A stretch of 61,623 nucleotides of DNA, counting the filler, from Hausera hauseri (taxonomy: Eukaryota): assembly GCA_046269625.1 (NCBI GenBank). It is 12 parts of 12 records of this genome, joined end to end, with 100 filler letters (N's around TTAATTAATTAA, not from the genome) between each part and the next. Parts side by side here need not be neighbours in the genome. Positions count along the whole stretch, not along the records: positions 53,444 to 57,433 come from JBJURY010835415.1; 11 more parts are not named here. One strand, written 5' to 3'. The notes below the pieces were generated by a model. That model was not told where the DNA came from. It was given only the letters and a program-made list of their open reading frames with translations, and made no database searches. Of this stretch, positions 1 to 61,623 are shown piece after piece (positions within the stretch are counted from its first letter, which is position 1; each line of letters starts with the position of its first letter). A program made the translations under genes and the position numbers.

Positions 1-124
1 TTGACTGTAACTGGTTCTGAAAGACGAACATAAATCGGCTTACACAAAAAATGAATTGTGTAGCCAAAATACGTTCGAAGACCTTTAAATTGATGTGATC
101 TAGATTTTTCTTCACCCACAATCG

Positions 125-3100
125 TCACTTCGTCATCGAAAGATTGGAAGTTTTTGGAGTCCATTTTTCTAAAATGATACTGTCTGAAGGTGCAAAGTTC
201 TCACTTTCAGGAATTTGCCATTTGAGCTTAGGCCTAGATTTTGGTTGAGACACGAAATGAAAGTTAACGGGTTGAATTGGCAAATAAGTTTTATATTCGT
301 AAGGATGAATTGGATCTGTCCTAGCAGCTGGTCCAAGACCTTTAAAATTAAACGGAGTTACTTGCACAACGTAAGTATGTTCTGGATGTAATCTTGGTAA
401 AATACATTCACTTTCATTAGCTGATATTGTTGCAATATTGAATTCTTCACCAGTTGTTATATCGATTAAAGAAACCTTATATCCTTTAACGTCCAAACCT
501 CCAATATCAATGGGTTTCGACCAACGTGCAAAAAGTCCTAAATCATTATGTTGTATCCTCAGATTTGTTACTGGAAAAGGTTTGTCGAGTTTAGCCTGTG
601 GCCTAACAGATTGGTCCATCAATAAAGGAAGCAAAGATTTGCCATTTTTGTCATATGGGATAACACGAATCCATACATCATCGGTATCTTTCACACCATG
701 TACGACATAATTACGTTGAAATGTTTGCCCTTCGAATTCCCACTTTTTAAGATTAGGATTCCACTTTTCAATGACATACTTTTGAATTTCTGGTGATGGC
801 GCATATGCATCCCATGATGCTTGCAGACTAGCAGATGTTATAGGCTTAACAATCAATGGATTTCTATTAGAAACAGGGATTTCAAATCGTTCAACTGGTT
901 TTGTATAGTCAAGAGGTAAATGTCTAACTCCGAATATTTCATAACCATGTTTCTCTTGAGGTCGATCATACATTTCTCTAAGCGGAGAAACAAATTCTTC
1001 CGTAAAATCTTTGTAATCTTTTCCAGCAATCCAACCCTTTTCACCAGCAAAAGATGGATTGTAATCGGAGTATCGTGGTTTCAGAATTCCTTCCGGTGTT
1101 GAATAATCATAAATTAATGTAGGTATAGTATCGAGGTCTGATTCATATTTCTCAGGCAATCTCATTTGTACTGGTATGCTTTTCGATGTGCCATCATGAA
1201 TAGTGAATCTGAGATCTTTCGGTTTGGATCGATCAACACTTTTCGTCGGTATAGAAAATGTTGTTAATCCTTCCGGTAATTCAACCAATGGTTTCCATTT
1301 CATATCATCATCGTCAGACCGTTCCTCGATAAAAACAAATCTCTCATTCAATCGTTTATCTATTGGTAACTTCCACGATATATCAACTAAATCTTTTGTT
1401 TTATCAAAATTAACTTTGATGTTGTCCATTTGTGACAAAGACGGTAATGGCGATATCCACACAGGTTTAGGTAAATTGATAGGACTACTAACAGAATCTG
1501 GATAGACTGCTGAAACTCTAAATTCGTAGAATGTATTCGGAGCTAAATCGCCAACATCGTATTTAACTTTATCACCATCCATTTCAGATGGTTGGTATGT
1601 ATAATTAAGTGGTTCCCAAGAAGGTGTTGGAGAACTTAGATTTAATTTTTCTACTTTGTAAAACTTTACGTTTTCTTCTGATTTGGAACAGAACCATGGC
1701 AATGTCAATTTATCTTTATCCGGTTTGTTAATATTTGCTTGTAAGTCAGCTATCGGCTGAGATTTTCGCTTTATAATAAAACCTTCGTCGCTTATCAAAG
1801 GTTCACTAAGACCTTCATTGTTTCTTGCGCGAATTCTAAAATAATATTCATGATTTAATAACAGATCATTAACTAAACAGCTACAGTCAGAAGAGTTCGG
1901 TAGTGTCTTCCATGTTCCACCTCGCTTTTTATACTGAATTTCATAATCGATTATCTTTGAACCGCCATCATCCATAGGTGGTTTCCAAGAAATCTCTACG
2001 TTGTTATATTTAAGCTCTTTAGCTTTTACTGGACTTCGCGGTTTTCCAGGAATATTTACTTGCTCCTTTGGTGCTATTTGCACATCATTCTGAAGTGGTT
2101 CGGAAAATCCATTTTTATTTTCTGCTAAGACTTTAAAGTCATATTTAGTGCTTTCCATTAGATATTTAACGCTAAATTCCAATGGTTGACCACGAATATT
2201 GGGAACTACTCCAATTTCCTGCCAGCTAGTTCGGAAGCTTTCTCGTTTGTATAATCTGTAAGTTGTAATTGGCGAGCCACCATCATGTAATGGCTTTTTC
2301 CTTGACAGAAGACAAGAATTTTCGGTTATATTTGATATAGACAAAGGTCCTTGAGGTGCATTTGGAACTCCAGATACAGCTTCTGGCGACACAGGTTCTA
2401 ATGTAGATACAATATCTCCAGTTCCATATTGATTAAAACCCGCAACACCAAAATAATATTTCTTATCAGATGATAAACATTCGACTGTTAATTTATTAAT
2501 AAAGTGATCAACTGAACTCACTTTCGACCACTGTGAACCTGGCTTATCTTCTCTAACAAACACCGAATACCCATCAACATGGTGATGATGTTTTTGTCCA
2601 TGTTTACACTCACCCGGAATGGTCCACTGAATTGTAATGCTTTCCGAACCTTTTCCAATGACTTTAACCCAGTCTGGGCTATCCGGTGCGAGATGCAGTT
2701 CTTTTATGCAAAATTCATCAGTCACAAGTGCTTCGCCAGTCCTAAACTGATTCACAGCAGAAATATAAAAGTTATATATTTTCCCTGGCAAAAGATTCGG
2801 TATTTCAATTGTGGTTTGATTGACTGGAACTCTTCCAATCCTATGTAATGCAGGACTGTCTTTGTACCGCAAAGAACACACATAATGCGTTATTGGTGCA
2901 TCGCCTTCATCATCTGGTTTCTGCCATGACATTTCAACCGAATTTGATGTTACATTGTTAAATAGAACTGGTCCATTTGGTTTATCGGGTGGCTTAAGTG
3001 GATTTATGCACCCAATTGGTTCAGGTGTTGTCAGTGGAGCACTTTTTCCTTGATCATTTTCGGTCAGTACTCTAAAATAGTATTTATTTCCTGGTTTAAG

Positions 3101-4735
3101 ATTCTTTGCAATGTAAGAGCAATTATTTGCATCTGATGTACGGCCACAATATTTCCAATTAACGCCATCAGTACTTAATTCAATGCAATAATTTTTTGGA
3201 CAACCTGTCAAAGACGGATTCCATGTCAAACAAATACTTGTGGGAGAGTCGCAGTTTCCATTAAGTGGTCCCATAAGTGGCGATGGAATGAATGGATGAG
3301 TTTTGATATTGAATGGATTAGAGTATAATGGTGCACCCAATCCTAATGCATTTTGAGCACTTATTCTAAACGAATATATCTCATCACTGGAAACAGGTGT
3401 TATGAAGGACAACGTATTACCAGGACATTGTGTTAACGGCTTCCAATCAGTTTTACTTGTTTTTACATCCACATTATATTTTTCAATCAACAGTCCTCCA
3501 TCATCTAAAGGCATATTCCAAGACAACTGAATCTTTGATTCTGGTAATAGGGTTATCTTCAAAGGACCTTCCGGTGCACCAGGAACACTTTGTGGCCTGT
3601 TAAAAGCTATCGATTTATCACCTTCTAACCAATCACTAGGTCCTTCCTCGTTAACAGCTCTAATTCTGAATTTATAAGCATAACCATCCTTCAAATTCGA
3701 AACATCATAATTAATAATATTCGGTTTTAAAAATGCTTCAGGGGTCCAATCATTTTTGCTCCCAACTTCTTTCATTTGAAGTTCATAACGTTCTATTGGC
3801 TTTCCACCGTCGGATTTTGCAAGTTTCCAGAAGAGTCGCAAAGACGAATTATCCAACACAGTGTGAGACAGAGGTCCTTCTGGTGGTGATGGACGATCAT
3901 AAGTACTTTTCAAAACAAATGGCTCCGAATTTAAATAATCTCCATTTCCCATAGAATTACAAGCACAAATTCTAAAGCAATATTTCAAACCAGGTACAAG
4001 ACCATTCGTGGAGTATGATTTTGTGTTGGCTGAAAGTTTGATCAGCCGATTAAATACATTTTTCTTTTCATCTTTATATTCAAGAAGATAATGTGTGATC
4101 GAATCCCCATTATCAGTCAGTTTATTTTTCCCAGTTCCGGACACTGACCCGCACTTTGACCAGATGTTGGTGCCCGAATCTTTAATTTCTCTCTTTTCGA
4201 TAATGTAATTTGTAATCTTCGATCCACCATCGTCAATAGGAGGATTCCATTCGATTATACAACTTTCCGGACTATCGACAACAGCAGTAACAAGTTCAGG
4301 AGGCTGAGGTTCTGTTATAATTTTTAAAGTAGCCTTTTCCGACGTACGACCCACAGGGTTTTCTGCAATGATTTCATATACTCCACCGTCGTTTGGGGTC
4401 GTATTTTTGACAGTCATTAAATACTTATTATTAAATTTTTCTTGATTTAACTTTTCTGCAGCGGGAAAATCAATTATTATACCATTCTTCTTCCACAGAA
4501 CTTTACACTCAGGATAGCCAGTAACTACAGCAGATATAACAGCCTTTCCGGTTTTATTAACTGAAGTAGTTCCAACAGATTTTGAATCCATCAAAATTGT
4601 TGGCTTCTCTTCAACTTCCACGTGACAGGGGGTTTCAGCTGTACCAAAGTCATTTTTCAATCGACACATGTAACACCCGGATTCTTCAATCTTTGACATT
4701 TCGATAACAAAATTGGCATAGGTCTTTGTTATGTT
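125..4735 (-). CDS. Titin/twitchin/projectin-like giant muscle protein fragment (Ig I-set domains followed by a long run of Fn3 repeats)
   Basis: Repeated Fn3 motifs (W.PP.DDGGS.I..Y.IE, Y.FRI.A.N..G.S) and Ig motifs (V.GYP...V.W.KNG, DGGVYEI.AEN..G). Intronless, with an apparent internal deletion near 4130. Confidence 0.85.
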
Positions 4736-4974
4736 TACATCTGCTGGACCAACGGCATTGGCAATGTAACCAAACGAATTAATCGCTGCTCGTCGAATGG
4801 ATTTTTTCGGAGATTTCAGAATTTCTATTAAATCAAAACATATACGCATCCATTTTCGAGATCTTACTTGGTCGTTGGCTTTTTCCGCAATAAAACTGAC
4901 GATATTAATACAATTTTCTTGGACTTTTTCATTCCGATTTTTTAAGATCGGCGTTAAACGAGGAAAAATTTCAT
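4736..4974 (-). pseudogene. SF3B1: SF3B1 HEAT-repeat fragment, in frame with the titin-like ORF and open to the contig end
   Basis: Translates [79 protein letters not shown]. This matches conserved SF3B1 [19 protein letters not shown]...WMRICFELL..LKAHKK.IRRA..NTFGYIAKAIGP.DV. Confidence 0.9.
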
Positions 4975-5074
4975 NNNNNNNNNNNNNNNNNNNNNNNNNN
5001 NNNNNNNNNNNNNNNNNNTTAATTAATTAANNNNNNNNNNNNNNNNNNNNNNNNNNNNNNNNNNNNNNNNNNNN
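4975..5074. other. Artificial contig spacer; the same structure occurs at 9116-9215, 16278-16377, 21067-21166, 26384-26483, 31362-31461, 36408-36507, 40731-40830, 47359-47458, 53344-53443 and 57434-57533
   Basis: Each is 100 nt of N with a central TTAATTAATTAA (stops in all six frames). Confidence 0.98.
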
Positions 5075-7030
5075 AAGTAATCCGACATATAGATGTTATG
5101 AAGACAGAAGCAGGCCTTCGGGTCGAATTAAATTTATTGCTGAGGTTAAATTTTATGATTAGAAATCAGGAAGTGAAACTCATGGAAGAAATATGCGAAA
5201 TGATCGAAGAGACGGATCTGTCGACGAAACAAGTGATTTGCCATGTCTACAGGCTTAAAACGCATTCGACATTTGGCAACAAAACCTACCAAAGAAATAT
5301 TGATATGCGATTTAACAACGTTGGGTATCTGCGCAAACCACAGGATTGCTCTGGAATAATAAAATTCCCACACTATCCACAGGAGTGGGCATCAAAGACA
5401 GACCAAAATTGCCATGCTGGATTAATTGAAATAAAGCATGACCGTTACCTCACATCAGAAGGGGCTAAATTCGTAAAGAAATTGATCGACGAAATAGATT
5501 TAGATTCAAAAACCTTAACCGAAATGAACGAATTAATATCGCTATTAACAGTAATGGCAGAAATCAATGACAAGATGCGACAATTAGCAACTCAAATTCG
5601 ACACGCCAAGGAACTTCGAATGAGTACGAAACAGAGAGCAGCAGAACTAGATTAACTAGTAAAAGAACTGGAGGTCTATAGAAATAAATATAATTTTACT
5701 CGACCTGAGATAACGAATAAAAACGAATTTGCAGAGGTGGTTAAGAGATGTGACTACTGAACTAACGGATTACGAAAGAAAGGGACTCCTTCATGCAGAT
5801 GAACTAGGACCGACATTACGAATGATACAAATCGTTTGTGGGAACGGATGGAGTTCCGCACCGCCTTAATCAAAGAAATCCAGCCGAGGCTGAAGGAAAT
5901 CCGAGAGAATGTAAGAAAAGCGAGCACGGCACTACTAGATTACGGATTTCCAGAGGTTACAGACGATCAAGGATGGGATGTTTATTTGGAGGATGTATAC
6001 AATCAAAATCCTAAAACTCCTATTCAACTTCAAGAGCCTACTATACTTCCGCGGGATCGACGATTTTGTGTGGAGATGCTCCTGGATCCTGCACTGGCTG
6101 AAGGAGATGTAATCGAACAAATTGATGTAAATAGACCTGAAAATAAATTCAGACAATTAATCCCTACGTTAACTAAGTTATCAAGTTAAAATACCGTTTA
6201 TAGCGCTGTGCCAAAACTTTTGATAAGAAAATGCTCTAAAATCTTAAGGGCTAAATCCGAAACGACGATTAATTTCGGGTTTTAATTATTCCAGAAGAAT
6301 CGAATAGGATAGTGGCCGTAATTACCAGTGAACAGACAAAGGATGAAGGTATAAGGAAAGCAAGAGATGAACATTGCGTAGGACGAATTATGGGAATTCA
6401 AAACCCTACCATGAATTTTGAATACGAAGATAAGGAGCAGTATGATAAAAATTTGGTGCCACTTGGTGAGGCGATGCCGCCTGCAGCAAAACAAAAGCGA
6501 CCAGTTGGAAGGCCAAGGCAAGTATGAGACGACTTTTACCACAATGCAGACATAATCAAAGAGCTAAGGCAAATTTTGATGCCAGTGATTAACTCAGACG
6601 CTAAAGAACTAACCGAGCTAATGAGGAATCTTATAAGAATAATGAACTATTTGGGACCAAGAAACGACATTAGATGAAAAGGAAAGAACTATATATGATG
6701 CCGCTAGACTAATGAGAATGTCTCGATTCAAAATAACTAAGAGTACCCTACTTGATGAGACCGTAGTTGAGAAAATTATGATGTAAAGTACTAAAGAAGA
6801 ATTGAGGAAGGTAGTATTGTACTTGACGACAAAAACGAATCCGTTTCGAAATAATGAATGCAATAAAACCATTAACTTAGCCGGGAGGTCTGCTAGAAAG
6901 ATCCCTACAGAAATAAATTGGTCTAAATTATTTCACAACGAAGATGAGAATAGACCGTCTACTAGTTGTGGAAGGATTGAAGACGTTGTAAGGAATTTAA
7001 TGACTATTAGCTCGACAAGAAATGAATCAA
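5075..7030 (+). pseudogene. Decayed coding region of unknown function (helical/coiled-coil, AT-hook-like RPVGRPR) upstream of a viral-type glycoprotein
   Basis: Consecutive plus-strand ORFs (5098-5655, 5836-6189, 6312-6527, 6802-7098) are broken by single stops or frameshifts. No family recognised. Confidence 0.4.
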
Positions 7031-7035
7031 ATTGG

Positions 7036-9101
7036 ATGATTAAATTAGTAACACTTCTGATGTTAAAACAATTGAGACCGATTACAGTATACGACTGACA
7101 AGTTCAAATGAGGTCAGAAATACTCCCTAATGGACTTGGAAATGTGCGAGGACGCCAGATCCCATAAGTTAGTAACAATTGAGAAAAAGTACTTTCTATA
7201 TCAGTAACGCGGGCTGATTGCGTGGAATGGAATAGAATGCATGTTGCGTAGATCTCGAAGCATTTTTATTGTGGACAAATGCACGGACATTCCTCGATAA
7301 TTAAGCCAACTACACTAACCCCTATGGACTTAGACAACAATGCAGACAGGCCAGAGACTGGAAGGTTGAGATGGGACGATATGGAATTATAAGCACAAAG
7401 AAAAATAATTCGGACATATAAGGTAGCAGTTGAAATATTAGACATGCACACCGGATACTGTAATGGAGCAGAATACGATATGGAGAAGGAAAAGGTGTAG
7501 TAGTAGTCGATTTTTATGAGACAAATGAGAAATCAAAGGGCAATGTTTTAGTGTTACAAAAGCATACACCGAAAATCAAGTGTCACATTCAAGATGGTGC
7601 CAGAGCCTTCTCGAGCTCGATAATTATTTCGACTCCACAACCTGTAAACGATTGTAACTTCCTTAAAATAAGAGATAAAATTCAACGAAACAACCGGAAA
7701 AAGTATATGGATACATTAGGTACGAATACCAGATCAAGGAAGGAACACCTCACCAACAATATGAATTTTAGACGATCATGGATTGAAATTCATTAAGAAG
7801 CAGATGTTCTACCGATGTAACGTAGTAATGTACGCCACCAACTACGAAGCATTTTTTGTCGCAGAAGCTAAAATAACTACCTTCACGTTGGAAACGCAAG
7901 ACGTGAGGATAGAAGATTACTTGAAAAATAGACATGATTATTTCTACTATAAGGGACAAACCGGAATAGCAGAACTATACCACAAAACGATTACGAATGA
8001 TTGTAAGTTGAACATGGAAATTGAGAACCAAATTAGCTTTAATATACGACAATCCATAACTAGCTTCACCATAATTTCGATGAAAGAAGGTATTTTTAGA
8101 CGAGTCACCGGAGAAGTCTTACTAACATATGAATCCGAGAAACGAGATGTATTTATAAACGTCGAGGAAAATCGCTGTATACAAGAATTGCCAATCTTAT
8201 ACCAGAATGTACCTCGATTACCCACGCTACTTACTAGAGTCTTACTGGAAATCTCAACGCAGCCAACGATTTGAAGGAATGTACATAGGGTCCAGGAGAA
8301 CCCATGTTTAGAAGTGAGATTGGGCAAGTCTGCCAAATGGTGGAATAACAGCAGCACCGAGTAAACTAACAGGAATGAACTTGGTAAAGGGTATAAGGGA
8401 TGATAGATTCGCCGACACCGCAAGCAACGGAATTTACAAACCGAAGGAAATTGAAACCTTTAGACAATTTCTAGCTTTTCCTCGTCAGCGTACACATGAA
8501 CTGAACAGAGTTATGTCGACAGTAATAGATGATACTGGCTATCAGGCGAAATGAGAATCTTTACTTGGTGCTAACCACGGAAATATACAAAATCTGGATG
8601 TTTAATTTTCGGACAAGCCGCATCTGGATCTTTAGCCATCTATTTCCTAGTACAATTAATCAAAGCATTAATTAAATCCATTATACACGGTTATGAAATA
8701 TTCACCTTAACTGGATTTTCGTGTAAAATTTTGACAGCAATCATAACGCCTTTTGGAAAACTTTTGAAGGCATGAGGAGGGCAGATGGAAAAGTGATGTT
8801 GAAAGATATTGGTTACTATAATCGGAAACGAAAGGGAAGACCTGTATTCAAAGGACGAAAGGATATAAAAACACGAAGGAACAATTCGGACGATGACGAG
8901 CCTAAGGAAGGAGACGCGGTCTCCAAAATAAATAAGCATAAGGCATACTCAGTCTTAAAACCTCTGCCCATGTTGCCCCCTTCGGCACCTGTATATGAGG
9001 ATTGCGATAAAAGATCGATTAACTCATACAGATCAGAAATCTTTCGAAAACTTTTCAATTATGAAGGGACAAAGCAATATGGTGTCTTACGAAAAATATG
9101 A
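7036..9101 (+). pseudogene. Chuvirus-like (Jingchuvirales) class III glycoprotein, decayed endogenous viral element or env-like gene
   Basis: Signal peptide MIKLVTLLML then VYD[C]..YSLMDLEMC. Also CMLRRSRSIFYCGQMHGHSS, GIFRRVTGEVLL...RCIQELPILY...TRVL and GIYKPKEIETFRQFLAFP. C-terminal hydrophobic segment IIHGYEIFTLTGFS. Many stops and frameshifts. Confidence 0.75.
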
Positions 9102-9215
9102 AAGTAGAGAAAAGTNNNNNNNNNNNNNNNNNNNNNNNNNNNNNNNNNNNNNNNNNNNNTTAATTAATTAANNNNNNNNNNNNNNNNNNNNNNNNNNNNN
9201 NNNNNNNNNNNNNNN

Positions 9216-11925
9216 ATCGGTCGAAAACACGTATGAACAGTTCTGCAAATAATAGTCACTGGTATTGCAAGTCACTCCAGACAAGTATATCGTTCCGCTC
9301 CCGCCACCATAGTTAGGTATGATTATGCCGAAGGCAATATCCTTATATCCTAGGCTGTGACACAAAGGAAGAGCCGTGACAATCCCAACACCAGCACTGC
9401 ACACAGTCCCCCAGCCACTCCCAGCGGCTGGCTGTATCTCAACCCTGCCGCGTCCAGCAATATCACCACCACCAAGCCGCAATGCCCACAACACAGGGTT
9501 CGTCGACGTCGGACCACGGCAGTTCACTCCAACGTCCTCAGCGTGCGTGCAGGTGTTCCACATCTCGCTAGGCGAAGAGTACGAATATGAGCAGTTCTGA
9601 ACATAGTAGTCCGTAATGGTGCAGCTTACATTCGAGAGGTAGACAGTCCCACTCCCCCCTCCGAAATTCGGCAGCACAACACTACTATTTACATTCATGT
9701 ACCCGAGTGAGTGACAGGCAGCAACAGCCGATGCATTCGTGAATCCGGTGCTACACACAGTCCCCCACGAGTCGTATCGTGTGGGTCGCATCTCCAGACG
9801 GCCTCGTCTAGATGAACCTCCACCACCAACCAATCGGAACTCCCACTGGCTAGAATCTGTGGGAGCAGTCCCGCGACAGTTGATGGATATATCATGGACA
9901 TGTCGGCAATCACTCAAATCCACAAACTCGGTCGAGTATATAAATGTGCAATTCTGAATATAAAAGTTCGATGATTGACAGTTAACGTTATCCATGTAAA
10001 TGGGACCAGTGCCGGTTGCTCCGTAAAAATAGTAAGCATTAGTCATGTTGGTCCATCCTAGAGAATGGCACACAGCCAACGCAACTCTGTTATTGAACCA
10101 GTCGTGACACACCGTACCCCACGGTGACACAGAGCTCGGGCGTGCACGCAGTACCCCATACCGCCCACCTTCACCGAGAGAGAACTCCCAGTTCCCTGGC
10201 GGCGGCCGATAGTTCCGAATTGGGGCATTACCTCTGGGATAGCAGTTGACAGTAACATCCCCACTGTGTGTACACCCACTCCAGTCCTGCGTTGGCGTCG
10301 AGTATACATACGTGCAGTTCTGTAGGTACACATTCGAGGCACTACAGCTCACGTTTGACATGTAGATCGTCCCAGTGCCATAGCTGCGTTGCGCTTCATC
10401 AGTCACGAACGCAGCGCTTGTAACAGTGAGTCCACTGCTCCGACACGCAGCAAGAGCAGCAGTGTTGTCAAAGCCACTCACACCACACACAGTCCCCCAT
10501 GAAGACACATTGTCAGGACGCACGGACAATAGACCAGCATACGGTGAGCTCCCAGTAATACGCACCTCCCATCCACGAGGCCGCACATCCCGTGACGAGT
10601 TAGATGTCAGCGTGAGCAGTCCGAATAATTCTCCAATACGCGACATGTTCACATTCAGCAACCGAAAGTCAAGAAGGCTCCGCGACGGATCAATGTAAAA
10701 AGAAATAGCTGGAGGATCCATAAAGCGGAACTGCATCGTGCCAATACCGGACGTGCCCGTACCCTGTGTATGGAATACCCACACACGCGAGTCGCTCACA
10801 TTCACGTATTGTGCAATCTTCGCACTCACCTGTGATGCACTCGTCACAGCATTATTGTATGTCCCAGTGTACCCAATAATTGAGGCATTGCTCTGTGGCG
10901 TCACACCCCGGCAGTCAACACCAACGTCCTGTGCGTGGACACAGCTGTTCCACATATCAGCATCGGTCGAAAACACATATGAACAGTTCTGCAAATAATA
11001 GTCACCAGTATTGCAAGTCACTCCAGACAAGTATATCGTTCCGCTCCCGCCACCATAGTTAGGTATGATTATGCCAAAGGCAATATCCTTATACCCTAGG
11101 CTGTGACACAAAGGAAGAGCCGTGACAATCCCAACACCAACACTGCACACAGTCCCCCAGGTACTCCCAGAGTTTGGCTGTATCTCAACCCTGCCGCGTC
11201 CAGCAACATCACCACCACCAAGCCGCAATGTCCACAACGCAGGGTTCGTCGACGTCGGGGAACGGCAGTCCACACCAACATCCTCAGCGTGCGTGCAAGC
11301 GTTCCACATCTGGTTAGGCGAAGAGTACGAATACGAGCAGTTCTGGACATAGTAGTCTGTTGGGGTGCAGCTTACATTGGAAAGGTACACAGTCCCACTC
11401 CCCCCTCCGAAGTTCGACAAAACAACACTACCTGTCACATTCATGTACCCGAGTGAGTGACAAGCAGCAACAGCAGACGCATTCGTGAACCCTGTGCTAC
11501 AGACAGTCCCCCATGAGTCGTATCGTGTGGATCGCATTTCCAAACGGCCTCGTCTAGATGAACCTCCACCAACCACTCGGAACTCCCACTGGCTTGGATC
11601 TGTGGGAGCAGTCCCGCGACAGTTGATGGACACATCCTCGAAATGATGGCAATCATTCAACCGCACAAACTCGGTCGAGTATATAAATGTGCAATTCTGA
11701 ATATAGAAGTTCGACGGTTGACAGTCAACGTTATCCATGTAAATCGCACCAGTGCCGCTCGCTCCGAAAAAATAGTAAGCATTAGTCATGTTGGTCCATC
11801 CTAGAGAATGGCACGCAGCCAACGCAACATTGTTATTGAAATAGTCGCGACACACCGTACCCCACGGTGACACAGAGCTCGGGCGTGCACGCAGTACCCC
11901 ATACCGCCCACCTTCACCGAGAGAG
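9216..11925 (-). repeat. Intragenic higher-order repeat, unit about 1743 bp (4 different SRCR domains plus a linker)
   Basis: Near-identical DNA at an offset of 1743 (e.g. cgtgcacgcagtaccccatac at 10141 and 11884). Confidence 0.85.
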
Positions 11926-12249
11926 NNNNNNNNNNNNNNNNNNNNNNNNNNNNNNNNNNNNNNNNNNNNNNNNNNNNNNNNNNNNNNNNNNNNNNNNNNN
12001 NNNNNNNNNNNNNNNNNNNNNNNNNCCACACACAGTCCCCCATGAAGACACATTGTCAGGACGCACGGACAATAGACCAGCATACGGTGAGCTCCCAGTA
12101 ATCTGAACCTGAAACGGAGCCGTAACACCTATTGTCATTGTCCCATTGGTTCTAATGCCACCTTGAATCCGCTGTGCAGCATAAACGGCTCTGTCAAAAA
12201 AAACGGTGGCTAAAAGAAGTTGGACAGCAATGTAAAAAATAATCATCAT
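9216..12249 (-). CDS. Large secreted/surface scavenger-receptor cysteine-rich (SRCR) repeat protein, 3' end missing
   Basis: Signal peptide from ATG at 12249 (MMIIFYIAVQLLLATVFF). At least 8 SRCR domains (GR.E.....WGTVC...F....A...C.SLG...G.G.I.L..V.C...C.H.EDVGV.C). Spans the N gap at 11926-12025. Intronless. Confidence 0.9.
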
Positions 12250-15200
12250 GTATTAAGATTTGGCCAGTAACTCTAAAATAGCCGTTCAACGAGGCTAACA
12301 GCACACACACTGGATTTTTTCAATAGTATGCAAGCTCGCTTGTATACAAGTAATGGAATCCTCTTCTAATCAACGGTCAAAACACACTCCTTGCAATAGG
12401 ATCCTCGTCCCCACGTCCCTTGGGTAGTGTTCACAAATAGAACTCAGCGAACCTAGCCCAAGAACCGGAGACTATAGTAAAAAAGATTATTAACGTCCAA
12501 GCAGTAGCGAAGTTTAATTCGAGAACAATAAAAAAGGTGCAATGTTTCCTTTTATAGAAAATTGTATTTAACTAGTGTTATCTCGTCTATTCGTGTTATA
12601 ACAACCTATTGATAGCAAAATCTCCAATATATCGTAATTGGCATTCAATGGAAAAAGGAATAACACTGAGAAAAGAACAAATATCCTGATAGGATGGTTA
12701 ACAAACAAACGCACATGGAGAGTGTCTGGGGGCATTCACGCACACATAAATCGAGCCCGGTAAGTGTAAAAAAGAAAAAACAAAAAAGCATGAATAAAAA
12801 ATGCACATCAATGTGTATAACGGGCTCGTACGGTCGTGTTGCGTCTAGATCATCATTCACATGTTACACGCTTTCCCCTGCAATTGAGATGTTTTTCTAA
12901 CACAGGTCAGTGTCACATAACATGTAAACTATGCACCGTTCAACTATCAATACCTTTGACTGGTAACGTCAATGACTTCATTGAGTAGAATCACAAATTC
13001 AGCAGAAACTAACAACGATACGCATGTACATGCATTATTACTACAAATAATCATAATAGTCCAGGTATGCATCGGAGAGACAAGCAAACGTCAGACAGCA
13101 TACAAGGTCACAGTACATGAAAGAAAGAAACAACAACTCAGTCGCAACGAAGAAGCAGTAGCTTTTTATATAAAAAAACAATAAACAGCATTATGTCTCT
13201 TACAGAGAAACATACTCACAAAGCAAGACATGGGTTAAATAAGTAGCAATCATCCATAAAATATAACTAAAATGGACTAGCGCCATCAACAAATAAATAA
13301 GTCACGCGACCCAACAAAACAAACACCTCATCTTCAACGTTCGCTCAGCATGTAACCACAGCACAAGAACCTATGAAAACAAGGAAGCGTGTTTCTACAC
13401 GTTTTCTCATTAGTTAATTGCACCTGTGTATAAATGGAACGGATAACATAAATTAATCAGGAACATATACACGTTTCCACATGATGAACACGATTCTACA
13501 GAAGCAGCAATCGAGGCACTCGGCGCTCCATTAGAAACAAAAAAAACACGACGACACTTCTCACCCATGCAAACATTCTACCTCATGCAACAGAGGCATT
13601 TCTCCCCACAAGATGTAGCACACTAATACGTGCCCTACAGTTCATTCAGAAAGCATCAATAGCTCCTCGAAATGTGTAGTGAACCACTAACAACAATACA
13701 CTACAACCATGTAGGTGTGCAGAAAACCAACAGCAACAGATCAGTTCAAACCTCTTCAAATGATTCTAAAGAGAAAATCAAGTACACAGTCGCCCTGGGA
13801 GCGAGCGGCGCGCAGAATAGTCATTGGTAAAAATGGGCTCTATTTAACTGAACCATAGTACGTCGCCATGGTTGAAATGGATTGTTCTTGCACCAACCGT
13901 CACTAGTTTAATCTGTTTGAGGTGATCGACTTCCGTTACTACGGACATCGAAAAATGCACTGATGTTCACCATGATAGCAATTACAGTCACAGCTCAGCC
14001 CACATTTAAACAATCAAACACATGCTCAGGCTAAAATCAATGACATCTCGGTATCTCTCTAAACACCAGATGACACCTCACGTGCACCAACTTTATCAAA
14101 GACCATTTCGTATAGAACAACACCACCTTTCAACCAGGACACAACAAGACTCCCTCAGTCAGATACTCAATATCAGTCATGTCCATTGACCTCTACACAC
14201 AAAACACCCATACATAAGAATCCACAGCGTGCAAACCCCACTTACACAGACAGCCCTCGGCGTGATGACTCACACTGAGCAGTACAAATCGACTGATGCG
14301 ATAAACAAATCCGTCCAACCGAGCAAAACAGGCAGTAACATCAGCAACATGAACACGATAGCAATTGGATGCCAAGCATTAATGAGACGTGTCCTCCCCG
14401 TCATTCGAGACCAAGTTGCAAACAGTACTGCTAAAGCGCTCAGAATCCTCAGGGTGGTCTCGCTGAGTTCAACAATAAATTCATCTGGGTGTACAACCGA
14501 GACATACTCCATGAAGTCACACTGTTGCTGGAGGGGATGACCCCTTGTGGTATCACTTACTACGCGCGAGTAGAAGCGTTCACTACAAAACACACCACTT
14601 GTGAAATTGATCACGTCCACACAACTCCAGAATACAAAAAATTTAGTACCGCGCGTCAATCCATCAAGCACACACCAGTCGTCACTCGGCTTTAACCCGC
14701 AGAGGACAACTGATACCCGTTCATTCAAATTGCTACGCACGTACCCAGAATCACAACAATCGAGCTCCACAATTAGTTGCACTTTCCATATATCAACTAT
14801 CACGACAACAGTGATTATTTCTATAAACAAGGAAACAATATCCTCTGTGGACACTCCACCATTAACGCCAATGAAGCAAGAACAAGAACGCACACTCTGG
14901 GGCACAAACAAAAAAAAAAAAAAACAATAAAGACCTCAACGCACGCAATAATACCTTCGCCATTTTCATACACAGGAACGGTACATATAAGACACATCCG
15001 ATTGGTGTGTTCATCGATCCCGCCTCCACACGTACAAAGGGCGAAGGCCCTAGCGCGGCCGAGGATAGAGTAATCGTCGTCAGGAAGGTATGTATGCGAG
15101 GCCAAAAATGTATCATTGTAATCTGTATTCACAGACAACAGCTCATCAGCACAACAACCCTCGAATGTTGTTCCAACAGTCATCTCCAAATGAACAAAAA

Positions 15201-17599
15201 CAGTGATTCCGTCGTTGTCAACAAGGACAAGCTTGTAATAAAACCGTAACCATCGTCACATGTACCCATCTGTTTCGCTTTCAACTGCTGCTGTTTGTAG
15301 CACAAATTGCATTACACTGTAGTGCAGGTCAAATAGCGTCCCGAAGAACAGAGCGCTACACTCTTTCTTTTCTCTCTTGCACTTTGCTACCTCAGCATAC
15401 GAAAGAACAATGATATGTTACTCTTTCTGATAATCGTTATGAGTGTGAAGCCAACCTAGTTTAGTAATGAAAAGCGAACAATTCCTTCCCCGGGTTGTTA
15501 GAGGAGTTTGTATTTCACCGCTCCTGTGTAATCATGGTTCTCTAAAGATCATTATTCAGCGACAACAATAAAACAAACAACAATGAAGCCAAGCTCGCTA
15601 GGGTATTAGTGCAGTAGCGCCTGACATTCGGCTCTCATCTCAAGCAAATGCTCGTACGTATCCAGGAAATTAATGCTATTGCGACGGAGTACAGAAAAAT
15701 ATTAAAAGACAAAACCACGAGAGACAACAAAAACGATATCCAACATAACAACAGCAAGCTTCTTGGTAAAAGCAATCTCTACGATTTAAATGTATCCTAT
15801 CTGGCGAGCAGCTCGGACGTTCAATAAAGCCACGACACACTACTAAGCAGTTGACCGTTCCTTTACAAACACAGGAAACGGAAACATCTTTGACAATCAT
15901 GATACTGTCTCAAGTTATCTTCGGTTTGCTGATATGTTATTCGTATGGAAAACGACGTTGACATACCTCGCACGGAAGCGCAGACTCGGGTAGTTGAACG
16001 AGTATATTCTCCTCGAGACGTTGATTAATAATACAAGCGCCGAAGTGGCTGGCTTTTATTTGTTAAACAAGACTCGATCATTCGGTGTACTGTTCGTCAC
16101 AAAGAACACAAGTGGAGTCAATTTTGTTTTCATTTGCGTTACCACATTCAATAGTGTAATCGGACCTTGGTGTGCTTCCGGTGCGAGAGACAGGTATTGA
16201 ATTGAGAGAGAAAGTGGTCTGATCCGCGTTTCTACGACAGCTGCGTTCGCCATATCATAGCCATGTATTACTGTCGTNNNNNNNNNNNNNNNNNNNNNNN
16301 NNNNNNNNNNNNNNNNNNNNNTTAATTAATTAANNNNNNNNNNNNNNNNNNNNNNNNNNNNNNNNNNNNNNNNNNNNTTTATTTTAAATAACTACTTTTT
16401 GAGGCTACACTTTTATATTCGGAAATTATATTCTAAAATAGAAATTTCGTTCATCCGGTCTGAAATAAACTGATTAGTATAATAAACAATTAATAATATA
16501 GTTCTATGTTCATAAATTGCATAATACCTTCAATTTTAATTTTATGTCGATTTAGCCTTGTACGCCAGATAGTCATAATTAATATCAAAAACAGCAAATA
16601 TAATATTTATAGATTTATCAATAAATAATTATTGGTATGTTAATTTTGATAGCATCAAGCTGTTTTCGTACTGTAAAAATTGTATTCCTAATTACGATTT
16701 CTTTCTGTCAAAAGCCACACTTGTGAATTGTAATAATGAGTTAATCAAACATCGTCCATCAACAATGAATTTTGATCATACTGTTTGCCAGAAAACTCAA
16801 CTGCAGTCAATGTACAATGACTGGAGAGTGATTGTGCACTAATTAGGCAATGGAGGATAGCAGCATCTGCCGTTATTTGATTATGGAAATGGCAAAGCTA
16901 ATCAAGTCCGCAGAGATAATCCCCAACCAGATGAAAACTCAATTTCATTCTGTACTTACCAAACTAACTTATCGCTGAATTCCTACTAATACTAGTTGCA
17001 TTTTTCAGCCATTAGTAATAGCAGTTAATGACCAATTCATCAGTTATCCTTGGTTCATTCGGACAATTTGTCCAAAGATTTTACAGGCAAATAAATTGAA
17101 AATTAATGAAGCTTGTTTGTTGCCATTACATCTCACTGATGTTGTCCATCGCATCGTCGCTGCCGATCTGTGGTGTATCGAATTGTTGACGATTTGCCGA
17201 TGAAATTTTCAGTTATTTACATCATCGGTCAATTTGATCATTTGTGTTCAGTCGCTTCTTCTGTTGCATCTTCAACTTGCATAAATAATTGACATGATAT
17301 TGTCAAACTAATTTTTTTTCGTACGAAATTTTAGTTCGGATTGGGGACGTTATGATTATTTGATTGACGAGAATTTCTGCTTGGAATTCCTTTGACAATA
17401 ATTGCCGACTTTTATATTTAGGGTTAGTTGATTTATGAAAATTTAATTAGTCCGTTAGTGAAATTTTTGTTGCAAAAAGTGGAAGAAAGGCGGTGATTAT
17501 GAACTGAAATGAACGGAAGAAATAAAAAGACAAAAGAATGGCCTGAGTTCCATTGAAACTGGTCACAAAACTACAGAGAGAAAGTTCAAAGAAGTTTAT

Positions 17600-20510
17600 T
17601 CAAACAACCCCATTGCAGACGAAATCCACAAGGGAATTGATCTGTCTGAACTGATCCATAATTGCAGCTGTTGATGAACGCAATACTTTGTCTGTATGAA
17701 TGAGAACATTGCGGCATTCTAATTTCGTATCTGCTACCTCCACGTCGTCCTCTCTGTCATCTTCATCGTTATCAGATTCATCACACAATGCATCCCTGTT
17801 ATGCCTCAACAAAACCCATAACAAAACGCCGCACTGATCCACATTGCGTTGCCGTACCAATTGATTACGGAACACCCTCAATAACCCCATCATCGGGCCC
17901 AATCCATCTACATTTAATGCCGGATCCAACAATCTTATTTCATAATCCACAGAAGCCTCAGTCAATCCTGTCAACAACTGCATAACCCTGTCACATTGCT
18001 CATCTGTCTGTGCACCAATCAACAATTGGGCCAGTTCCTGTCCTGATTGAAGATCACTGTACTGATCCAATTCATCTGCACGACGTTTTCTACTATCCAC
18101 CTTGTCAATCGGTTTGTCTATTGAATCATTCCATGCAATTCCACGGACAGTTTCGACAATTTGCGGCAGGAAAAACTCATCAGCAACAAATCCCTTCGTG
18201 TCGGTTTGTCGTCGTTTCATCAAATCATCCAAACGCATCACCGTAGCCAAATAATTCGATGACAATTGGCACAACTGCACCATCCCCCCGTCAACAATTG
18301 GCGCAACCCCTTCCAACGGCAATTCATCCCCATCGGACTGATCGTCATCAGCGTCAGTATGGACAAGGGGCAAAGTCATAAATGCGGTCCGGTCGTCATC
18401 AACATGCCAATTCGGCAAAACAGTCAACGGCGCAGTTGGTCGACGGGCCCATAAATAAATCCCAACATCGTGGTCATGCGCAGTGGCTAACAGGGCATCA
18501 TTAGGGGATACCGAAACAGCGCGAATCGGACGTTGCGTAACAAAACAATCGACACAAACAGCATTGACGTAATCAAAAGTGCGCAACGCATTCCCATCGG
18601 CAACAACCGCCAATTGTTCGTGATGAAAGAACGCAACGTCAACAGGAGGGCCATGCAGTGCAACGCGTATCTGCCGGAATTTTGTCAAACCTGCCAATTC
18701 AACAAGTACCGCAGTACCGTCATATGTCAGTGCGGCAATCATTGTCATATCAGGATGACTGCGTAACAACTGCACACATGAATCCAATGACAACTGATTC
18801 AACAACAACATGCTCATAAAATCCCACATTCGTACAGAATCCTGTGCAGCAGTTACAAACACCGGCAGAACATTTGACAGCCCGCATTGCAATCCCCTAA
18901 TTGACGCAGAATCATGTGCCATAATTGTACCGCGTTCCTCACCGGATTGCATGTTATATTTCACTGCATGGCCACTACTGTATCCGACAATAATAAAATT
19001 CCCACACAGACTTATCGCACAACAATTTGCCGCCACTCGACTGTACAAATACTCATTCGCCATAAATACTGCGGCATCCAATAAATGTTTCCCACGACAT
19101 CGGCGACTCACTGACCATGTCGTCACTTGTCTAGAAGCATCATGACACATTGCCATACTATCCCAATAACCATCACGTAATGCACATAATGACAAATCCA
19201 CTGGATGACTCATGACGTATTGTTGTCGTGTTACTCTGTCCTCTCGTCGACTGCCGTGTCCTCGTTGATACGCACGCCCCATTGGATAATTCTGCCGTGG
19301 TTCTATAGTACTGAATACATGCACACGGCTATCATCTGCTGCACTGACAATTTCGGTTGAGAATCGCCCCGATGGCCAAAATTCGATGCAATGCGGCGGC
19401 ATGGAATGACCACATCGAAACCGAATAAGCAGCGGCGTACCGTCAGGTCGGTCATAATTCCACACTTTAATACTGTTATCTTCACCGCTGGACAATAACA
19501 AGGGTTGTCCGTCGACGCAATACAAACTGACAACTGCAGCATCGTGACAATGTCGTGATTGACCAGCATTGCGGCGATTGGCTAGATCAAATAACACAAC
19601 ATGGCCATGTTCAGTACCGATAATTGCCATCGGTCGATCATCAATATCAGTACGGAATGCAATAGATCTCACTGCACCCATGTCTTGTTCGATGGTGACG
19701 ACGTGACGGTCATATTGAATGTTATGAAGGACAACTGATCCATCTGCACATCCTACTGCAATGACGTGTTGTTGTGGGGACTAAATAACTCCATAAACAA
19801 AAGATAATTAAATAAAATACTCACATCAACAACAATCGTCACGTCACAATCCAATTCATACTGGAAAATGGTCTCATTCGTTCGGTATTTGTACAGCCAC
19901 ATTTTGCCATCGCGTGCGACAATCACCAATTTTCCGATGTATCCACGGGGCTGCAAAACACCGCAAATATCAAATTCACCAGCAGGAAACGGGACACTGC
20001 GGAATATTTCACCGGATACCACGTCAAAGAACACCAATTTATTCTGATTACCGGCAACAGCACAAATCATTCCGTCAACTTCCAGCGGCACGATACAACG
20101 CCAATTTGCACAACTTTCAGCCTCATACTGTTGATTTATGTGTTTGGCACGTTTTATTGAGTAGATTCGTTTTTCTGTGCCGCAGAATATAACAGTTTTC
20201 GTTGAGGCCATACACGTGATTTCCTCCGGTAATAAATCACCTGTTTGTCACAATGATTATTTTATCAAAAAAGTAATTTACTTGAACTCAATACTGCCAA
20301 ATCCGACAGCTAAACAATTACATAAATAACAAATTAACAAATCAAAACAATATTAACTCTATAAACAAGGAAATATTGACCGATTGCTGATAAAACATTA
20401 TGATCCTTTTTAAAGGTTTGATTTACAGTTAACGGGACTTTCGATGAATTCAGTCCCAATGCCTTCAATGGTGCAAACAAATTTCCTTTGCTACTTTTTT
20501 CTTCAGTCAT
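17600..20510 (-). CDS. WDR36: WD40 protein WDR36/UTP21 (SSU processome), 4 exons
   Basis: N-terminus LFAPLKALG. Motifs LLSSGEDNSIKVW..D..DG.P.L.R.R.GH, CGNFIIVGYSSG...KYNMQSG and SPNDALLATAH..DVGIYLW. GT-AG introns at 20357-20310, 20281-20241 and 19824-19781 restore the frame. Confidence 0.9.
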
Positions 20511-21166
20511 GAATTAAAAATTTTGAATTGTGCTGATTTTTTTGATTATTTAAACAAAGTTCATTGGCCATTATAAATTTTATTTAGCACTTCTTTCATG
20601 TTTTCACTTCTTCTTATAAATTAAAATTTTTAAATTATGTACCAGTACTATCTTTGATTCAATTCAAAAACATACATCAAATTCGGAATTTAATCTATAA
20701 TTATCACCCTGTATTTAGTTGAAAATAATTGTAAATAAGTATGTCTATATTTACTGCGAGATATATTTCATTTTTTGAAATGTTTTCAGAAAATTTGTTT
20801 TCTTTTATTTTAAATGTATTTTCCATAATTATTGTTATTATCTTTGAAGTTATTCTCTTCCCATGAAACAAGGAAATGTGTATAATTACTTTAAGTAAAT
20901 GTATAATTTCAATGGATCATAAAAGGTATGTTTTAGTCATTTTCCTTACTTTCTTTTCTTCATATAATTGTTTTGCGTTTCAATAATATTTAGTTTACTA
21001 TAAGTAAATAGTAATTACGACATCTTCCTCCATATAAAAAACAGCCAGTTTTCACTTATTTTTCACNNNNNNNNNNNNNNNNNNNNNNNNNNNNNNNNNN
21101 NNNNNNNNNNTTAATTAATTAANNNNNNNNNNNNNNNNNNNNNNNNNNNNNNNNNNNNNNNNNNNN

Positions 21167-21790
21167 CGGAAGCTCGACCCGTTTTAATTTCGGTGCCAGA
21201 TATTCACTTCGAGTTTTCACATCGGATTTATCTTCTAACATTAGAAGACCTCTCATTTGTATCATTTTTATTATTTCTTCATTTTGCATCTCAATGTTAT
21301 TTAACTCCTCGATTAATTCTGCTAGTTCTTCTTTTTTCTTCAACTTCCTGGCGAGTAACTTAAAGGCGCTGATCTCCATAGATAATTTCTTAAAGGTTTC
21401 ATCGTATTTACTGTTTTGACGTTGAAACTCTTCTTCGGTTAATCGATTATTCATTAGTGATTTTCTCTGGACTATCAACTCATATCTTAGTCCATCTTTG
21501 GCTAACAATTGACTCTCGAAATCTTCGTTTTCGATTGTACTTCCTCCTTTCAGTCCACAATTGATATTTATTGTTGCCCCATGGGGAATTTTTTGTATCG
21601 TCTCATCACCGTTCCACTTTCTATTATTGTAGATAATTACAGAGTTATCTATCATCATGTGACACTTTTCTGATATTTTTGTTTTCAACAGAGCGACTGT
21701 TTCTATTCCGTCAACATCAACAACGATTAGTAGGTTTTGGTTTACTTTCACAATGATTTGTTTTAATTGTGGTTCTTCAGACTCTATTTT
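21167..21790 (-). mobile_element. Ubiquitin-like domain fused to LTR-retrotransposon Gag-like N-terminus (family 1, copy a), truncated at the contig end
   Basis: KQIIVKV...ETVALLKTKISEK...IIYNNRKWNGDETI...GATININCGLKGG (21763-21542) aligns with ubiquitin. A helical region and PKLKRVELP follow, homologous to 49378-50247. Confidence 0.75.
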
Positions 21791-22653
21791 TTATTCTTTA
21801 ATTCTATCCTTCTCTTTCCCATCATTTCGTTTATTTTATCCTCATTGTCTTTCTCATCATAATTTGTATTGTTGCCCAAATCCTTTCCCACTATTTTTGA
21901 ATGTTTCTGTATTTCAATTTTTGCATTTCTTAAGTTGATGTCTGATGTTTTTTGTTTTTCTCCCTTTGACCATTTAATAACTCTTTTTCTATCATCTTGA
22001 ACTGTTGTGACAATTCTTTGGGTATTGTTTTGAACTTCATTATTTGAGGATCTGTTTTTTAACTCATCCTTTACAGTTCCCACGGAACATTCTGCCCACG
22101 AATTTGATTCCATTTCATTAGTTTCATCAACAAAAATGAATTTTTATATAAGATGTCTATTTTAATGTTTTCTACAATTTCATTTAAAGACAAATTTTTT
22201 AGAAAGAACAAATTTATTCTTACGTTTGATTTAGTATAATTTAAAACAGCAATATAGAAGTTATATAACCTTCCCCTGTAAGTTTTAACGCAATAATTAT
22301 AAAAAAGGGATTTAAAGTAGGGAGTGGGAACGGCAGACAATGACATACATGACAATCCAAAATAACTGACCTTTGTTTTATTTGACATTGTTTTCTCCTC
22401 GGTTCTGTATTTTCTGATTCGATATTTAGACATGATGTCATCGATTCCGTTTCGAAATGGAATTTCCACCCGACTAAACAGGTATACTTCAGCTTTGTTC
22501 TCGTAACTTCTGTTCGTTTCAGCTAAAATGTTGATTAAAGCGAATTTTAGGGGGATTCGGAACCCCGTTACAATCAATAATTGTGGTTCTAAAGAGAACC
22601 GTTAACATTCTTAATTTGATCAACTGCTTTAGTTCTGACAACTATTCTTTCTT

Positions 22654-23560
22654 TTACAACTCAGCTTCTTCAGCTTTTCGACGTTGCAATTCTATTTTTA
22701 TCTGAATTTTACGCAATTTTTCTTTTTCCAATGTCACTTTTTCGGATTCAACAATGGATCCGATTTGAGTTACATGATTTTCAATCTCCGTTGAATGGTC
22801 GGATGCTGCAGCGTCTTCTTTTAACTTTTCCAACAAACTTTTGTAGTCACTTATTTGATTTGTTAGTATTTGTGACAACTTTTCGGATTGTGGCAGAGTC
22901 AACGTTTCATTTGTTTCACCCACAAATAATTCAACAAATTCCAATTTGAACTTTTGCGCATTCGATATCAATCGTGAAAATCGATCATTGATCATCAATT
23001 TTAAAGAATTAACGCCCAATTCAAGTGTACCGAACCGATTTCTTAGTACTTCACATTCTCTTTCGTTTAAAGTATCACATCGCTGTCCAACTCGAAGATT
23101 TAATTCATTCAGACAGAGAATCTTCTGTTCTATTTCATTCAATATCTCTTGTAAATTATCTTTCGAATTCATTTCATCATTGTTTATCTCTAAAGAATAA
23201 TCGTAATATTTACTATAAACGTCTTTATTCATGGCATCAATCCATTCTTCTACAGCACCTATATGGAACACAATTTTGTAAATGTCGTTTCTGATAGAAC
23301 TTTTCGTTTATTACTTAATGTTTCTAAAGATTTTTGGGTCATAAATAAACGTCTTTTCAATTCATGGATGGTTTCCAAACATTCGTCTAAAATTACTGCT
23401 ATGTCATCTTCCCACATTTGGCTTTCAATGACTGGTTCATTCTGTACATCAATTGCTGTTATAACTTTGGCAATCAATGGATATTCTACCATTTTTAATT
23501 TCATCTTTATGTAATCGTAATTCGTCGATATTCGAACAAGTTTTAAACGATTGTGCTGTA
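22654..23560 (-). pseudogene. Coiled-coil/helical host protein fragment(s), unidentified
   Basis: ORFs 22654-23271 and 23259-23504 are heptad-rich and in the same orientation as the neighbouring fragments. Confidence 0.35.
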
Positions 23561-23612
23561 GAGCTTCGTGTTTTCCTTTTACCAGTTCAACATGGGCATT
23601 GACAACTCGTTC

Positions 23613-23900
23613 TTATACATGTAGAGATTTACTAATATTTATAGTTTCTTTTAGACGTAAACCTTCGGTTTTTGCATCCTCCTGTTTTTTGCTACCAGCT
23701 AAATCTACCAATTGTAAATAACTCCTCATGATATTATCAACATTTTTGTCCTTATAACGTGTTTTCAGTGAAATTGTGAAGATTGCATGACTTCGAGAGT
23801 TTTTTCTATTCATTACCGTGTTTCCAATATGACGGTTCTTTAAGACGCGGTTTAATATATTTTCAGTCGCTGTCGGATTTTCAATAGTTACTTCAGTTAA
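23613..23900 (-). pseudogene. Kinesin motor fragment (KIF15/kinesin-12-like switch I and II)
   Basis: NRHIGNTVMNRKNSRSHAIFTI...LQLVDLAGSKKQ...GLRLKETINISKSL, with degenerate switch motifs. Confidence 0.8.
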
Positions 23901-23914
23901 TAGCACAATGACGA

Positions 23915-24505
23915 CCTCTTGATTAACTTCTTCCAATCTATCGATTAAACCAGGAGCAAAACTAATGCTCTCCGTATTGTCAAGAGAGCTGACAACCCAT
24001 CCAATATTTTTACATTGACCAGTCTGAACGTCTCCATGAACGCATGTATTACCTTTTCGGAGTTTGTTAACGTTGACAACGACATCAACTTTAGAAGTTT
24101 CGGTAACGTTCGTTGTAATCATATATGTAACTCTGTCACTTTTAAAGTCATTCAATGCTGATTCTCTCTGTTGTTGATCACAATCACTGTGGATCGTTGT
24201 TACCATAAAACCCAGGTAACTCAATTTTATATCCAAAAAGTCAAATAATCTTTTGTTTTCAACAAACACCAACGTTTTTTGATCGGGAATCTTTTTAACA
24301 TACTCTAATGCTCCATTTAACTTTTCTTTCGGCTCCACACAGATCACTTCTTGTTTAATATCACTGTCAACAAGTTCAATAATACAAATGGCTAAAATTA
24401 AACAGTTTTTCAACAAATTCCTTGCTAAATCTTGAATTGCTGTGGGAATAATAGCATTGAACATAAATATTTGATTAGTTCTATCATTACCAGCGAGATT
24501 GATTT
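23915..24505 (-). pseudogene. Vasa/DDX4-DDX3-like DEAD-box helicase C-terminal fragment
   Basis: QIFMFNAIIP.AIQDLA, KTLVFVENKR..DFL, TTIHSDCDQQQRESALNDFK and GQCKNIG are degenerate versions of motifs III-VI. Confidence 0.8.
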
Positions 24506-24549
24506 TCCCTCAAAATCTTTTTACTATTTCAAAAATTCCTTCAAAATCT

Positions 24550-24713
24550 AAAACGCGATGGGCTCCAAGTACACCATTCTTACTACATAAAGTAACATTT
24601 ATATCCTTTGGAATGTAAAATGTTAGTAACATTGGTATTGAAATTCCTACATTCACATACATCCCTTTTTTCAATTCAACGGCTGCTCGTCTGACTATTT
24701 TCTCTGTGATCAA
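24550..24713 (-). pseudogene. Succinyl-CoA:3-oxoacid CoA-transferase (SCOT/OXCT) B-domain fragment
   Basis: EKIVRRAAVELKKGMYVNVGISIP...VTLCSKNGVLG matches RAA.E..GMY.NLGIGIP...L.SENG.LG. The catalytic Glu has been lost (SKNG). Confidence 0.8.
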
Positions 24714-25084
24714 TTTATTGAGTTTTCTTTTCTTTTGTTTCTGCCGTTTTCTGAAATATCAAATTGTCAAATTTATGGACCTTCCATTTTTTTATGAGGG
24801 TGGTCATCAACAAGCTCCGATTCTAATAAATACTTTACTTCATTAAAATCTCGTATTGCTTTTGATTTGTAAGACAAAAGGAGTATTTCATCGTTTGAGA
24901 ACCCTTCAACAATTTTGTACGGCATTTTCAATTGTTGGGGTGATTTCGATATTTTATGTTCATCGGGAAAATCTGTTTTCCTCATTGAAAGTCGCAACCA
25001 TGGTTATATCAAAAAATCAAACAAATGATGATGAAAAGCTGCCGATGAAATTATTTGGTTAAGCTCATTTTAAATAAACATTTT

Positions 25085-25780
25085 GCTTACCAAATCATAA
25101 GTCACCGAATTGACTTTATTTCTTATCAGTTTCGTAACATTCATGATGTTATGGCCAATTGGAAAATCCATCTCTGAGAACCTTAGTTGAGTGCCGGTTA
25201 AATCCTCTTTCGTTGGGACGCCCAACTGAGTAAACCAACTTGGTCAAAGATCTATTTCAACATCAGCACGGAATGGAGCCCTTCTCATTACCATTTTGAC
25301 AAAAATACATCCGAGAGACCAAATGTCGACTTCGGAACCGTAATAGCCTGTTTTCAGCAACAACTCCGTTTTATGATAGTTAATTGTGACAACTTCCAGT
25401 AAGAGAGGAATAAATGTAATTGAGACTTTCCTTACGAGCTCAAATTTAGATAATTTTATTTTTCGCGTGTAATGGTGTATTAATATATTATGGGATTTGA
25501 CATCTCTTTGAATAACTCGACGGTGGTGGCAAAATGATACAGCTTGAAGGATTTGAAACATAAAACCCTTATGCAATATATCCGTCATTTCATATAGTTT
25601 AAGAAAAATATCCAGACTCATTTTCATATATTCCAAATTCATATAACGGTTAGAGTAGGTCAGTAGTACTTGATGAAAACTCACAATATTTGGATGTGGA
25701 AAATTTTCAAACAAACTAATTTCCATTAATATCGTAATTTCAGTTAAATTTTCTGGTTTAAATTTTTTAACAGCAGAAAA
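25085..25780 (-). pseudogene. Cyclin-dependent kinase (CDK1/2-like) fragment
   Basis: AVKK, HPNIV, FCHHRRVIQRDVKSHNILI, EVVTINYHKTELLL, VDIWSLGCIF, F.ADVEID and LGVP. HRD, DFG and APE motifs are degenerate. Confidence 0.85.
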
Positions 25781-38049: not shown

Positions 38050-38603
38050 AATCCGTAAAAAAAACAAGTCAGCTTTACTCTCACCTTTTGAAATTCGTTT
38101 GTAGTATGTTGGGTTCCTGAAACCGTGTATAGGAAAATGAAATGAGAAAGGTTAAGTAAAGTTTTTAGCTTCTCAACTATTCAAAGGAGGTTTTTTTATC
38201 GATTACTTAGGTGTTGATATTAGTAAAAGGAGTAGTGTAATTGCACATTATAAAAATGCAAAATTCCAAAAAGAGTTTTTCATCCAAAATAATAAAAATG
38301 GCTACAATTATTTACTCAAGTATTTGAATGACTTAGACCACCCACAACTCATTTTTGAATCTACAGGTATCTATTCAAGAAGTATGGAACGATTTTGTTG
38401 TGTAAATCAAATTAACTATATTCAAATGAATCCGTTAGAAGCCAAATTTAAAACGAGCGCTCTAAGATCATGGAAAACTGATCAGGCAGATGCTCATAAG
38501 CTTGCTTGTTTAGGACCGACGCTCAAACAAACAGGCAGCTTACCTATACATGAGTTAATATTCTTTGAATTAAGAGAACGTGCCCGTTTTCATCTAGAAA
38601 TCG
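38050..38603 (+). mobile_element. Bacterial IS110-family element 5' part (staphylococcal ISSep2-like): non-coding leader plus DEDD RuvC-like domain
   Basis: Shine-Dalgarno AAGGAGG at 38184-38190, then ATC at 38198. Translates IDYLGVDISK...LIFESTGIYS...MNPLEAK...KTDQADAHKLA. Truncated at about 38603. Confidence 0.85.
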
Positions 38604-39536
38604 TTCAGGTCTAAGTACGTGTATGTCGTCACCCCAGATTTTCTTATCAAACATAACCGAATCAAGATTGGGAATTACTTGAGCTCCTCTAGGAATTATG
38701 TATTGTCCTAGAGTCGTCGTTTCTCCACAGACGCGTATCACACTCAGTGGTACAACACTTGTAACACGCTGAAGTTCTTTAATGAAAGCGTTCATGTATG
38801 GTAATTTATTACTGTCTGACATGGTGGGCTGTCTCTCAGTTCCAATTTCCTTCTCGATCTCACGGTAAACTTTCTCCTGAACTTCGGGATAGTGCAGCAA
38901 ATATAGAACACCCCACAGAATTGTATTAGCAGAAGTTTCTACGCCAGCGCCAAACAGGTCATAAATAACTTTCCTCAAATTTGCATCATCCATGGTGGTA
39001 GATTCTCCTGCGTTTTCTTTTTTGTTTTTGTAAAATATGTAGCTAGAAATGAAGTCGTTTAAATTATTTTCATCGATGGTCTCCGGTGTCTTGGCTTGGA
39101 TAAACGGCTCAAGGAATGAATACATTATATACTTTGCTCTGTGCTCCACTCTTTTGGCCTTAAAAATATCCCCGGGAAGTTTAAGCAAGATCGGGAAATA
39201 ATTGGCAAGATTCCGACCATCTGCATCTTCAACATTCATCCGAAGATTTTTTAAAACTTGGACAACATTTTTATCGTCATGCTGAAAAGTATGTCCAATC
39301 ATGATAGAACAGATGACGTTGGTGATGCTTGTCATAATTATGTCATGGATGTCTAAAGGATGCCCTTTGAAATTTGCAATGAGGTCGTTGTTGCTGGCAG
39401 CTAATTCTGAAATCTTCTGAGAAATGGAACTTTTACCCATACCAAGATCTCTTAAAATGGTCAGAGTTACATCCTTTTGTTCTTTCCATAAACCGCCATT
39501 AGAAAACACAATCCCTTTACCTGCTAAGCCAGTTGC
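38583..39536 (-). CDS. Cytochrome P450 (CYP2-clan-like) exon, truncated after PERF (no heme-Cys motif)
   Basis: GIVFSNGGLWKEQ, DLFGAGVETSA, ELQR and LRPERFLDENG. Splice acceptor tttcag just upstream (39542-39537). Confidence 0.88.
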
Positions 39537-40409
39537 CTGAAAGTATAGTTGAAGAAATAGTTTAAAACGTATGAAATAATTACGTATTTAATTAGTCATT
39601 ATTATCATCATGGCATTTGTAGATCGCCTGCTTGCCTGCTACTTTTAAATTAATGTTCAGACTTTCTTTGATGTCTTGTATCCATACAAGTAAAATTTAC
39701 ATATTCACAGCTAAAGAAGTACGAGGGAATATGTACCTAGAGTTGGCATTTTCCTTGACCAACTGATCATAATTGACTTCTGTGCTCAGCATAACGCCAA
39801 GCCAATTTTTCTTACTGAGAGAATTTTCTCTGCACACAGTTTGTGAAGCTGGTATTGAATCCGGAGCCGATTCGTTGGGAAACAATTCAACACCCAACAG
39901 GCTGGAATCAAAACTCACCACAGTTTGTCTCTTACATTTATCAAACTCAGTCATTAACTATAAACAGTTGAAGAAAGTGTTTTTTACTCCACAAACGTAT
40001 GTTTGCATCGCTACACGCCGAATGTTATCTTCTTCTTGTGTGTTTCTTTGATAATTTCGGTTGCATTATCATCTTCCATTAACAAGCCGTTTGTATGCCG
40101 TCCATGTCATTACAGCCCGCTCACAAGAATCTCTGTCTCGTGCTACTTTGTCTGTTGCTTTCAATGTAATGCTCAGATTACCTATAATAAGTTGTGCGAG
40201 GCTTATACGTGAAGCAATAAAGGCTACTTCTTGAACACTTTCACTGCAATCAAATAAAAACAATGCTGAATAAGAAATATAGCTGTCTGGCATCTATGGC
40301 TCCTAGCACCTGAAATCACCTGACATTTTTAACTAGCACTACTGTTGTCTGTCAGCAGAAAATTGATAATTGGCTAAAACCCCAGTACATTCAATTCAGG
40401 TATGAAATG

Positions 40410-40730
40410 AAGCATGGCTAGTCATGCTGCGAAGCGCAGGCCGACATGGTTCTCCATTTCTCGTAATACCTGGTGTCTCCAAACTTCTCTGCCGTTGACT
40501 TACTTCCGAGCGATTCTTGCAAACCATCCAGATATTTCATTCTTTGCCGTCCACTACTTCCTGGTTTTTGCCTGTGGTGACCAAGTTCTCCAGACCTTTT
40601 CTTAAAATATAACCAATCATAGATGGTTGTCTGTTTATGATCTTATTGATAAGGTTTCTTTCTGTGTCTGCTTCTTGTAAAACATCTTCATTTGTTCTCT
40701 ATGCTGTCCAAGGGATTTTCAACATTCTTC
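40410..40730 (-). mobile_element. RTE-clade LINE 3' remnant
   Basis: RMLKIPWTA*RTNEDVL.EA...R.LIN.I..RQ...GYILRKGLENLVTTGK...RMKYLDGL...WR.M. Confidence 0.75.
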
Positions 40731-40830
40731 NNNNNNNNNNNNNNNNNNNNNNNNNNNNNNNNNNNNNNNNNNNNTTAATTAATTAANNNNNNNNNNNNNN
40801 NNNNNNNNNNNNNNNNNNNNNNNNNNNNNN

Positions 40831-41565
40831 AGCACTTTATGGATCGATAGTGTTCCGGGTGCACTATCGATCGGCACATGTGCAATATCGATTTATCGAT
40901 CCAACCCTTCCGGGGGGTCTGTGCCCAAATCCCCATTTTCTCCCTACTTCCAGCCATCTCAGGACATGCTTAATTCTTTTAAATCTTCCACAATTGTTGA
41001 CGGCGTGGCTTTAGACACTTCCCAACCAAGTCATTCCGTAATAATTCGCGCGCCACCTTTACAACGGCAAGCGTTTAACAGTGTACATTCGCTACACCAC
41101 CTTGGAGCTAAGGCTACTTTTCGTTTACTCCGCCGACAGGTAATTTGGCCATCAATGCGTTCTTATGTGCAAGCGTGGGTTAAGGAATGTGTGGCTTGCC
41201 AGAAATTTAAAACCATAAAACATTTGAAGCCACCATTATATCATTTCCCTTGCACAACACGTTTCGAGTCCGTTCATGTTGATCTCGTTGGCCCTCTTCC
41301 TCCTGACAACGGTCATCAGTTCACTTTGACCATGATGGATTATTCCGCACGTTGGCCACACGCTGTCCTCCTACGAAGCACTAACACAGACACAATAGCC
41401 GACGTTTTCATACGCGCTTGGATAAGCAGATATAAATCCCCTAGATTAATAGGAGGAAAATTTGCTTTCGGTCCCACCTGGGGGGGCAGGGGTAATCGAT
41501 AAATCGATTTTGCACATGTGCCGATCGATAGTGCACAGTGTGCACTATCGATCCAAAAAGTACCT
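40831..41565. repeat. About 75-bp inverted repeat pair (40831-40912 and 41494-41565), rich in ATCGAT/GTGCAC palindromes; related direct repeats at about 41673-41770 and 42106-42200
   Basis: gcactatcgatcggcacatgtgcaatatcgatttatcgat is the near reverse complement of atcgataaatcgattttgcacatgtgccgatcgatagtgcac. Confidence 0.8.
40921..41432 (+). mobile_element. Ty3/Gypsy integrase fragment (HHCC plus start of core), flanked by inverted repeats
   Basis: HSLHHLGAKAT...WPSMR..V..WVKECVACQ.FK and RFESVHVDLVGPLP...DY..RWP.A...WISRY. Confidence 0.88.
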
Positions 41566-42249
41566 ACAATGGTGCCGCTAGGCGCCGTTGCTAAGGGCAC
41601 TCTCGCGCTTTTCACATATCGATCGCTGAACAGTGCAGTATTGATCGAATCGATAGGGGCAAAGTGCTAATCGATAGAGCACATCGAGGTGCATAGATTG
41701 GTGCACAGTGCAAGTGTGCAGCACATGTGAAAGTGTGCAAAAATCAATAATATTGGATTTTCGACATTTTAAAAATCGATCATGAGCACTCGGAACTGGG
41801 TGCAGTCGGTAGTGTACACGAAGTTTTATGTAAATGTGATGTTAGAATTTAAATCAATTGATTGGCTTTGAATGATTCGCAAGTGGGGCAGAACCGCCAT
41901 AGGCCTTTCAGCTATAAATTTTACATCAATGATATCAAAATGGCACATGTGCAGGCATGTGCAGTACTTGATGTAGTATCTATTAGTGCACAATTCGAGT
42001 GTGCTGTGTTTATTAATCGGTGTGCAGAAGCACTTTTTTACTTTACGCACTTTTGCCATTGTGCTGCGTAGGATTGATGGAATTGATCAAGTTCAAGTGC
42101 AGTTAGATAGAGCACATCGAGATGCACCTTGATGGGTGGTGTGCAGTGCAAAAACATGTGTGCAAGTATGCAAAAATCAATATTATCAAATTTCCGATAT
42201 TTCCAATAAGGATGATTAGCACCCGTGACAGGGCTCAATCGGAAGCAAT

Positions 42250-43176
42250 TTATAATGTAGTATATGAATGTGCAGTTCGAGGTGACAATGGACGTACCTT
42301 TTGACGAATAGGTCTTTGGTGTTGCGTTATGATGTGATGAAAAGTGCTGTTTGTAGGTGTGAATGTTCGGCCCTTCTGGATTAAGCGGGGGCATGAAGTG
42401 TGTATGTATTGCCGTAGACTTTCAGGCAATTGCGAGAGATTGGGTGATCGTGATGGTGTTGAGTCAATATGTGCAGTGACGAATGATGTTTGCGAGTTAT
42501 TGAAACCAAGGGAAATTTGATGTAGGATAGTAGTATTAAAAATAATGTTTGAAGAGGTAATTTTGTCTAGTGAATGTACCGAACCAACGCAATCGTAGTT
42601 GTAAAAACCAAATCTCAACTGAATATCGATATTATCATTAAAAAATTTACAAAATGAAAAATGCTTGTTGAAGAAGTTTGGATTACTTACAGGATTTTTG
42701 AGTATCGTCTTCCGTGGGAAGATTGTTTGCGTCTTAGTGGATATACTATTTATTCGCTCGGTAAGATATCCATTAGTGTTACTTTTCAGACATTGTTGTT
42801 TGCAATCAACAAAAAGATTATAATGGGGTAAGAAATCGGAACCTAGGATTGCTGTGCGGACGTTAGCGACGGTAAACGTCCAACGAATCGTTGAGTGAAA
42901 TTTTGGTAAAGTGAACGACAATTTAGATGTACCTAAAATGTCAAGCGGTTGTCCTGAAGCCGTAAATAACGATTTAGCTTTAAATGGTGAATTTTGTACA
43001 GGGAAAGTGAGTGGTAGCAAAGAAACCCCAGCGCCTGTGTCGATAAGGAAGTCTATGGATTGAGTTGTTGGTGTGGTTATCGAAGCCCTTAGTGTAAAGA
43101 CTGCAAAAGAAGTGTGTCGGCAGGTAGTATTAGAGAAGTTGCCTTTGCCAGACTCTGCCGTGAATACTGGCGGCAA
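42250..43176 (-). mobile_element. Ty3/Gypsy aspartic protease and pre-RT linker
   Basis: FLIDTGAGVSLLP, WTFTVANV..AILGSDFL.HYNL.VD and HHIIT...PI.QK.RPL. Confidence 0.88.
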
Positions 43177-43352
43177 AATTAGTTTTTTTGGATTGATGAG
43201 ATCGGCCGATTATTACTAGGGGAAATAGAACGTCTGTCGGTAGTATGGTTAGCGTTGTTCTTATAGTTGCAGCCTGAAAGGCATTTCTGAGCGTGGAATC
43301 CAAATTTCGTATGGTAGATGCAAACAATCTTGTCTGAATGTAAATTTGGAAT

Positions 43353-44302
43353 CTAATATCTACACCCTAAACAACATTTATTAGCTTTATTATGAAATTT
43401 GCTATGATAATAGCACACAAAGGATCGTGTAGGCGATGGTGACCTGTTTCTGGAAACAGAACGAGTATGATTATGAATAGGAACACTTCGTCGTGGTAAT
43501 GAAAGATCGTTCAACCTATTATTAATGTTATTTATTGTCTGTTGTAGTGCTAAATTTTCAGCGCGTAATTGGCTCAACTGTTGCTCTATTGTTGTATTGA
43601 GTTGATTGTCGCTTGTTGTGACCGCTGCTGATACAAATAATTGGGATTTCAATTGTAGCACTTCATGTGCTTTATCAACCAATTCCGCCAATTTATCCAA
43701 CGCCGTAGATTCCTCGACAACGGTAAGAAGTGCCCTAATTTGTATAGGCAACGCGTTTAAGAAATATCGTCGTAGAAGGTCTGAATTATGCTGCCTAGTT
43801 ACACCTAACGTTTAGAGGTGAGCCAACGACGTACGTGCTGAGGGATCAGTAATGTTGTTAGACTGCAGTCAAAGTTTGTGAAAGCTGAGCCATGTTTTGC
43901 TGGATTTTTCGTGATTTATAAAATATTCCGTGCACTGAGAAGAAGTGTGTTTGGCTGGCGGAATAGAAGATATATAACTGGTGAAAGTAGACGGCGTGGT
44001 TACGGTCGTTGATTTCTGGTGAAAGGCAAAATGTGATGGTTTAGAGGCCGTTTTGTCAGTGGTGTCAATGGTGAGTGAAGTGTCCATTCCACCACGTATG
44101 CGCGAATGTATATGGATAACGAGATATGGGGTCGAAGGAGAGAAAAAATTGCGCATATTGGCATTAACGAGTGGTAGAGTATTATTAGTTAAGTAAAGGT
44201 CTGAAAGAGCCATAAAATGTTGTATATATTTATATAAGTACAGTGAGTCTATATGGTATGTTATATCGTGCGTCAGTATTTATTATTTAATAAAAAATAA
44301 AA
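43353..44302 (-). mobile_element. Ty3/Gypsy gag with N-terminal ubiquitin-like domain (family 2, copy a), decayed
   Basis: FYFLLNN/ILTHDITYHIDSLYLYKYIQHFMALSDLYLT...LVIHIHSRIRGG|MDTS (44302-44088). Gag motifs KTWLSF...ITDP, FLNALPIQIRALL...LDKLAELVDK and the knuckle CYYHSKFHNKANKC. Confidence 0.8.
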
Positions 44303-44899
44303 CGAAAGGGGTGTCACAGGCCCTATTGAGTGGTGTGGCGATGGAAAAACCCGAGGTGTGGGACCAATTGGCATTGGACGCACTGTTAAGTAGTTGGTTA
44401 CGCTGTGATGTACTCGGAACTCAAGAGTATTTTTGCACACATGGCCAAAAATCTGAATCATCGAAGTAAATGGGCTGTAAGAAACAACCGCAACGGAGGG
44501 CGAAGTTTAAAAGGGGTGATGTTGTGTTGACGGCGGACATGTTGAGAACAAAAACATAAGAGAAAAACGGGAAAAGGGGATGGTTAATAAGAAGTAAATT
44601 AAAAAAATGGTTGCCTGACAAATAGAACGCAATGACAAATCTCACTTCGTCGTGCGCTGGTTTCTCCGCGGATGGCAGTATCGTTTTGCACTGTGGGCAC
44701 TGTAGATCGACTTTCTCACGTCGTGTCATCCTACGAGCGATCTTCGTACTCAACCACTCTGAACAAACCCACCGGTTCGTTATATATCGTCTGGTTTTCA
44801 TCGAATCTTGTCTGCTTGGCACCTTTTCACAGACGTCTGTAATCGATCTTTTTATACGCTTCACTCTGCAGTCTAATACTGATAAACTCACTATTTGAC

Positions 44900-45350
44900 A
44901 GCAGTTTTTGTTTATGTTGCAGCAGCTGCATGTACGGCGGAAAAGAAGTTGTACTCGATGTTGGTATATGATTAGCGTTCATTTTCTTAATTTTTTCCGT
45001 CTGGGAATAATCTTCACCAATGTACTTCTTGTCAATAGTGGACCAAAAATTAAAACGACTGCCTTCTTCGACTTGTGACCAATTCAGGCGCAAGACTGAG
45101 ACACTGTGAGACATGTGTTTGCGAAATTCCGTTGCTACAATATGGACGAGTTCATCTTCGGTAATATCTGCAAATCCTTTATTCGAATAGACTTTGTGTG
45201 ATTTAATCAAATCGGTAACCGCTCGAAATTTAAATCTGTGTAACACATTGGTTATATTTGAATGTTTAGTTTTGACAACAAGATCGTTGACAATTTCCAT
45301 CTCAATTTTGTTATCTCTGAGGAACTGTTTAAAGAAATCTTTTTGGTGTA
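44900..45350 (-). pseudogene. PRIM2: DNA primase large subunit fragment
   Basis: F.AV.DLI..HKVY..KGFA.I...ELV.IV..EFR..MS and Y.GEDYS...SFPPYM.LL. The Fe-S Cys of SFPPCM is replaced. Confidence 0.8.
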
Positions 45351-45359
45351 GAAAAGCAA

Positions 45360-47242
45360 TATTTAAACAAATCAACTTTTTGGTTAATAAACCAACAACT
45401 TAATTCGTCAGTACGAGAATGGATAGTAACAAAATAAAATTGTATTAAATGTCATTATGAACATTACTGCTATTGGTGTTCGTTTCATTTGCTCCATAAA
45501 AATATGGTTTAGAAGTGAAATTGATTGAAAGTTTGGTAAAGGCTTCCAAACGAGGAACTCCATCGTTGTACACAGAAATATTCAACGTCAAATCAGTCAA
45601 TTTAATGTTAAAAAACATTTGTATAAGAATGAGATTGCCGCTGAATATTTCCACAGAAAGTATTGATTGAAATTATTGAGTTTAAAATGCAGCTTTGAAT
45701 TAATACCGATATCACAATTCATGGCTGATATTTGAGCTATTCGTAAACCAGTATGGAAGTCCTTATTAATCTCGACTGACAAGGAATCGGGTGATGGAAA
45801 GATAAATTCTGGCACACAATCATTGACGTCTTCAATTATGATCGTCATATGATAGAGTCTAGATAGTTGAGGTTTTCTGTCATCTTTCCCTATGGCACAT
45901 ATTTTGTATTCGTCCTTCAGTTCTCGGTCGAAAGAATTTATTGTCCACAGATGCATGGAATCAAGAGAAAAATACCCATGAGTGTTCAACAAACTGATAT
46001 GCGATTTACTGTCAGTTTCTTCATCGGCATCAACGAACTTAAACTGAAATATGTTATTGCATTTCTTTGTATTTTCCGGAATGGCAATTTTCCCATCAAT
46101 AAGCTTAACTATTTCTGGAGCATTGGCGTTCAAATTTATAACATTTACGGTAAAATATACGAAAGATGATTTTGGAATTAGCGACAAATCAAACACTTGG
46201 ATTTTAAGAAAATACAGTTTGTTTTCTTGGTAATCCAACGGTTTCTTTATGAACAGTTCACCAGATGTGGAAATGAGAAAGGACGTATCACTATGACTAT
46301 TGTTTACTACAGATAATTCCAGCTGATCGTTTTCCTTAATATCTGGATCAATCGCTTGAAAGTAAAACACGGGATCGTGATAAATGGTGTTCTCTTCGAT
46401 AGAAATGGACTAGAAATTCTTCACGTTTACAAATTCCGGAGTGTGATAGTTTTCATCTTGAGCCAATACGAGTATTTTGGCCGTAGCAGAAAGCGAGACC
46501 AGACCGTTATCGTGGCAATGAAGAAAAATACTGTAGAATGTCTTTTTCTCCCGATCTAATGAGAGCAGAGTGGTGATTTTGAACGTGTCGTAGGCATATT
46601 AGCGAAAAAGGAACGATAATTTGAAAGGCGAAATGGTGTCATCGGTGGAAATGTTATAGGATATTACTGAATTTTGGTCTTTATCTTGATCTTCAATGGT
46701 GAACATTGTTAACAGATTATTCAGTGGTCTGTTTTCGGACATGAAATAAACAGAATCGACATTAATATTTGGGACATTATCATTTATATCTAATATATAA
46801 ATATCCATTGTCAGTGTGTTGCTTTTGACTGGGATTCACAGTCTTTAACATTAATTATTAAACAAAAATGATCGATCTTTTCTCGGTCTAATTCCGATTT
46901 TACTTGAATATCTCCAGTTTGATCATCAATCGAAAAGTATTCTGTTTTGTCTTTGGCATTTTCTTGAAGAAAAAATGTCAGTATATTGTTCTTTCCTTTG
47001 TCTAAGTCGAGAGACTGTACTTTGAATATGATTTGGGCGATACTGGTATTTTCGGCTAAATATATATTTTCATATTGAGTGATTGACATTGTAATTGGTT
47101 TCATAATGAACGACAACTTGTCTATAAATCCAATAGTTAACATATTTTTTCGTACGGACTTCTGACACCATTGTTGTTTCCCAGTGAAGGCAGGAATTTT
47201 AAATAATTCCATTACGACAGATAGCAAAATCCAAAAGAGCAT
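45360..47242 (-). pseudogene. Protocadherin/cadherin-repeat membrane protein, decayed and internally deleted
   Basis: Signal peptide at 47242. Cadherin motifs DLDKGKN, LDRE, DINDNVP, AIDPD, PLDY and DVNDCVPEF. Hydrophobic TM-like segment near 45440-45370. Confidence 0.82.
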
Positions 47243-48619
47243 ACAAATTTATATATATTTCTGACTTAAAAATTTTAAATATATAATCTATATACACAAG
47301 TTGATATATATTAATTTAATTGTCACTATGTTTTGTCATAGCAGTTCCATGAATAAAANNNNNNNNNNNNNNNNNNNNNNNNNNNNNNNNNNNNNNNNNN
47401 NNTTAATTAATTAANNNNNNNNNNNNNNNNNNNNNNNNNNNNNNNNNNNNNNNNNNNNAAGAACCGTAATATTAGTACAACATCTGATATAAACTAACAC
47501 TTTCTGATACACGCGTTCTATCATAATTTGAGTCATGATCTCCAATCTGACATCAAAGTTTATGAAGTCAATTCCTCTGTCAACGTAACACTAATAATTA
47601 AGTGTTTTCTGATTGCCTTTTGTCCTTTTTCCTTTTCTTTTTCATTTCCCGGGAATGTCTGAAATTATCTATTAATTGACTGGTTCTCGATAACTCAAGG
47701 AAAGAACATATAAACTTATACCTATTCAATCTTTTCCCATTTCTATTATGCACTTCCATATGTGTGATTTTCTTAAATGAAAAATAACGCAATACTTGCG
47801 AAATGAAATAATGCATTTGGGACGAAATCGTTTCTTGTATTTTCAGAAGCATTTTTCCGGCGAAATTTTTGTCATTTTCCGGAGAGATTTCATACACATA
47901 TCCTTTGGAATTTCTTACATCATTATAAACGATTCCTTATTTGATTTCTTCCATAATAGCGTAAAATCGCCATATTGTCGATTTGGTACAACACAGCATT
48001 TTATGAACAGTACGTTCAAAATTTTAATTTCAATATTCCAATTTTATCAATTCAATTTTAGTGATTAAATTCACTATAGTATCTTTAAATGTGTACTTGA
48101 ATATTTTGTCATTTGTATCGTGTCAGTTAAACTGTTTAAAAGAAGGTTTCGAATTTGTTGATAACTTGAATAAAAGTTTGAATTCTGATGAAGTAATAAG
48201 TAAAATAAGTTCGGATAGACAGCAATCGAAAATGGGCGAAATGTCGTCAACTGATTTTAAACCATCAGCATATGTCTGTAAAAGACTAGGATAATGATGA
48301 GAATTTTCCTTTTTATTATTGATGTAGTATATGTTATAGAATTTGACATATATGAGTCGATATATTTTCTATACATACTCTTTAATTAAAAGAATGCGAC
48401 CACCAAACGAATAGATGAATTAAAACCGATTTAAAATTTTCCAAAGTTCCAAGGCGTTGGCTAAGCTAGACAAGCTAACACACTGTGAAGCTGACGTCAT
48501 GATAATAATAACGCATAAAATACTCTCGTTATTTTTGATTTTGTTGAAAACAGATTTTTTAACGTTCTTTGTGTACAATTGAAACTTGCTGTTTTCAGCA
48601 CATCTTTTTTCGATATTTT

Positions 48620-49066
48620 AATATTCCCGTTATTTTGTACACAATTGCAGTTTGCTGTCTTTATATATCTTTTGCCATCTGATTGAAATTTGAAATGGAA
48701 ACGATATTAATTACTTTCAATGAGTTGTCACATGAGTTGTTCACATTATAACAAGGATCTTTAGTAATCTTGACTTTGGTTGCAAAGACGAACTCTATTG
48801 TTTCCGTTATCTTGAATACAATTGTAGTCTTCTGTTTAACATATTTGCTATTTTGATACCATTTCAATATTTTGCGAGCAATTACGGTTTGTTGTTTGGA
48901 TATTAACATCTGTTATTTATCGTCAACTTTTTCTTGATTTTAAATGCGGTATCTAATATTCATTTATCAGATTTGGATTTAACAAATTTGTAATGCTCCT
49001 TTCATATCGCCTGGTCACCGTCATAATTCCCCCGTCCCCGCAAATGCCGCCAGGAGTTGTTTGCAT
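48620..49066 (-). repeat. Deleted/rearranged duplicate of the LRR-gene segment at 52170-53333
   Basis: Shared blocks: 48622-48658 with 52172-52207, 48906-48982 with 52215-52293, and 48982-49066 with 53250-53333. Confidence 0.75.
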
Positions 49067-49258
49067 TCACAATTATTTTAGCACATTTCATTTTTATATC
49101 ATACATTCAACAAATCCAACCTTCAACAACCCGATTTTTGATGCAAACAGCACAACCAAACATGCACACGTATTTACACTCATACATACACACACCTATA
49201 TATTTATATATTATATACACTATATACATTTTTTATATCCACCTATACATCTCCCGTT
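49066..49258 (-). mobile_element. Possible polypurine tract and 3' LTR start
   Basis: The minus strand reads aacgggaga|TGT at 49249, just after an RHAGRRVLEPDRL pol-tail-like peptide. No matching second LTR was found. Confidence 0.3.
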
Positions 49259-49377
49259 GAAGTTCGACCGGATTCCCCAACTAAACGGTCGGGTTCCAAC
49301 ACCCTTCTTCCTGCATGTCGAAATTTTCTGTCAACCTTTTCTTCTGACCATATAGGCACCTTTCTAACTGTAGTTGT

Positions 49378-50247
49378 TTACATATGGTAGACATTAACGT
49401 TTTGTCCACACGTGTCGAATGTTCTTCTCCATCGATCATATTCAGAGATCGCTCCACCAAATTTTGGCGACTCCAGTCTTTGCAGCTTCGGCAAAATTAC
49501 TTTTTCTTTCATTTCGTCATTCGCGGTCTTTTTTGTTACGTTGACCACAGTTTTATTCTCTCTGAGACTCCGTTCATAAATAATCCTGTTAATCTTCTCA
49601 TTTTGTTCGTCTAATTTCTCCATCTCGTTCTCCAGTAATGTTACGCTCTTTTTCTTTTTCAGCTTTCTAGCTGCGGTGGTCAATAAGCACGATTCTTCCC
49701 GAACATTTGAGAAGATCTTTTCATAACTTTGATAAAATACACCATAGTCGTACTCACTCAAATTCACGTCCATCAGTCTCCTTCTAATTAATGCTAACTC
49801 GTTTATGGGTCCCCGACGTTCGGCGATACGTTCTTCAAGTTCGTCTACGGTTAGTTCACTTCCTTCTTTTAGTCGGAATATTACGTGTATTGCTGATCCA
49901 TGCTTTAGATTCCTCACCTCATCGTCTGTGCGCAATGGTTTTCCGACATATAGTATTCTGAATTCCCAGTTGATCCTTAGGTTCTCCTTTACGTGGTCGA
50001 TTAGAGCGCAGTAAGATTGTAATTTAATTAATCCTGTCACGTAGTGGCGTTCGCTACAATATATAATTATTTGTTTTCCCTTTTGTTCCACTGTAAAGAC
50101 CGAACTTTCCACCATAATACTATCGTCTGATTTTCTTATATTATTTTGCTCCATCGTGACACCCTTCCTAGGATTTCTCAACTTGTCTTTCCTTCTATTC
50201 TCCTCGGTTGACCGTTCCTCAATACCGTTTAGATTTTTAAGATTCAT
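49378..50247 (-). mobile_element. Ubiquitin-like domain plus Gag-like protein (family 1, copy b)
   Basis: KQIIIY...LIDHVKENLRI..EFRILYVGKPLRTDDEVRNLKHGSAIHVIFRLKEG (50076-49861). Then a helical region (ARKLKKK, QNE.I) and LPKLQRLESPKFGGAISEYDRWRRTFD, a Gag P.F.G....W motif as in BEL/Pao DUF1759-type Gag. Confidence 0.78.
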
Positions 50248-52149
50248 TCATTTTTGCACTTTACTCCTTGTTCCCCCAAACAAGTTTCTTATAAACATTT
50301 CATTATTCTTCACATTTGGTTTATTACGTCTTTTGGTCCTTTTGACGCAACCAGATGTATGATCTTCTTCCGTATTACTAATAGATAAGGCTTTTAATTT
50401 TCCCAAGGGCGTCACCATTGCCTCGCCTTCAAAGTTGCACGATTTCCATCCACCGACTTTTGTGGCAACTTTTACGGGCTTGGCACGGATTCTCGCTCCA
50501 TACATACCATAACGGAAGAAAAGTAGGCCAACATCGAGGAGAAAGACATACAGACCTCGAAAGACGATTGCTTCACGTGGTTTGTGTCTGCGGATCACGG
50601 TACAGAGCACAAACCACGCTCTGCTACCATATGGAAATTTTATACGAAATTGACACAGTAAATTCGTCATGTAGTTATATGCATCTCCTTTGAAGTGAAA
50701 GTCCAATTTATTTCCGACATAAACCCCCGGTACAACCTTCACCATTCCTTTCCTGGGCCCATATAATTTTTCTCTTGGAGTGTATACTTCCTCATCTCCA
50801 CTCAAAGGCTCTTGAATCATAGACTTCACCGATTTTGTAACTAACTTATATTGAATTTCCACCACCATCACTAAACCGACCCAATCATTATTAATTTCAT
50901 TACCATAAACATTCGCACACTTTACACATAAGAAATATATAATAGTACTATTGTGGTATATTCGAGAATTATTATTACACAATCGCATATTATTTATGCA
51001 CAATATGTTTATTATGATCTTTCTTTCGTCACTAGGTTCTTTATTCCTCATTTTGTTATTGACTCCAGATCCCATAATATCCGATTCATGAACTTTCCTC
51101 AACCTCCAAATTCCTTTAATCAATATATAGCCATATAAAAAACATTTATGTTAATGTAACAGACAAACCCAGCCATTGTTCTCGCGGTGCCGCTCCGCGG
51201 GGGAATATCTCCACCGTTAAGTATAAGTACTAATGCGAACACTCTGATTTTAACATTCATTCTAATGCTACAATTCCCGGCGACAATCATGGAGACGAAA
51301 AAACAATAACAATTAACAACTGTAATATTGACACAACACTTGACTACCTTAACAATCAGCATTCCCTGTTCCACATATTTCGTTGGACCTTTCATTATAA
51401 CATCAATTTCTTCATTAAGTAATTTCAATGATATATACTCATCTGTTAACGTATTTACAACGACTAAGCATCTCCTAATTGTCTTTCGATCGCTCTCCTT
51501 TATACCTGTATTCTTCAGGAGATATCTAAAGACATTTATCATTGTATTAAACTCCAACGTTTTAACGACATAACGAATAAAATGATACCGACACGATTTT
51601 TCTATGATTTCATCATCTACATCCATACATATAATTTCTTTGACTTGAAAATAATTCAGCATTTGCGATTTGAAATAAAGCGATTGGGACAATTTTATCT
51701 GACATTTCTTTTGAGCCTTTTTCCCGTTGCTTTTTTCCAATTCCTTTAAAGAGATTTTATGAGCGTGATCCTTGAATTCTATCCTATGAATAGACCAATA
51801 ATTTTCATGAATCCGTCTCCTGTACGGTATATAATTTGACTTCATTTAAATGTGCTGGTTTAGAATTTTCTGATCAGCAACGTTTAAAATTAAATTAAAT
51901 TCATTCATCAATTATAGTGATTCAATATCACTATGTATATTATCATTATATAATTATATTGAATATATATACCAATATCTTTTATATATATCTCACGTTG
52001 ATTAAATAAACTTTATTTTACTTGCTAAATTTAATTTTGAAATGAAAGTATCCATGAATGTTGAACTACTTTCAACAATTTTTATAATAGCAAAGGGGTT
52101 TTACGATTTGGCCTTATTCCTATGAAATTTGATAAGCTGAATTTGGTTT

Positions 52150-53197
52150 ATAAAGACAGACTTCTGAATATTCTTTCGTTATTTTGTATACAATTGTGGT
52201 TTGCTGTTTTACTGACATCTGTTATTGATCGTCAACTTTTCTTTCTTGATTTTGGATGGAGCCTCTAATATTCCTTTATCGGATTCGAGTTTAATTTCAA
52301 GAAGTAGTTTATTTGCCTGTTCTTGGCGTTTAACCATTTGCATATCACGGGCATCATCTCGCCATTCTGATACAGTATTTATCTTTAATGCTTTGTAATT
52401 TGATTTCTCTCTTCTTTCACTTTTTTAATTTTAGCTAATCACATTTGCTCATTTATTTTCTGTTCGATGGTTTCCAACGAAATTGGTTCTCGATAAAGGG
52501 TGACAAATTCGCTATGTTTATCCGACTGTGTCATGATTGGTCTTTTATGACAAAGACTTGACGAACGAGACTTATGGAGATACGAATTGTGAATGTCATG
52601 GTAAATCTTTGGTTTGTGAACCTTTTCGGACTGCTTTCGTTGTAAAACAGTATTATTTTCATTCAAATAAAAATCTTCTTGCGGTGTATCACCTGAAAAC
52701 AACCGATCCCTATCAGCAATAAATTACCACAACTAACCCATCGGCTTATCTACTCTATTTAATTCTTTTAAAATTGCTCGATAGCCTTGAGCAAGAACGT
52801 CGGGAGCAGGAGTAACAATTGGATTTGACCCCACATTTAGTCCTTACAGACTTTTAAGTAAGCTCAATTCGAATGGTAATTCCGATGTTATTTCCATCAA
52901 TAAGTAACACTTCCAAATTGACTAAATTCCGAATGTCTCGTGGAATAAACTGAGTCTCATTAAATCATATATCCAAAAATTGTAATTTTGGAAAGGCAAC
53001 GAAAATTTCATTTGGAATTACCTCAAATAATTATTATTAAGATAGCAATATTCAGTAAATGTTGCTTCGTAAATTTCTATGGCTAATTCTTTTAAGCCCA
53101 AATCACTAAAATTAAATGATTTGTCTTTCGAATATAACATATTCAATATCCTCTCTTCAGCTCGTATACTTACATTATTTTCTATATCGTTCGCCAT
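52150..53197 (-). pseudogene. Leucine-rich-repeat protein, decayed
   Basis: FNFSDLGLKEL, YLNNNYL, FPKLQFLDI*FN and IP.DI.NLVNLEVLLIDGNNI, with stops and frameshifts. Confidence 0.7.
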
Positions 53198-53443
53198 AAT
53201 AAACAGTTTTGTTACTCTATATAATTCTTCTACATTGTGATTTGTTTTAACAAATTTCTAATGCTCCTTTCATATCTCCTGGTAATCGTCATCGCTCCCC
53301 CGTCCCCGTGAACGCCGCCAGGAGTTGTTTGCAATCATATTTANNNNNNNNNNNNNNNNNNNNNNNNNNNNNNNNNNNNNNNNNNNNTTAATTAATTAAN
53401 NNNNNNNNNNNNNNNNNNNNNNNNNNNNNNNNNNNNNNNNNNN

Positions 53444-53565
53444 TATTTTATTTATTATAATGATTTTATGTAAGTAATCAATTGTTGGTTAGAAATATAT
53501 ACTTAGTTAGCGTTTATTTCCGCTTATTATGGAATTATTGTACAAACAACATTGGTGTCAGAAGT
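53444..53565 (+). promoter_or_regulatory. LTR 3' end (…CAACA, 53551) followed by a Ty3/Gypsy-type primer-binding site TGGTGTCAGAAGT (53553-53565)
   Basis: Canonical CA-n-TGG junction. TGGTGTCAGAAGT is complementary to a tRNA 3' end (Leu-type) and is a common Gypsy PBS. Confidence 0.65.
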
Positions 53566-53634
53566 CTAAAGATATTTTGCAATTTTCTAAAAGTTCCGAA
53601 ACCATTAATGAATCCAGTGTCATGTATATGCATT

Positions 53635-54480
53635 TAAATCAGGAATTAGAATGATATTATAATGGAAATTTTGCTGTTTTACATCGTTTTTCGTCTCAGG
53701 ATAAAAATTTAATTTTTAGTTGTTCTACTGGTTCTGACATTAAATGTGTGGCATTTACTTCCATGTCAAACAAACTCTGTTCAAATGCTTCTTTGGACAT
53801 TATATTTGATAATGAAGCATCGAATTTGTCTACGGGAATTGTTTTATTTACAGATAATATTGCGAAATATTATGGATTTAACGGTGAAACTCATGGTTGT
53901 AAACTTCCTTGTCGAGTAAGTAACGCTTGGAAAATGATGAATTGCTTGTTAATCGAACGAGAGGAATATCAGTTATTTACGGATATGTCGCCACATTCGT
54001 TGTTTTTAATGACCCACATAATGTCAGAATTTACATCTGTCGTTTTCCGCGATGAAAATGGTTACAGAGGATTTGTAAATAATACTCGTTTTCGAATAAT
54101 GCCTGTTTGTAAAAAACAGCAGTTGATAATCGGCTATAATAAATCGGACAACTCGTTTTCTTTGTGGCGCTTGAGAGATACAGTGAAAGAAGACTATTCG
54201 AATCATTATAATCAACATTGGGATGGGTCTATTACTACTAAAGCAGCGAAATTACAATTACGTTCTGTCAATATGGATTCAATGTCTCAGATTGACCGGC
54301 AATCTGGTGATTAGTTTACGAATATGACTTTGCTAGCTAATGTTAGCAAAACAAACCGTTCGATTGATGATTTAGATATGCGAAGTCCTCTTGTTCGATC
54401 ATTAAGGTCCACTTTGGGTGTTAACGATTCGGGAACGATGACTCATCGGCAATCGTTAGACATAGCGGCATCGAAACAGA
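53635..54480 (+). pseudogene. ANAPC1: Anaphase-promoting complex subunit 1 N-terminal fragment
   Basis: LPCRVSNAW....LLIER, LF.M.H...EFT.V and IIGYN......SLWRLR resemble the APC1 WD40 region (LPF.V..VW...GLL.ER; H.L.E..P; SVW.LR). Confidence 0.6.
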
Positions 54481-54529
54481 AATTCCATATTTATTAATTT
54501 AAAATTCTAAAATCTCTCGCTTTACATAT

Positions 54530-55130
54530 CCATGGGGCTGACGTAGCTAAAATTCAACTTTATAATACTTCGGTACCGTGTCATGGATATAAAATCGAGC
54601 TTATTCCCGGTGATCCCGTTAGAAAAGCCTTTGAAGGAACGTTAGGTGATGTAGTAAATTCTCAATTTCAACAGCAAATTAATGCCACTCTTCAACACGG
54701 AAAACCATATCAAAATGTGCCGTTAATTAACACAAATAATCATCCTTTATCTTGTCCCAATGGAAATTTTCATTCTGCAAACTGTTATAGACGTCTCTAC
54801 TTTCAATTATTAAAAATTCCAATTCATGAAGTCGAAGATAAGCAACAGTTTTGCTGCGCTTTTGTTGACATTCATGTTCAAGAACAAATGGAAATTATAG
54901 TAACTTTGCATAAAACTGGAAGTGCATCAGATTTATTAGCAGAGGCTAAACGTCAAGCAAGATTAACAAATATAAATTCTTATTTCTATCGACTCTTCGA
55001 GGTTGTTAATCACAGAATCATCAGTCTTATTCCACTGAAACGGAAAATATAAGAGTTGGAACCGAATGCCAATCGAATTCTGCAAATTGAAGCAATTCTC
55101 CCTGGCGAAGAAAAAATAAATCCCAAACAA
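54530..55130 (+). pseudogene. USP7: USP7 C-terminal UBL-region fragment (non-catalytic)
   Basis: PGDPVRKAFEGTLGD, RRLYFQLLKIPI.E.E.K..F.C, K.G...DLL.EAK, RLFEVVNHRII and RIL.IE.I. Confidence 0.75.
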
Positions 55131-56361
55131 ATTGTCTTACTGTCTGTAGACTCATCACTTAAAAGTACTATAAATGTTACACGTACCCAACGGACCAACA
55201 ACATCAATATTACCAGTAATTTACCCCCTCTTTCACAATCATCAATTCTACAGTCTGAATCAACAATAAAGCTTATATCTCCTGTATATACTTCTAATAC
55301 TCAGATCAATATTAACAAACTTCCACTCTTGCATCTCGATAATACTATTCATATCGAATCTATACGGAAGAATAAACCCTCTAAATTTCTTAATTTAAAA
55401 GATTCCATCAGTCAGATAGGTTCATCAGCAACCTTTGTGGAGAAACACGACGGGGTAAGACCGGTAGTATTGTATTATTCTCTCGTGAAATATTTTTTTA
55501 ATATATATTTCATTAACAATACCCTCCATCTATTTCCCTCATTTATTATCGTTCATGTCATTGCTGGCACAGCATTGTCTCCTGAAACTTATGCTCACCA
55601 TTATAGGGTTACTCCCTTCAAATATGATTTTATCTATGATTGCCGATTTACTTTCACGTTTGAGCATTCATTCCTATGGGGAATTGAGATTCACGTTTCA
55701 TCAGGCTCTGATAAGTATTTTAGTAATTTCGAAAGATAATTTAACGATAATCGGCTCATCGCAAACCTATTTTAATCAATATTCTGGAGGTTTGCCCACG
55801 ATAGGTTGTACGATTCATTTGGAATTTGTAAACGGCGTATTTAGTTTAAAAAGGCTACATAAATTACTATTGCCGGCAATCATGTCGGCTTTGTTATTTA
55901 CATACGAGACTTCATATGGGACCACCTACATTGTTATACCAATGTTCTTTATAACGTTGAATGGCAAGGTTATTAATTTCGGCCGCTACTACTATATTTA
56001 TATGGCGATGTTGATCATTCCCCACACGAATACCATCATTTATTACGCCAGAATAGAAGGAGTTATTGTTGACAAAATTTTATTTATTGCATTTACTGTT
56101 AGCTACTTCAATTTTATTGAGTTTGTCAACAAACCGTTTTGGCAGTATCACATTTTCTCTTTGTTTTTCATAATCCAGTTCGATTGCTGCAACCTGGAAA
56201 TTTTGAAATACATTTGGTACCTAGCGCAAGCGTTTGTCGGCGATACACGTTAACTACTATTTCGACATGACTCCTGACGCCCCGGGAATTCTAATACATT
56301 TCAACAAAACATTTCTTTTTTTCTTGCTCAGATCATAATTTCTGTTTATTTAATTCAACCG

Positions 56362-57433
56362 TTGTTTTACTTTATTATTTGCCCACATCATCGTTTTTCG
56401 AGACACATTGCACTCGAAAGAATACAGGAACTTGATGACGGTCCAATAGAAATTAATGAAGTGGTTCAGTCATTTCACACTCTTGAGTTACAAACAAACT
56501 ATAGCATGATCAGCCACTCAACTTTCTATTTTGAGTCAACAAATCCATGGTGTGTTCTATCACCACTCCAACCACTTGAGTTTGCACCAACTATTTATTT
56601 TTATTTCTTTTTAAATAATCAACATGTACTAACACATGGAATGACAAATTCGATAGATGCATCCTACCTACATAACTACACGCTACACGCAGTAAATATC
56701 TTTGATTTTTATCTAACGTACAAGAATACGGCAATAACTAACGCCAACTTTCACAGTCTTTTTGTGCATTCAAACCATTGTATTGTCATTCACATACATA
56801 TTCGCATGCGTGGGGCGATGGATTCTTCTTCCACCGTCGATACTAGTAATAAAAATACTCAAAAAATACCACATTTTCCTTTTCATCAAAAACCATTGAC
56901 CATAAACATACCATCTTCTTTTAGTAGTTATGCTCCTACAATCTCGCCAGTCAAAAACACTTCTCAGTGTACCGAGTACTTTATTGACCACGAACAGTCT
57001 AACAAAACGTGGCTTAGCTTCCACAAACTGGTTGCAATCTAACAATATCACTGATCCGTAACCAAGGCCCATAATCTGCTTTGCCTTTTACCAACAACTG
57101 TAAAATCGGCCATTTACGATTTGCTCGATATCTTCCAGAAACCTGATCCATACACGCATCTTTACAACGCTGTTTTGAAACTTACGGAACCATCTATGGA
57201 CTCAATAATTCACCATTTCTTCAACGACAATGCCATGAGGGAGCAGAAACCATCTGATTTTCTCAGAACGTCACTCGTGCAACTTCAAACACTTGGCGTG
57301 ACGAAACAACATAACGCCGATCTTTTGCGACATTACTTCCTGAATGCATTGCCCACACAAATTAGGGCCTTACTTACTGTCGTTGAAGAATCGACAACAT
57401 TAGATAAATTAGCCGAACTGGCGGACAAAACAT
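56362..57433 (+). mobile_element. Ty3/Gypsy gag with N-terminal ubiquitin-like domain (family 2, copy b), truncated at the contig end
   Basis: IYFYFFLNNQHVLTHGMTNSIDASYLHNYTLHAVNIFDFYLTYKN...IVIHIHIRMRGA|MDSS (56593-56817). Gag motifs KTWLSF/ITDP, PDPY..L..A, KPSDFLR and FLNALP.QIRALL..LDKLAELADK. Confidence 0.82.
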
Positions 57434-57533
57434 NNNNNNNNNNNNNNNNNNNNNNNNNNNNNNNNNNNNNNNNNNNNTTAATTAATTAANNNNNNNNNNN
57501 NNNNNNNNNNNNNNNNNNNNNNNNNNNNNNNNN

Positions 57534-59460
57534 GTAGTTAGGTAACAAGGGTTGGTGGCGTGTTTCTCCAGATGTTGCATCATCATGTACCCAGTCGTCT
57601 TTATTGTTACGATTATTAGTGACCACGACCACCCGATACATCCATGACTTTTTGTGTAGTTAATTAAGTAATCATTTAAATATTTATGTAGGTAGATGGA
57701 TAATATTAAGGGGTGATGGGATGGGGGATGACGTATTGTAGGTGGGTGAGATAACAGATAAGGTTTGGTAGTGGTGGCATGTTATGTGTAGCCATCATCA
57801 TCATGTGTCGTCTTTATTGTTAAGGATATTAGTAACGAAGGCCTTCCGACACTTCCTTGTCTAGGTGGGTTGTTTTTCGTATTGATGTCTTGGTATACGT
57901 GCAGATAAAGGAGGAAGTTAGCAGTCATCATCACATGCTCAGAGGTGGTTTTCTTATGTATATGTGTAGCAGGACTGTAGTGTTAGAATCAGTAGGTTAG
58001 AGTAGCGTGGGAGTCTAGAGGAGCATCATTGACGAGGAACATTATCATAGTGTTGGGGTGTCATCAGCTGCTTGCAGGTGCCGCTTAGGAGTTGCTATAC
58101 TCGATGATTGTTTGAGTAGTCTGCAGGAGTCTTGGGTTTTCCACAGTTCTTGGCGACAATACCTGACTAGAATATTTTTCCCACACACACTTCACGAAGT
58201 GGACGCCAGCTGTTGCATGCACGTTCACTGCTGAGTATGGCAAGTCAGTAATGCATCACGTTGTGAGAATCACACGGGTTATTGACTTTTTTGTTTGCCT
58301 GTTAATTCAGAGGCTGGGAGTCTGGAGGATCATCATCGTGGTGGAGGTGGTGGGATGATGCCACGCATAAAGATAGATTTTTTTTTTGTAAACTAAGGGA
58401 TCCGGTCATGTTGTTAGACTATTTTTTCTGATGATGTATCCTGTCGTATTTATTGTTAGGGATATTAGTGACCAGGACCTTCCAACACAACCATGAACCT
58501 GGGGTGCGTATTATGTAACTTTTTATAAGGGTAGGTCTGTAGCCGTCAGCAGAGTTATCTAGGATTCTGGGTGTAGGTATTAATCATCTATTAGTAACGA
58601 AGACCTTCTGACACCTTCGTGACGAGGAGACTGGTGGTTCTTCTTCTTCTGGTGTTGCATCACATATGTTTTGGTAGATGTGGCTATTCAGGGAATAGGT
58701 ATGTCACACAGGGGGAGGTAACAGTAATCAGTGGTCGTATGAAGAGACTTGAGGAGCATCAGCTACTGTGGTTGAGTCTAGGAGCTGAGTATGAACACTG
58801 CCTTGTCGGCAAAGGTTTTTTGGGAGAGCCGTCAGGTGTTCATCGTGGATAGGGTGGAAAAGACATTAACAAGTTTGGGAGAAGCTGCCAATTATCGGGA
58901 GATAGGGAGCCGTGGCTTCTTCTTCTTCAGGTGTGGATATTAGACACCATCATCATGTGTCATGGTAGAGATGATTGCATATCCATATATAGATACGGAA
59001 AGTATTTTGGTGGAAGATAGTAGTGATCATGATTATGTACCCTACCTAATAGTTTGGGTTGTCATCAGCTGTTAGAGGCATCATTTTAGTGCTGCTGGTC
59101 TGCTCGAGGATCTATAAGAAGACTGGAGGAGAATCATCGACTATGTTTGAGTGTGGGAGCTGAGCGTTAGCACTGACATGTGGGCAAATATTTTGGGCTA
59201 GTAGTCAGGTGCCTATCAGGGGTGAGGTCGAAAAGTCATAACATGTCCAGGAGGGGCTGCCAAATGCTGAGGGATAGGGATCGGTGGTTTCTCTTTCGGG
59301 TGCATTGATTGGACATCATCGTCACATGCCCTACCTAATAGTAGATGATGGGTGTTGTTTCCCAAATAAAAAGGTAAGATAGGTTCGAGTGTTTGTATAG
59401 ACTCGTGAAGTATGTTTCCTTATTCTTCTTCGGATGTTGGTATTAGCCAACAGCAGCATG
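57534..59460. repeat. Degenerate G/T-rich satellite-like region
   Basis: Recurring blocks gtcgt.tttattgtta.gatattagt.ac.a.g.cc near 57594, 57806, 58443 and 58588. Another block, gaagact.gaggag.atca...ggagctgag, recurs near 58741 and 59118. Confidence 0.55.
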
Positions 59461-59469
59461 TAACAAGGC

Positions 59470-61623
59470 ACCATTTTTATGTCAGCATCTTTTCATGTTG
59501 GCAACTTTTCATGTTGGTAGTTTTTTTAATGTCAGTAATTTTCATGTCAGTAATTTTTCATATAGGCAATTTTTCATGTTGACAACTTTTCATGTCAGCA
59601 ATTTTTCATTTCGACAACTTTTCATATCAGTAAATTTTCATGTTGGCAACATTTCTTGTTGACAACTTTCATGTTTGTTACTTTTCATGTTGACATTTTT
59701 TTCATCCATGACAACGTTTCATGTTGGCAGTTTTTTCATATCAACAACGTTTCGTGTTGAAATTTTTCATGACTTCAACTTTTCATATTGACAGTTTTTC
59801 ATGTCGGCAATTTTTCATGACAGCAATTTTTCATGCCAGAAATTGTTAATGTCCATCATTTTTTCATATTGGCAACTTTTTACGTTGTCTGGATTTCATG
59901 TCAGTTTTCTTGTCGACAAATTTTCATGTTGACAACATTTCATACTACCAACTTTTCAGGTTGGTCATTTTTTTCTTGTCGACAACTTTTTATGTTGGCC
60001 ACTTTTCATTTTGGCAATTTTTGATGTTGGCTATTTTTCATGTTGGCAGTTTTTCAGTTCGAGAACTTCTCATGTTTTCAATTTTTTATGACATCAACTT
60101 TTTCAACTTATTATATCGGCATTTTTTTTCCATGTCAGCAACTTTTCATGGTGAAAACGTTTCATCTTGGCAGCTTTTCATATCGGCAAATTGTCATGTA
60201 GTCAACTTTTGATTCAGAAATAATTATCAGCAACTTTTTTCTTGTCACAAGTTAGGGACAACATTTGTGGTAAAAGGTTCGAACATTTTCCATTCTTCTG
60301 GGTTTTGCAATCATTAGCTTTGACAGGTGGGTGAAGTTGGATCTTTTGCAGACTTTAGTTGTTTTTTTATCCATTCCAATTGTTTAAATTTTTTCTTTCT
60401 TGAGAGTGGTTTTCTGTATTCACATTTTCTGAACTTTTTTCCAATTTGTTTTGGTTCTATTACTCTTTTCACCTACTGACCAATACCCCTCAAAAATTGC
60501 CCACAGTGCATCCTGGAAACAGAAGAAATTCTGGTCAACTTTGGGAGAATCGAACATTGCATCAGGCAATAAAACCAAAACTTATCTAGCCTTGAAAATG
60601 TGTAAAACAAGCATCCGTCTGTTGGACTCATGCACCATGTTGGAAAATCTGTTTACTCGACTCTTGAGGAACTCTGAAACAAGTCTGTCGGACATGTTAA
60701 CACAGTAGTGAAGTAAGAAGCATACTCAATTGATGAAAACATAAACTTCCAGAATCTTGACAAAATCCCAAACTCAAGCTTATGAATAATATCAAGAGAC
60801 CTAAAATGGATTACAAAAGTCTGCAAGAATGCAGAAAACCATTTTCATGAAAGAAAAAATTAAACAATTGGAATGGATCAGAAAACAACTACAGTCTTAA
60901 AAAGACTAAACTTCACCCACCTATCAAAGCAAATAATGGTAAAACCCAGAAGAATGGAAAATGTTCGAACCCTTTACCACAAATATTGTCCCTAAGTTGT
61001 GACTAGAAAAAACAATGCTGACATTTATTTCTGAATACACAAGTTGCCTACATGAAAATTTTCATATATGAAAAGTTGCCAACATCCAAAGTTTTTGACA
61101 TGAAAAGTTGCCGAAATGAAAAAAATTGCCGACATGAAAAGTTGATGTCATGAAAAATTGCAAACGTGAAAATTGCCAACATAAGAAGTAGCCAACATAA
61201 AAAAAATTTCCAACATGAAAAGCAGACAACATGAAAAGTTGATGTCATCAAAAACTGACTGACATGAAAAGTTACCAATATGAAATGTCAACATGAAAAG
61301 TTGTCGATATGAAAAAAATGACCGACATGAAAAGTAGCTGAGATGAATAGTTGCTAACATAAAAAGGTTACCAATATGAAATGTTGACATGAAAAGTTGT
61401 CAACATAAAGTAACAGTGGCATAGTGGTTAATGTGCTTGTGCTCCTAAATGCATGATTGTGGGTCAATCCCAGCTGTGAGCATTGCATTCTTTTGACTAA
61501 TTATGTGCCGGTGTCAAGGAAGAATGTAGACACTAACTCCACATTTCCCTATGCACCTGTATTGGAGGGGGAAATGAAATGACTTGATGAAAAATTGTCA
61601 ATATGATAAGTTGTTGACACGAA
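59470..61623. mobile_element. Foldback-type element: long inverted arms built of about 19-20 bp tandem units plus a ~190-bp inner inverted repeat around a ~450-bp non-coding core
   Basis: Left arm of ttttcatgttggcaac repeats (59470-60210), right arm of gttgccaacatgaaaa repeats (61043-61623). 60211-60399 is the near reverse complement of 60849-61038. Confidence 0.85.
61410..61583 (+). mobile_element. tRNA-derived SINE inserted in the foldback right arm
   Basis: A box TGGCATAGTGG (61417-61427) and B-box-like GGGTCAATCCC (61461-61471). It interrupts the tandem repeat. Confidence 0.55.

Follow-up and report, generated by a model that had tools for sequence, protein, structure and literature searches.

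Maturation of Gag in LTR elements is normally credited to the element's own protease. Fusions of a ubiquitin-like domain (Ubl) to a second protein are known from UBA52, RPS27A and FAU, which are host genes starting with the Ubl's own Met. As its published account describes it, BVDV CP Rit carries a host fragment together with ubiquitin lacking its first three residues, and is cut by host hydrolases (PMC8310069). According to the ICTV profile of the Belpaoviridae, which lists no ubiquitin domain, the 5' LTR is followed by non-coding sequence, LTR length is 0.2-1.2 kb and priming is by tRNA-Arg or tRNA-Gly (PMC8742986). No natural ubiquitin-Gag element was found in the searched literature (Repbase, Dfam, subscription journals and supplements lay outside this search, and a mention in Repbase Reports is possible), and the word ubiquitin has no occurrence in the main texts of PMC3118150, PMC12440569, PMC8321522 and PMC5131818.

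The window analyzed here, a stretch of 61,623 nucleotides, consists of 12 contigs of Hausera hauseri (GCA_046269625.1) joined via spacers, with Gag genes on contigs 5, 9, 10 and 11. Family 1 comprises the genes at 21167-21790 (contig 5) and 49378-50247 (contig 10), and family 2 those at 43353-44302 (contig 9) and 56362-57433 (contig 11). Judged by sequence, the family 1 Gag is of BEL/Pao type and is joined to a preceding domain derived from ubiquitin, and family 2 is read as a Ty3/Gypsy-type Gag behind a domain of probable beta-grasp fold. The two Gags belong to different superfamilies, in agreement with the original prediction that the families are unrelated. The four junction motifs that it reported (GLKGG/S, RIRGG/M, RLKEG/S and RMRGA/M, the slash marking the junction) were all seen, each in frame with the downstream Gag, and whole public proteins also have the Ubl in frame with Gag. 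The claim that the domain stands directly before the Gag body holds for family 1 but not for family 2, because there a Ser/Thr/Pro-rich linker of ~52 residues lies between GG/M and the capsid. In all sequences compared from both families the Ubl is N-terminal to Gag, and all four window copies have stops, frame breaks or a contig end inside the element.

The family 1 domain of contig 5 (21542..21763, minus strand) ends in LKGG and has Lys at the position of ubiquitin Met1, its frame being closed by a stop directly upstream (21791-21793), and that of contig 10 (49861..50085, minus strand) ends in LKEG. A beta-grasp fold had been expected for these domains, and in family 1 the relationship to ubiquitin is clear by profile, by PDB matches and by Pfam in the relatives. 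The window domains themselves matched Pfam ubiquitin with E 0.011 and 0.035, both under the gathering score, while their PDB sequence matches were ubiquitin or NEDD8 in 58 of the 60 rows listed for one and in 12 of the 12 listed for the other. Against a Ubl profile of 146 non-redundant domains they scored 32.3 and 14.1 bits, the latter match spanning only the second half of the contig-10 domain, compared with a highest score of 12.1 bits when all 1381 window ORFs were shuffled 30 times. Identity to canonical ubiquitin across family 1 falls from 60 to 18 of 76 residues, and at the tail Leu73 and Gly76 are present in all six domains and Gly75 in five. Since the window domains share only 18-21 of 76 residues with ubiquitin and Leu8, Val70 and Arg72/74 are often altered, their recognition by canonical deubiquitinases (DUBs) is uncertain.

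A search with a family 1 profile passed 175 matches, and six relatives among the best 150 listed extend into Gag. DUF1759 is present in all six; four combine it with Pfam ubiquitin (PF00240, E 4e-11 to 4e-28) in one protein and have 31-60 of 76 residues identical to ubiquitin, and of the remaining two one starts in the last Ubl residues and the other downstream of the junction. Every relative of either family is a single-contig record, and proteins P0001 and P0048 gave a weak protease match only. The junction is Gly-Gly in six of seven family 1 sequences, although the count among the relatives may be inflated because the search profile itself contained GG; the exception is the EG of contig 10. 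At this EG site 11 sister contigs (run X1), with a depth of 67.7 of 82.9, carry a Gly codon, and P0001, which is 60% identical to the EG copy, reads KLKGG/S. GG accounts for 15 of 2014 dipeptides in family 1 Gag bodies. The predicted conservation of GG was thus borne out, with 8 of 10 junctions over both families and mostly Gly in sister contigs where the contig-10 copy has Glu. The residue after the junction is Ser, Gly or Met in all ten and never Pro. In a Gag tree of eight rows two of five branches were well supported, and it gives no order of ubiquitin decay.

Concerning the rest of the family 1 elements, the N-terminal helical region of the BEL/Pao Gag in contig 5 (21167..21541, minus strand) is truncated by the end of the contig where DUF1759 begins and is 64% identical to P0002, whose DUF1759 has E = 7.6e-20. 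The N-terminal Gag part in contig 10 (49378..49860, minus strand) is broken early in DUF1759. Pol is missing from both window copies, none following the contig-10 Gag; no env was seen in the window copies, and the sole protease type seen in these elements is retropepsin-type. An LTR, primer site and purine tract were found in contig 10 only. There, an upstream LTR-like region of at least 2.7 kb (50632..53343, minus strand) is followed, two bases past its CA end, by a primer-binding site (50612..50629, minus strand), which we take to resemble an initiator Met tRNA primer. The depth of sister contigs is very high over this primer site. The downstream LTR-like copy, together with a purine tract and a TG start, occupies 47459..49258 (minus strand). 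The two LTR-like copies are not young twins, since identity is 68-86% in the three longest blocks, and ~950 bases of the upstream region separate two blocks that adjoin in the downstream copy. No matching primer site with up to three mismatches occurs elsewhere in the window, and contigs 5, 9 and 11 yielded neither an LTR end nor a primer site.

The domains are internal, not N-terminal. Met1 is replaced in four of the five family 1 domains in which the position is visible, and in P0029 a fragment of HSP90 (E 1e-11) stands upstream of ubiquitin in the same frame. In contig 10 a leader frame of 300 codons (50251..51150, minus strand) opens within the upstream LTR-like region and runs on past the LTR end and the primer site; a single stop separates it from the Ubl-Gag in the same frame. 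Stops break up the leader in contigs 5, 10 and 11, so that read-through from the LTR in an intact element is a prediction.

In family 2, the contig-9 domain (44088..44310, minus strand) ends in RIRGG and has a frame break in its first hairpin. It is followed by the linker and a Ty3/Gypsy-type Gag (43353..44087, minus strand) with stops and an internal deletion, and then by a retropepsin-type protease frame (42253..43209, minus strand; HTLV protease, E 5e-4). An integrase fragment at 40831-41502 lies on the strand opposite to the family 2 Gag, and no RT is in view for family 2 elements in the window. The contig-11 domain (56593..56817, plus strand; 75 residues, ending in RMRGA) belongs to a leader frame that spans 443 codons, counting the domain itself, and contains two stops. 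The linker and DUF7041-type capsid behind it (56818..57433, plus strand) have two stops and are cut by the contig end; this part is 57% identical to P0152. The DUF7041 matches of the family 2 Gag (E 0.012 and 0.09) are both below the cut-off, and this Gag is clearly unlike the DUF1759 Gag. P0152 has a 100-residue leader, the domain and then RLLGG/M, and it was not selected for GG because it was found with a capsid-only query. The family 2 junction is GG/M in two of three sequences.

The family 2 domains gave no match by Pfam, PDB phmmer or the Ubl profile, and no usable one in ESM Atlas. Their similarity to ubiquitin by sequence is limited to the last 10-12 residues, and the profile-profile match to the last 10. 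A model of the P0152 domain, computed from an alignment of three sequences that included both window copies, without ubiquitin and without templates, has the order beta-beta-alpha-beta-beta-beta at low confidence (pLDDT 52); an earlier model without strand 1 failed (pLDDT 33). All 46 Foldseek rows listed for the model are ubiquitin or Ubl (best E 0.018; TM ~0.55-0.64 in all but one), and the best VIA match has Z 7.3 with an rmsd of 2.6 over 72. For family 2, therefore, the expected fold appears in this low-confidence model, while by sequence the likeness is confined to the tail. The domain is protein-constrained (pN 0.34, pS 0.74), which indicates purifying selection. The idea that it is a decayed capsid duplicate was rejected, as the score was matched by 85 to 884 of 1000 shuffles in four of five tests; in the fifth it was matched by 27 of 1000, at an unrelated place.

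Upstream of the elements, fragments of host genes were identified by Pfam on the Gag strand. These are pieces of a CDK-like kinase, CoA-transferase, helicase and kinesin in contig 5 (23616..25804, minus strand), the helicase and kinesin pieces sharing one frame, primase large-subunit and cadherin fragments in contig 9 (44830..47248, minus strand), and a USP7 C-terminal fragment in contig 11 (54498..55049, plus strand). Seven of 95 flanking ORFs had a Pfam match, all seven on the Gag strand and distributed over three contigs.

By analogy with cytopathic pestiviruses, we consider it fairly likely that host DUBs cut after the Gly-Gly in both families and release Gag with a fixed N-terminus. An AUG farther upstream, located either in the 5' internal region or within the LTR, would serve as start codon, and the ribosome would read a variable leader, then the Ubl and then Gag. 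A host DUB would remove leader and Ubl together, and the freed Gag, beginning with Ser, Gly or Met, would assemble, so that capsid production could become independent of the captured sequence upstream. More tentatively, two LTR superfamilies of one host lineage may have recruited a ubiquitin cut site as an insulator independently of each other; transfer of a single module from one family to the other would be the alternative. In the former case, translation from inside the LTR would pass through exchangeable host-derived cargo, the cargo peptide being released separately and a precise Gag kept, and capsid maturation would depend on host DUBs. A host-DUB step upstream of Gag would tie LTR elements to the host in a new way and might give the host a means of control, and it would explain how host-gene scraps at the 5' ends may change without loss of capsid production. 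In addition, the series from 60 of 76 to ~25% identity to ubiquitin, with GG kept, offers a natural test set for the drift of DUB substrates.

Alternatively, the Ubl may stay on Gag or be cut slowly, acting as a folding aid or as a UFD-like degron keeping Gag levels low. Ubiquitin that stays uncleaved at the N-terminus or at an internal position is described as a degron (PMC9703124), the surface contacted by DUBs has eroded in the window copies, and Lys48 is retained in four of six family 1 domains. Such a role needs no Gly-Gly, yet this pair persists at most junctions while the rest of the domain drifts, and we regard a retained Ubl as unlikely. Cleavage after GG by a protease other than a DUB, either Ubl-specific from the host or encoded by the element, would suit especially the highly diverged domains, as the family 2 model lies equally near SUMO1, the midnolin Ubl, ISG15, Fubi and ubiquitin (tied at Z 6.4-7.3). 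However, the closest family 1 relatives have LRLRGG intact, and the elements show nothing but the retropepsin-type protease, making this reading rather improbable.

A true fusion might also exist in family 1 only, the family 2 Gag starting at the Met after GG and its domain lying in a separate or occasionally read leader. A Met follows the site in all three family 2 sequences and the ubiquitin similarity is restricted to the tail, but the path from the domain to the linker or Gag start is stop-free in all three, P0152 is open from a Met ~100 residues upstream, and the domain is under purifying selection; we give this possibility little credence. It is more doubtful still that the Ubl, released or retained, is itself the functional product, whether as a decoy that occupies ubiquitin receptors or as a signal that recruits ESCRT. 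Cleavage-resistant ubiquitin on HIV-1 Gag has been described to restore release (PMC9703124), and ubiquitination-related domains are mentioned for Burro elements (PMC6431247), but the hydrophobic patch is less conserved in family 1 than the C-terminal LxGG, and the copies lack a visible env. Finally, ubiquitin might have no role and be a piece of host mRNA picked up passively, or a chimera of the assembly, in line with the many host fragments captured by these elements, the single-contig relatives and the LTR-mediated capture outlined elsewhere (PMC5131818). This reading is already largely refuted by a junction register that stays constant among Gags sharing only 21-37% identity with the contig-5 copy, by shared non-canonical residues in family 1 (Ile67 in five of six, Gly64 in four of six) and by the purifying selection in family 2.

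Other searches covered viral and metagenomic data. IMG/VR scans with either family alignment and two JGI metagenome scans retrieved no relatives, an IMG/VR scan with P0003 gave, among the 80 loci listed, matches to the ubiquitin region only, and word-based protein searches with single window ORFs gave no match.

Compared with described systems, these elements resemble the Belpaoviridae in having a DUF1759 Gag followed by protease in the relatives and, in contig 10, an LTR with primer site and purine tract (PMC8742986). They differ from them in that a Ubl precedes Gag, a frame crosses the LTR end, the LTR-like regions measure at least 1.8 kb and the primer site is another one. Burro/GYPSM1, a planarian giant gypsy element, likewise combines a Ubi2/SUMO-like domain with domains captured from the host in an LTR polyprotein; its Gag, however, is N-terminal and its Ubl lies downstream between MATH and BCL2, and the available description mentions no GG site or processing role (PMC6431247). 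The Ubl precedes Gag in every sequence here. LTR-mediated retroposition also joins LTR elements with sense-strand mosaics of several host mRNAs, but there the captured retrocopies lie between LTR segments, and that account, in its relevant part, describes no insulating cut site (Tan et al., 2016; PMC5131818). In cytopathic pestiviruses, as here, host ubiquitin without N-terminal residue(s) is preceded in frame by other host sequence, and its end coincides with the N-terminus of the protein that follows; as presented there, these insertions are recent and near-intact, are confined to single RNA-virus strains and release NS3 by demonstrated cleavage (PMC8310069). Our elements instead carry a fixed, lineage-wide and strongly diverged domain before a retrotransposon capsid protein, with cleavage inferred. 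UBA52, RPS27A and FAU share the direct fusion of Ubl-GG to a product released by a host protease (PMC9703124), whereas in the present case the Ubl is encoded by mobile elements and lies internally.

The window joins 12 contigs. The four GG-type motifs (Gly-Gly or a variant, at the junction of a ubiquitin-like domain, Ubl, and Gag) were confirmed in contig 5 (21167-21790), contig 9 (43353-44302), contig 10 (49378-50247) and contig 11 (56362-57433), in each case continuing in frame into a Gag-like region. The copies of contigs 5 and 10 (family 1) share 25% identity and those of contigs 9 and 11 (family 2) 53%, while no Gag similarity was seen between the two pairs in the window, as the original prediction had held. 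All four copies are broken or cut off. In contig 5 a stop immediately precedes the domain and the contig ends within Gag, while the contig 10 copy breaks early in capsid and is without pol. In contig 9 the frame of the domain is broken, and the copy has stops and a deletion as well; the contig 11 copy, with two stops, is truncated by the contig end.

Judged by homology, family 1 is ubiquitin fused to a BEL/Pao Gag. Both window domains gave weak Pfam ubiquitin matches (E 0.011 and 0.035), and their PDB matches were almost all ubiquitin or NEDD8 (58/60 among the rows listed, and 12/12). Against a profile built from 146 non-redundant Ubl domains they reached 32.3 and 14.1 bits, vs 12.1 for the best shuffle in a control that shuffled all 1381 window ORFs 30 times. 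The expected beta-grasp/ubiquitin fold thus stands for family 1 by Pfam, PDB and profile, and is probable for family 2 from a low-confidence model. When a family 1 profile was run against 1.84 billion representatives, 175 proteins passed; among the best 150 of these 175, six reached Gag and the majority cover the ubiquitin part only. A Pfam scan covering 21 of the 150 found DUF1759 in all six, joined by ubiquitin above the cut-off in four (P0003, P0011, P0029 and P0048); P0001 starts with the last residues of the Ubl domain and P0002 downstream of the junction. Each of these six relatives is known from one contig (ENA or JGI record). P0001, the closest relative of the contig 10 Gag, also has, in frame, CCCH fingers and, at its C-terminus, a piece of host CFAP58 (residues 400-454, 920-993).

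In the alignments, the di-glycine is a conserved feature of the family 1 domain while the rest diverges. Of the 76 residues of canonical ubiquitin, the relatives match 60, 54, 43 and 31 (the 31 in a sequence without its first residues) and the window copies 21 and 18. Tail positions Leu73 and Gly76 are kept in 6/6 and Gly75 in 5/6. Conservation of GG was borne out at 6/7 visible junctions (P0001 included), a count to be read knowing that the search profile itself included GG; the dipeptide background in family 1 Gag bodies is 15/2014. The sole exception is the contig 10 copy (LKEG), whose closest relative, at 60% identity, reads KLKGG-S. The residue after the junction is Ser in six, this copy counted, and Gly in one. 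At the EG site, sister copies in sequencing run X1 (447 records over 49700-50900) mostly have Gly, the codon being found in 11 contigs (depth 67.7 of 82.9); as X1 is possibly the same sample as the window, these codons speak for sister copies, not for an independent host.

As read from these frames, the Ubl domain is internal. Ubiquitin Met1 is substituted in 4/5 family 1 domains with that position visible. In contig 10 a CA end is followed by a primer-binding site at 50629, ~545 bases before the domain, presumably for an initiator Met tRNA primer. One frame runs from 51150 across the LTR end and primer site to the domain, with one stop in 430 codons; it holds 13 in-frame Met codons, six of them downstream of the primer site, so that a start inside the LTR is possible, not required. 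A second, diverged LTR-like copy lies downstream, introduced by a purine tract and a TG start. Both LTR-like regions share a frame without annotation, at most 241 codons long (51123-51845 and 47601-47936, minus strand; 32% over 79 residues). In contig 11, 443 codons lead up to the GG-type site, interrupted by two stops, and in P0029 an HSP90 fragment lies upstream of ubiquitin, in frame. Among flanking ORFs (97 listed, 95 scanned, 2 left out; Pfam threshold E 1e-4), 7/95 matched: kinase, CoA-transferase, helicase plus kinesin, primase, two cadherin frames and USP7. All seven lie on the Gag strand, over 3 contigs; since contigs and not ORFs are the independent units, this agreement is weak on its own.

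Judging by its titin-like and cadherin pieces, the host is probably an animal. The former belong to a 1615-codon open frame with Fn3 and Ig repeats (125-4974, minus strand), whose first ~80 residues, in our reading, resemble SF3B1; it is possibly another host-gene mosaic. Other organisms in the sample may be the source of some contigs, e.g. the GC-richer 9216-16277 and 16378-21066, which we take to encode an SRCR-like repeat protein and a WD40 protein. Contig 2 holds a fragment of a Monjiviricetes-type viral fusion glycoprotein (7765-8274, plus strand; Pfam E 1.3e-8). Frames at 27095-30336 (plus strand), reminiscent of a Polinton/adintovirus-like element (integrase end, capsid-like genes), had no Pfam match. 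In contig 8, a bacterial-type IS110 transposase fragment (plus strand) overlaps the end of a cytochrome P450 frame (minus strand) at 38156-39587, a chimera or contamination.

For family 2, with its Ty3/Gypsy-type Gag, a query with the capsid alone brought up 314 candidates, one of them a longer relative, P0152 (57% identity). P0152 opens with a leader of ~100 residues, continues with a domain of ~75 residues that ends RLLGG-M and then a Pro/Ser linker, and closes with a capsid of DUF7041 type (E 0.012). The P0152 domain aligned with that of contig 9 better than 1000/1000 shuffles, and the shuffle test gave no detectable alignment with that of contig 11. Compared between contigs 9 and 11, the domain has pN 0.34 and pS 0.74, with 45 differences at third codon positions against 26 and 23 at the other two, which shows that it was evolving as a protein. 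Constraint on the capsid is much stronger (pN 0.06-0.11). By several sequence and profile methods, ubiquitin similarity was seen in the tail only, and a model without the first strand (pLDDT 33) gave no usable fold. The whole-domain P0152 model, built from an alignment that included both window copies and used neither ubiquitin nor templates, reached pLDDT 52 (strands 3-8, 11-17, 40-44, 47-49 and 67-71; helix 24-34). Foldseek listed 46 rows for it, all ubiquitin or Ubl (best E 0.018, TM 0.64); the top VIA rows (best Z 7.3, with rmsd 2.6 over 72 aligned residues) were SUMO1, midnolin Ubl, a ubiquitin variant and ISG15. The family 2 domain is thus a probable Ubl fold on this model. A retropepsin lies downstream of Gag in contig 9. 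A 67-base inverted repeat (40834-40900/41495-41561, 90% identical) flanks an integrase fragment whose strand is opposite to that of the family 2 Gag.

We lean moderately, from sequence, towards host deubiquitinase (DUB) cleavage: a leader of any content would be translated in frame with Ubl and Gag, a host DUB would cut after GG, and Gag would be released with a fixed, small N-terminal residue, independent of the leader. Counting against this, the surface that contacts DUBs is strongly eroded in the window copies, and in family 2 GG is followed by Met. With that erosion on one side and the kept di-glycine on the other, the Ubl may instead be retained on Gag as a folding aid or degron. GG might be cut by a non-DUB protease. 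The family 2 domain could belong to a separate leader, its similarity to ubiquitin being confined to the tail. The Ubl might also act as a decoy or in an ESCRT role. Passive capture of ubiquitin is the least likely of these readings.

Ubl-Gag appears undescribed, as had been supposed: in the portions of the literature available (Repbase, Dfam and supplements lying outside the search), ubiquitin-Gag fusions were engineered only (e.g. PMC3914991), PMC3751857 concerns the ubiquitination of HIV-1 Gag, and the Belpaoviridae ICTV profile names no ubiquitin-like domain (PMC8742986). It is a real, lineage-wide variant of known LTR elements. Burro elements, in the portion available, have a SUMO-like domain downstream of an N-terminal Gag, whereas here the Ubl is upstream (PMC6431247). 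The closest tested precedent is BVDV CP Rit, described in the part available as a host fragment plus N-terminally truncated ubiquitin serving as processing signal, whereas cleavage here is predicted (PMC8310069). Ubl-Gag elements would borrow a processing device already known from viruses.

Follow-up and report, generated by a model that had tools for sequence, protein, structure and literature searches.

Gene capture by LTR elements is already known, mostly as a rare accident involving one to three parent genes. Mechanistic precedent in animals is provided by LTR-mediated retroposition, whose retrocopies, in the accessible part of that report, combine partial intronless host sequence with LTR-element sequence and no poly(A), can have several parents (two in the Pao BATUMI case), are later multiplied and, in one family, show a fixed return site (Tan et al. 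2016, PMC5131818). The maize element Bs1 carries three host-gene pieces within an LTR element, with a hybrid reading frame (passages in PMC13317346 and PMC5131818). Dense gene-fragment clusters beside transposons, with composite ORFs possible, are described as tinkering loci in Drosophila (available portion of 10.64898/2026.08.09.743762), and the planarian Burro/GYPSM1 giant gypsy elements bear host-like domains, including ubiquitin/SUMO-like ones, in the Gag polyprotein (excerpts of PMC6431247). Cytopathogenic pestiviruses contain captured cellular ubiquitin in the polyprotein as a host-hydrolase site, which yields an authentic N-terminus for the next protein (PMC8310069, in extract).

The string of host-gene pieces described here was analysed in a window of 61,623 nucleotides from Hausera hauseri (assembly GCA_046269625.1), which is made up of 12 short contigs with N spacers between them, with the 5′ context of the string's contig outside its reach. 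It resembles each of the above systems in the features just given, including the spacer action that we propose for its ubiquitin-fold domain, and departs from each in others. As far as the accessible text of Tan et al. (2016, PMC5131818) goes, the retrocopy replaces part of the element ORFs and two-gene cases occur, whereas here up to seven pieces precede a retained gag, motif erosion goes along with preserved reading frames, and cargo and Gag are separated by a ubiquitin domain. Since the cargo does not replace element ORFs, membership in that class is lower, but mechanistic likeness is not. Bs1 is one plant element, presented in the available passages (PMC13317346, PMC5131818) as a new host gene; here, a single animal assembly contains many strings from two superfamilies; drift among copies is neutral at the protein level, and the cargo sits on the N-terminal side of the ubiquitin spacer. 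In the pestiviruses, which are RNA viruses, insertions are sporadic and cleavage was shown (PMC8310069, as excerpted), whereas here the domain would be a fixed part of a retrotransposon lineage and its cleavage is predicted. Tinkering loci arise mainly by DNA-level ectopic recombination, retain parental non-coding flanks and rarely form chimeric ORFs (10.64898/2026.08.09.743762, accessible text), in contrast to the flush, intronless and uniformly sense pieces of the string. The Burro domains are stable parts of a gypsy element and follow Gag (PMC6431247, in part), unlike the variable, eroding cargo upstream of a BEL Gag. A literature search, mostly of papers outside subscription and of main texts without supplements, retrieved no paper describing such strings or a BEL Gag with ubiquitin in front. 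In this one animal, capture appears to be routine, with up to seven pieces stacked, and the filter seems to act on reading frame rather than on protein function.

Composition of the string

The string (25788-22657) consists of seven broken, intron-free pieces, all on the minus strand and sense to Gag, in the order CDK1/2, piece X, SCOT, Vasa-like helicase, KIF15-like motor, likely dynein piece and coiled coil; host-gene matches were obtained for five of the seven. The earlier note had listed CDK, unknown, SCOT, Vasa-like, KIF15-like and coiled-coil pieces on the minus strand, each of which was recovered in its place, the named genes by Pfam and PDB matches, but it had missed a likely outer-arm dynein piece between the kinesin and the coiled coil. 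It had also set the string directly upstream of Ubl-Gag; the string is indeed upstream and in sense, but a gap of ~900 nt (22657 versus 21763), which includes a high-copy head, lies between the two.

The CDK1/2-like kinase piece (25016..25788) covers most of the domain, with eroded motifs and no intron (Pfam Pkinase, E 1.7e-35; best PDB matches CDK2/CDK1). Against PDB CDK2 (E 4e-38), residues 33-293 were aligned without a long insert, and another contig departs at the 3′ edge of the piece (25017). Piece X (24736..25015) is coding-like and in the frame of the CDK piece, with a loose contig end at 24743 as its 3′ joint; Pfam and PDB searches gave no match. It is followed by a piece of SCOT (3-oxoacid CoA-transferase; 24564..24731), in which SENG reads SKNG (Pfam CoA_trans, E 2e-6; PDB SCOT, E 1.6e-11), and, in the SCOT frame, by the Vasa-like DEAD-box helicase piece (23912..24563; Helicase_C; PDB Vasa, E 1.4e-21; DDX3X, E 7.7e-20). 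The latter has one in-frame 12-nt gap and changes at 36 of 74 invariant residues, as counted by eye against distant orthologues. A Vasa-like parent fits poorly with a Gyrodactylus host, in which vasa is absent (PMC4040987), and better with an AT-rich invertebrate outside that genus. The KIF15-like kinesin motor piece (23571..23911; Pfam Kinesin, E 1.2e-23; best kinesin PDB match KIF15, E 3.9e-19) continues the helicase frame, so that both share one 298-aa ORF; in another contig, kinesin sequence is carried on 5′-ward of 23911. Word-seeded protein searches with this helicase-kinesin ORF and with the CDK piece scored nothing. Another kinesin piece in the window (33586-33945) is only 56% identical to that of the string, so the two are too far apart to date either.

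The next piece, in the kinesin frame, probably derives from the beta heavy chain of an axonemal outer-arm dynein (23300..23570); for it, Pfam DHC_N1 scored below cut-off (E 0.0036) and the PDB matches were outer-arm dynein beta (E 0.06) and DNAH17 (E 0.2), a search at a threshold of E 0.01 being empty. The coiled-coil piece (22657..23298) comprises 214 stop-free codons in a frame shifted relative to the dynein piece, with a contig bridging their joint; database searches yielded no identity for it. The plus strand of the string's contig gave no Pfam match, and the metagenome and viral contigs searched held no related loci.

At its 5′ end, the string is joined to vertebrate-like DNA (25789..26383; CpG o/e 0.31 versus 1.1, with 7 CpG observed and 22.8 expected), probably through an assembly or library join outside the string. 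Depth is 0 at 25822-25860, and the run contig departs from the window sequence at 25788. With vertebrate-like DNA abutting the string in an unsupported join and the contig leaving at that point, the true 5′ context is missing.

Introns, reading frame and contig support

No intron was found across ~725 aligned codons, compared with three in 338 codons of the window's DHX37 (6.4 expected, P 0.002), the only gene behind this intron density and one whose common host origin was inferred from a trinucleotide correlation of 0.975 alone. A short-intron rule returned no candidates in the string; since it recovers only one of the three DHX37 introns, the absence of introns rests on the alignments. These span the pieces without inserts, and the pieces abut without introns or parental non-coding flanks, as had been claimed. 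As to orientation, all 10 identified pieces in the four strings of the window are sense to gag.

Joints are in frame in 5 of 7 cases in the BEL string (P 0.045), in 8 of 9 across the window where both partners were identified (P 0.001 at a chance of 1/3, 0.004 at 0.4), and in 11 of 16 with unidentified partners (P 0.004 and 0.019, respectively). This frame count is biased, because long ORFs attract the reader's eye, and the two out-of-frame joints of the BEL string speak against a frame filter. The same string holds 7 stops in 1042 codons versus the 17.5-22 that 40-45% residue change would produce (P 0.004-0.0002), a deficit that weakens to P 0.057 at ~30% true change, the divergence having been taken by eye from one piece against distant orthologues. 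QRD, KFE in place of DFG, and SKNG are all present in the translation, which bears out the motif erosion reported earlier. The accompanying description as decayed copies holds for these motifs, but reading frames are kept better than neutral decay predicts; the string has lost function yet kept its frame. With its 7 stops and 2 frame changes, the genomic copy of the BEL string is now dead, and no copy open from cargo through into Gag was shown. An alternative genetic code was dropped, since more than one kind of stop codon occurs and the conserved residues affected differ from stop to stop.

Contig support was drawn from one sequencing run, X1, possibly the assembly's own source sample. Among the records listed (8 of 1011; 8 of 96), run contigs bridge 3 of 6 joints, and the other three have no bridge there. 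The SCOT/Vasa joint is bridged by a diverged copy with 6 differences, and the kinesin/dynein and dynein/coiled-coil joints are each bridged with 0 differences. The stretch 23850-25860 is covered by 96 contigs, 19, 30, 25 and 22 of which have identities of 99+, 95-99, 90-95 and <90%, respectively. Among the copies listed, protein-level differences are neutral (22 non-synonymous, 11 synonymous and 1 stop over 34 sites, versus shares of 0.70/0.26/0.04), and all 8 indel places in the other copies listed are frame-shifting. Sense-strand A/G versus C/T changes among copies number 61 to 33, and hypermutation was set aside after correction for base composition (P 0.07). At the Vasa/kinesin joint, the one comparable continuation matches in register over 6 nt, up to ~8 nt short of the joint, as judged by eye without statistics. 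The joints have no poly(A), and the sole A7 run sits within piece X.

The downstream BEL element and sister strings

Downstream of the coiled coil lies a very high-copy 60-nt head (22550..22611, minus strand), which starts with TG, keeps the coiled-coil frame, has predicted hairpins and is a candidate LTR start or R region. Its bin has a depth of 747, from which ~2300 was derived for the head itself, and 11 contigs leave at 22611 (agreement 0.58). The following leader (21791..22549, minus strand) has two open frames, of 176 aa and 119 aa, without a significant Pfam match, and its depth is below that of head and Gag, so it varies among copies. No LTR repeat pair was found in the string's contig, and no PBS candidate (ACA-N0-5-TGG) between head and Gag; three candidates fall within coding cargo, and a PBS-like 13-mer at 22643-22631 was discounted for its 3 mismatches.

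Then comes a ubiquitin-fold domain ending in Gly-Gly (21542..21763, minus strand; Pfam ubiquitin, E 0.0027), for which the structure model (pLDDT 74; Foldseek NEDD8/ubiquitin, E 5e-5, prob 1.0, TM 0.62) predicts a beta-grasp fold. It precedes the coiled coil and DUF1759 start of a Gag cut by the contig end (21167..21541, minus strand; depth 1490-1650), which is 64% identical to P0001. The latter carries DUF1759 (E 7.6e-20), as do P0002-P0005; its own structure model was of low confidence (pLDDT 47) and left unused. This Gag type (DUF1759) points to a BEL/Pao element. Ubiquitin is immediately N-terminal of the DUF1759 Gag in the relatives P0003-P0005; among the six aligned sequences covering the ubiquitin end, Gly-Gly is present in five and the next residue is Ser in all. 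In P0004, an eroded HSP90 piece (E 1.1e-11) is fused in front of ubiquitin-Gag, and in P0002 a CFAP58 piece (E 1.7e-18) is fused after the protease, which is located behind Gag. A second Ubl-Gag in the window (49381..53343, minus strand; 28% identity) has Glu-Gly in place of Gly-Gly and is flanked by a long LTR-like repeat pair, whose 5′ copy contains a decayed LRR piece; an Atlas search with it gave no usable match.

Two gypsy-type sister strings of the same family were found. One (44660..47212, minus strand) comprises an ATG at the LTR end, a PBS at 47170-47158, cadherin and primase pieces, leader and gag; the other (53529..55440, plus strand) comprises an ATG, a PBS at 53553-53565, APC1, USP7, a further piece, leader and gag, with the three cargo pieces in one frame for 736 codons to 55736 (4 stops). 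In both, the cargo begins directly after the LTR end and an exact PBS, in frame with the shared ATG. LTR-element sequence flanks the cargo on both sides in the gypsy strings (47212-44660 and 53529-55440), versus on the 3′ side only in the BEL string, and all four strings still have the start of Gag after the cargo.

Proposed origin and competing explanations

We consider it rather probable that the string consists of template-switch copies of host mRNAs made by reverse transcriptase (RT), that these passed a filter for translatability, and that ubiquitin serves as a spacer, its cleavage being predicted. Of the two processes offered in the earlier note, serial mRNA capture by template switching agrees with the lack of introns, the uniform sense orientation and the gypsy cargo directly behind the PBS. 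Minus-strand synthesis would run past gag and the leader and then jump to a co-packaged mRNA; the switch would return at or near the LTR/PBS, so that each capture would land 5′ of gag in sense, and repeated rounds would stack pieces. Translation would begin upstream of the cargo, and only lineages with in-frame, stop-free inserts would then go on producing Gag from RNA of their own; alternatively, such inserts would escape nonsense-mediated decay. With cargo amino acids free to change, catalytic motifs would erode, and host deubiquitinases are predicted to cut after Gly-Gly, freeing Gag from whatever was fused in front. That the string lies within the BEL element, rather than beside it, we infer by analogy with the sister contigs, because no LTR end or PBS was found here and the 5′ end is cut by the foreign join.

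The main competitor, which we regard as unlikely, is that RT captured the string as cargo of a different element, such as the gypsy family, or of an older LTR, beside which BEL inserted with its LTR starting at the head. The head is the highest-copy part and begins with TG, so with 11 contigs leaving at 22611 the string could be flanking DNA; moreover, there is no PBS between string and Gag, and gypsy elements of the window carry such strings. However, the 11 loose ends have letters in common and do not look like unrelated flanks; 8 contigs span 22657 with one difference in common, so sequence to the left of the head is itself multi-copy. Orientation and frame also run from the coiled coil into the head, and P0004 has host cargo fused to ubiquitin-Gag.

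DNA-level accumulation of fragments that chances to adjoin a BEL element, through ectopic recombination at transposons or through Pack-TE/Helitron capture, is very unlikely. Gene-fragment clusters beside transposons are common in Drosophila (10.64898/2026.08.09.743762, available portion) and the host intron density rests on one gene, but neither introns nor flanking non-coding DNA occur between the pieces, which are all sense with joints in frame, and the cargo is flush with the PBS in both gypsy strings; the Pack-TE/Helitron process in the earlier note is disfavoured. Chimeras from whole-genome amplification or ligation, joining gene or pseudogene pieces, are highly improbable, even with several suspect joins in the window: the vertebrate-like DNA at the contig's end, a bacterial IS110 transposase that abuts an intronless CYP, and a fold-back in the contig at 40831-47358. 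The sole run with matching contigs may be the source sample, but the same SCOT/Vasa joint recurs in a diverged copy, bridging contigs reach a depth of 10-12, and chimeras leave the eroded motifs, frame bias, PBS-flush starts and P0004 unexplained. Serial addition of mRNA copies to a broken element's 5′ end by LINE-type or chromosome-end reverse transcription is hardly credible, although it likewise predicts sense, head-to-tail pieces 5′ of an element. U6-L1 chimeras and Terminons are models for such additions; the latter are mentioned in the accessible part of PMC6431247. Against it, no joint has poly(A), the pieces are internal coding stretches rather than 3′ ends, and the LTR end and PBS ahead of the sister strings are not accommodated.

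Under RT template switching within LTR elements, we tentatively suggest that a BEL/Pao lineage fixed a captured ubiquitin as a host-cleaved spacer before Gag, so that mRNA pieces could land freely in its translated region at the 5′ end. Any piece in frame and free of stops would be tolerated and copied, and the elements would, through this frame filter, record and shuffle the host transcriptome and yield multi-gene fusion ORFs in large numbers. As part of this landing-site reading, and no more firmly, gypsy elements of the same assembly may reach the same state via translation starting in the LTR. If true, there would be a concrete way in which multi-domain fusion ORFs arise ready-made and already expressed, as raw material for new genes, a reason for a retrotransposon to keep ubiquitin ahead of Gag, and a system for testing selection that acts on translatability alone. 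Speculatively, the abundance of CDK1, Vasa and kinesin sequence in sense copies could also supply small-RNA pathways acting against their parents. The germline and proliferation bias claimed earlier for the cargo is not supported as worded: the sister strings include twitchin, protocadherin, SF3B1, USP7 and primase.

The string and the Gag behind it

Twelve short contigs, separated by N spacers, make up the window, and the string of host-gene pieces lies within the contig at 21167–26383. In reading order on the minus strand, it begins with a CDK1/2-like piece (25788–25016), followed by piece X, which carries no gene assignment, a SCOT piece (24731–24564), a Vasa-like helicase piece (24563–23912) and a KIF15-like motor piece (23911–23571) that share one ORF, a likely outer-arm dynein beta piece (23570–23300; Pfam E 0.0036, PDB E 0.06), and a coiled-coil piece without assignment (23298–22657). 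The plus strand of the contig gave no Pfam matches. About 900 nt beyond the string, a domain with a ubiquitin/NEDD8-like fold begins, and the Gag following it is 64% identical to the database protein P0001, in which the BEL/Pao domain DUF1759 is present. This Gag is BEL/Pao, and it is the part of this copy that gives the assignment.

Pfam and PDB matches to the pieces confirmed the sense row of host-gene fragments on the minus strand ahead of the ubiquitin-fronted Gag (Ubl-Gag), as read by the earlier note, and the eroded motifs QRD and SKNG that it listed were both found in the string translation, as was KFE. Its interpretation held in part: the string itself is a real feature, and the germline leaning ascribed to the cargo is doubtful. 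This contig comes from an AT-rich invertebrate host, and the assembly is mixed, since make-up differs between the window's contigs.

Frame retention and the ubiquitin domain

The SCOT, Vasa, kinesin and dynein pieces share a single frame with two stops in 477 codons, and the entire string contains seven stops in 1042 codons. In the Vasa piece, 36 of the 74 columns invariant in two Vasa proteins and DDX3X were changed (counted by eye), with three more invariant columns missing through an in-frame deletion. Neutral simulation to 40–45% residue change gave 8–10 stops per 488 codons; for the string, 17.5–22 stops were expected neutrally versus the seven observed (P 0.004–0.0002; P 0.057 at ~30% change). 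Joints were in frame in 5/7 cases in the main string (P 0.045), in 6/7 where both genes were identified, in 8/9 when the two primer-binding-site (PBS) joints were added (P 0.001), and in 11/16 when partners without assignment were included (P 0.004, or 0.019 under a null of 0.4).

Among copies, 34 of 40 listed differences were scored, omitting one in a stop codon and five that lay beyond the long frame or close to its joint. They comprised 22 non-synonymous, 11 synonymous and one stop change, at codon positions 10/12/12, as expected without protein-level selection. All eight indel places listed in other copies shift the frame, so frame-keeping is not universal; these indels are compatible with dead genomic copies. 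The sizes of small leader indels in other copies would be compatible with one frame from string into Gag.

When the second Ubl-Gag of the window was used to query 1.84 billion representatives with HMMER, five matches resulted. In P0003, P0004 and P0005, a near-canonical ubiquitin immediately precedes a DUF1759 Gag; the domain ends in Gly-Gly in five of the six sequences covering the site, and Ser comes next in all six. P0004 has an HSP90 piece (E 1.1e-11) joined ahead of ubiquitin, and P0002 has a CFAP58 piece behind the protease; these fusions, from other records, repeat the pattern. P0002 is a BEL Gag that has two CCCH zinc fingers as well as a protease, with the CFAP58 coiled-coil piece in frame at the usual place of pol. 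The second Ubl-Gag (47459–53343, minus) is truncated and flanked by a long repeat with copies 60–86% identical, of which only the 5′ copy contains a decayed LRR gene piece of ~950 nt.

Origin of the string

Reverse-transcriptase (RT) template switching onto host mRNAs, with a translatability filter and ubiquitin as a cleavage spacer, is the probable origin. RT would copy the minus strand past gag and the leader, switch onto co-packaged mRNAs and come back at or near the LTR/PBS; every capture would place an intron-free piece in sense orientation 5′ of gag, with repeated rounds stacking such pieces. Translation would begin upstream of the cargo, as frame and stop counts suggest, and for that reason only in-frame, stop-free inserts would preserve expression of Gag or stability of the RNA, the residues themselves being free to drift. 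Host hydrolases are predicted to cleave after Gly-Gly, releasing Gag, in a manner resembling the pestivirus ubiquitin insertions (PMC8310069). LTR-mediated retroposition (PMC5131818), a precedent for the RT capture step, and maize Bs1 (PMC13317346) work alike, but here gag is kept behind the cargo, and piece number, the frame-only signature and the ubiquitin spacer also differ. Replacement of element ORFs, one defining trait of the Tan class (PMC5131818), was not found here. No ubiquitin-fronted BEL Gag or such strings were found in the literature searched (coverage incomplete). Tentatively, the ubiquitin-spacer lineage might be a frame-filtered recorder of host mRNA.

Alternatively, the string could be cargo of another element beside which the BEL element inserted, a distinctly less likely reading that also entails RT capture. 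The highest depth, ~2300 (derived), falls on the head, a 60-nt segment at 22611–22550, and 11 contigs depart from the window at 22611; a PBS sought downstream of the head was not found. The head may mark an LTR start, which would leave the string outside; or it may be a fixed segment within a long LTR or leader, in which case the string would lie inside. Capture at the DNA level is improbable: the CDK and Vasa pieces aligned to solved homologues without long inserts, and no introns were found in ~725 aligned string codons versus 6.4 expected at the density of the window's DHX37 gene (three GT-AG introns in 338 codons; composition r 0.975; P 0.002), an expectation based on this one gene and an inferred common host. 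LINE-type end addition is the most improbable reading.

Library or assembly chimeras are very unlikely. The only run containing the stretch, X1 (0.74 of words), may be its source sample. Bridging, defined as at least 31 letters on each side, was judged from the records that were listed, 8 of 1011 and 8 of 96, and in these three of six joints were bridged: kinesin/dynein and dynein/coiled coil with no differences, and SCOT/Vasa by a copy with six. The Vasa/kinesin joint was crossed with just 8 letters on one side, and the CDK/X and X/SCOT joints had depth with no bridges among the listed records. Other contigs diverge from the window at 25017, 24743 and 23911, and these departures mark those joints. 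At a Vasa motif that is eroded in the window, one run contig reads the intact form, and thus the run contains a parent or younger copy. The cargo exists in many copies, with 96 contigs over 23850–25860 (19 at 99+%, 30 at 95–99%, 25 at 90–95% and 22 at <90%), some of which could represent parents or paralogues. The string is unsupported at its 5′ end, one contig departing at 25788 and depth being zero at 25822–25860. The DNA there looks foreign and vertebrate-like, with seven CpG versus 22.8 expected at 25800–26383; the string has 92 versus 83.9 expected.

Other strings and contigs of the window

Two sister strings, on two other contigs, lie ahead of a gypsy-type gag at 47212–44660 (minus; cadherin and primase pieces) and 53529–55440 (plus; APC1, USP7 and a piece without assignment). 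Both open with a common LTR-end-like stretch and an exact 13-nt PBS motif, which we take to be a tRNA-Leu site; it matched four times at ≤2 mismatches (1.5 expected), the only two exact matches being the sister strings. Cargo begins immediately after the PBS in both, and a common upstream ATG is in frame through the PBS into the first cargo piece (2/2). Across the four gag-linked strings, all ten identified pieces are sense to gag (P 0.001 if independent, 0.06 by string). The stretches at 47212–43356 (minus) and 53529–57432 (plus) represent one gypsy-type family with common LTR end, ATG, exact PBS and leader-gag, and differing cargo. Its presumed gag was named from motif likeness, and Pfam gave no gag matches for it.

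At 128–4972 (minus), a 1615-codon ORF without stops joins an SF3B1 HEAT piece (PDB E 1.4e-30) in frame with twitchin-like Ig/Fn3 repeats, which contain an in-frame half-repeat deletion; it is possibly a young string, and its contig carries no gag. Behind the DHX37 3′ part (31741–34190, plus; introns of 52, 43 and 56 nt) come a kinesin piece, decayed and frameshifted, and then short tandem repeats. A broken Monjiviricetes-type fusion glycoprotein at 5077–9098 (plus; E 1.3e-8 and 9.6e-10), with ORFs upstream, is possibly an endogenous viral element or env-bearing retroelement. Two GC-richer contigs at 9216–21066 (SRCR-repeat protein; WDR36/Utp21), differing in trinucleotide make-up, are probably from other organisms. 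The ORFs at 27715–31157 (plus) gave no Pfam matches and, by motif, presumably resemble Polinton/adintovirus genes. A bacterial IS110-family transposase (plus) adjoins an intronless cytochrome P450 (minus) at 36508–40730, an arrangement that suggests chimerism in the library or assembly. In a fold-back at 40834–41561, a 67-nt inverted repeat encloses an integrase piece that lies on the strand opposite to gag, and at 59474–61623, arrays of a 16-nt unit flank a 159-nt inverted repeat on both sides.

Follow-up and report, generated by a model that had tools for sequence, protein, structure and literature searches.

The window analysed here, 61,623 nucleotides of Hausera hauseri DNA with filler included, is made of short contigs joined by 100-nt spacers, and one of these contigs (47459-53343) carries on its minus strand an ORF of 289 codons (50247-49378), which we call copy b. 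Both ubiquitin-like motifs that the sequence-only reading had quoted from this ORF are present, and its product runs from a predicted ubiquitin fold through a three-helix bundle into the start of a DUF1759 Gag of BEL/Pao type. On that strand a low-complexity leader (50077-50247, delimited by ORF calls and tblastn) stands at the start of the ORF as earlier called and precedes the ubiquitin-like domain (Ubl), a β-grasp domain of 72 aa at 49861-50076. The predicted three-helix bundle, which would form the N-terminus of Gag once the expected cut had been made, occupies 49567-49860 and is 65% identical to that of a database protein, P0001. The capsid-type DUF1759 domain (LPKL...FGG...W) begins at 49408-49494, with 74% identity to P0001 over 27 aa.

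The methionine at 50247 had been taken as the start of the ORF, but it is not the true 5' end, since beyond a single in-frame stop (50248-50250, minus strand) that separates the upstream frame from the Ubl-Gag frame there are 300 further stop-free codons (50251-51150, minus strand), in frame with Ubl-Gag and crossing a primer-binding site. One stop per 858 codons puts the decay of copy b, by a rough count, at ~1.5% (0.2-4.8%). A homologue, copy a, lies on a separate contig (21167-26383) at 21167-21790, also on the minus strand, and comprises a Ubl (21763-21542) ending in LKGG and a helical bundle, the contig end cutting it at the start of DUF1759. The two copies are 27% identical over 164 aa (E 1e-9) and blastn finds no DNA match between their contigs, so that their likeness is indeed at the protein level only, with domain order and spacing kept as the earlier reading had it. 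An Rfam scan of the contig of copy b gave one match, at E 4.7, which is chance, and no tRNA genes were found in the window.

A ubiquitin-like domain ahead of a BEL/Pao-type Gag

Taken by itself, the Ubl of copy b reaches E 0.035 and 14.3 bits against Pfam ubiquitin, below the gathering score of 25.4, under which copy a (18.5 bits) also falls. In a PDB sequence search, all 12 matches of the copy b Ubl at E<=10 were ubiquitin or RUB1, and a profile of the two copies matches single-domain ubiquitins at E 7e-4. A fold model built from a 3-row alignment (mean pLDDT 70, ~80-89 over most of residues 1-160; a single-sequence fold with pLDDT 40 was discarded) predicts a β-grasp domain over residues 1-72 and a three-helix bundle over 76-180. 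Over residues 1-72 Foldseek returned, at prob 1.0 and a rmsd of 2.2-3, ubiquitin-fold chains in nearly all listed rows (target TM ~0.77, E 1.5e-3 to 8e-3, none at E<=0.001), and VIA-align against ubiquitin-fold chains gave Z 9.2-9.9 with rmsd 1.9-2.8 over 67-75 residues; in a wide structure search SUMO and PB1 domains stood at tied Z beside ubiquitin. As modelled, copy b has the β-grasp fold of the ubiquitin family (PF00240) and of type I ubiquitin-like proteins, while the PF00240 gathering score, which copy b does not reach, is exceeded by the relatives P0004, P0005, P0007 and P0008.

Three of these, P0004, P0005 and P0007, stand near ubiquitin, with Pfam E values of 4e-28 to 3e-22, and the Ubls of copy a, copy b and P0001 are 19-27% identical to that of P0004, itself a near-canonical ubiquitin. 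In the subfamily formed by a, b and P0001 the Ubl has changed more quickly than the helical part, as seen in the pair of b and P0001, in which 29 of 72 Ubl positions (40%) are identical compared with 64 of 98 helical ones (65%; Fisher p 0.002); the other two pairs show no such difference. As synonymous sites between copies a and b are saturated (pS 0.71-0.85), dN/dS is not estimable for this pair.

Behind the Ubl, the helical part retrieved generic helical bundles with VIA-align, and the Gag itself extends further than had been claimed. The sequence-only reading had the ORF cut after W..TFD and jumping to a pol tail, which is wrong: a frameshift near 49410 carries DUF1759 into another frame, where it continues for 38 codons (49302-49415, minus strand) at 60% identity to P0001 (tblastn) and 56% to P0002 (E 4e-12). 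The peptide of 49377-49246 that had been read as pol tail is largely off-frame Gag DNA, and the two Gag-Pol relatives tested against it gave best E values of 0.23 and 11. Neither short piece of copy b is called as DUF1759 by Pfam itself, and it is through the P0001 and P0002 domains passing the Pfam cut-off, to which the pieces are 74% (27 aa) and 56-60% (36-38 aa) identical, that they are assigned. The claim that the downstream domain is Gag thus holds, relatives at 54-74% identity carrying DUF1759 at E 6e-17 to 7e-16, and by sequence comparison copy b has the DUF1759-type capsid Gag of Belpaoviridae. Pol domains are absent from its truncated contig.

Gag homology ends at an 11-nt purine run (49302-49312, minus strand) directly before a TG at 49301, past which unrelated DNA begins. 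We regard this as a candidate polypurine tract and terminal repeat start; at least 10 purines directly precede only 3 of the 383 TG sites on this strand, and the Gag codons near 49302 are purine-rich anyway. The break may have arisen by a deletion that brought Gag up against a related element's polypurine tract and terminal repeat, or else by the insertion of such an element. The earlier description of copy b as internally deleted is therefore possible, although the true break is at ~49302 and not at the place claimed.

Relatives and the extent of the fusion

Searching with copy b alone, among 871 candidates of 158-506 aa, retrieved no homologue. When longer relatives were sought, one of 7986 scored candidates matched, P0001, a protein of 640 aa that is 54% identical and carries DUF1759 (E 6e-17) with no Pfam ubiquitin at E<=1. 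A profile search of 1.84 billion representatives then gave 1922 matches at E<=0.001, and relatives were drawn from the best 150 of these. Among them, 16 chosen proteins were scanned and in four (P0004, P0005, P0007 and P0008) a single chain scores above the Pfam cut-off for ubiquitin and for DUF1759 alike; P0011 and P0002 start inside or at the end of the Ubl. The Ubl-bearing database relatives are singletons from ENA or JGI assemblies, and in JGI metagenome contigs the search for the DNA of relatives gave 593 and 95 pattern matches, none of which was confirmed.

The Ubl-Gag fusion is real, and copy b is a dead, far-diverged member of the lineage that carries it. How narrow this lineage is can be judged from the Gags at large: at least 200 residues precede the Gag motif in 54 of 181 Gag-bearing proteins, only 4 of the 54 having a Ubl, and a search with the Gag part returned 36 proteins of which one (P0008) has ubiquitin and 35 have none, named sponge, bivalve and cnidarian proteins being among the latter. 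The fusion therefore marks one narrow lineage. A quick Gag tree was built from 95 of the 181 rows, namely the 8 family rows and every second one of the rest, with midpoint rooting and with copies a and b left out as too short. One of its branches (SH-aLRT 99) sets all 7 ubiquitin-bearing Gags apart from 83 others; on their side also lie four fragments whose sequence begins downstream of where the Ubl would be and a very long Ubl-less branch, P0126. A single origin of the fusion may account for this.

None of the ubiquitin-bearing relatives reaches as far as RT or integrase, P0002 and P0008 extending only to a protease-like LLDDAS motif, and it is the ubiquitin-less relatives P0019 and P0061 that carry Peptidase_A17 and RT. 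In P0002, two CCCH zinc fingers follow DUF1759 and, after the protease-like motif, the frame continues into a CFAP58 coiled-coil piece (E 2e-18).

The Belpaoviridae traits considered were terminal repeats bounded by TG...CA and a pol order of protease, RT, RNase H (Peptidase_A17) and integrase. Shared with BEL/Pao elements (Belpaoviridae, Semotivirus; PMC8742986) are the helical region before a DUF1759 Gag, a CA before the primer site, and the protease motif and zinc fingers of relatives, and the nearest named ubiquitin-less Gags to the Ubl lineage are those of a sponge, bivalves and cnidarians. The lineage of copy b differs in having ubiquitin before Gag, and copy b differs in its candidate repeats of more than 1.2 kb, its absent pol, a primer site crossed by a coding frame, in a region that ICTV describes as non-coding, and a primer of tRNA-Met type in place of tRNA-Arg or tRNA-Gly (PMC8742986). 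As the tRNA-Met primer goes against the ICTV description, we speak of a BEL/Pao-type element and not of a formal member of Belpaoviridae; that description may itself rest on few exemplars.

In the literature searched, which left Repbase, GyDB and most subscription journals outside, we found no ubiquitin-Gag fusion in BEL/Pao elements; the ICTV profile (PMC8742986) mentions none, and the word 'ubiquitin' has 0 occurrences in the main text of a BEL/Pao survey (PMC3118150). The Ubl-capped Gag is a real and apparently undescribed variant of BEL/Pao-type Gag. The closest parallel among LTR retrotransposons, as far as the accessible part of its description goes, is Burro/GYPSM1, the giant Ty3/gypsy element of planarians, whose polyprotein has a Ubi2/SUMO-like motif (PF11976); that element is a gypsy, its motif comes after Gag, with MATH and BCL-2 domains on either side, and that part of the source describes no GG cut site before Gag (PMC6431247).

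The Gly-Gly junction as a putative host cut site

Conservation within the Ubl is concentrated at its end. The relatives read L-[KRY]-GG at the tail, and GG occupies ubiquitin positions 75-76 in 8 of the 9 sequences that cover it, counted per sequence in a small set whose rows are related to each other; copy b alone departs, its LKEG tail lacking the C-terminal di-glycine. The earlier reading had let its case depend on GG being the subfamily consensus, and this was confirmed. Across the nine rows L73 and G76 are invariant and Ser directly follows GG in seven, copy b included, while the surface positions 44, 68, 70 and 72 vary; only 7 of 73 Ubl columns are conserved at 85% or more, and four of these are 73, 75, 76 and 77. 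The distance from GG to the Gag motif is 117-126 residues in all seven database relatives, and an L.GG at that distance occurs in 1 of 80 Gags without ubiquitin.

In ubiquitin fusions, the ribosomal ones for example, cutting by a hydrolase after GG predicts conservation of this kind. Because a hydrolase cut site predicts conservation on L-x-G-G and a small next residue, a fixed distance to Gag and a variable leader, we propose, on the strength of the sequences and by analogy, that host deubiquitinases cut after the conserved GG and so detach Gag from its long variable leader, leaving it a fixed N-terminus. Translation would start upstream, within the 5' terminal repeat or close to it, and pass through the primer site; the leader would be an exchangeable patchwork that may include captured pieces of host mRNA; and a host ubiquitin hydrolase would cut after GG as in ribosomal ubiquitin fusions and pestivirus insertions, so that upstream captures could not disturb particle assembly. 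In the subfamily of a, b and P0001 the ubiquitin surface would have drifted with L-K-G-G kept, and copy b, with its stop, frameshifts and truncation at 49302, would be dead, its EG tail escaping the cut. Taken jointly, this putative cut and the view of copy b as a broken copy of a BEL/Pao-type retrotransposon lineage with an in-frame Ubl before Gag form the reading that we consider rather probable. As the Ubl of a, b and P0001 is far from ubiquitin, a host hydrolase may no longer recognise it there.

The precedent lies in cytopathogenic pestiviruses (BVDV Osloss, CP1 and CP Rit), in which, according to the accessible part of the source, a captured in-frame ubiquitin stands directly before a viral protein and is proposed to be cut by cellular ubiquitin hydrolases, giving the authentic N-terminus of NS3; in CP Rit a host fragment (S27a) also lies upstream of the ubiquitin (PMC8310069). 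The pestivirus insertions are recent and at the level of strains, as that part of the source presents them, whereas the Ubl-Gag fusion is lineage-wide, old and partly drifted to ~20% identity, and the cutting that is demonstrated in the viruses is predicted from sequence here (PMC8310069).

Integral Ubls usually lose their GG. It is therefore unlikely, in our view, that the Ubl remains attached to Gag to serve in binding or turnover, recruiting ubiquitin receptors such as ESCRT and proteasome shuttles or limiting Gag levels, given that GG is the best-kept feature of this domain. Position 44 moreover reads I, L, L, V, S, L and I, and positions 68-72 vary. Such a role would fit the fold that copy b keeps along with an uncleavable-looking tail, the R42 and hydrophobic 44 retained in near-canonical relatives, and the top Foldseek row, BAG1, an uncut Ubl protein that combines a Ubl with a three-helix bundle (E 1.5e-3, rmsd 20).

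Cutting after GG would also expose the di-glycine end of the Ubl, and one could imagine that the domain is released to act alone, as a conjugated modifier or a decoy of host ubiquitin enzymes after the manner of viral ubiquitins. The nearness of P0004, P0005 and P0007 to ubiquitin, and the best single-domain PDB match of the profile of both copies, a viral ubiquitin (6kna, E 7e-4), speak for this. Activation by ubiquitin E1 needs R72, and position 72 is R in only 4 of the 9 rows; the freed piece would, besides, keep a long variable leader on its N-terminus. We consider this quite improbable, and give just as little chance to the ubiquitin being a functionless passenger, a scrap of captured host mRNA inherited by a lineage that captures often. 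Host pieces have indeed been captured in this family, HSP90 in P0007 and CFAP58 in P0002, and the faster drift of the Ubl than of Gag between b and P0001 is what a passenger might show, but Gags that share only 27-34% identity with one another have retained frame, fold, junction and GG, and a passenger would lose GG as fast as its other positions. Long-term retention of the fusion, which had been put down to selection, is likewise supported by the downstream domain being Gag and by GG in 8 of 9 sequences.

The EG of copy b had been explained as decay after insertion. This is plausible, and yet a decay of ~1.5% gives a chance of only ~6% (1-18%) that either of the two Gly codons was hit, and in this subfamily the Ubl has drifted more than the helical part has; loss of GG in a live lineage looks rare as well. 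On balance we lean modestly towards decay or an assembly error over descent from a lineage that had lost the site.

If the cut takes place as proposed, the first processing step of Gag would fall to host deubiquitinases, a new maturation route for the shell protein of a retrotransposon that would parallel in nature what the ubiquitin-fusion technique does in the laboratory. Ranging from near-canonical ubiquitin to Ubls of 20% identity with L-x-G-G kept, the family forms a ready test set for what the hydrolases require, in which copy b would serve both as a far-diverged member and as a natural non-GG control.

Leader, primer site and flanking blocks

Upstream of the Ubl, copy b has a primer-binding site of tRNA-Met type, TGGTAGCAGAGC (50618-50629, minus strand), placed after a CA and 2 nt and thus defining a candidate LTR end at 50632. 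The primer search gave this one match where 0.06 were expected at <=1 mismatch, and the same 12-mer is described, in the accessible part of the source, as tRNA-Met-complementary in crustacean Copia elements (PMC3587641). Together with the base before it, the site forms an out-of-frame ATG that opens an upstream ORF of 11 codons (50631-50596, minus strand). For the 300 open codons that cross the site no Pfam or PDB match was found. Next to them, overlapping in the next frame, lies an ORF of 241 codons (51123-51845, minus strand) with a paralogue at 48104-47459, which is likely the upstream part of the leader; 241 open codons were reached in none of 500 contig shuffles. From 51845 to the Ubl the leader has 2 breaks in 1766 nt, where shuffles have a mean of 22.9 and a minimum of 16 (0 of 300 as low), a count whose start point was picked after the ORFs were seen; further upstream there are 10 breaks per kb. 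Among Pfam families and solved structures nothing of note points to a host gene in the leader ORFs of copy b.

Copy a likewise has a long open leader, a chain of same-strand ORFs (21764-24758, minus strand) with 7 breaks in 2995 nt compared with 32 or more in shuffles. Within it, Helicase_C (E 1e-10) and a kinesin motor (E 1e-23) form an in-frame chimera at 24509-23616, and a protein kinase fragment (E 2e-35) stands further upstream on the strand of Gag, the pieces together spanning 23616-25804 (minus strand); no primer site is recognisable upstream of copy a. Kinesin motor scraps (E 2e-8 and 4e-18) elsewhere in the window, at 33391-34066 on the plus strand, resemble the piece in this leader. 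In the database, P0007 reads in frame from an HSP90 piece (E 1e-11) into ubiquitin, GG and Gag, and its residues 9-14, H-F-G-S-R-A, before the HSP90, are compatible with CA and the primer site in the same frame as in copy b, although GSRA also occurs in one unrelated match, P0136.

It is conceivable, though we put it short of an even chance, that a captured ubiquitin became fixed as a host-cut linker before Gag in an animal BEL/Pao-type lineage, leaving the upstream frame, terminal repeat and leader, free to capture, shuffle and translate mosaics of host genes, and that the linker works despite drift to ~20% identity. If true, this would explain how constant capture of host mRNA upstream of Gag is tolerated, and would make the element an exon-shuffling engine. 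LTR-mediated retroposition (Tan et al. 2016, PMC5131818) resembles it, in the accessible part of that report, by template-switch capture of host mRNA into multi-gene mosaics that are in sense and often in frame; there the capture replaces internal ORFs and gives non-autonomous copies, whereas in the Ubl lineage it lies upstream of an intact Gag, behind the ubiquitin linker (PMC5131818).

Whether the open leader of copy b belongs to a terminal repeat depends on two blocks that flank it. The upstream block (51315-53343, minus strand) holds decayed LRR-like coding pieces (Pfam LRR_8 only at E 0.055) and is colinear, at 60-86% identity, with a downstream block (47459-49075, minus strand) that the contig end cuts and that may be a related long terminal repeat or a tandem paralogue. 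CA stands before the primer site and TG after the purine run, and the blocks are more than 1.8 kb long, both cut by contig ends; as they are only 60-86% alike while the ORF has decayed by 1.5%, a single insertion did not give rise to them as its LTR pair. Long repeats from two related elements would fit them, as would tandem paralogues.

The blocks could accordingly be host paralogues in tandem, or they could belong to the 3' internal regions of two elements lying side by side. The true LTR would then be a short stretch before the primer site, and the open leader would be a captured gene or a neighbouring one and not LTR cargo. The divergence of the blocks, protein-like and far above that of the ORF, and the LTR length of 0.2-1.2 kb given by ICTV for Belpaoviridae (PMC8742986) argue for this. 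We find it doubtful nonetheless, since the upstream block runs into the CA and primer site, its homologue starts just past the purine run and TG at the Gag break, and both contig ends lie inside shared sequence, as expected for repeats. A short LTR pair was sought between 51500-50633 and 49260-48401, which show no similarity beyond shuffles, and alignments of a short 'cap' supposedly shared by 51210, 49301 and, in copy a, 22572 were no better than shuffles.

Other contigs of the window hold further fragments. At 53655-55052 (plus strand) ANAPC1-like (E 1e-3) and USP7 C-terminal (E 1e-12) fragments adjoin on the same strand, possibly another host-gene mosaic. A Monjiviricetes-type fusion glycoprotein fragment (7464-8274, plus strand; Pfam E 1e-8) is probably a retroelement env or an endogenous viral piece, and ORF pieces at 27095-30336 (plus strand), two of which have no Pfam match at E<=0.01, resemble what we take to be integrase and capsid genes of Polinton/Maverick type. 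At 38156-39587 an IS110 transposase fragment (plus strand, E 5e-13) overlaps the end of a cytochrome P450 ORF (minus strand, E 4e-63), and a chimeric contig or bacterial contamination is possible. The GC-rich stretch (~50%) at 9168-12252, unlike other contigs in composition, repeats cysteine-rich domains, presumably akin to scavenger-receptor repeats, and is maybe from another organism. Within 57534-61623 lie short dispersed repeats, in families of 57-66 nt, and a 16-nt satellite that has an inverted pair of 159 nt.

Follow-up and report, generated by a model that had tools for sequence, protein, structure and literature searches.

LTR-mediated retrocopies, as described by Tan et al. (2016; PMC5131818), are partial host coding pieces inside LTR elements. 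In the portions of that paper accessible to us, they have no poly(A) tail or target-site duplication (TSD) of their own, show a sense bias and often keep the parental frame; two genes can be co-captured, and BLASTOPIA has a recurrent switch site. All of this also holds for the locus described here. However, the retrocopy of Tan et al. replaces part of the element ORFs, whereas here the cargo was added in the 5′ leader with leader and gag kept, three to five genes are represented per copy, the frame is kept at junctions, and a ubiquitin-fold domain (Ubl) precedes Gag. Maize Bs1, again as far as the accessible text goes (PMC5131818, PMC7264820), is an LTR element with fragments of three unlinked host genes, a three-gene cargo that is partly in frame as it is here; Bs1 is one plant element with a fixed cargo, whereas the copies described here hold different cargoes at one site 5′ of gag. 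That LTR elements capture co-packaged mRNAs by template switching is known, but mostly from single events replacing element genes. The present case differs in that cargo has been added ahead of a retained gag: several host fragments per copy, not the same ones in each copy, are found repeatedly at one site, sense-oriented and mostly in frame.

The window analysed (61,623 nt in total) consists of 12 contigs with N-spacers between them, and the element under study is one entire contig (53444-57433), with the first LTR cut at the contig start and gag cut at the contig end. From 5′ to 3′, its parts are an LTR tail, a primer-binding site (PBS), APC1 and USP7 fragments, leader, a DPAGT1 fragment and Ubl-gag. 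The contig represents the 5′ half of a Ty3/Gypsy element that is related to CsRn1 and has decayed. No pol, second LTR or TSD was found on it, the contig ending inside gag, and Rfam returned nothing significant for it (one match, E 0.63). A sister copy is located on another contig, on the minus strand (43218-47358), and is composed of an LTR tail, PBS, cadherin and primase fragments, leader and Ubl-gag.

The original prediction claimed an LTR end and a PBS at the head of the contig, and the motif was confirmed, with CAACA-T-TGGTGTCAGAAGT located at 53547-53565. The PBS (13 nt, 53553-53565, plus strand) exactly matches the start (first 13 nt) of a published probe that is complementary to the tRNA-Leu(CAA) 3′ end (PMC7997516, accessible part), and it begins one nucleotide after a presumed LTR end in CA, within the spacing of 1-3 nt expected of LTR retrotransposons. 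The 13-mer occurs exactly twice in the window (at 53553 on the plus and at 47170 on the minus strand) against an expectation of 0.0015, and the second occurrence is the PBS of the sister copy (47170-47158). The preceding stretch (53444-53551, plus strand), which ends in AAACAACA, is presumed to be the 3′ tail of the 5′ LTR from its position before the PBS and from its last 8 nt, which are the same in the sister copy; the label is a presumption since no second LTR is found on the contig, and the alignment of the LTR tails of the two copies was not above shuffles (35.5 vs a shuffle maximum of 46). An ATG at 53529 in this tail is in frame with the PBS and with the cargo block behind it (block A, from PBS to leader), and the same motif in the same frame is present in both copies. 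The objection that the PBS comes from an unrelated element fails because the same PBS heads the sister copy and, in translation, is found upstream of Ubl-gag in 10 of 24 database relatives (shuffle mean 0.11).

Three host fragments, all on the plus strand, were identified in the contig. The first (53566-54494) is an internal APC1/ANAPC1 fragment, assigned from the best match in two libraries, which is weak (E 0.001-0.002): Pfam ANAPC1 was matched with E 0.0011, below the curated cut-off, and the aligned part (53823-54410) corresponds to human APC1 residues 153-349 with E 0.0023. It contains stops at 53652 and 54312. The second (54498-55151) is an internal fragment of the C-terminal Ubl-domain region of USP7 (human about 845-992), matching Pfam USP7_C2 with E 1e-12 and human USP7 873-992 with E 2e-8. 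It is in the same frame as APC1, with stops at 54495 (the junction) and 55050, and contains a 45-codon, in-frame, stop-free insertion relative to human. The predicted succession of decayed APC1 and USP7 pieces is borne out, weakly for APC1, by the Pfam and human-protein matches. A placement of APC1 within ~70 bp of the PBS was not demonstrated: supported homology begins near 53823, ~260 nt downstream of the PBS, and APC1 was not detected when the segment from the PBS to 54050 was used by itself as query, although the frame does not change behind the PBS. The S/T/N-rich stretch that follows (55152-55438, plus strand) has an open cargo frame, has no counterpart in the sister copy and gave no match in Pfam or PDB. 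The main ORF originally left unassigned proved to be a DPAGT1/ALG7 fragment (55780-56403, human 99-307, E 2e-27 in a PDB sequence search), which is part of an 810-nt insert (cargo B, 55669-56478, plus strand) absent from the sister copy. This stretch had been missed by Pfam, and an atlas search with 55489-56250 gave no usable match (best 0.77). The fragment is in the Ubl-gag frame, save near 56250-56310, where a short segment has shifted to another frame; the two apparent stops of the fragment lie inside that segment and are not point mutations, and a sequencing error is possible there.

Each host piece lacks both gene ends, and the three unrelated genes are packed into 2.9 kb with no intergenic space. 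The fragments are internal coding pieces without A-runs of at least 7 nt and without terminal repeats longer than 4-5 nt. Flank repeats of 4-5 nt around the inserts are of chance length. Invariant residues have been lost in DPAGT1 and in a CDK piece. No introns were seen in the ~2.1 kb of host coding sequence of the contig, and the earlier description of the pieces as intronless holds as far as the APC1, USP7 and DPAGT1 alignments reach, with no intron-sized gap or frame change in them. As a control, a helicase gene in the window, maybe from another organism, has three introns of 43-56 nt in 1.0 kb of coding sequence. The window mixes base compositions. No parent was found for the USP7 piece at E 0.001 among 1536 candidates, nor for the primase piece of the sister copy at E 1e-5 among 103 candidates.

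The gag DNA of the sister copy is 70% identical to that of this contig, and the same site behind its PBS (47157-44668) holds cadherin and primase-large-subunit fragments. An alignment of the two cargo blocks was not clearly above shuffles. The leader is shared by both (local alignment 61.5 vs a shuffle mean of 25 and a maximum of 46 in 200 shuffles) and is divided here into part 1 (55439-55668, plus strand; 44667-44450, minus strand, in the sister copy) and part 2 (56479-56589, plus strand; from 44428, minus strand), since the DPAGT1 insert interrupts DNA common to the sister copy. Without cargo, the element's own DNA from PBS to Ubl amounts to ~340-360 nt. The sister stretch 44424-44978 received no identity in our searches. 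After the sister gag there is a protease-like ORF with a DTG motif, read by eye and without a Pfam match; no reverse transcriptase match was found on that contig, and an integrase is located on the opposite strand at its end. Parts of one LTR element lie to either side of the host pieces, which have no poly(A) tail or TSD around them and do not replace ORFs of the element. Because the leader and the start of gag have been retained around the inserts, we regard the contig as a variant of the retrocopy of Tan et al.

Among the 10 PBS-bearing relatives, eight have a gap of 61-164 residues between PBS and Ubl, matching the cargo-free length, and two have a host fragment between PBS and Ubl-gag: CNOT1 in P0002 (Pfam E 1.9e-18), a relative grouped with the gag of this contig at a support of 0.985, and LRRC47 in P0053 (E 3e-19). 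Both are predicted proteins that lack DNA context, and gene models can splice neighbours together; P0002 and P0010, with host domains before the PBS peptide, show that such models can join neighbouring genes. No similarity was found between the leader and P0002 in the one frame compared. Pfam missed LRRC47 as well as DPAGT1, and the apparent absence of cargo from the eight relatives, like the antisense scan below, is therefore a shallow test.

The predicted Ubl and gag were both confirmed, except that the Ubl starts near 56590 and not at 56362. A profile of the Ubl (56590-56817, plus strand) from 28 relatives ranked the four Ubl-gag ORFs of the window first, with E 2e-4 for the one of this contig. 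The AlphaFold model (pLDDT 69.6) matches beta-grasp folds, which account for nearly all of the best 50 structural matches; the best one is SUMO1, with a middling Z of 7.6 (rmsd 2.8, 75 aligned). Such a fold directly before Gag is the arrangement expected of a ubiquitin-fusion signal. The domain ends with GA in this decayed copy and with GG in the sister copy and the aligned relatives; in an alignment of 18 relatives made ahead of any motif filtering, all 18 share the di-glycine, whereas the remainder of the Ubl drifts. An N-terminal Ubl is likewise present in a second gag family of the window, unrelated to this one, for which no PBS was found with 28 candidate motifs.

The gag (56818-57433, plus strand), identified from relatives and Pfam as CsRn1-related and DUF7041-type, is broken near 57030-57055 and cut before the zinc knuckles. 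It has 182 relatives, and DUF7041 was matched in 17 of the 30 scanned. The sister copy has two CX2HX9CX3C (CHCC) knuckles, as do 26 of 31 Ubl-gag relatives, completing, by way of these copies, the capsid and nucleocapsid features of an LTR-retrotransposon gag. In the gag tree the Ubl-gag group forms one clade (0.988) among 20 other DUF7041-type matches. A scan of a genome collection with the gag alignment yielded 60 pattern matches and one weak locus (26% identity, E 1e-4, in a bacterial MAG), which was not used. The CsRn1 clade (PwRn1, AgCR) likewise has a DUF7041-type gag and the CHCC knuckle, according to the accessible part of PMC2582038, from which the definition is taken. The element described here differs by two knuckles, the N-terminal Ubl and a PBS matching tRNA-Leu(CAA), where that paper gives tRNA-Trp; because of this PBS it is filed as related to CsRn1 and not as a member. 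The Burro giant Gypsy elements of planarians also have an animal Gypsy polyprotein in which host-like domains occur, including a Ubi2/SUMO-like one, but, in the accessible text (PMC6431247), those domains are fixed and follow a CCHC Gag, in an element of 25 kb, whereas here variable fragments lie upstream of Gag.

Of the other contigs, 21167-26383 carries five host fragments before a different Ubl-gag, with no PBS found, and 1-4974 is a mosaic without any element part; the proposal that the mosaics of the window are LTR cargo is shown for the two PBS-bearing contigs only. One contig of the window holds both a bacterial IS110 transposase and a eukaryotic P450, and in the relative P0151 an unrelated protein is fused to this gag. 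All 10 fragments identified in the three Ubl-gag contigs are in sense orientation, and none of nine antisense frames gave a match in the Pfam scan, a shallow one.

With a probability of roughly 0.78, the element serially captured host mRNA pieces by template switching and added them between PBS and gag. The order of the parts, the identity of the fragments, the unity of PBS and gag, the different cargo at one site and the sense orientation are observed; mRNA templates, template switching and serial capture are the steps that we infer. In the particles of the element, reverse transcription would pick up internal pieces of host mRNAs (APC1, USP7, DPAGT1), which would be placed between PBS and gag without replacing gag, the stretch just behind the PBS serving as a recurrent cargo site. 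The lineage would be a CsRn1-related Ty3/Gypsy one with Ubl-Gag, two CHCC knuckles and a tRNA-Leu PBS. The recurrence of the site with different cargo in the sister copy suggests a reusable slot in which host mRNAs are picked up and shuffled. The host cargo inside an LTR element that was originally predicted is supported. Stitching of host transcripts or amplified fragments into a retrotransposon contig, in the assembly or the library, is improbable: short contigs of mixed origin with one IS110-P450 joint, the inverted integrase ending the sister contig and the P0151 fusion speak for it, but the break falls at one and the same element position in two copies whose cargo differs, the fragments carry stops of all three types and lost invariant residues, as mRNAs of essential genes would not, their orientation is always sense and the frame is mostly kept, and two database relatives show the same order. 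A chimeric joint between 53565 and 56362, named beforehand as a danger, is also made unlikely by the sister-shared DNA, which resumes at 55439 and is interrupted by DPAGT1. We would likewise give little credence to a mosaic built by a Helitron, a Pack-type DNA element or LINE retrocopying that landed in the leader. Helitrons do capture several gene fragments (PMC6431247, accessible part), and this copy has two separate inserts; however, there are no terminal inverted repeats, A-tails or target duplications beyond 4-5 nt, and capture at the DNA level should keep introns and occur in either orientation, whereas 10 of 10 fragments are sense. Some animal parasites have compact genomes, and the fragments might be ordinary neighbouring genes of a compact, intron-poor genome between two unrelated LTR remnants. 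This is very improbable, as both ends are absent from each piece, no intergenic space separates the genes, two pieces lie in a single frame, and PBS, leader and gag belong to one family.

Serial capture could also be extended, tentatively, to a cargo translated as an N-terminal extension of Gag, with the Ubl cut after its di-glycine by host deubiquitinases; any frame-keeping capture would then be tolerated while amino acids drift. Block A is nearly stop-free in one frame, with 4 stops in 628 codons vs 40-60 in the other five frames. At an assumed 0.15-0.2 neutral substitutions per site, 12-15 stops would be expected (P 0.006-0.0006), but a divergence below 0.1 per site would explain the four without selection. 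Seven of eight adjacent fragment junctions are in frame (P 0.003 at one in three), a proportion that falls to 7 of 11 (P 0.04) with the three long-spacer pairs, none of them in frame. Junction pairs were partly noticed through shared ORFs. The ATG of the LTR tail is in the cargo frame, and a GTRAGA splice-donor-like site at 55455, in leader part 1, falls, in both copies, between two codons of the upstream frame. DPAGT1 shares the Ubl-gag frame; block A and Ubl-gag are in different frames, however, and joining them requires a putative intron with several candidate acceptors. The PBS of the relatives is found in all three frames (3, 2 and 5 of 10), and the GA end of the Ubl in this copy also counts against this extension, whereas both glycines are invariant in the 18 relatives in an otherwise drifting Ubl, the DPAGT1 and CDK pieces lost normally invariant residues, and the unrelated second gag family has an N-terminal Ubl as well. 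A changed genetic code was rejected, with all three stop types present and other window genes reading normally. A precedent by analogy is offered by cytopathic pestiviruses, in which, as the accessible parts of PMC8310069 and PMC13517609 report, mosaic inserts of host RNA at a few hotspots end in ubiquitin before a viral protein and are cut by host hydrolases. Those are RNA viruses without reverse transcription and carry fresh host ubiquitin, whereas here the Ubl is an old, diverged family one and its cleavage is putative.

It is conceivable, if rather doubtful, that a host-cleavable Ubl in front of Gag separates Gag from any upstream translation product and makes the 5′ leader an exchangeable, frame-selected cargo bay. 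Just as speculatively, a Gypsy lineage and, independently, a BEL/Pao-like family of the same assembly might have placed such a Ubl before Gag. Fragments of host cell-cycle and housekeeping mRNAs would then be captured serially, joined in frame and travel with the element, which would perhaps have an exon-shuffling device in its design. In literature seen mostly at abstract level, with Repbase and subscription journals outside the scope, no description was found of a Ubl-Gag fusion or of cargo upstream of gag in invertebrates or flatworms; examples of cargo ahead of gag might be listed in the supplement of PMC5131818. A Ubl acting as a cleavable linker would explain the tolerance of kilobases of foreign coding sequence 5′ of gag and would provide a natural system in which multi-gene exon shuffling through reverse transcription can be counted. 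Contigs of this kind may also yield false fusion genes in annotations, and P0002 and P0053 may be such cases.

The element fills one entire contig (53444-57433, plus strand, GC 35%); the 12 contigs of the window, separated by N-spacers, are 4-7 kb each and of mixed composition. A presumed LTR end and the primer binding site (PBS) that follows it read CAACA-T-TGGTGTCAGAAGT (53547-53565, read from the sequence). The 13-mer of the PBS has two exact occurrences in the window versus 0.0015 expected and, in the available text of PMC7997516, matches the first nucleotides of a probe directed at the tRNA-Leu(CAA) 3' end. Between the PBS and 55438, a single frame contains 4 stops in 628 codons, versus 40-60 in each of the other five. 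This frame holds, on the plus strand, a weakly matching APC1 fragment (Pfam E 0.0011; human APC1 153-349, E 0.0023), which a shorter 5' query of the same region did not recover, followed by a USP7 fragment (Pfam E 1e-12; human 873-992, E 2e-8) and, up to 55438, 95 open codons without a Pfam or PDB match. The plus-strand ORF upstream of the ubiquitin-fold domain (Ubl, 56590-56817, plus, recognized by the relatives' profile and the predicted structure) is a DPAGT1 fragment (human 99-307, E 2e-27) sharing its frame with Ubl-gag; gag, identified by homology to relatives, runs on the same strand from the Ubl to the contig end. Host fragments between PBS and gag, as in the original prediction, were confirmed; of the ORFs it had left unassigned, the main one is DPAGT1, a third host piece.

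A sister copy (contig 40831-47358, minus) shares the PBS exactly, and its gag DNA is 70-72% identical to that of the focal copy. In the alignment, element DNA is common to both at 55439-55668 and from 56479 onward, and the DNA from the PBS to 55439 is unrelated; between its PBS and leader the sister carries cadherin and primase fragments, and it does not contain the 810 nt that hold DPAGT1. Since leader and gag are shared and the DNA from the PBS to 55439 is not, both copies are opened at the same position behind the PBS, and a further insert interrupts the leader of the focal copy. Judged by sequence, PBS and Ubl-gag belong to the same element. In 40831-42250, after a protease-like ORF, the sister copy gives way to short repeats, with an integrase encoded on the other strand, and contig 40831-47358 yielded no RT match.

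A Ubl-gag query found 182 relatives, 150 of which were listed, and the Ubl-gag pattern was present in 31 of 152 relative proteins examined. Two CHCC knuckles occur in 26 of these 31, which together with the focal gag form one clade (support 0.988; tree of 52 sequences and 202 columns). A profile from 28 relatives ranked the window's four Ubl-gag ORFs at the top, and the AlphaFold model of the Ubl (pLDDT 69.6) resembles SUMO, PB1 and Ubl folds, the best match scoring Z 7.6. A peptide encoded by the PBS in any of three frames was found in 10 of the 24 Ubl-gag relatives with at least 30 residues ahead of the Ubl, versus a mean of 0.11 and a maximum of 3 in 5000 shuffles; it was absent from the gag parts of the same relatives and occurred once among 121 other matches. 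Together with the sister copy, this bears out the pairing of the PBS with this gag (family 2) on which the original prediction depended. In 8 of the 10 the peptide lies 61-164 residues ahead of the Ubl, in agreement with the 340-360 nt shared leader of the focal element. Two of the 10 have a host fragment between peptide and Ubl, namely CNOT1 in P0002, which clusters with the focal gag (support 0.985), and LRRC47 in P0053; both are known only as predicted proteins, with no DNA context, and could result from mis-splicing. Further Ubl-gag relatives with long N-terminal parts are P0010, P0027, P0031, P0036, P0057 and P0117, and some of these parts carry host domains (histone H2A, 5'-nucleotidase, SCC3 HEAT); that of P0010 sits before the PBS peptide and is therefore probably a neighbouring gene.

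In the three contigs where Ubl-gag is accompanied by cargo, all 10 identified host fragments (three in the focal contig, two in the sister, five in contig 21167-26383) are sense to the element. Internal pieces throughout, they carry neither A-tails nor terminal repeats, and their alignments have no intron-sized gaps, the sense in which they can be called intronless; three introns of 43-56 nt interrupt 1.0 kb of a control gene, the 3' end of a DHX37-like helicase (31729-32902, plus) that may come from a different organism. None of nine antisense frames matched Pfam, which also missed DPAGT1, and the USP7 and primase pieces as queries returned no parent genes. Because the cargo is uniformly sense, internal, and free of A-tails, terminal repeats and intron-sized gaps, we consider it probable (roughly 0.78) that co-packaged host mRNAs were captured by template switching and added 5' of gag, gag itself being kept. 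Such capture is described, in the accessible portions of the sources, for animal LTR elements (Tan et al., PMC5131818) and maize Bs1. In the elements of Tan et al., as that text presents them, the retrocopy replaces the element ORFs, whereas here the cargo resembles LTR-mediated retrocopies except that the element ORFs stay in place. Odd joins do occur in the assembly, but a chimeric contig is improbable, given a break site common to both copies and the decay and uniform orientation of the cargo. A nested DNA vehicle carrying the cargo, for which neither termini nor antisense pieces were seen, is equally improbable, and it is hardly credible that the fragments are ordinary neighbouring genes.

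Beyond mRNA capture, we tentatively entertain, as a possibility that we would not favour, that the cargo is translated in frame upstream and that a putative host-cleaved Ubl frees Gag from any upstream fusion; the model is provided by ubiquitin inserts that free pestivirus NS3 from an upstream fusion (PMC8310069, text available in part). The frame is kept at 7 of 8 adjacent junctions of recognizable neighbours (P 0.003), one of which (cadherin end to primase) is based on motifs read by eye; counting three further pairs with long spacers between them, all out of frame, brings the tally to 7 of 11 (P 0.04). In both copies the LTR tail contains an ATG that shares the cargo frame, and a donor-like GTRAGA, also in phase, stands where the shared leader begins; the common frame of DPAGT1 and Ubl-gag points the same way, as do frames that stay open although conserved residues of the DPAGT1 and CDK pieces have drifted. 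The APC1-USP7 block has 4 stops versus 12-15 expected at a neutral divergence of 0.15-0.2 per site, but a divergence below 0.1 per site would explain 4 stops without selection. Cleavage would fit the terminal glycines of the Ubl, invariant in 18 relatives, but the focal Ubl ends in GA; moreover, the frame of the block differs from that of gag unless a putative intron is removed, and the relatives read the PBS in all three frames.

By PBS and gag, the focal element is classed from its sequence as an LTR retrotransposon related to the CsRn1 clade. Its family has the CHCC knuckle of CsRn1, seen in the sister copy and in relatives, but not the tRNA-Trp PBS given for that clade in the available text of PMC2582038, and therefore it is not classed as a member. 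The capture process is already known; the arrangement of cargo, frame and Ubl-Gag appears to be new. The literature searched, mostly at the level of listings and abstracts, yielded no description of this arrangement (a recurrent cargo site downstream of the PBS, more than one host gene in each copy, a kept frame and, in two families, Ubl-Gag).

Ubl-fused Gag is present in two families. In contig 21167-26383 (minus), a distinct Ubl-gag follows a series of five host fragments: CDK1/2-like, CoA transferase, DEAD-box helicase C-terminus, kinesin motor and dynein heavy chain N1, of which all but the first lie in a single frame; a search there with 28 PBS motifs found no PBS. We take this family to be BEL/Pao-like from one motif; SF3B1, vasa and KIF15 are likewise presumed identities, the searches having returned only HEAT, Helicase_C and Kinesin. 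Two unassigned ORFs stand ahead of the second copy of this family (49381-50247, in contig 47459-53343, minus), together with a leucine-rich-repeat piece, and a 103-nt repeat occurs near 49000 and 53300. A 1615-codon stop-free ORF (128-4972, minus) joins a HEAT-repeat piece, presumably SF3B1-like, in frame with a titin-like Ig/Fn3 array; no element parts were found on that contig. After the DHX37-like gene lies a decayed kinesin piece (33391-34100, plus) that shares 45% identity with the kinesin fragment carried by contig 21167-26383.

Elsewhere in the window, a viral fusion glycoprotein in fragments (5075-9115, plus; Pfam Monjiviricetes_fusion, E 1e-8) is probably an endogenous viral element. 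Decayed ORFs resembling, by eye, integrase and capsid genes (26484-31361, plus) had no Pfam match, and we assume them to be of Polinton/adintovirus type. At 38156-39587, a bacterial IS110 transposase piece stands next to a eukaryotic cytochrome P450 on the opposite strand, a join that is likely contamination or misassembly. Contig 9216-16277 is richer in GC, encodes a cysteine-rich protein of repetitive sequence that by eye is SRCR-like, and departs from the rest in codon usage; it is probably from another organism. Finally, 59474-61623 contains a 159-nt inverted repeat flanked by oppositely oriented 16-nt tandem repeats.
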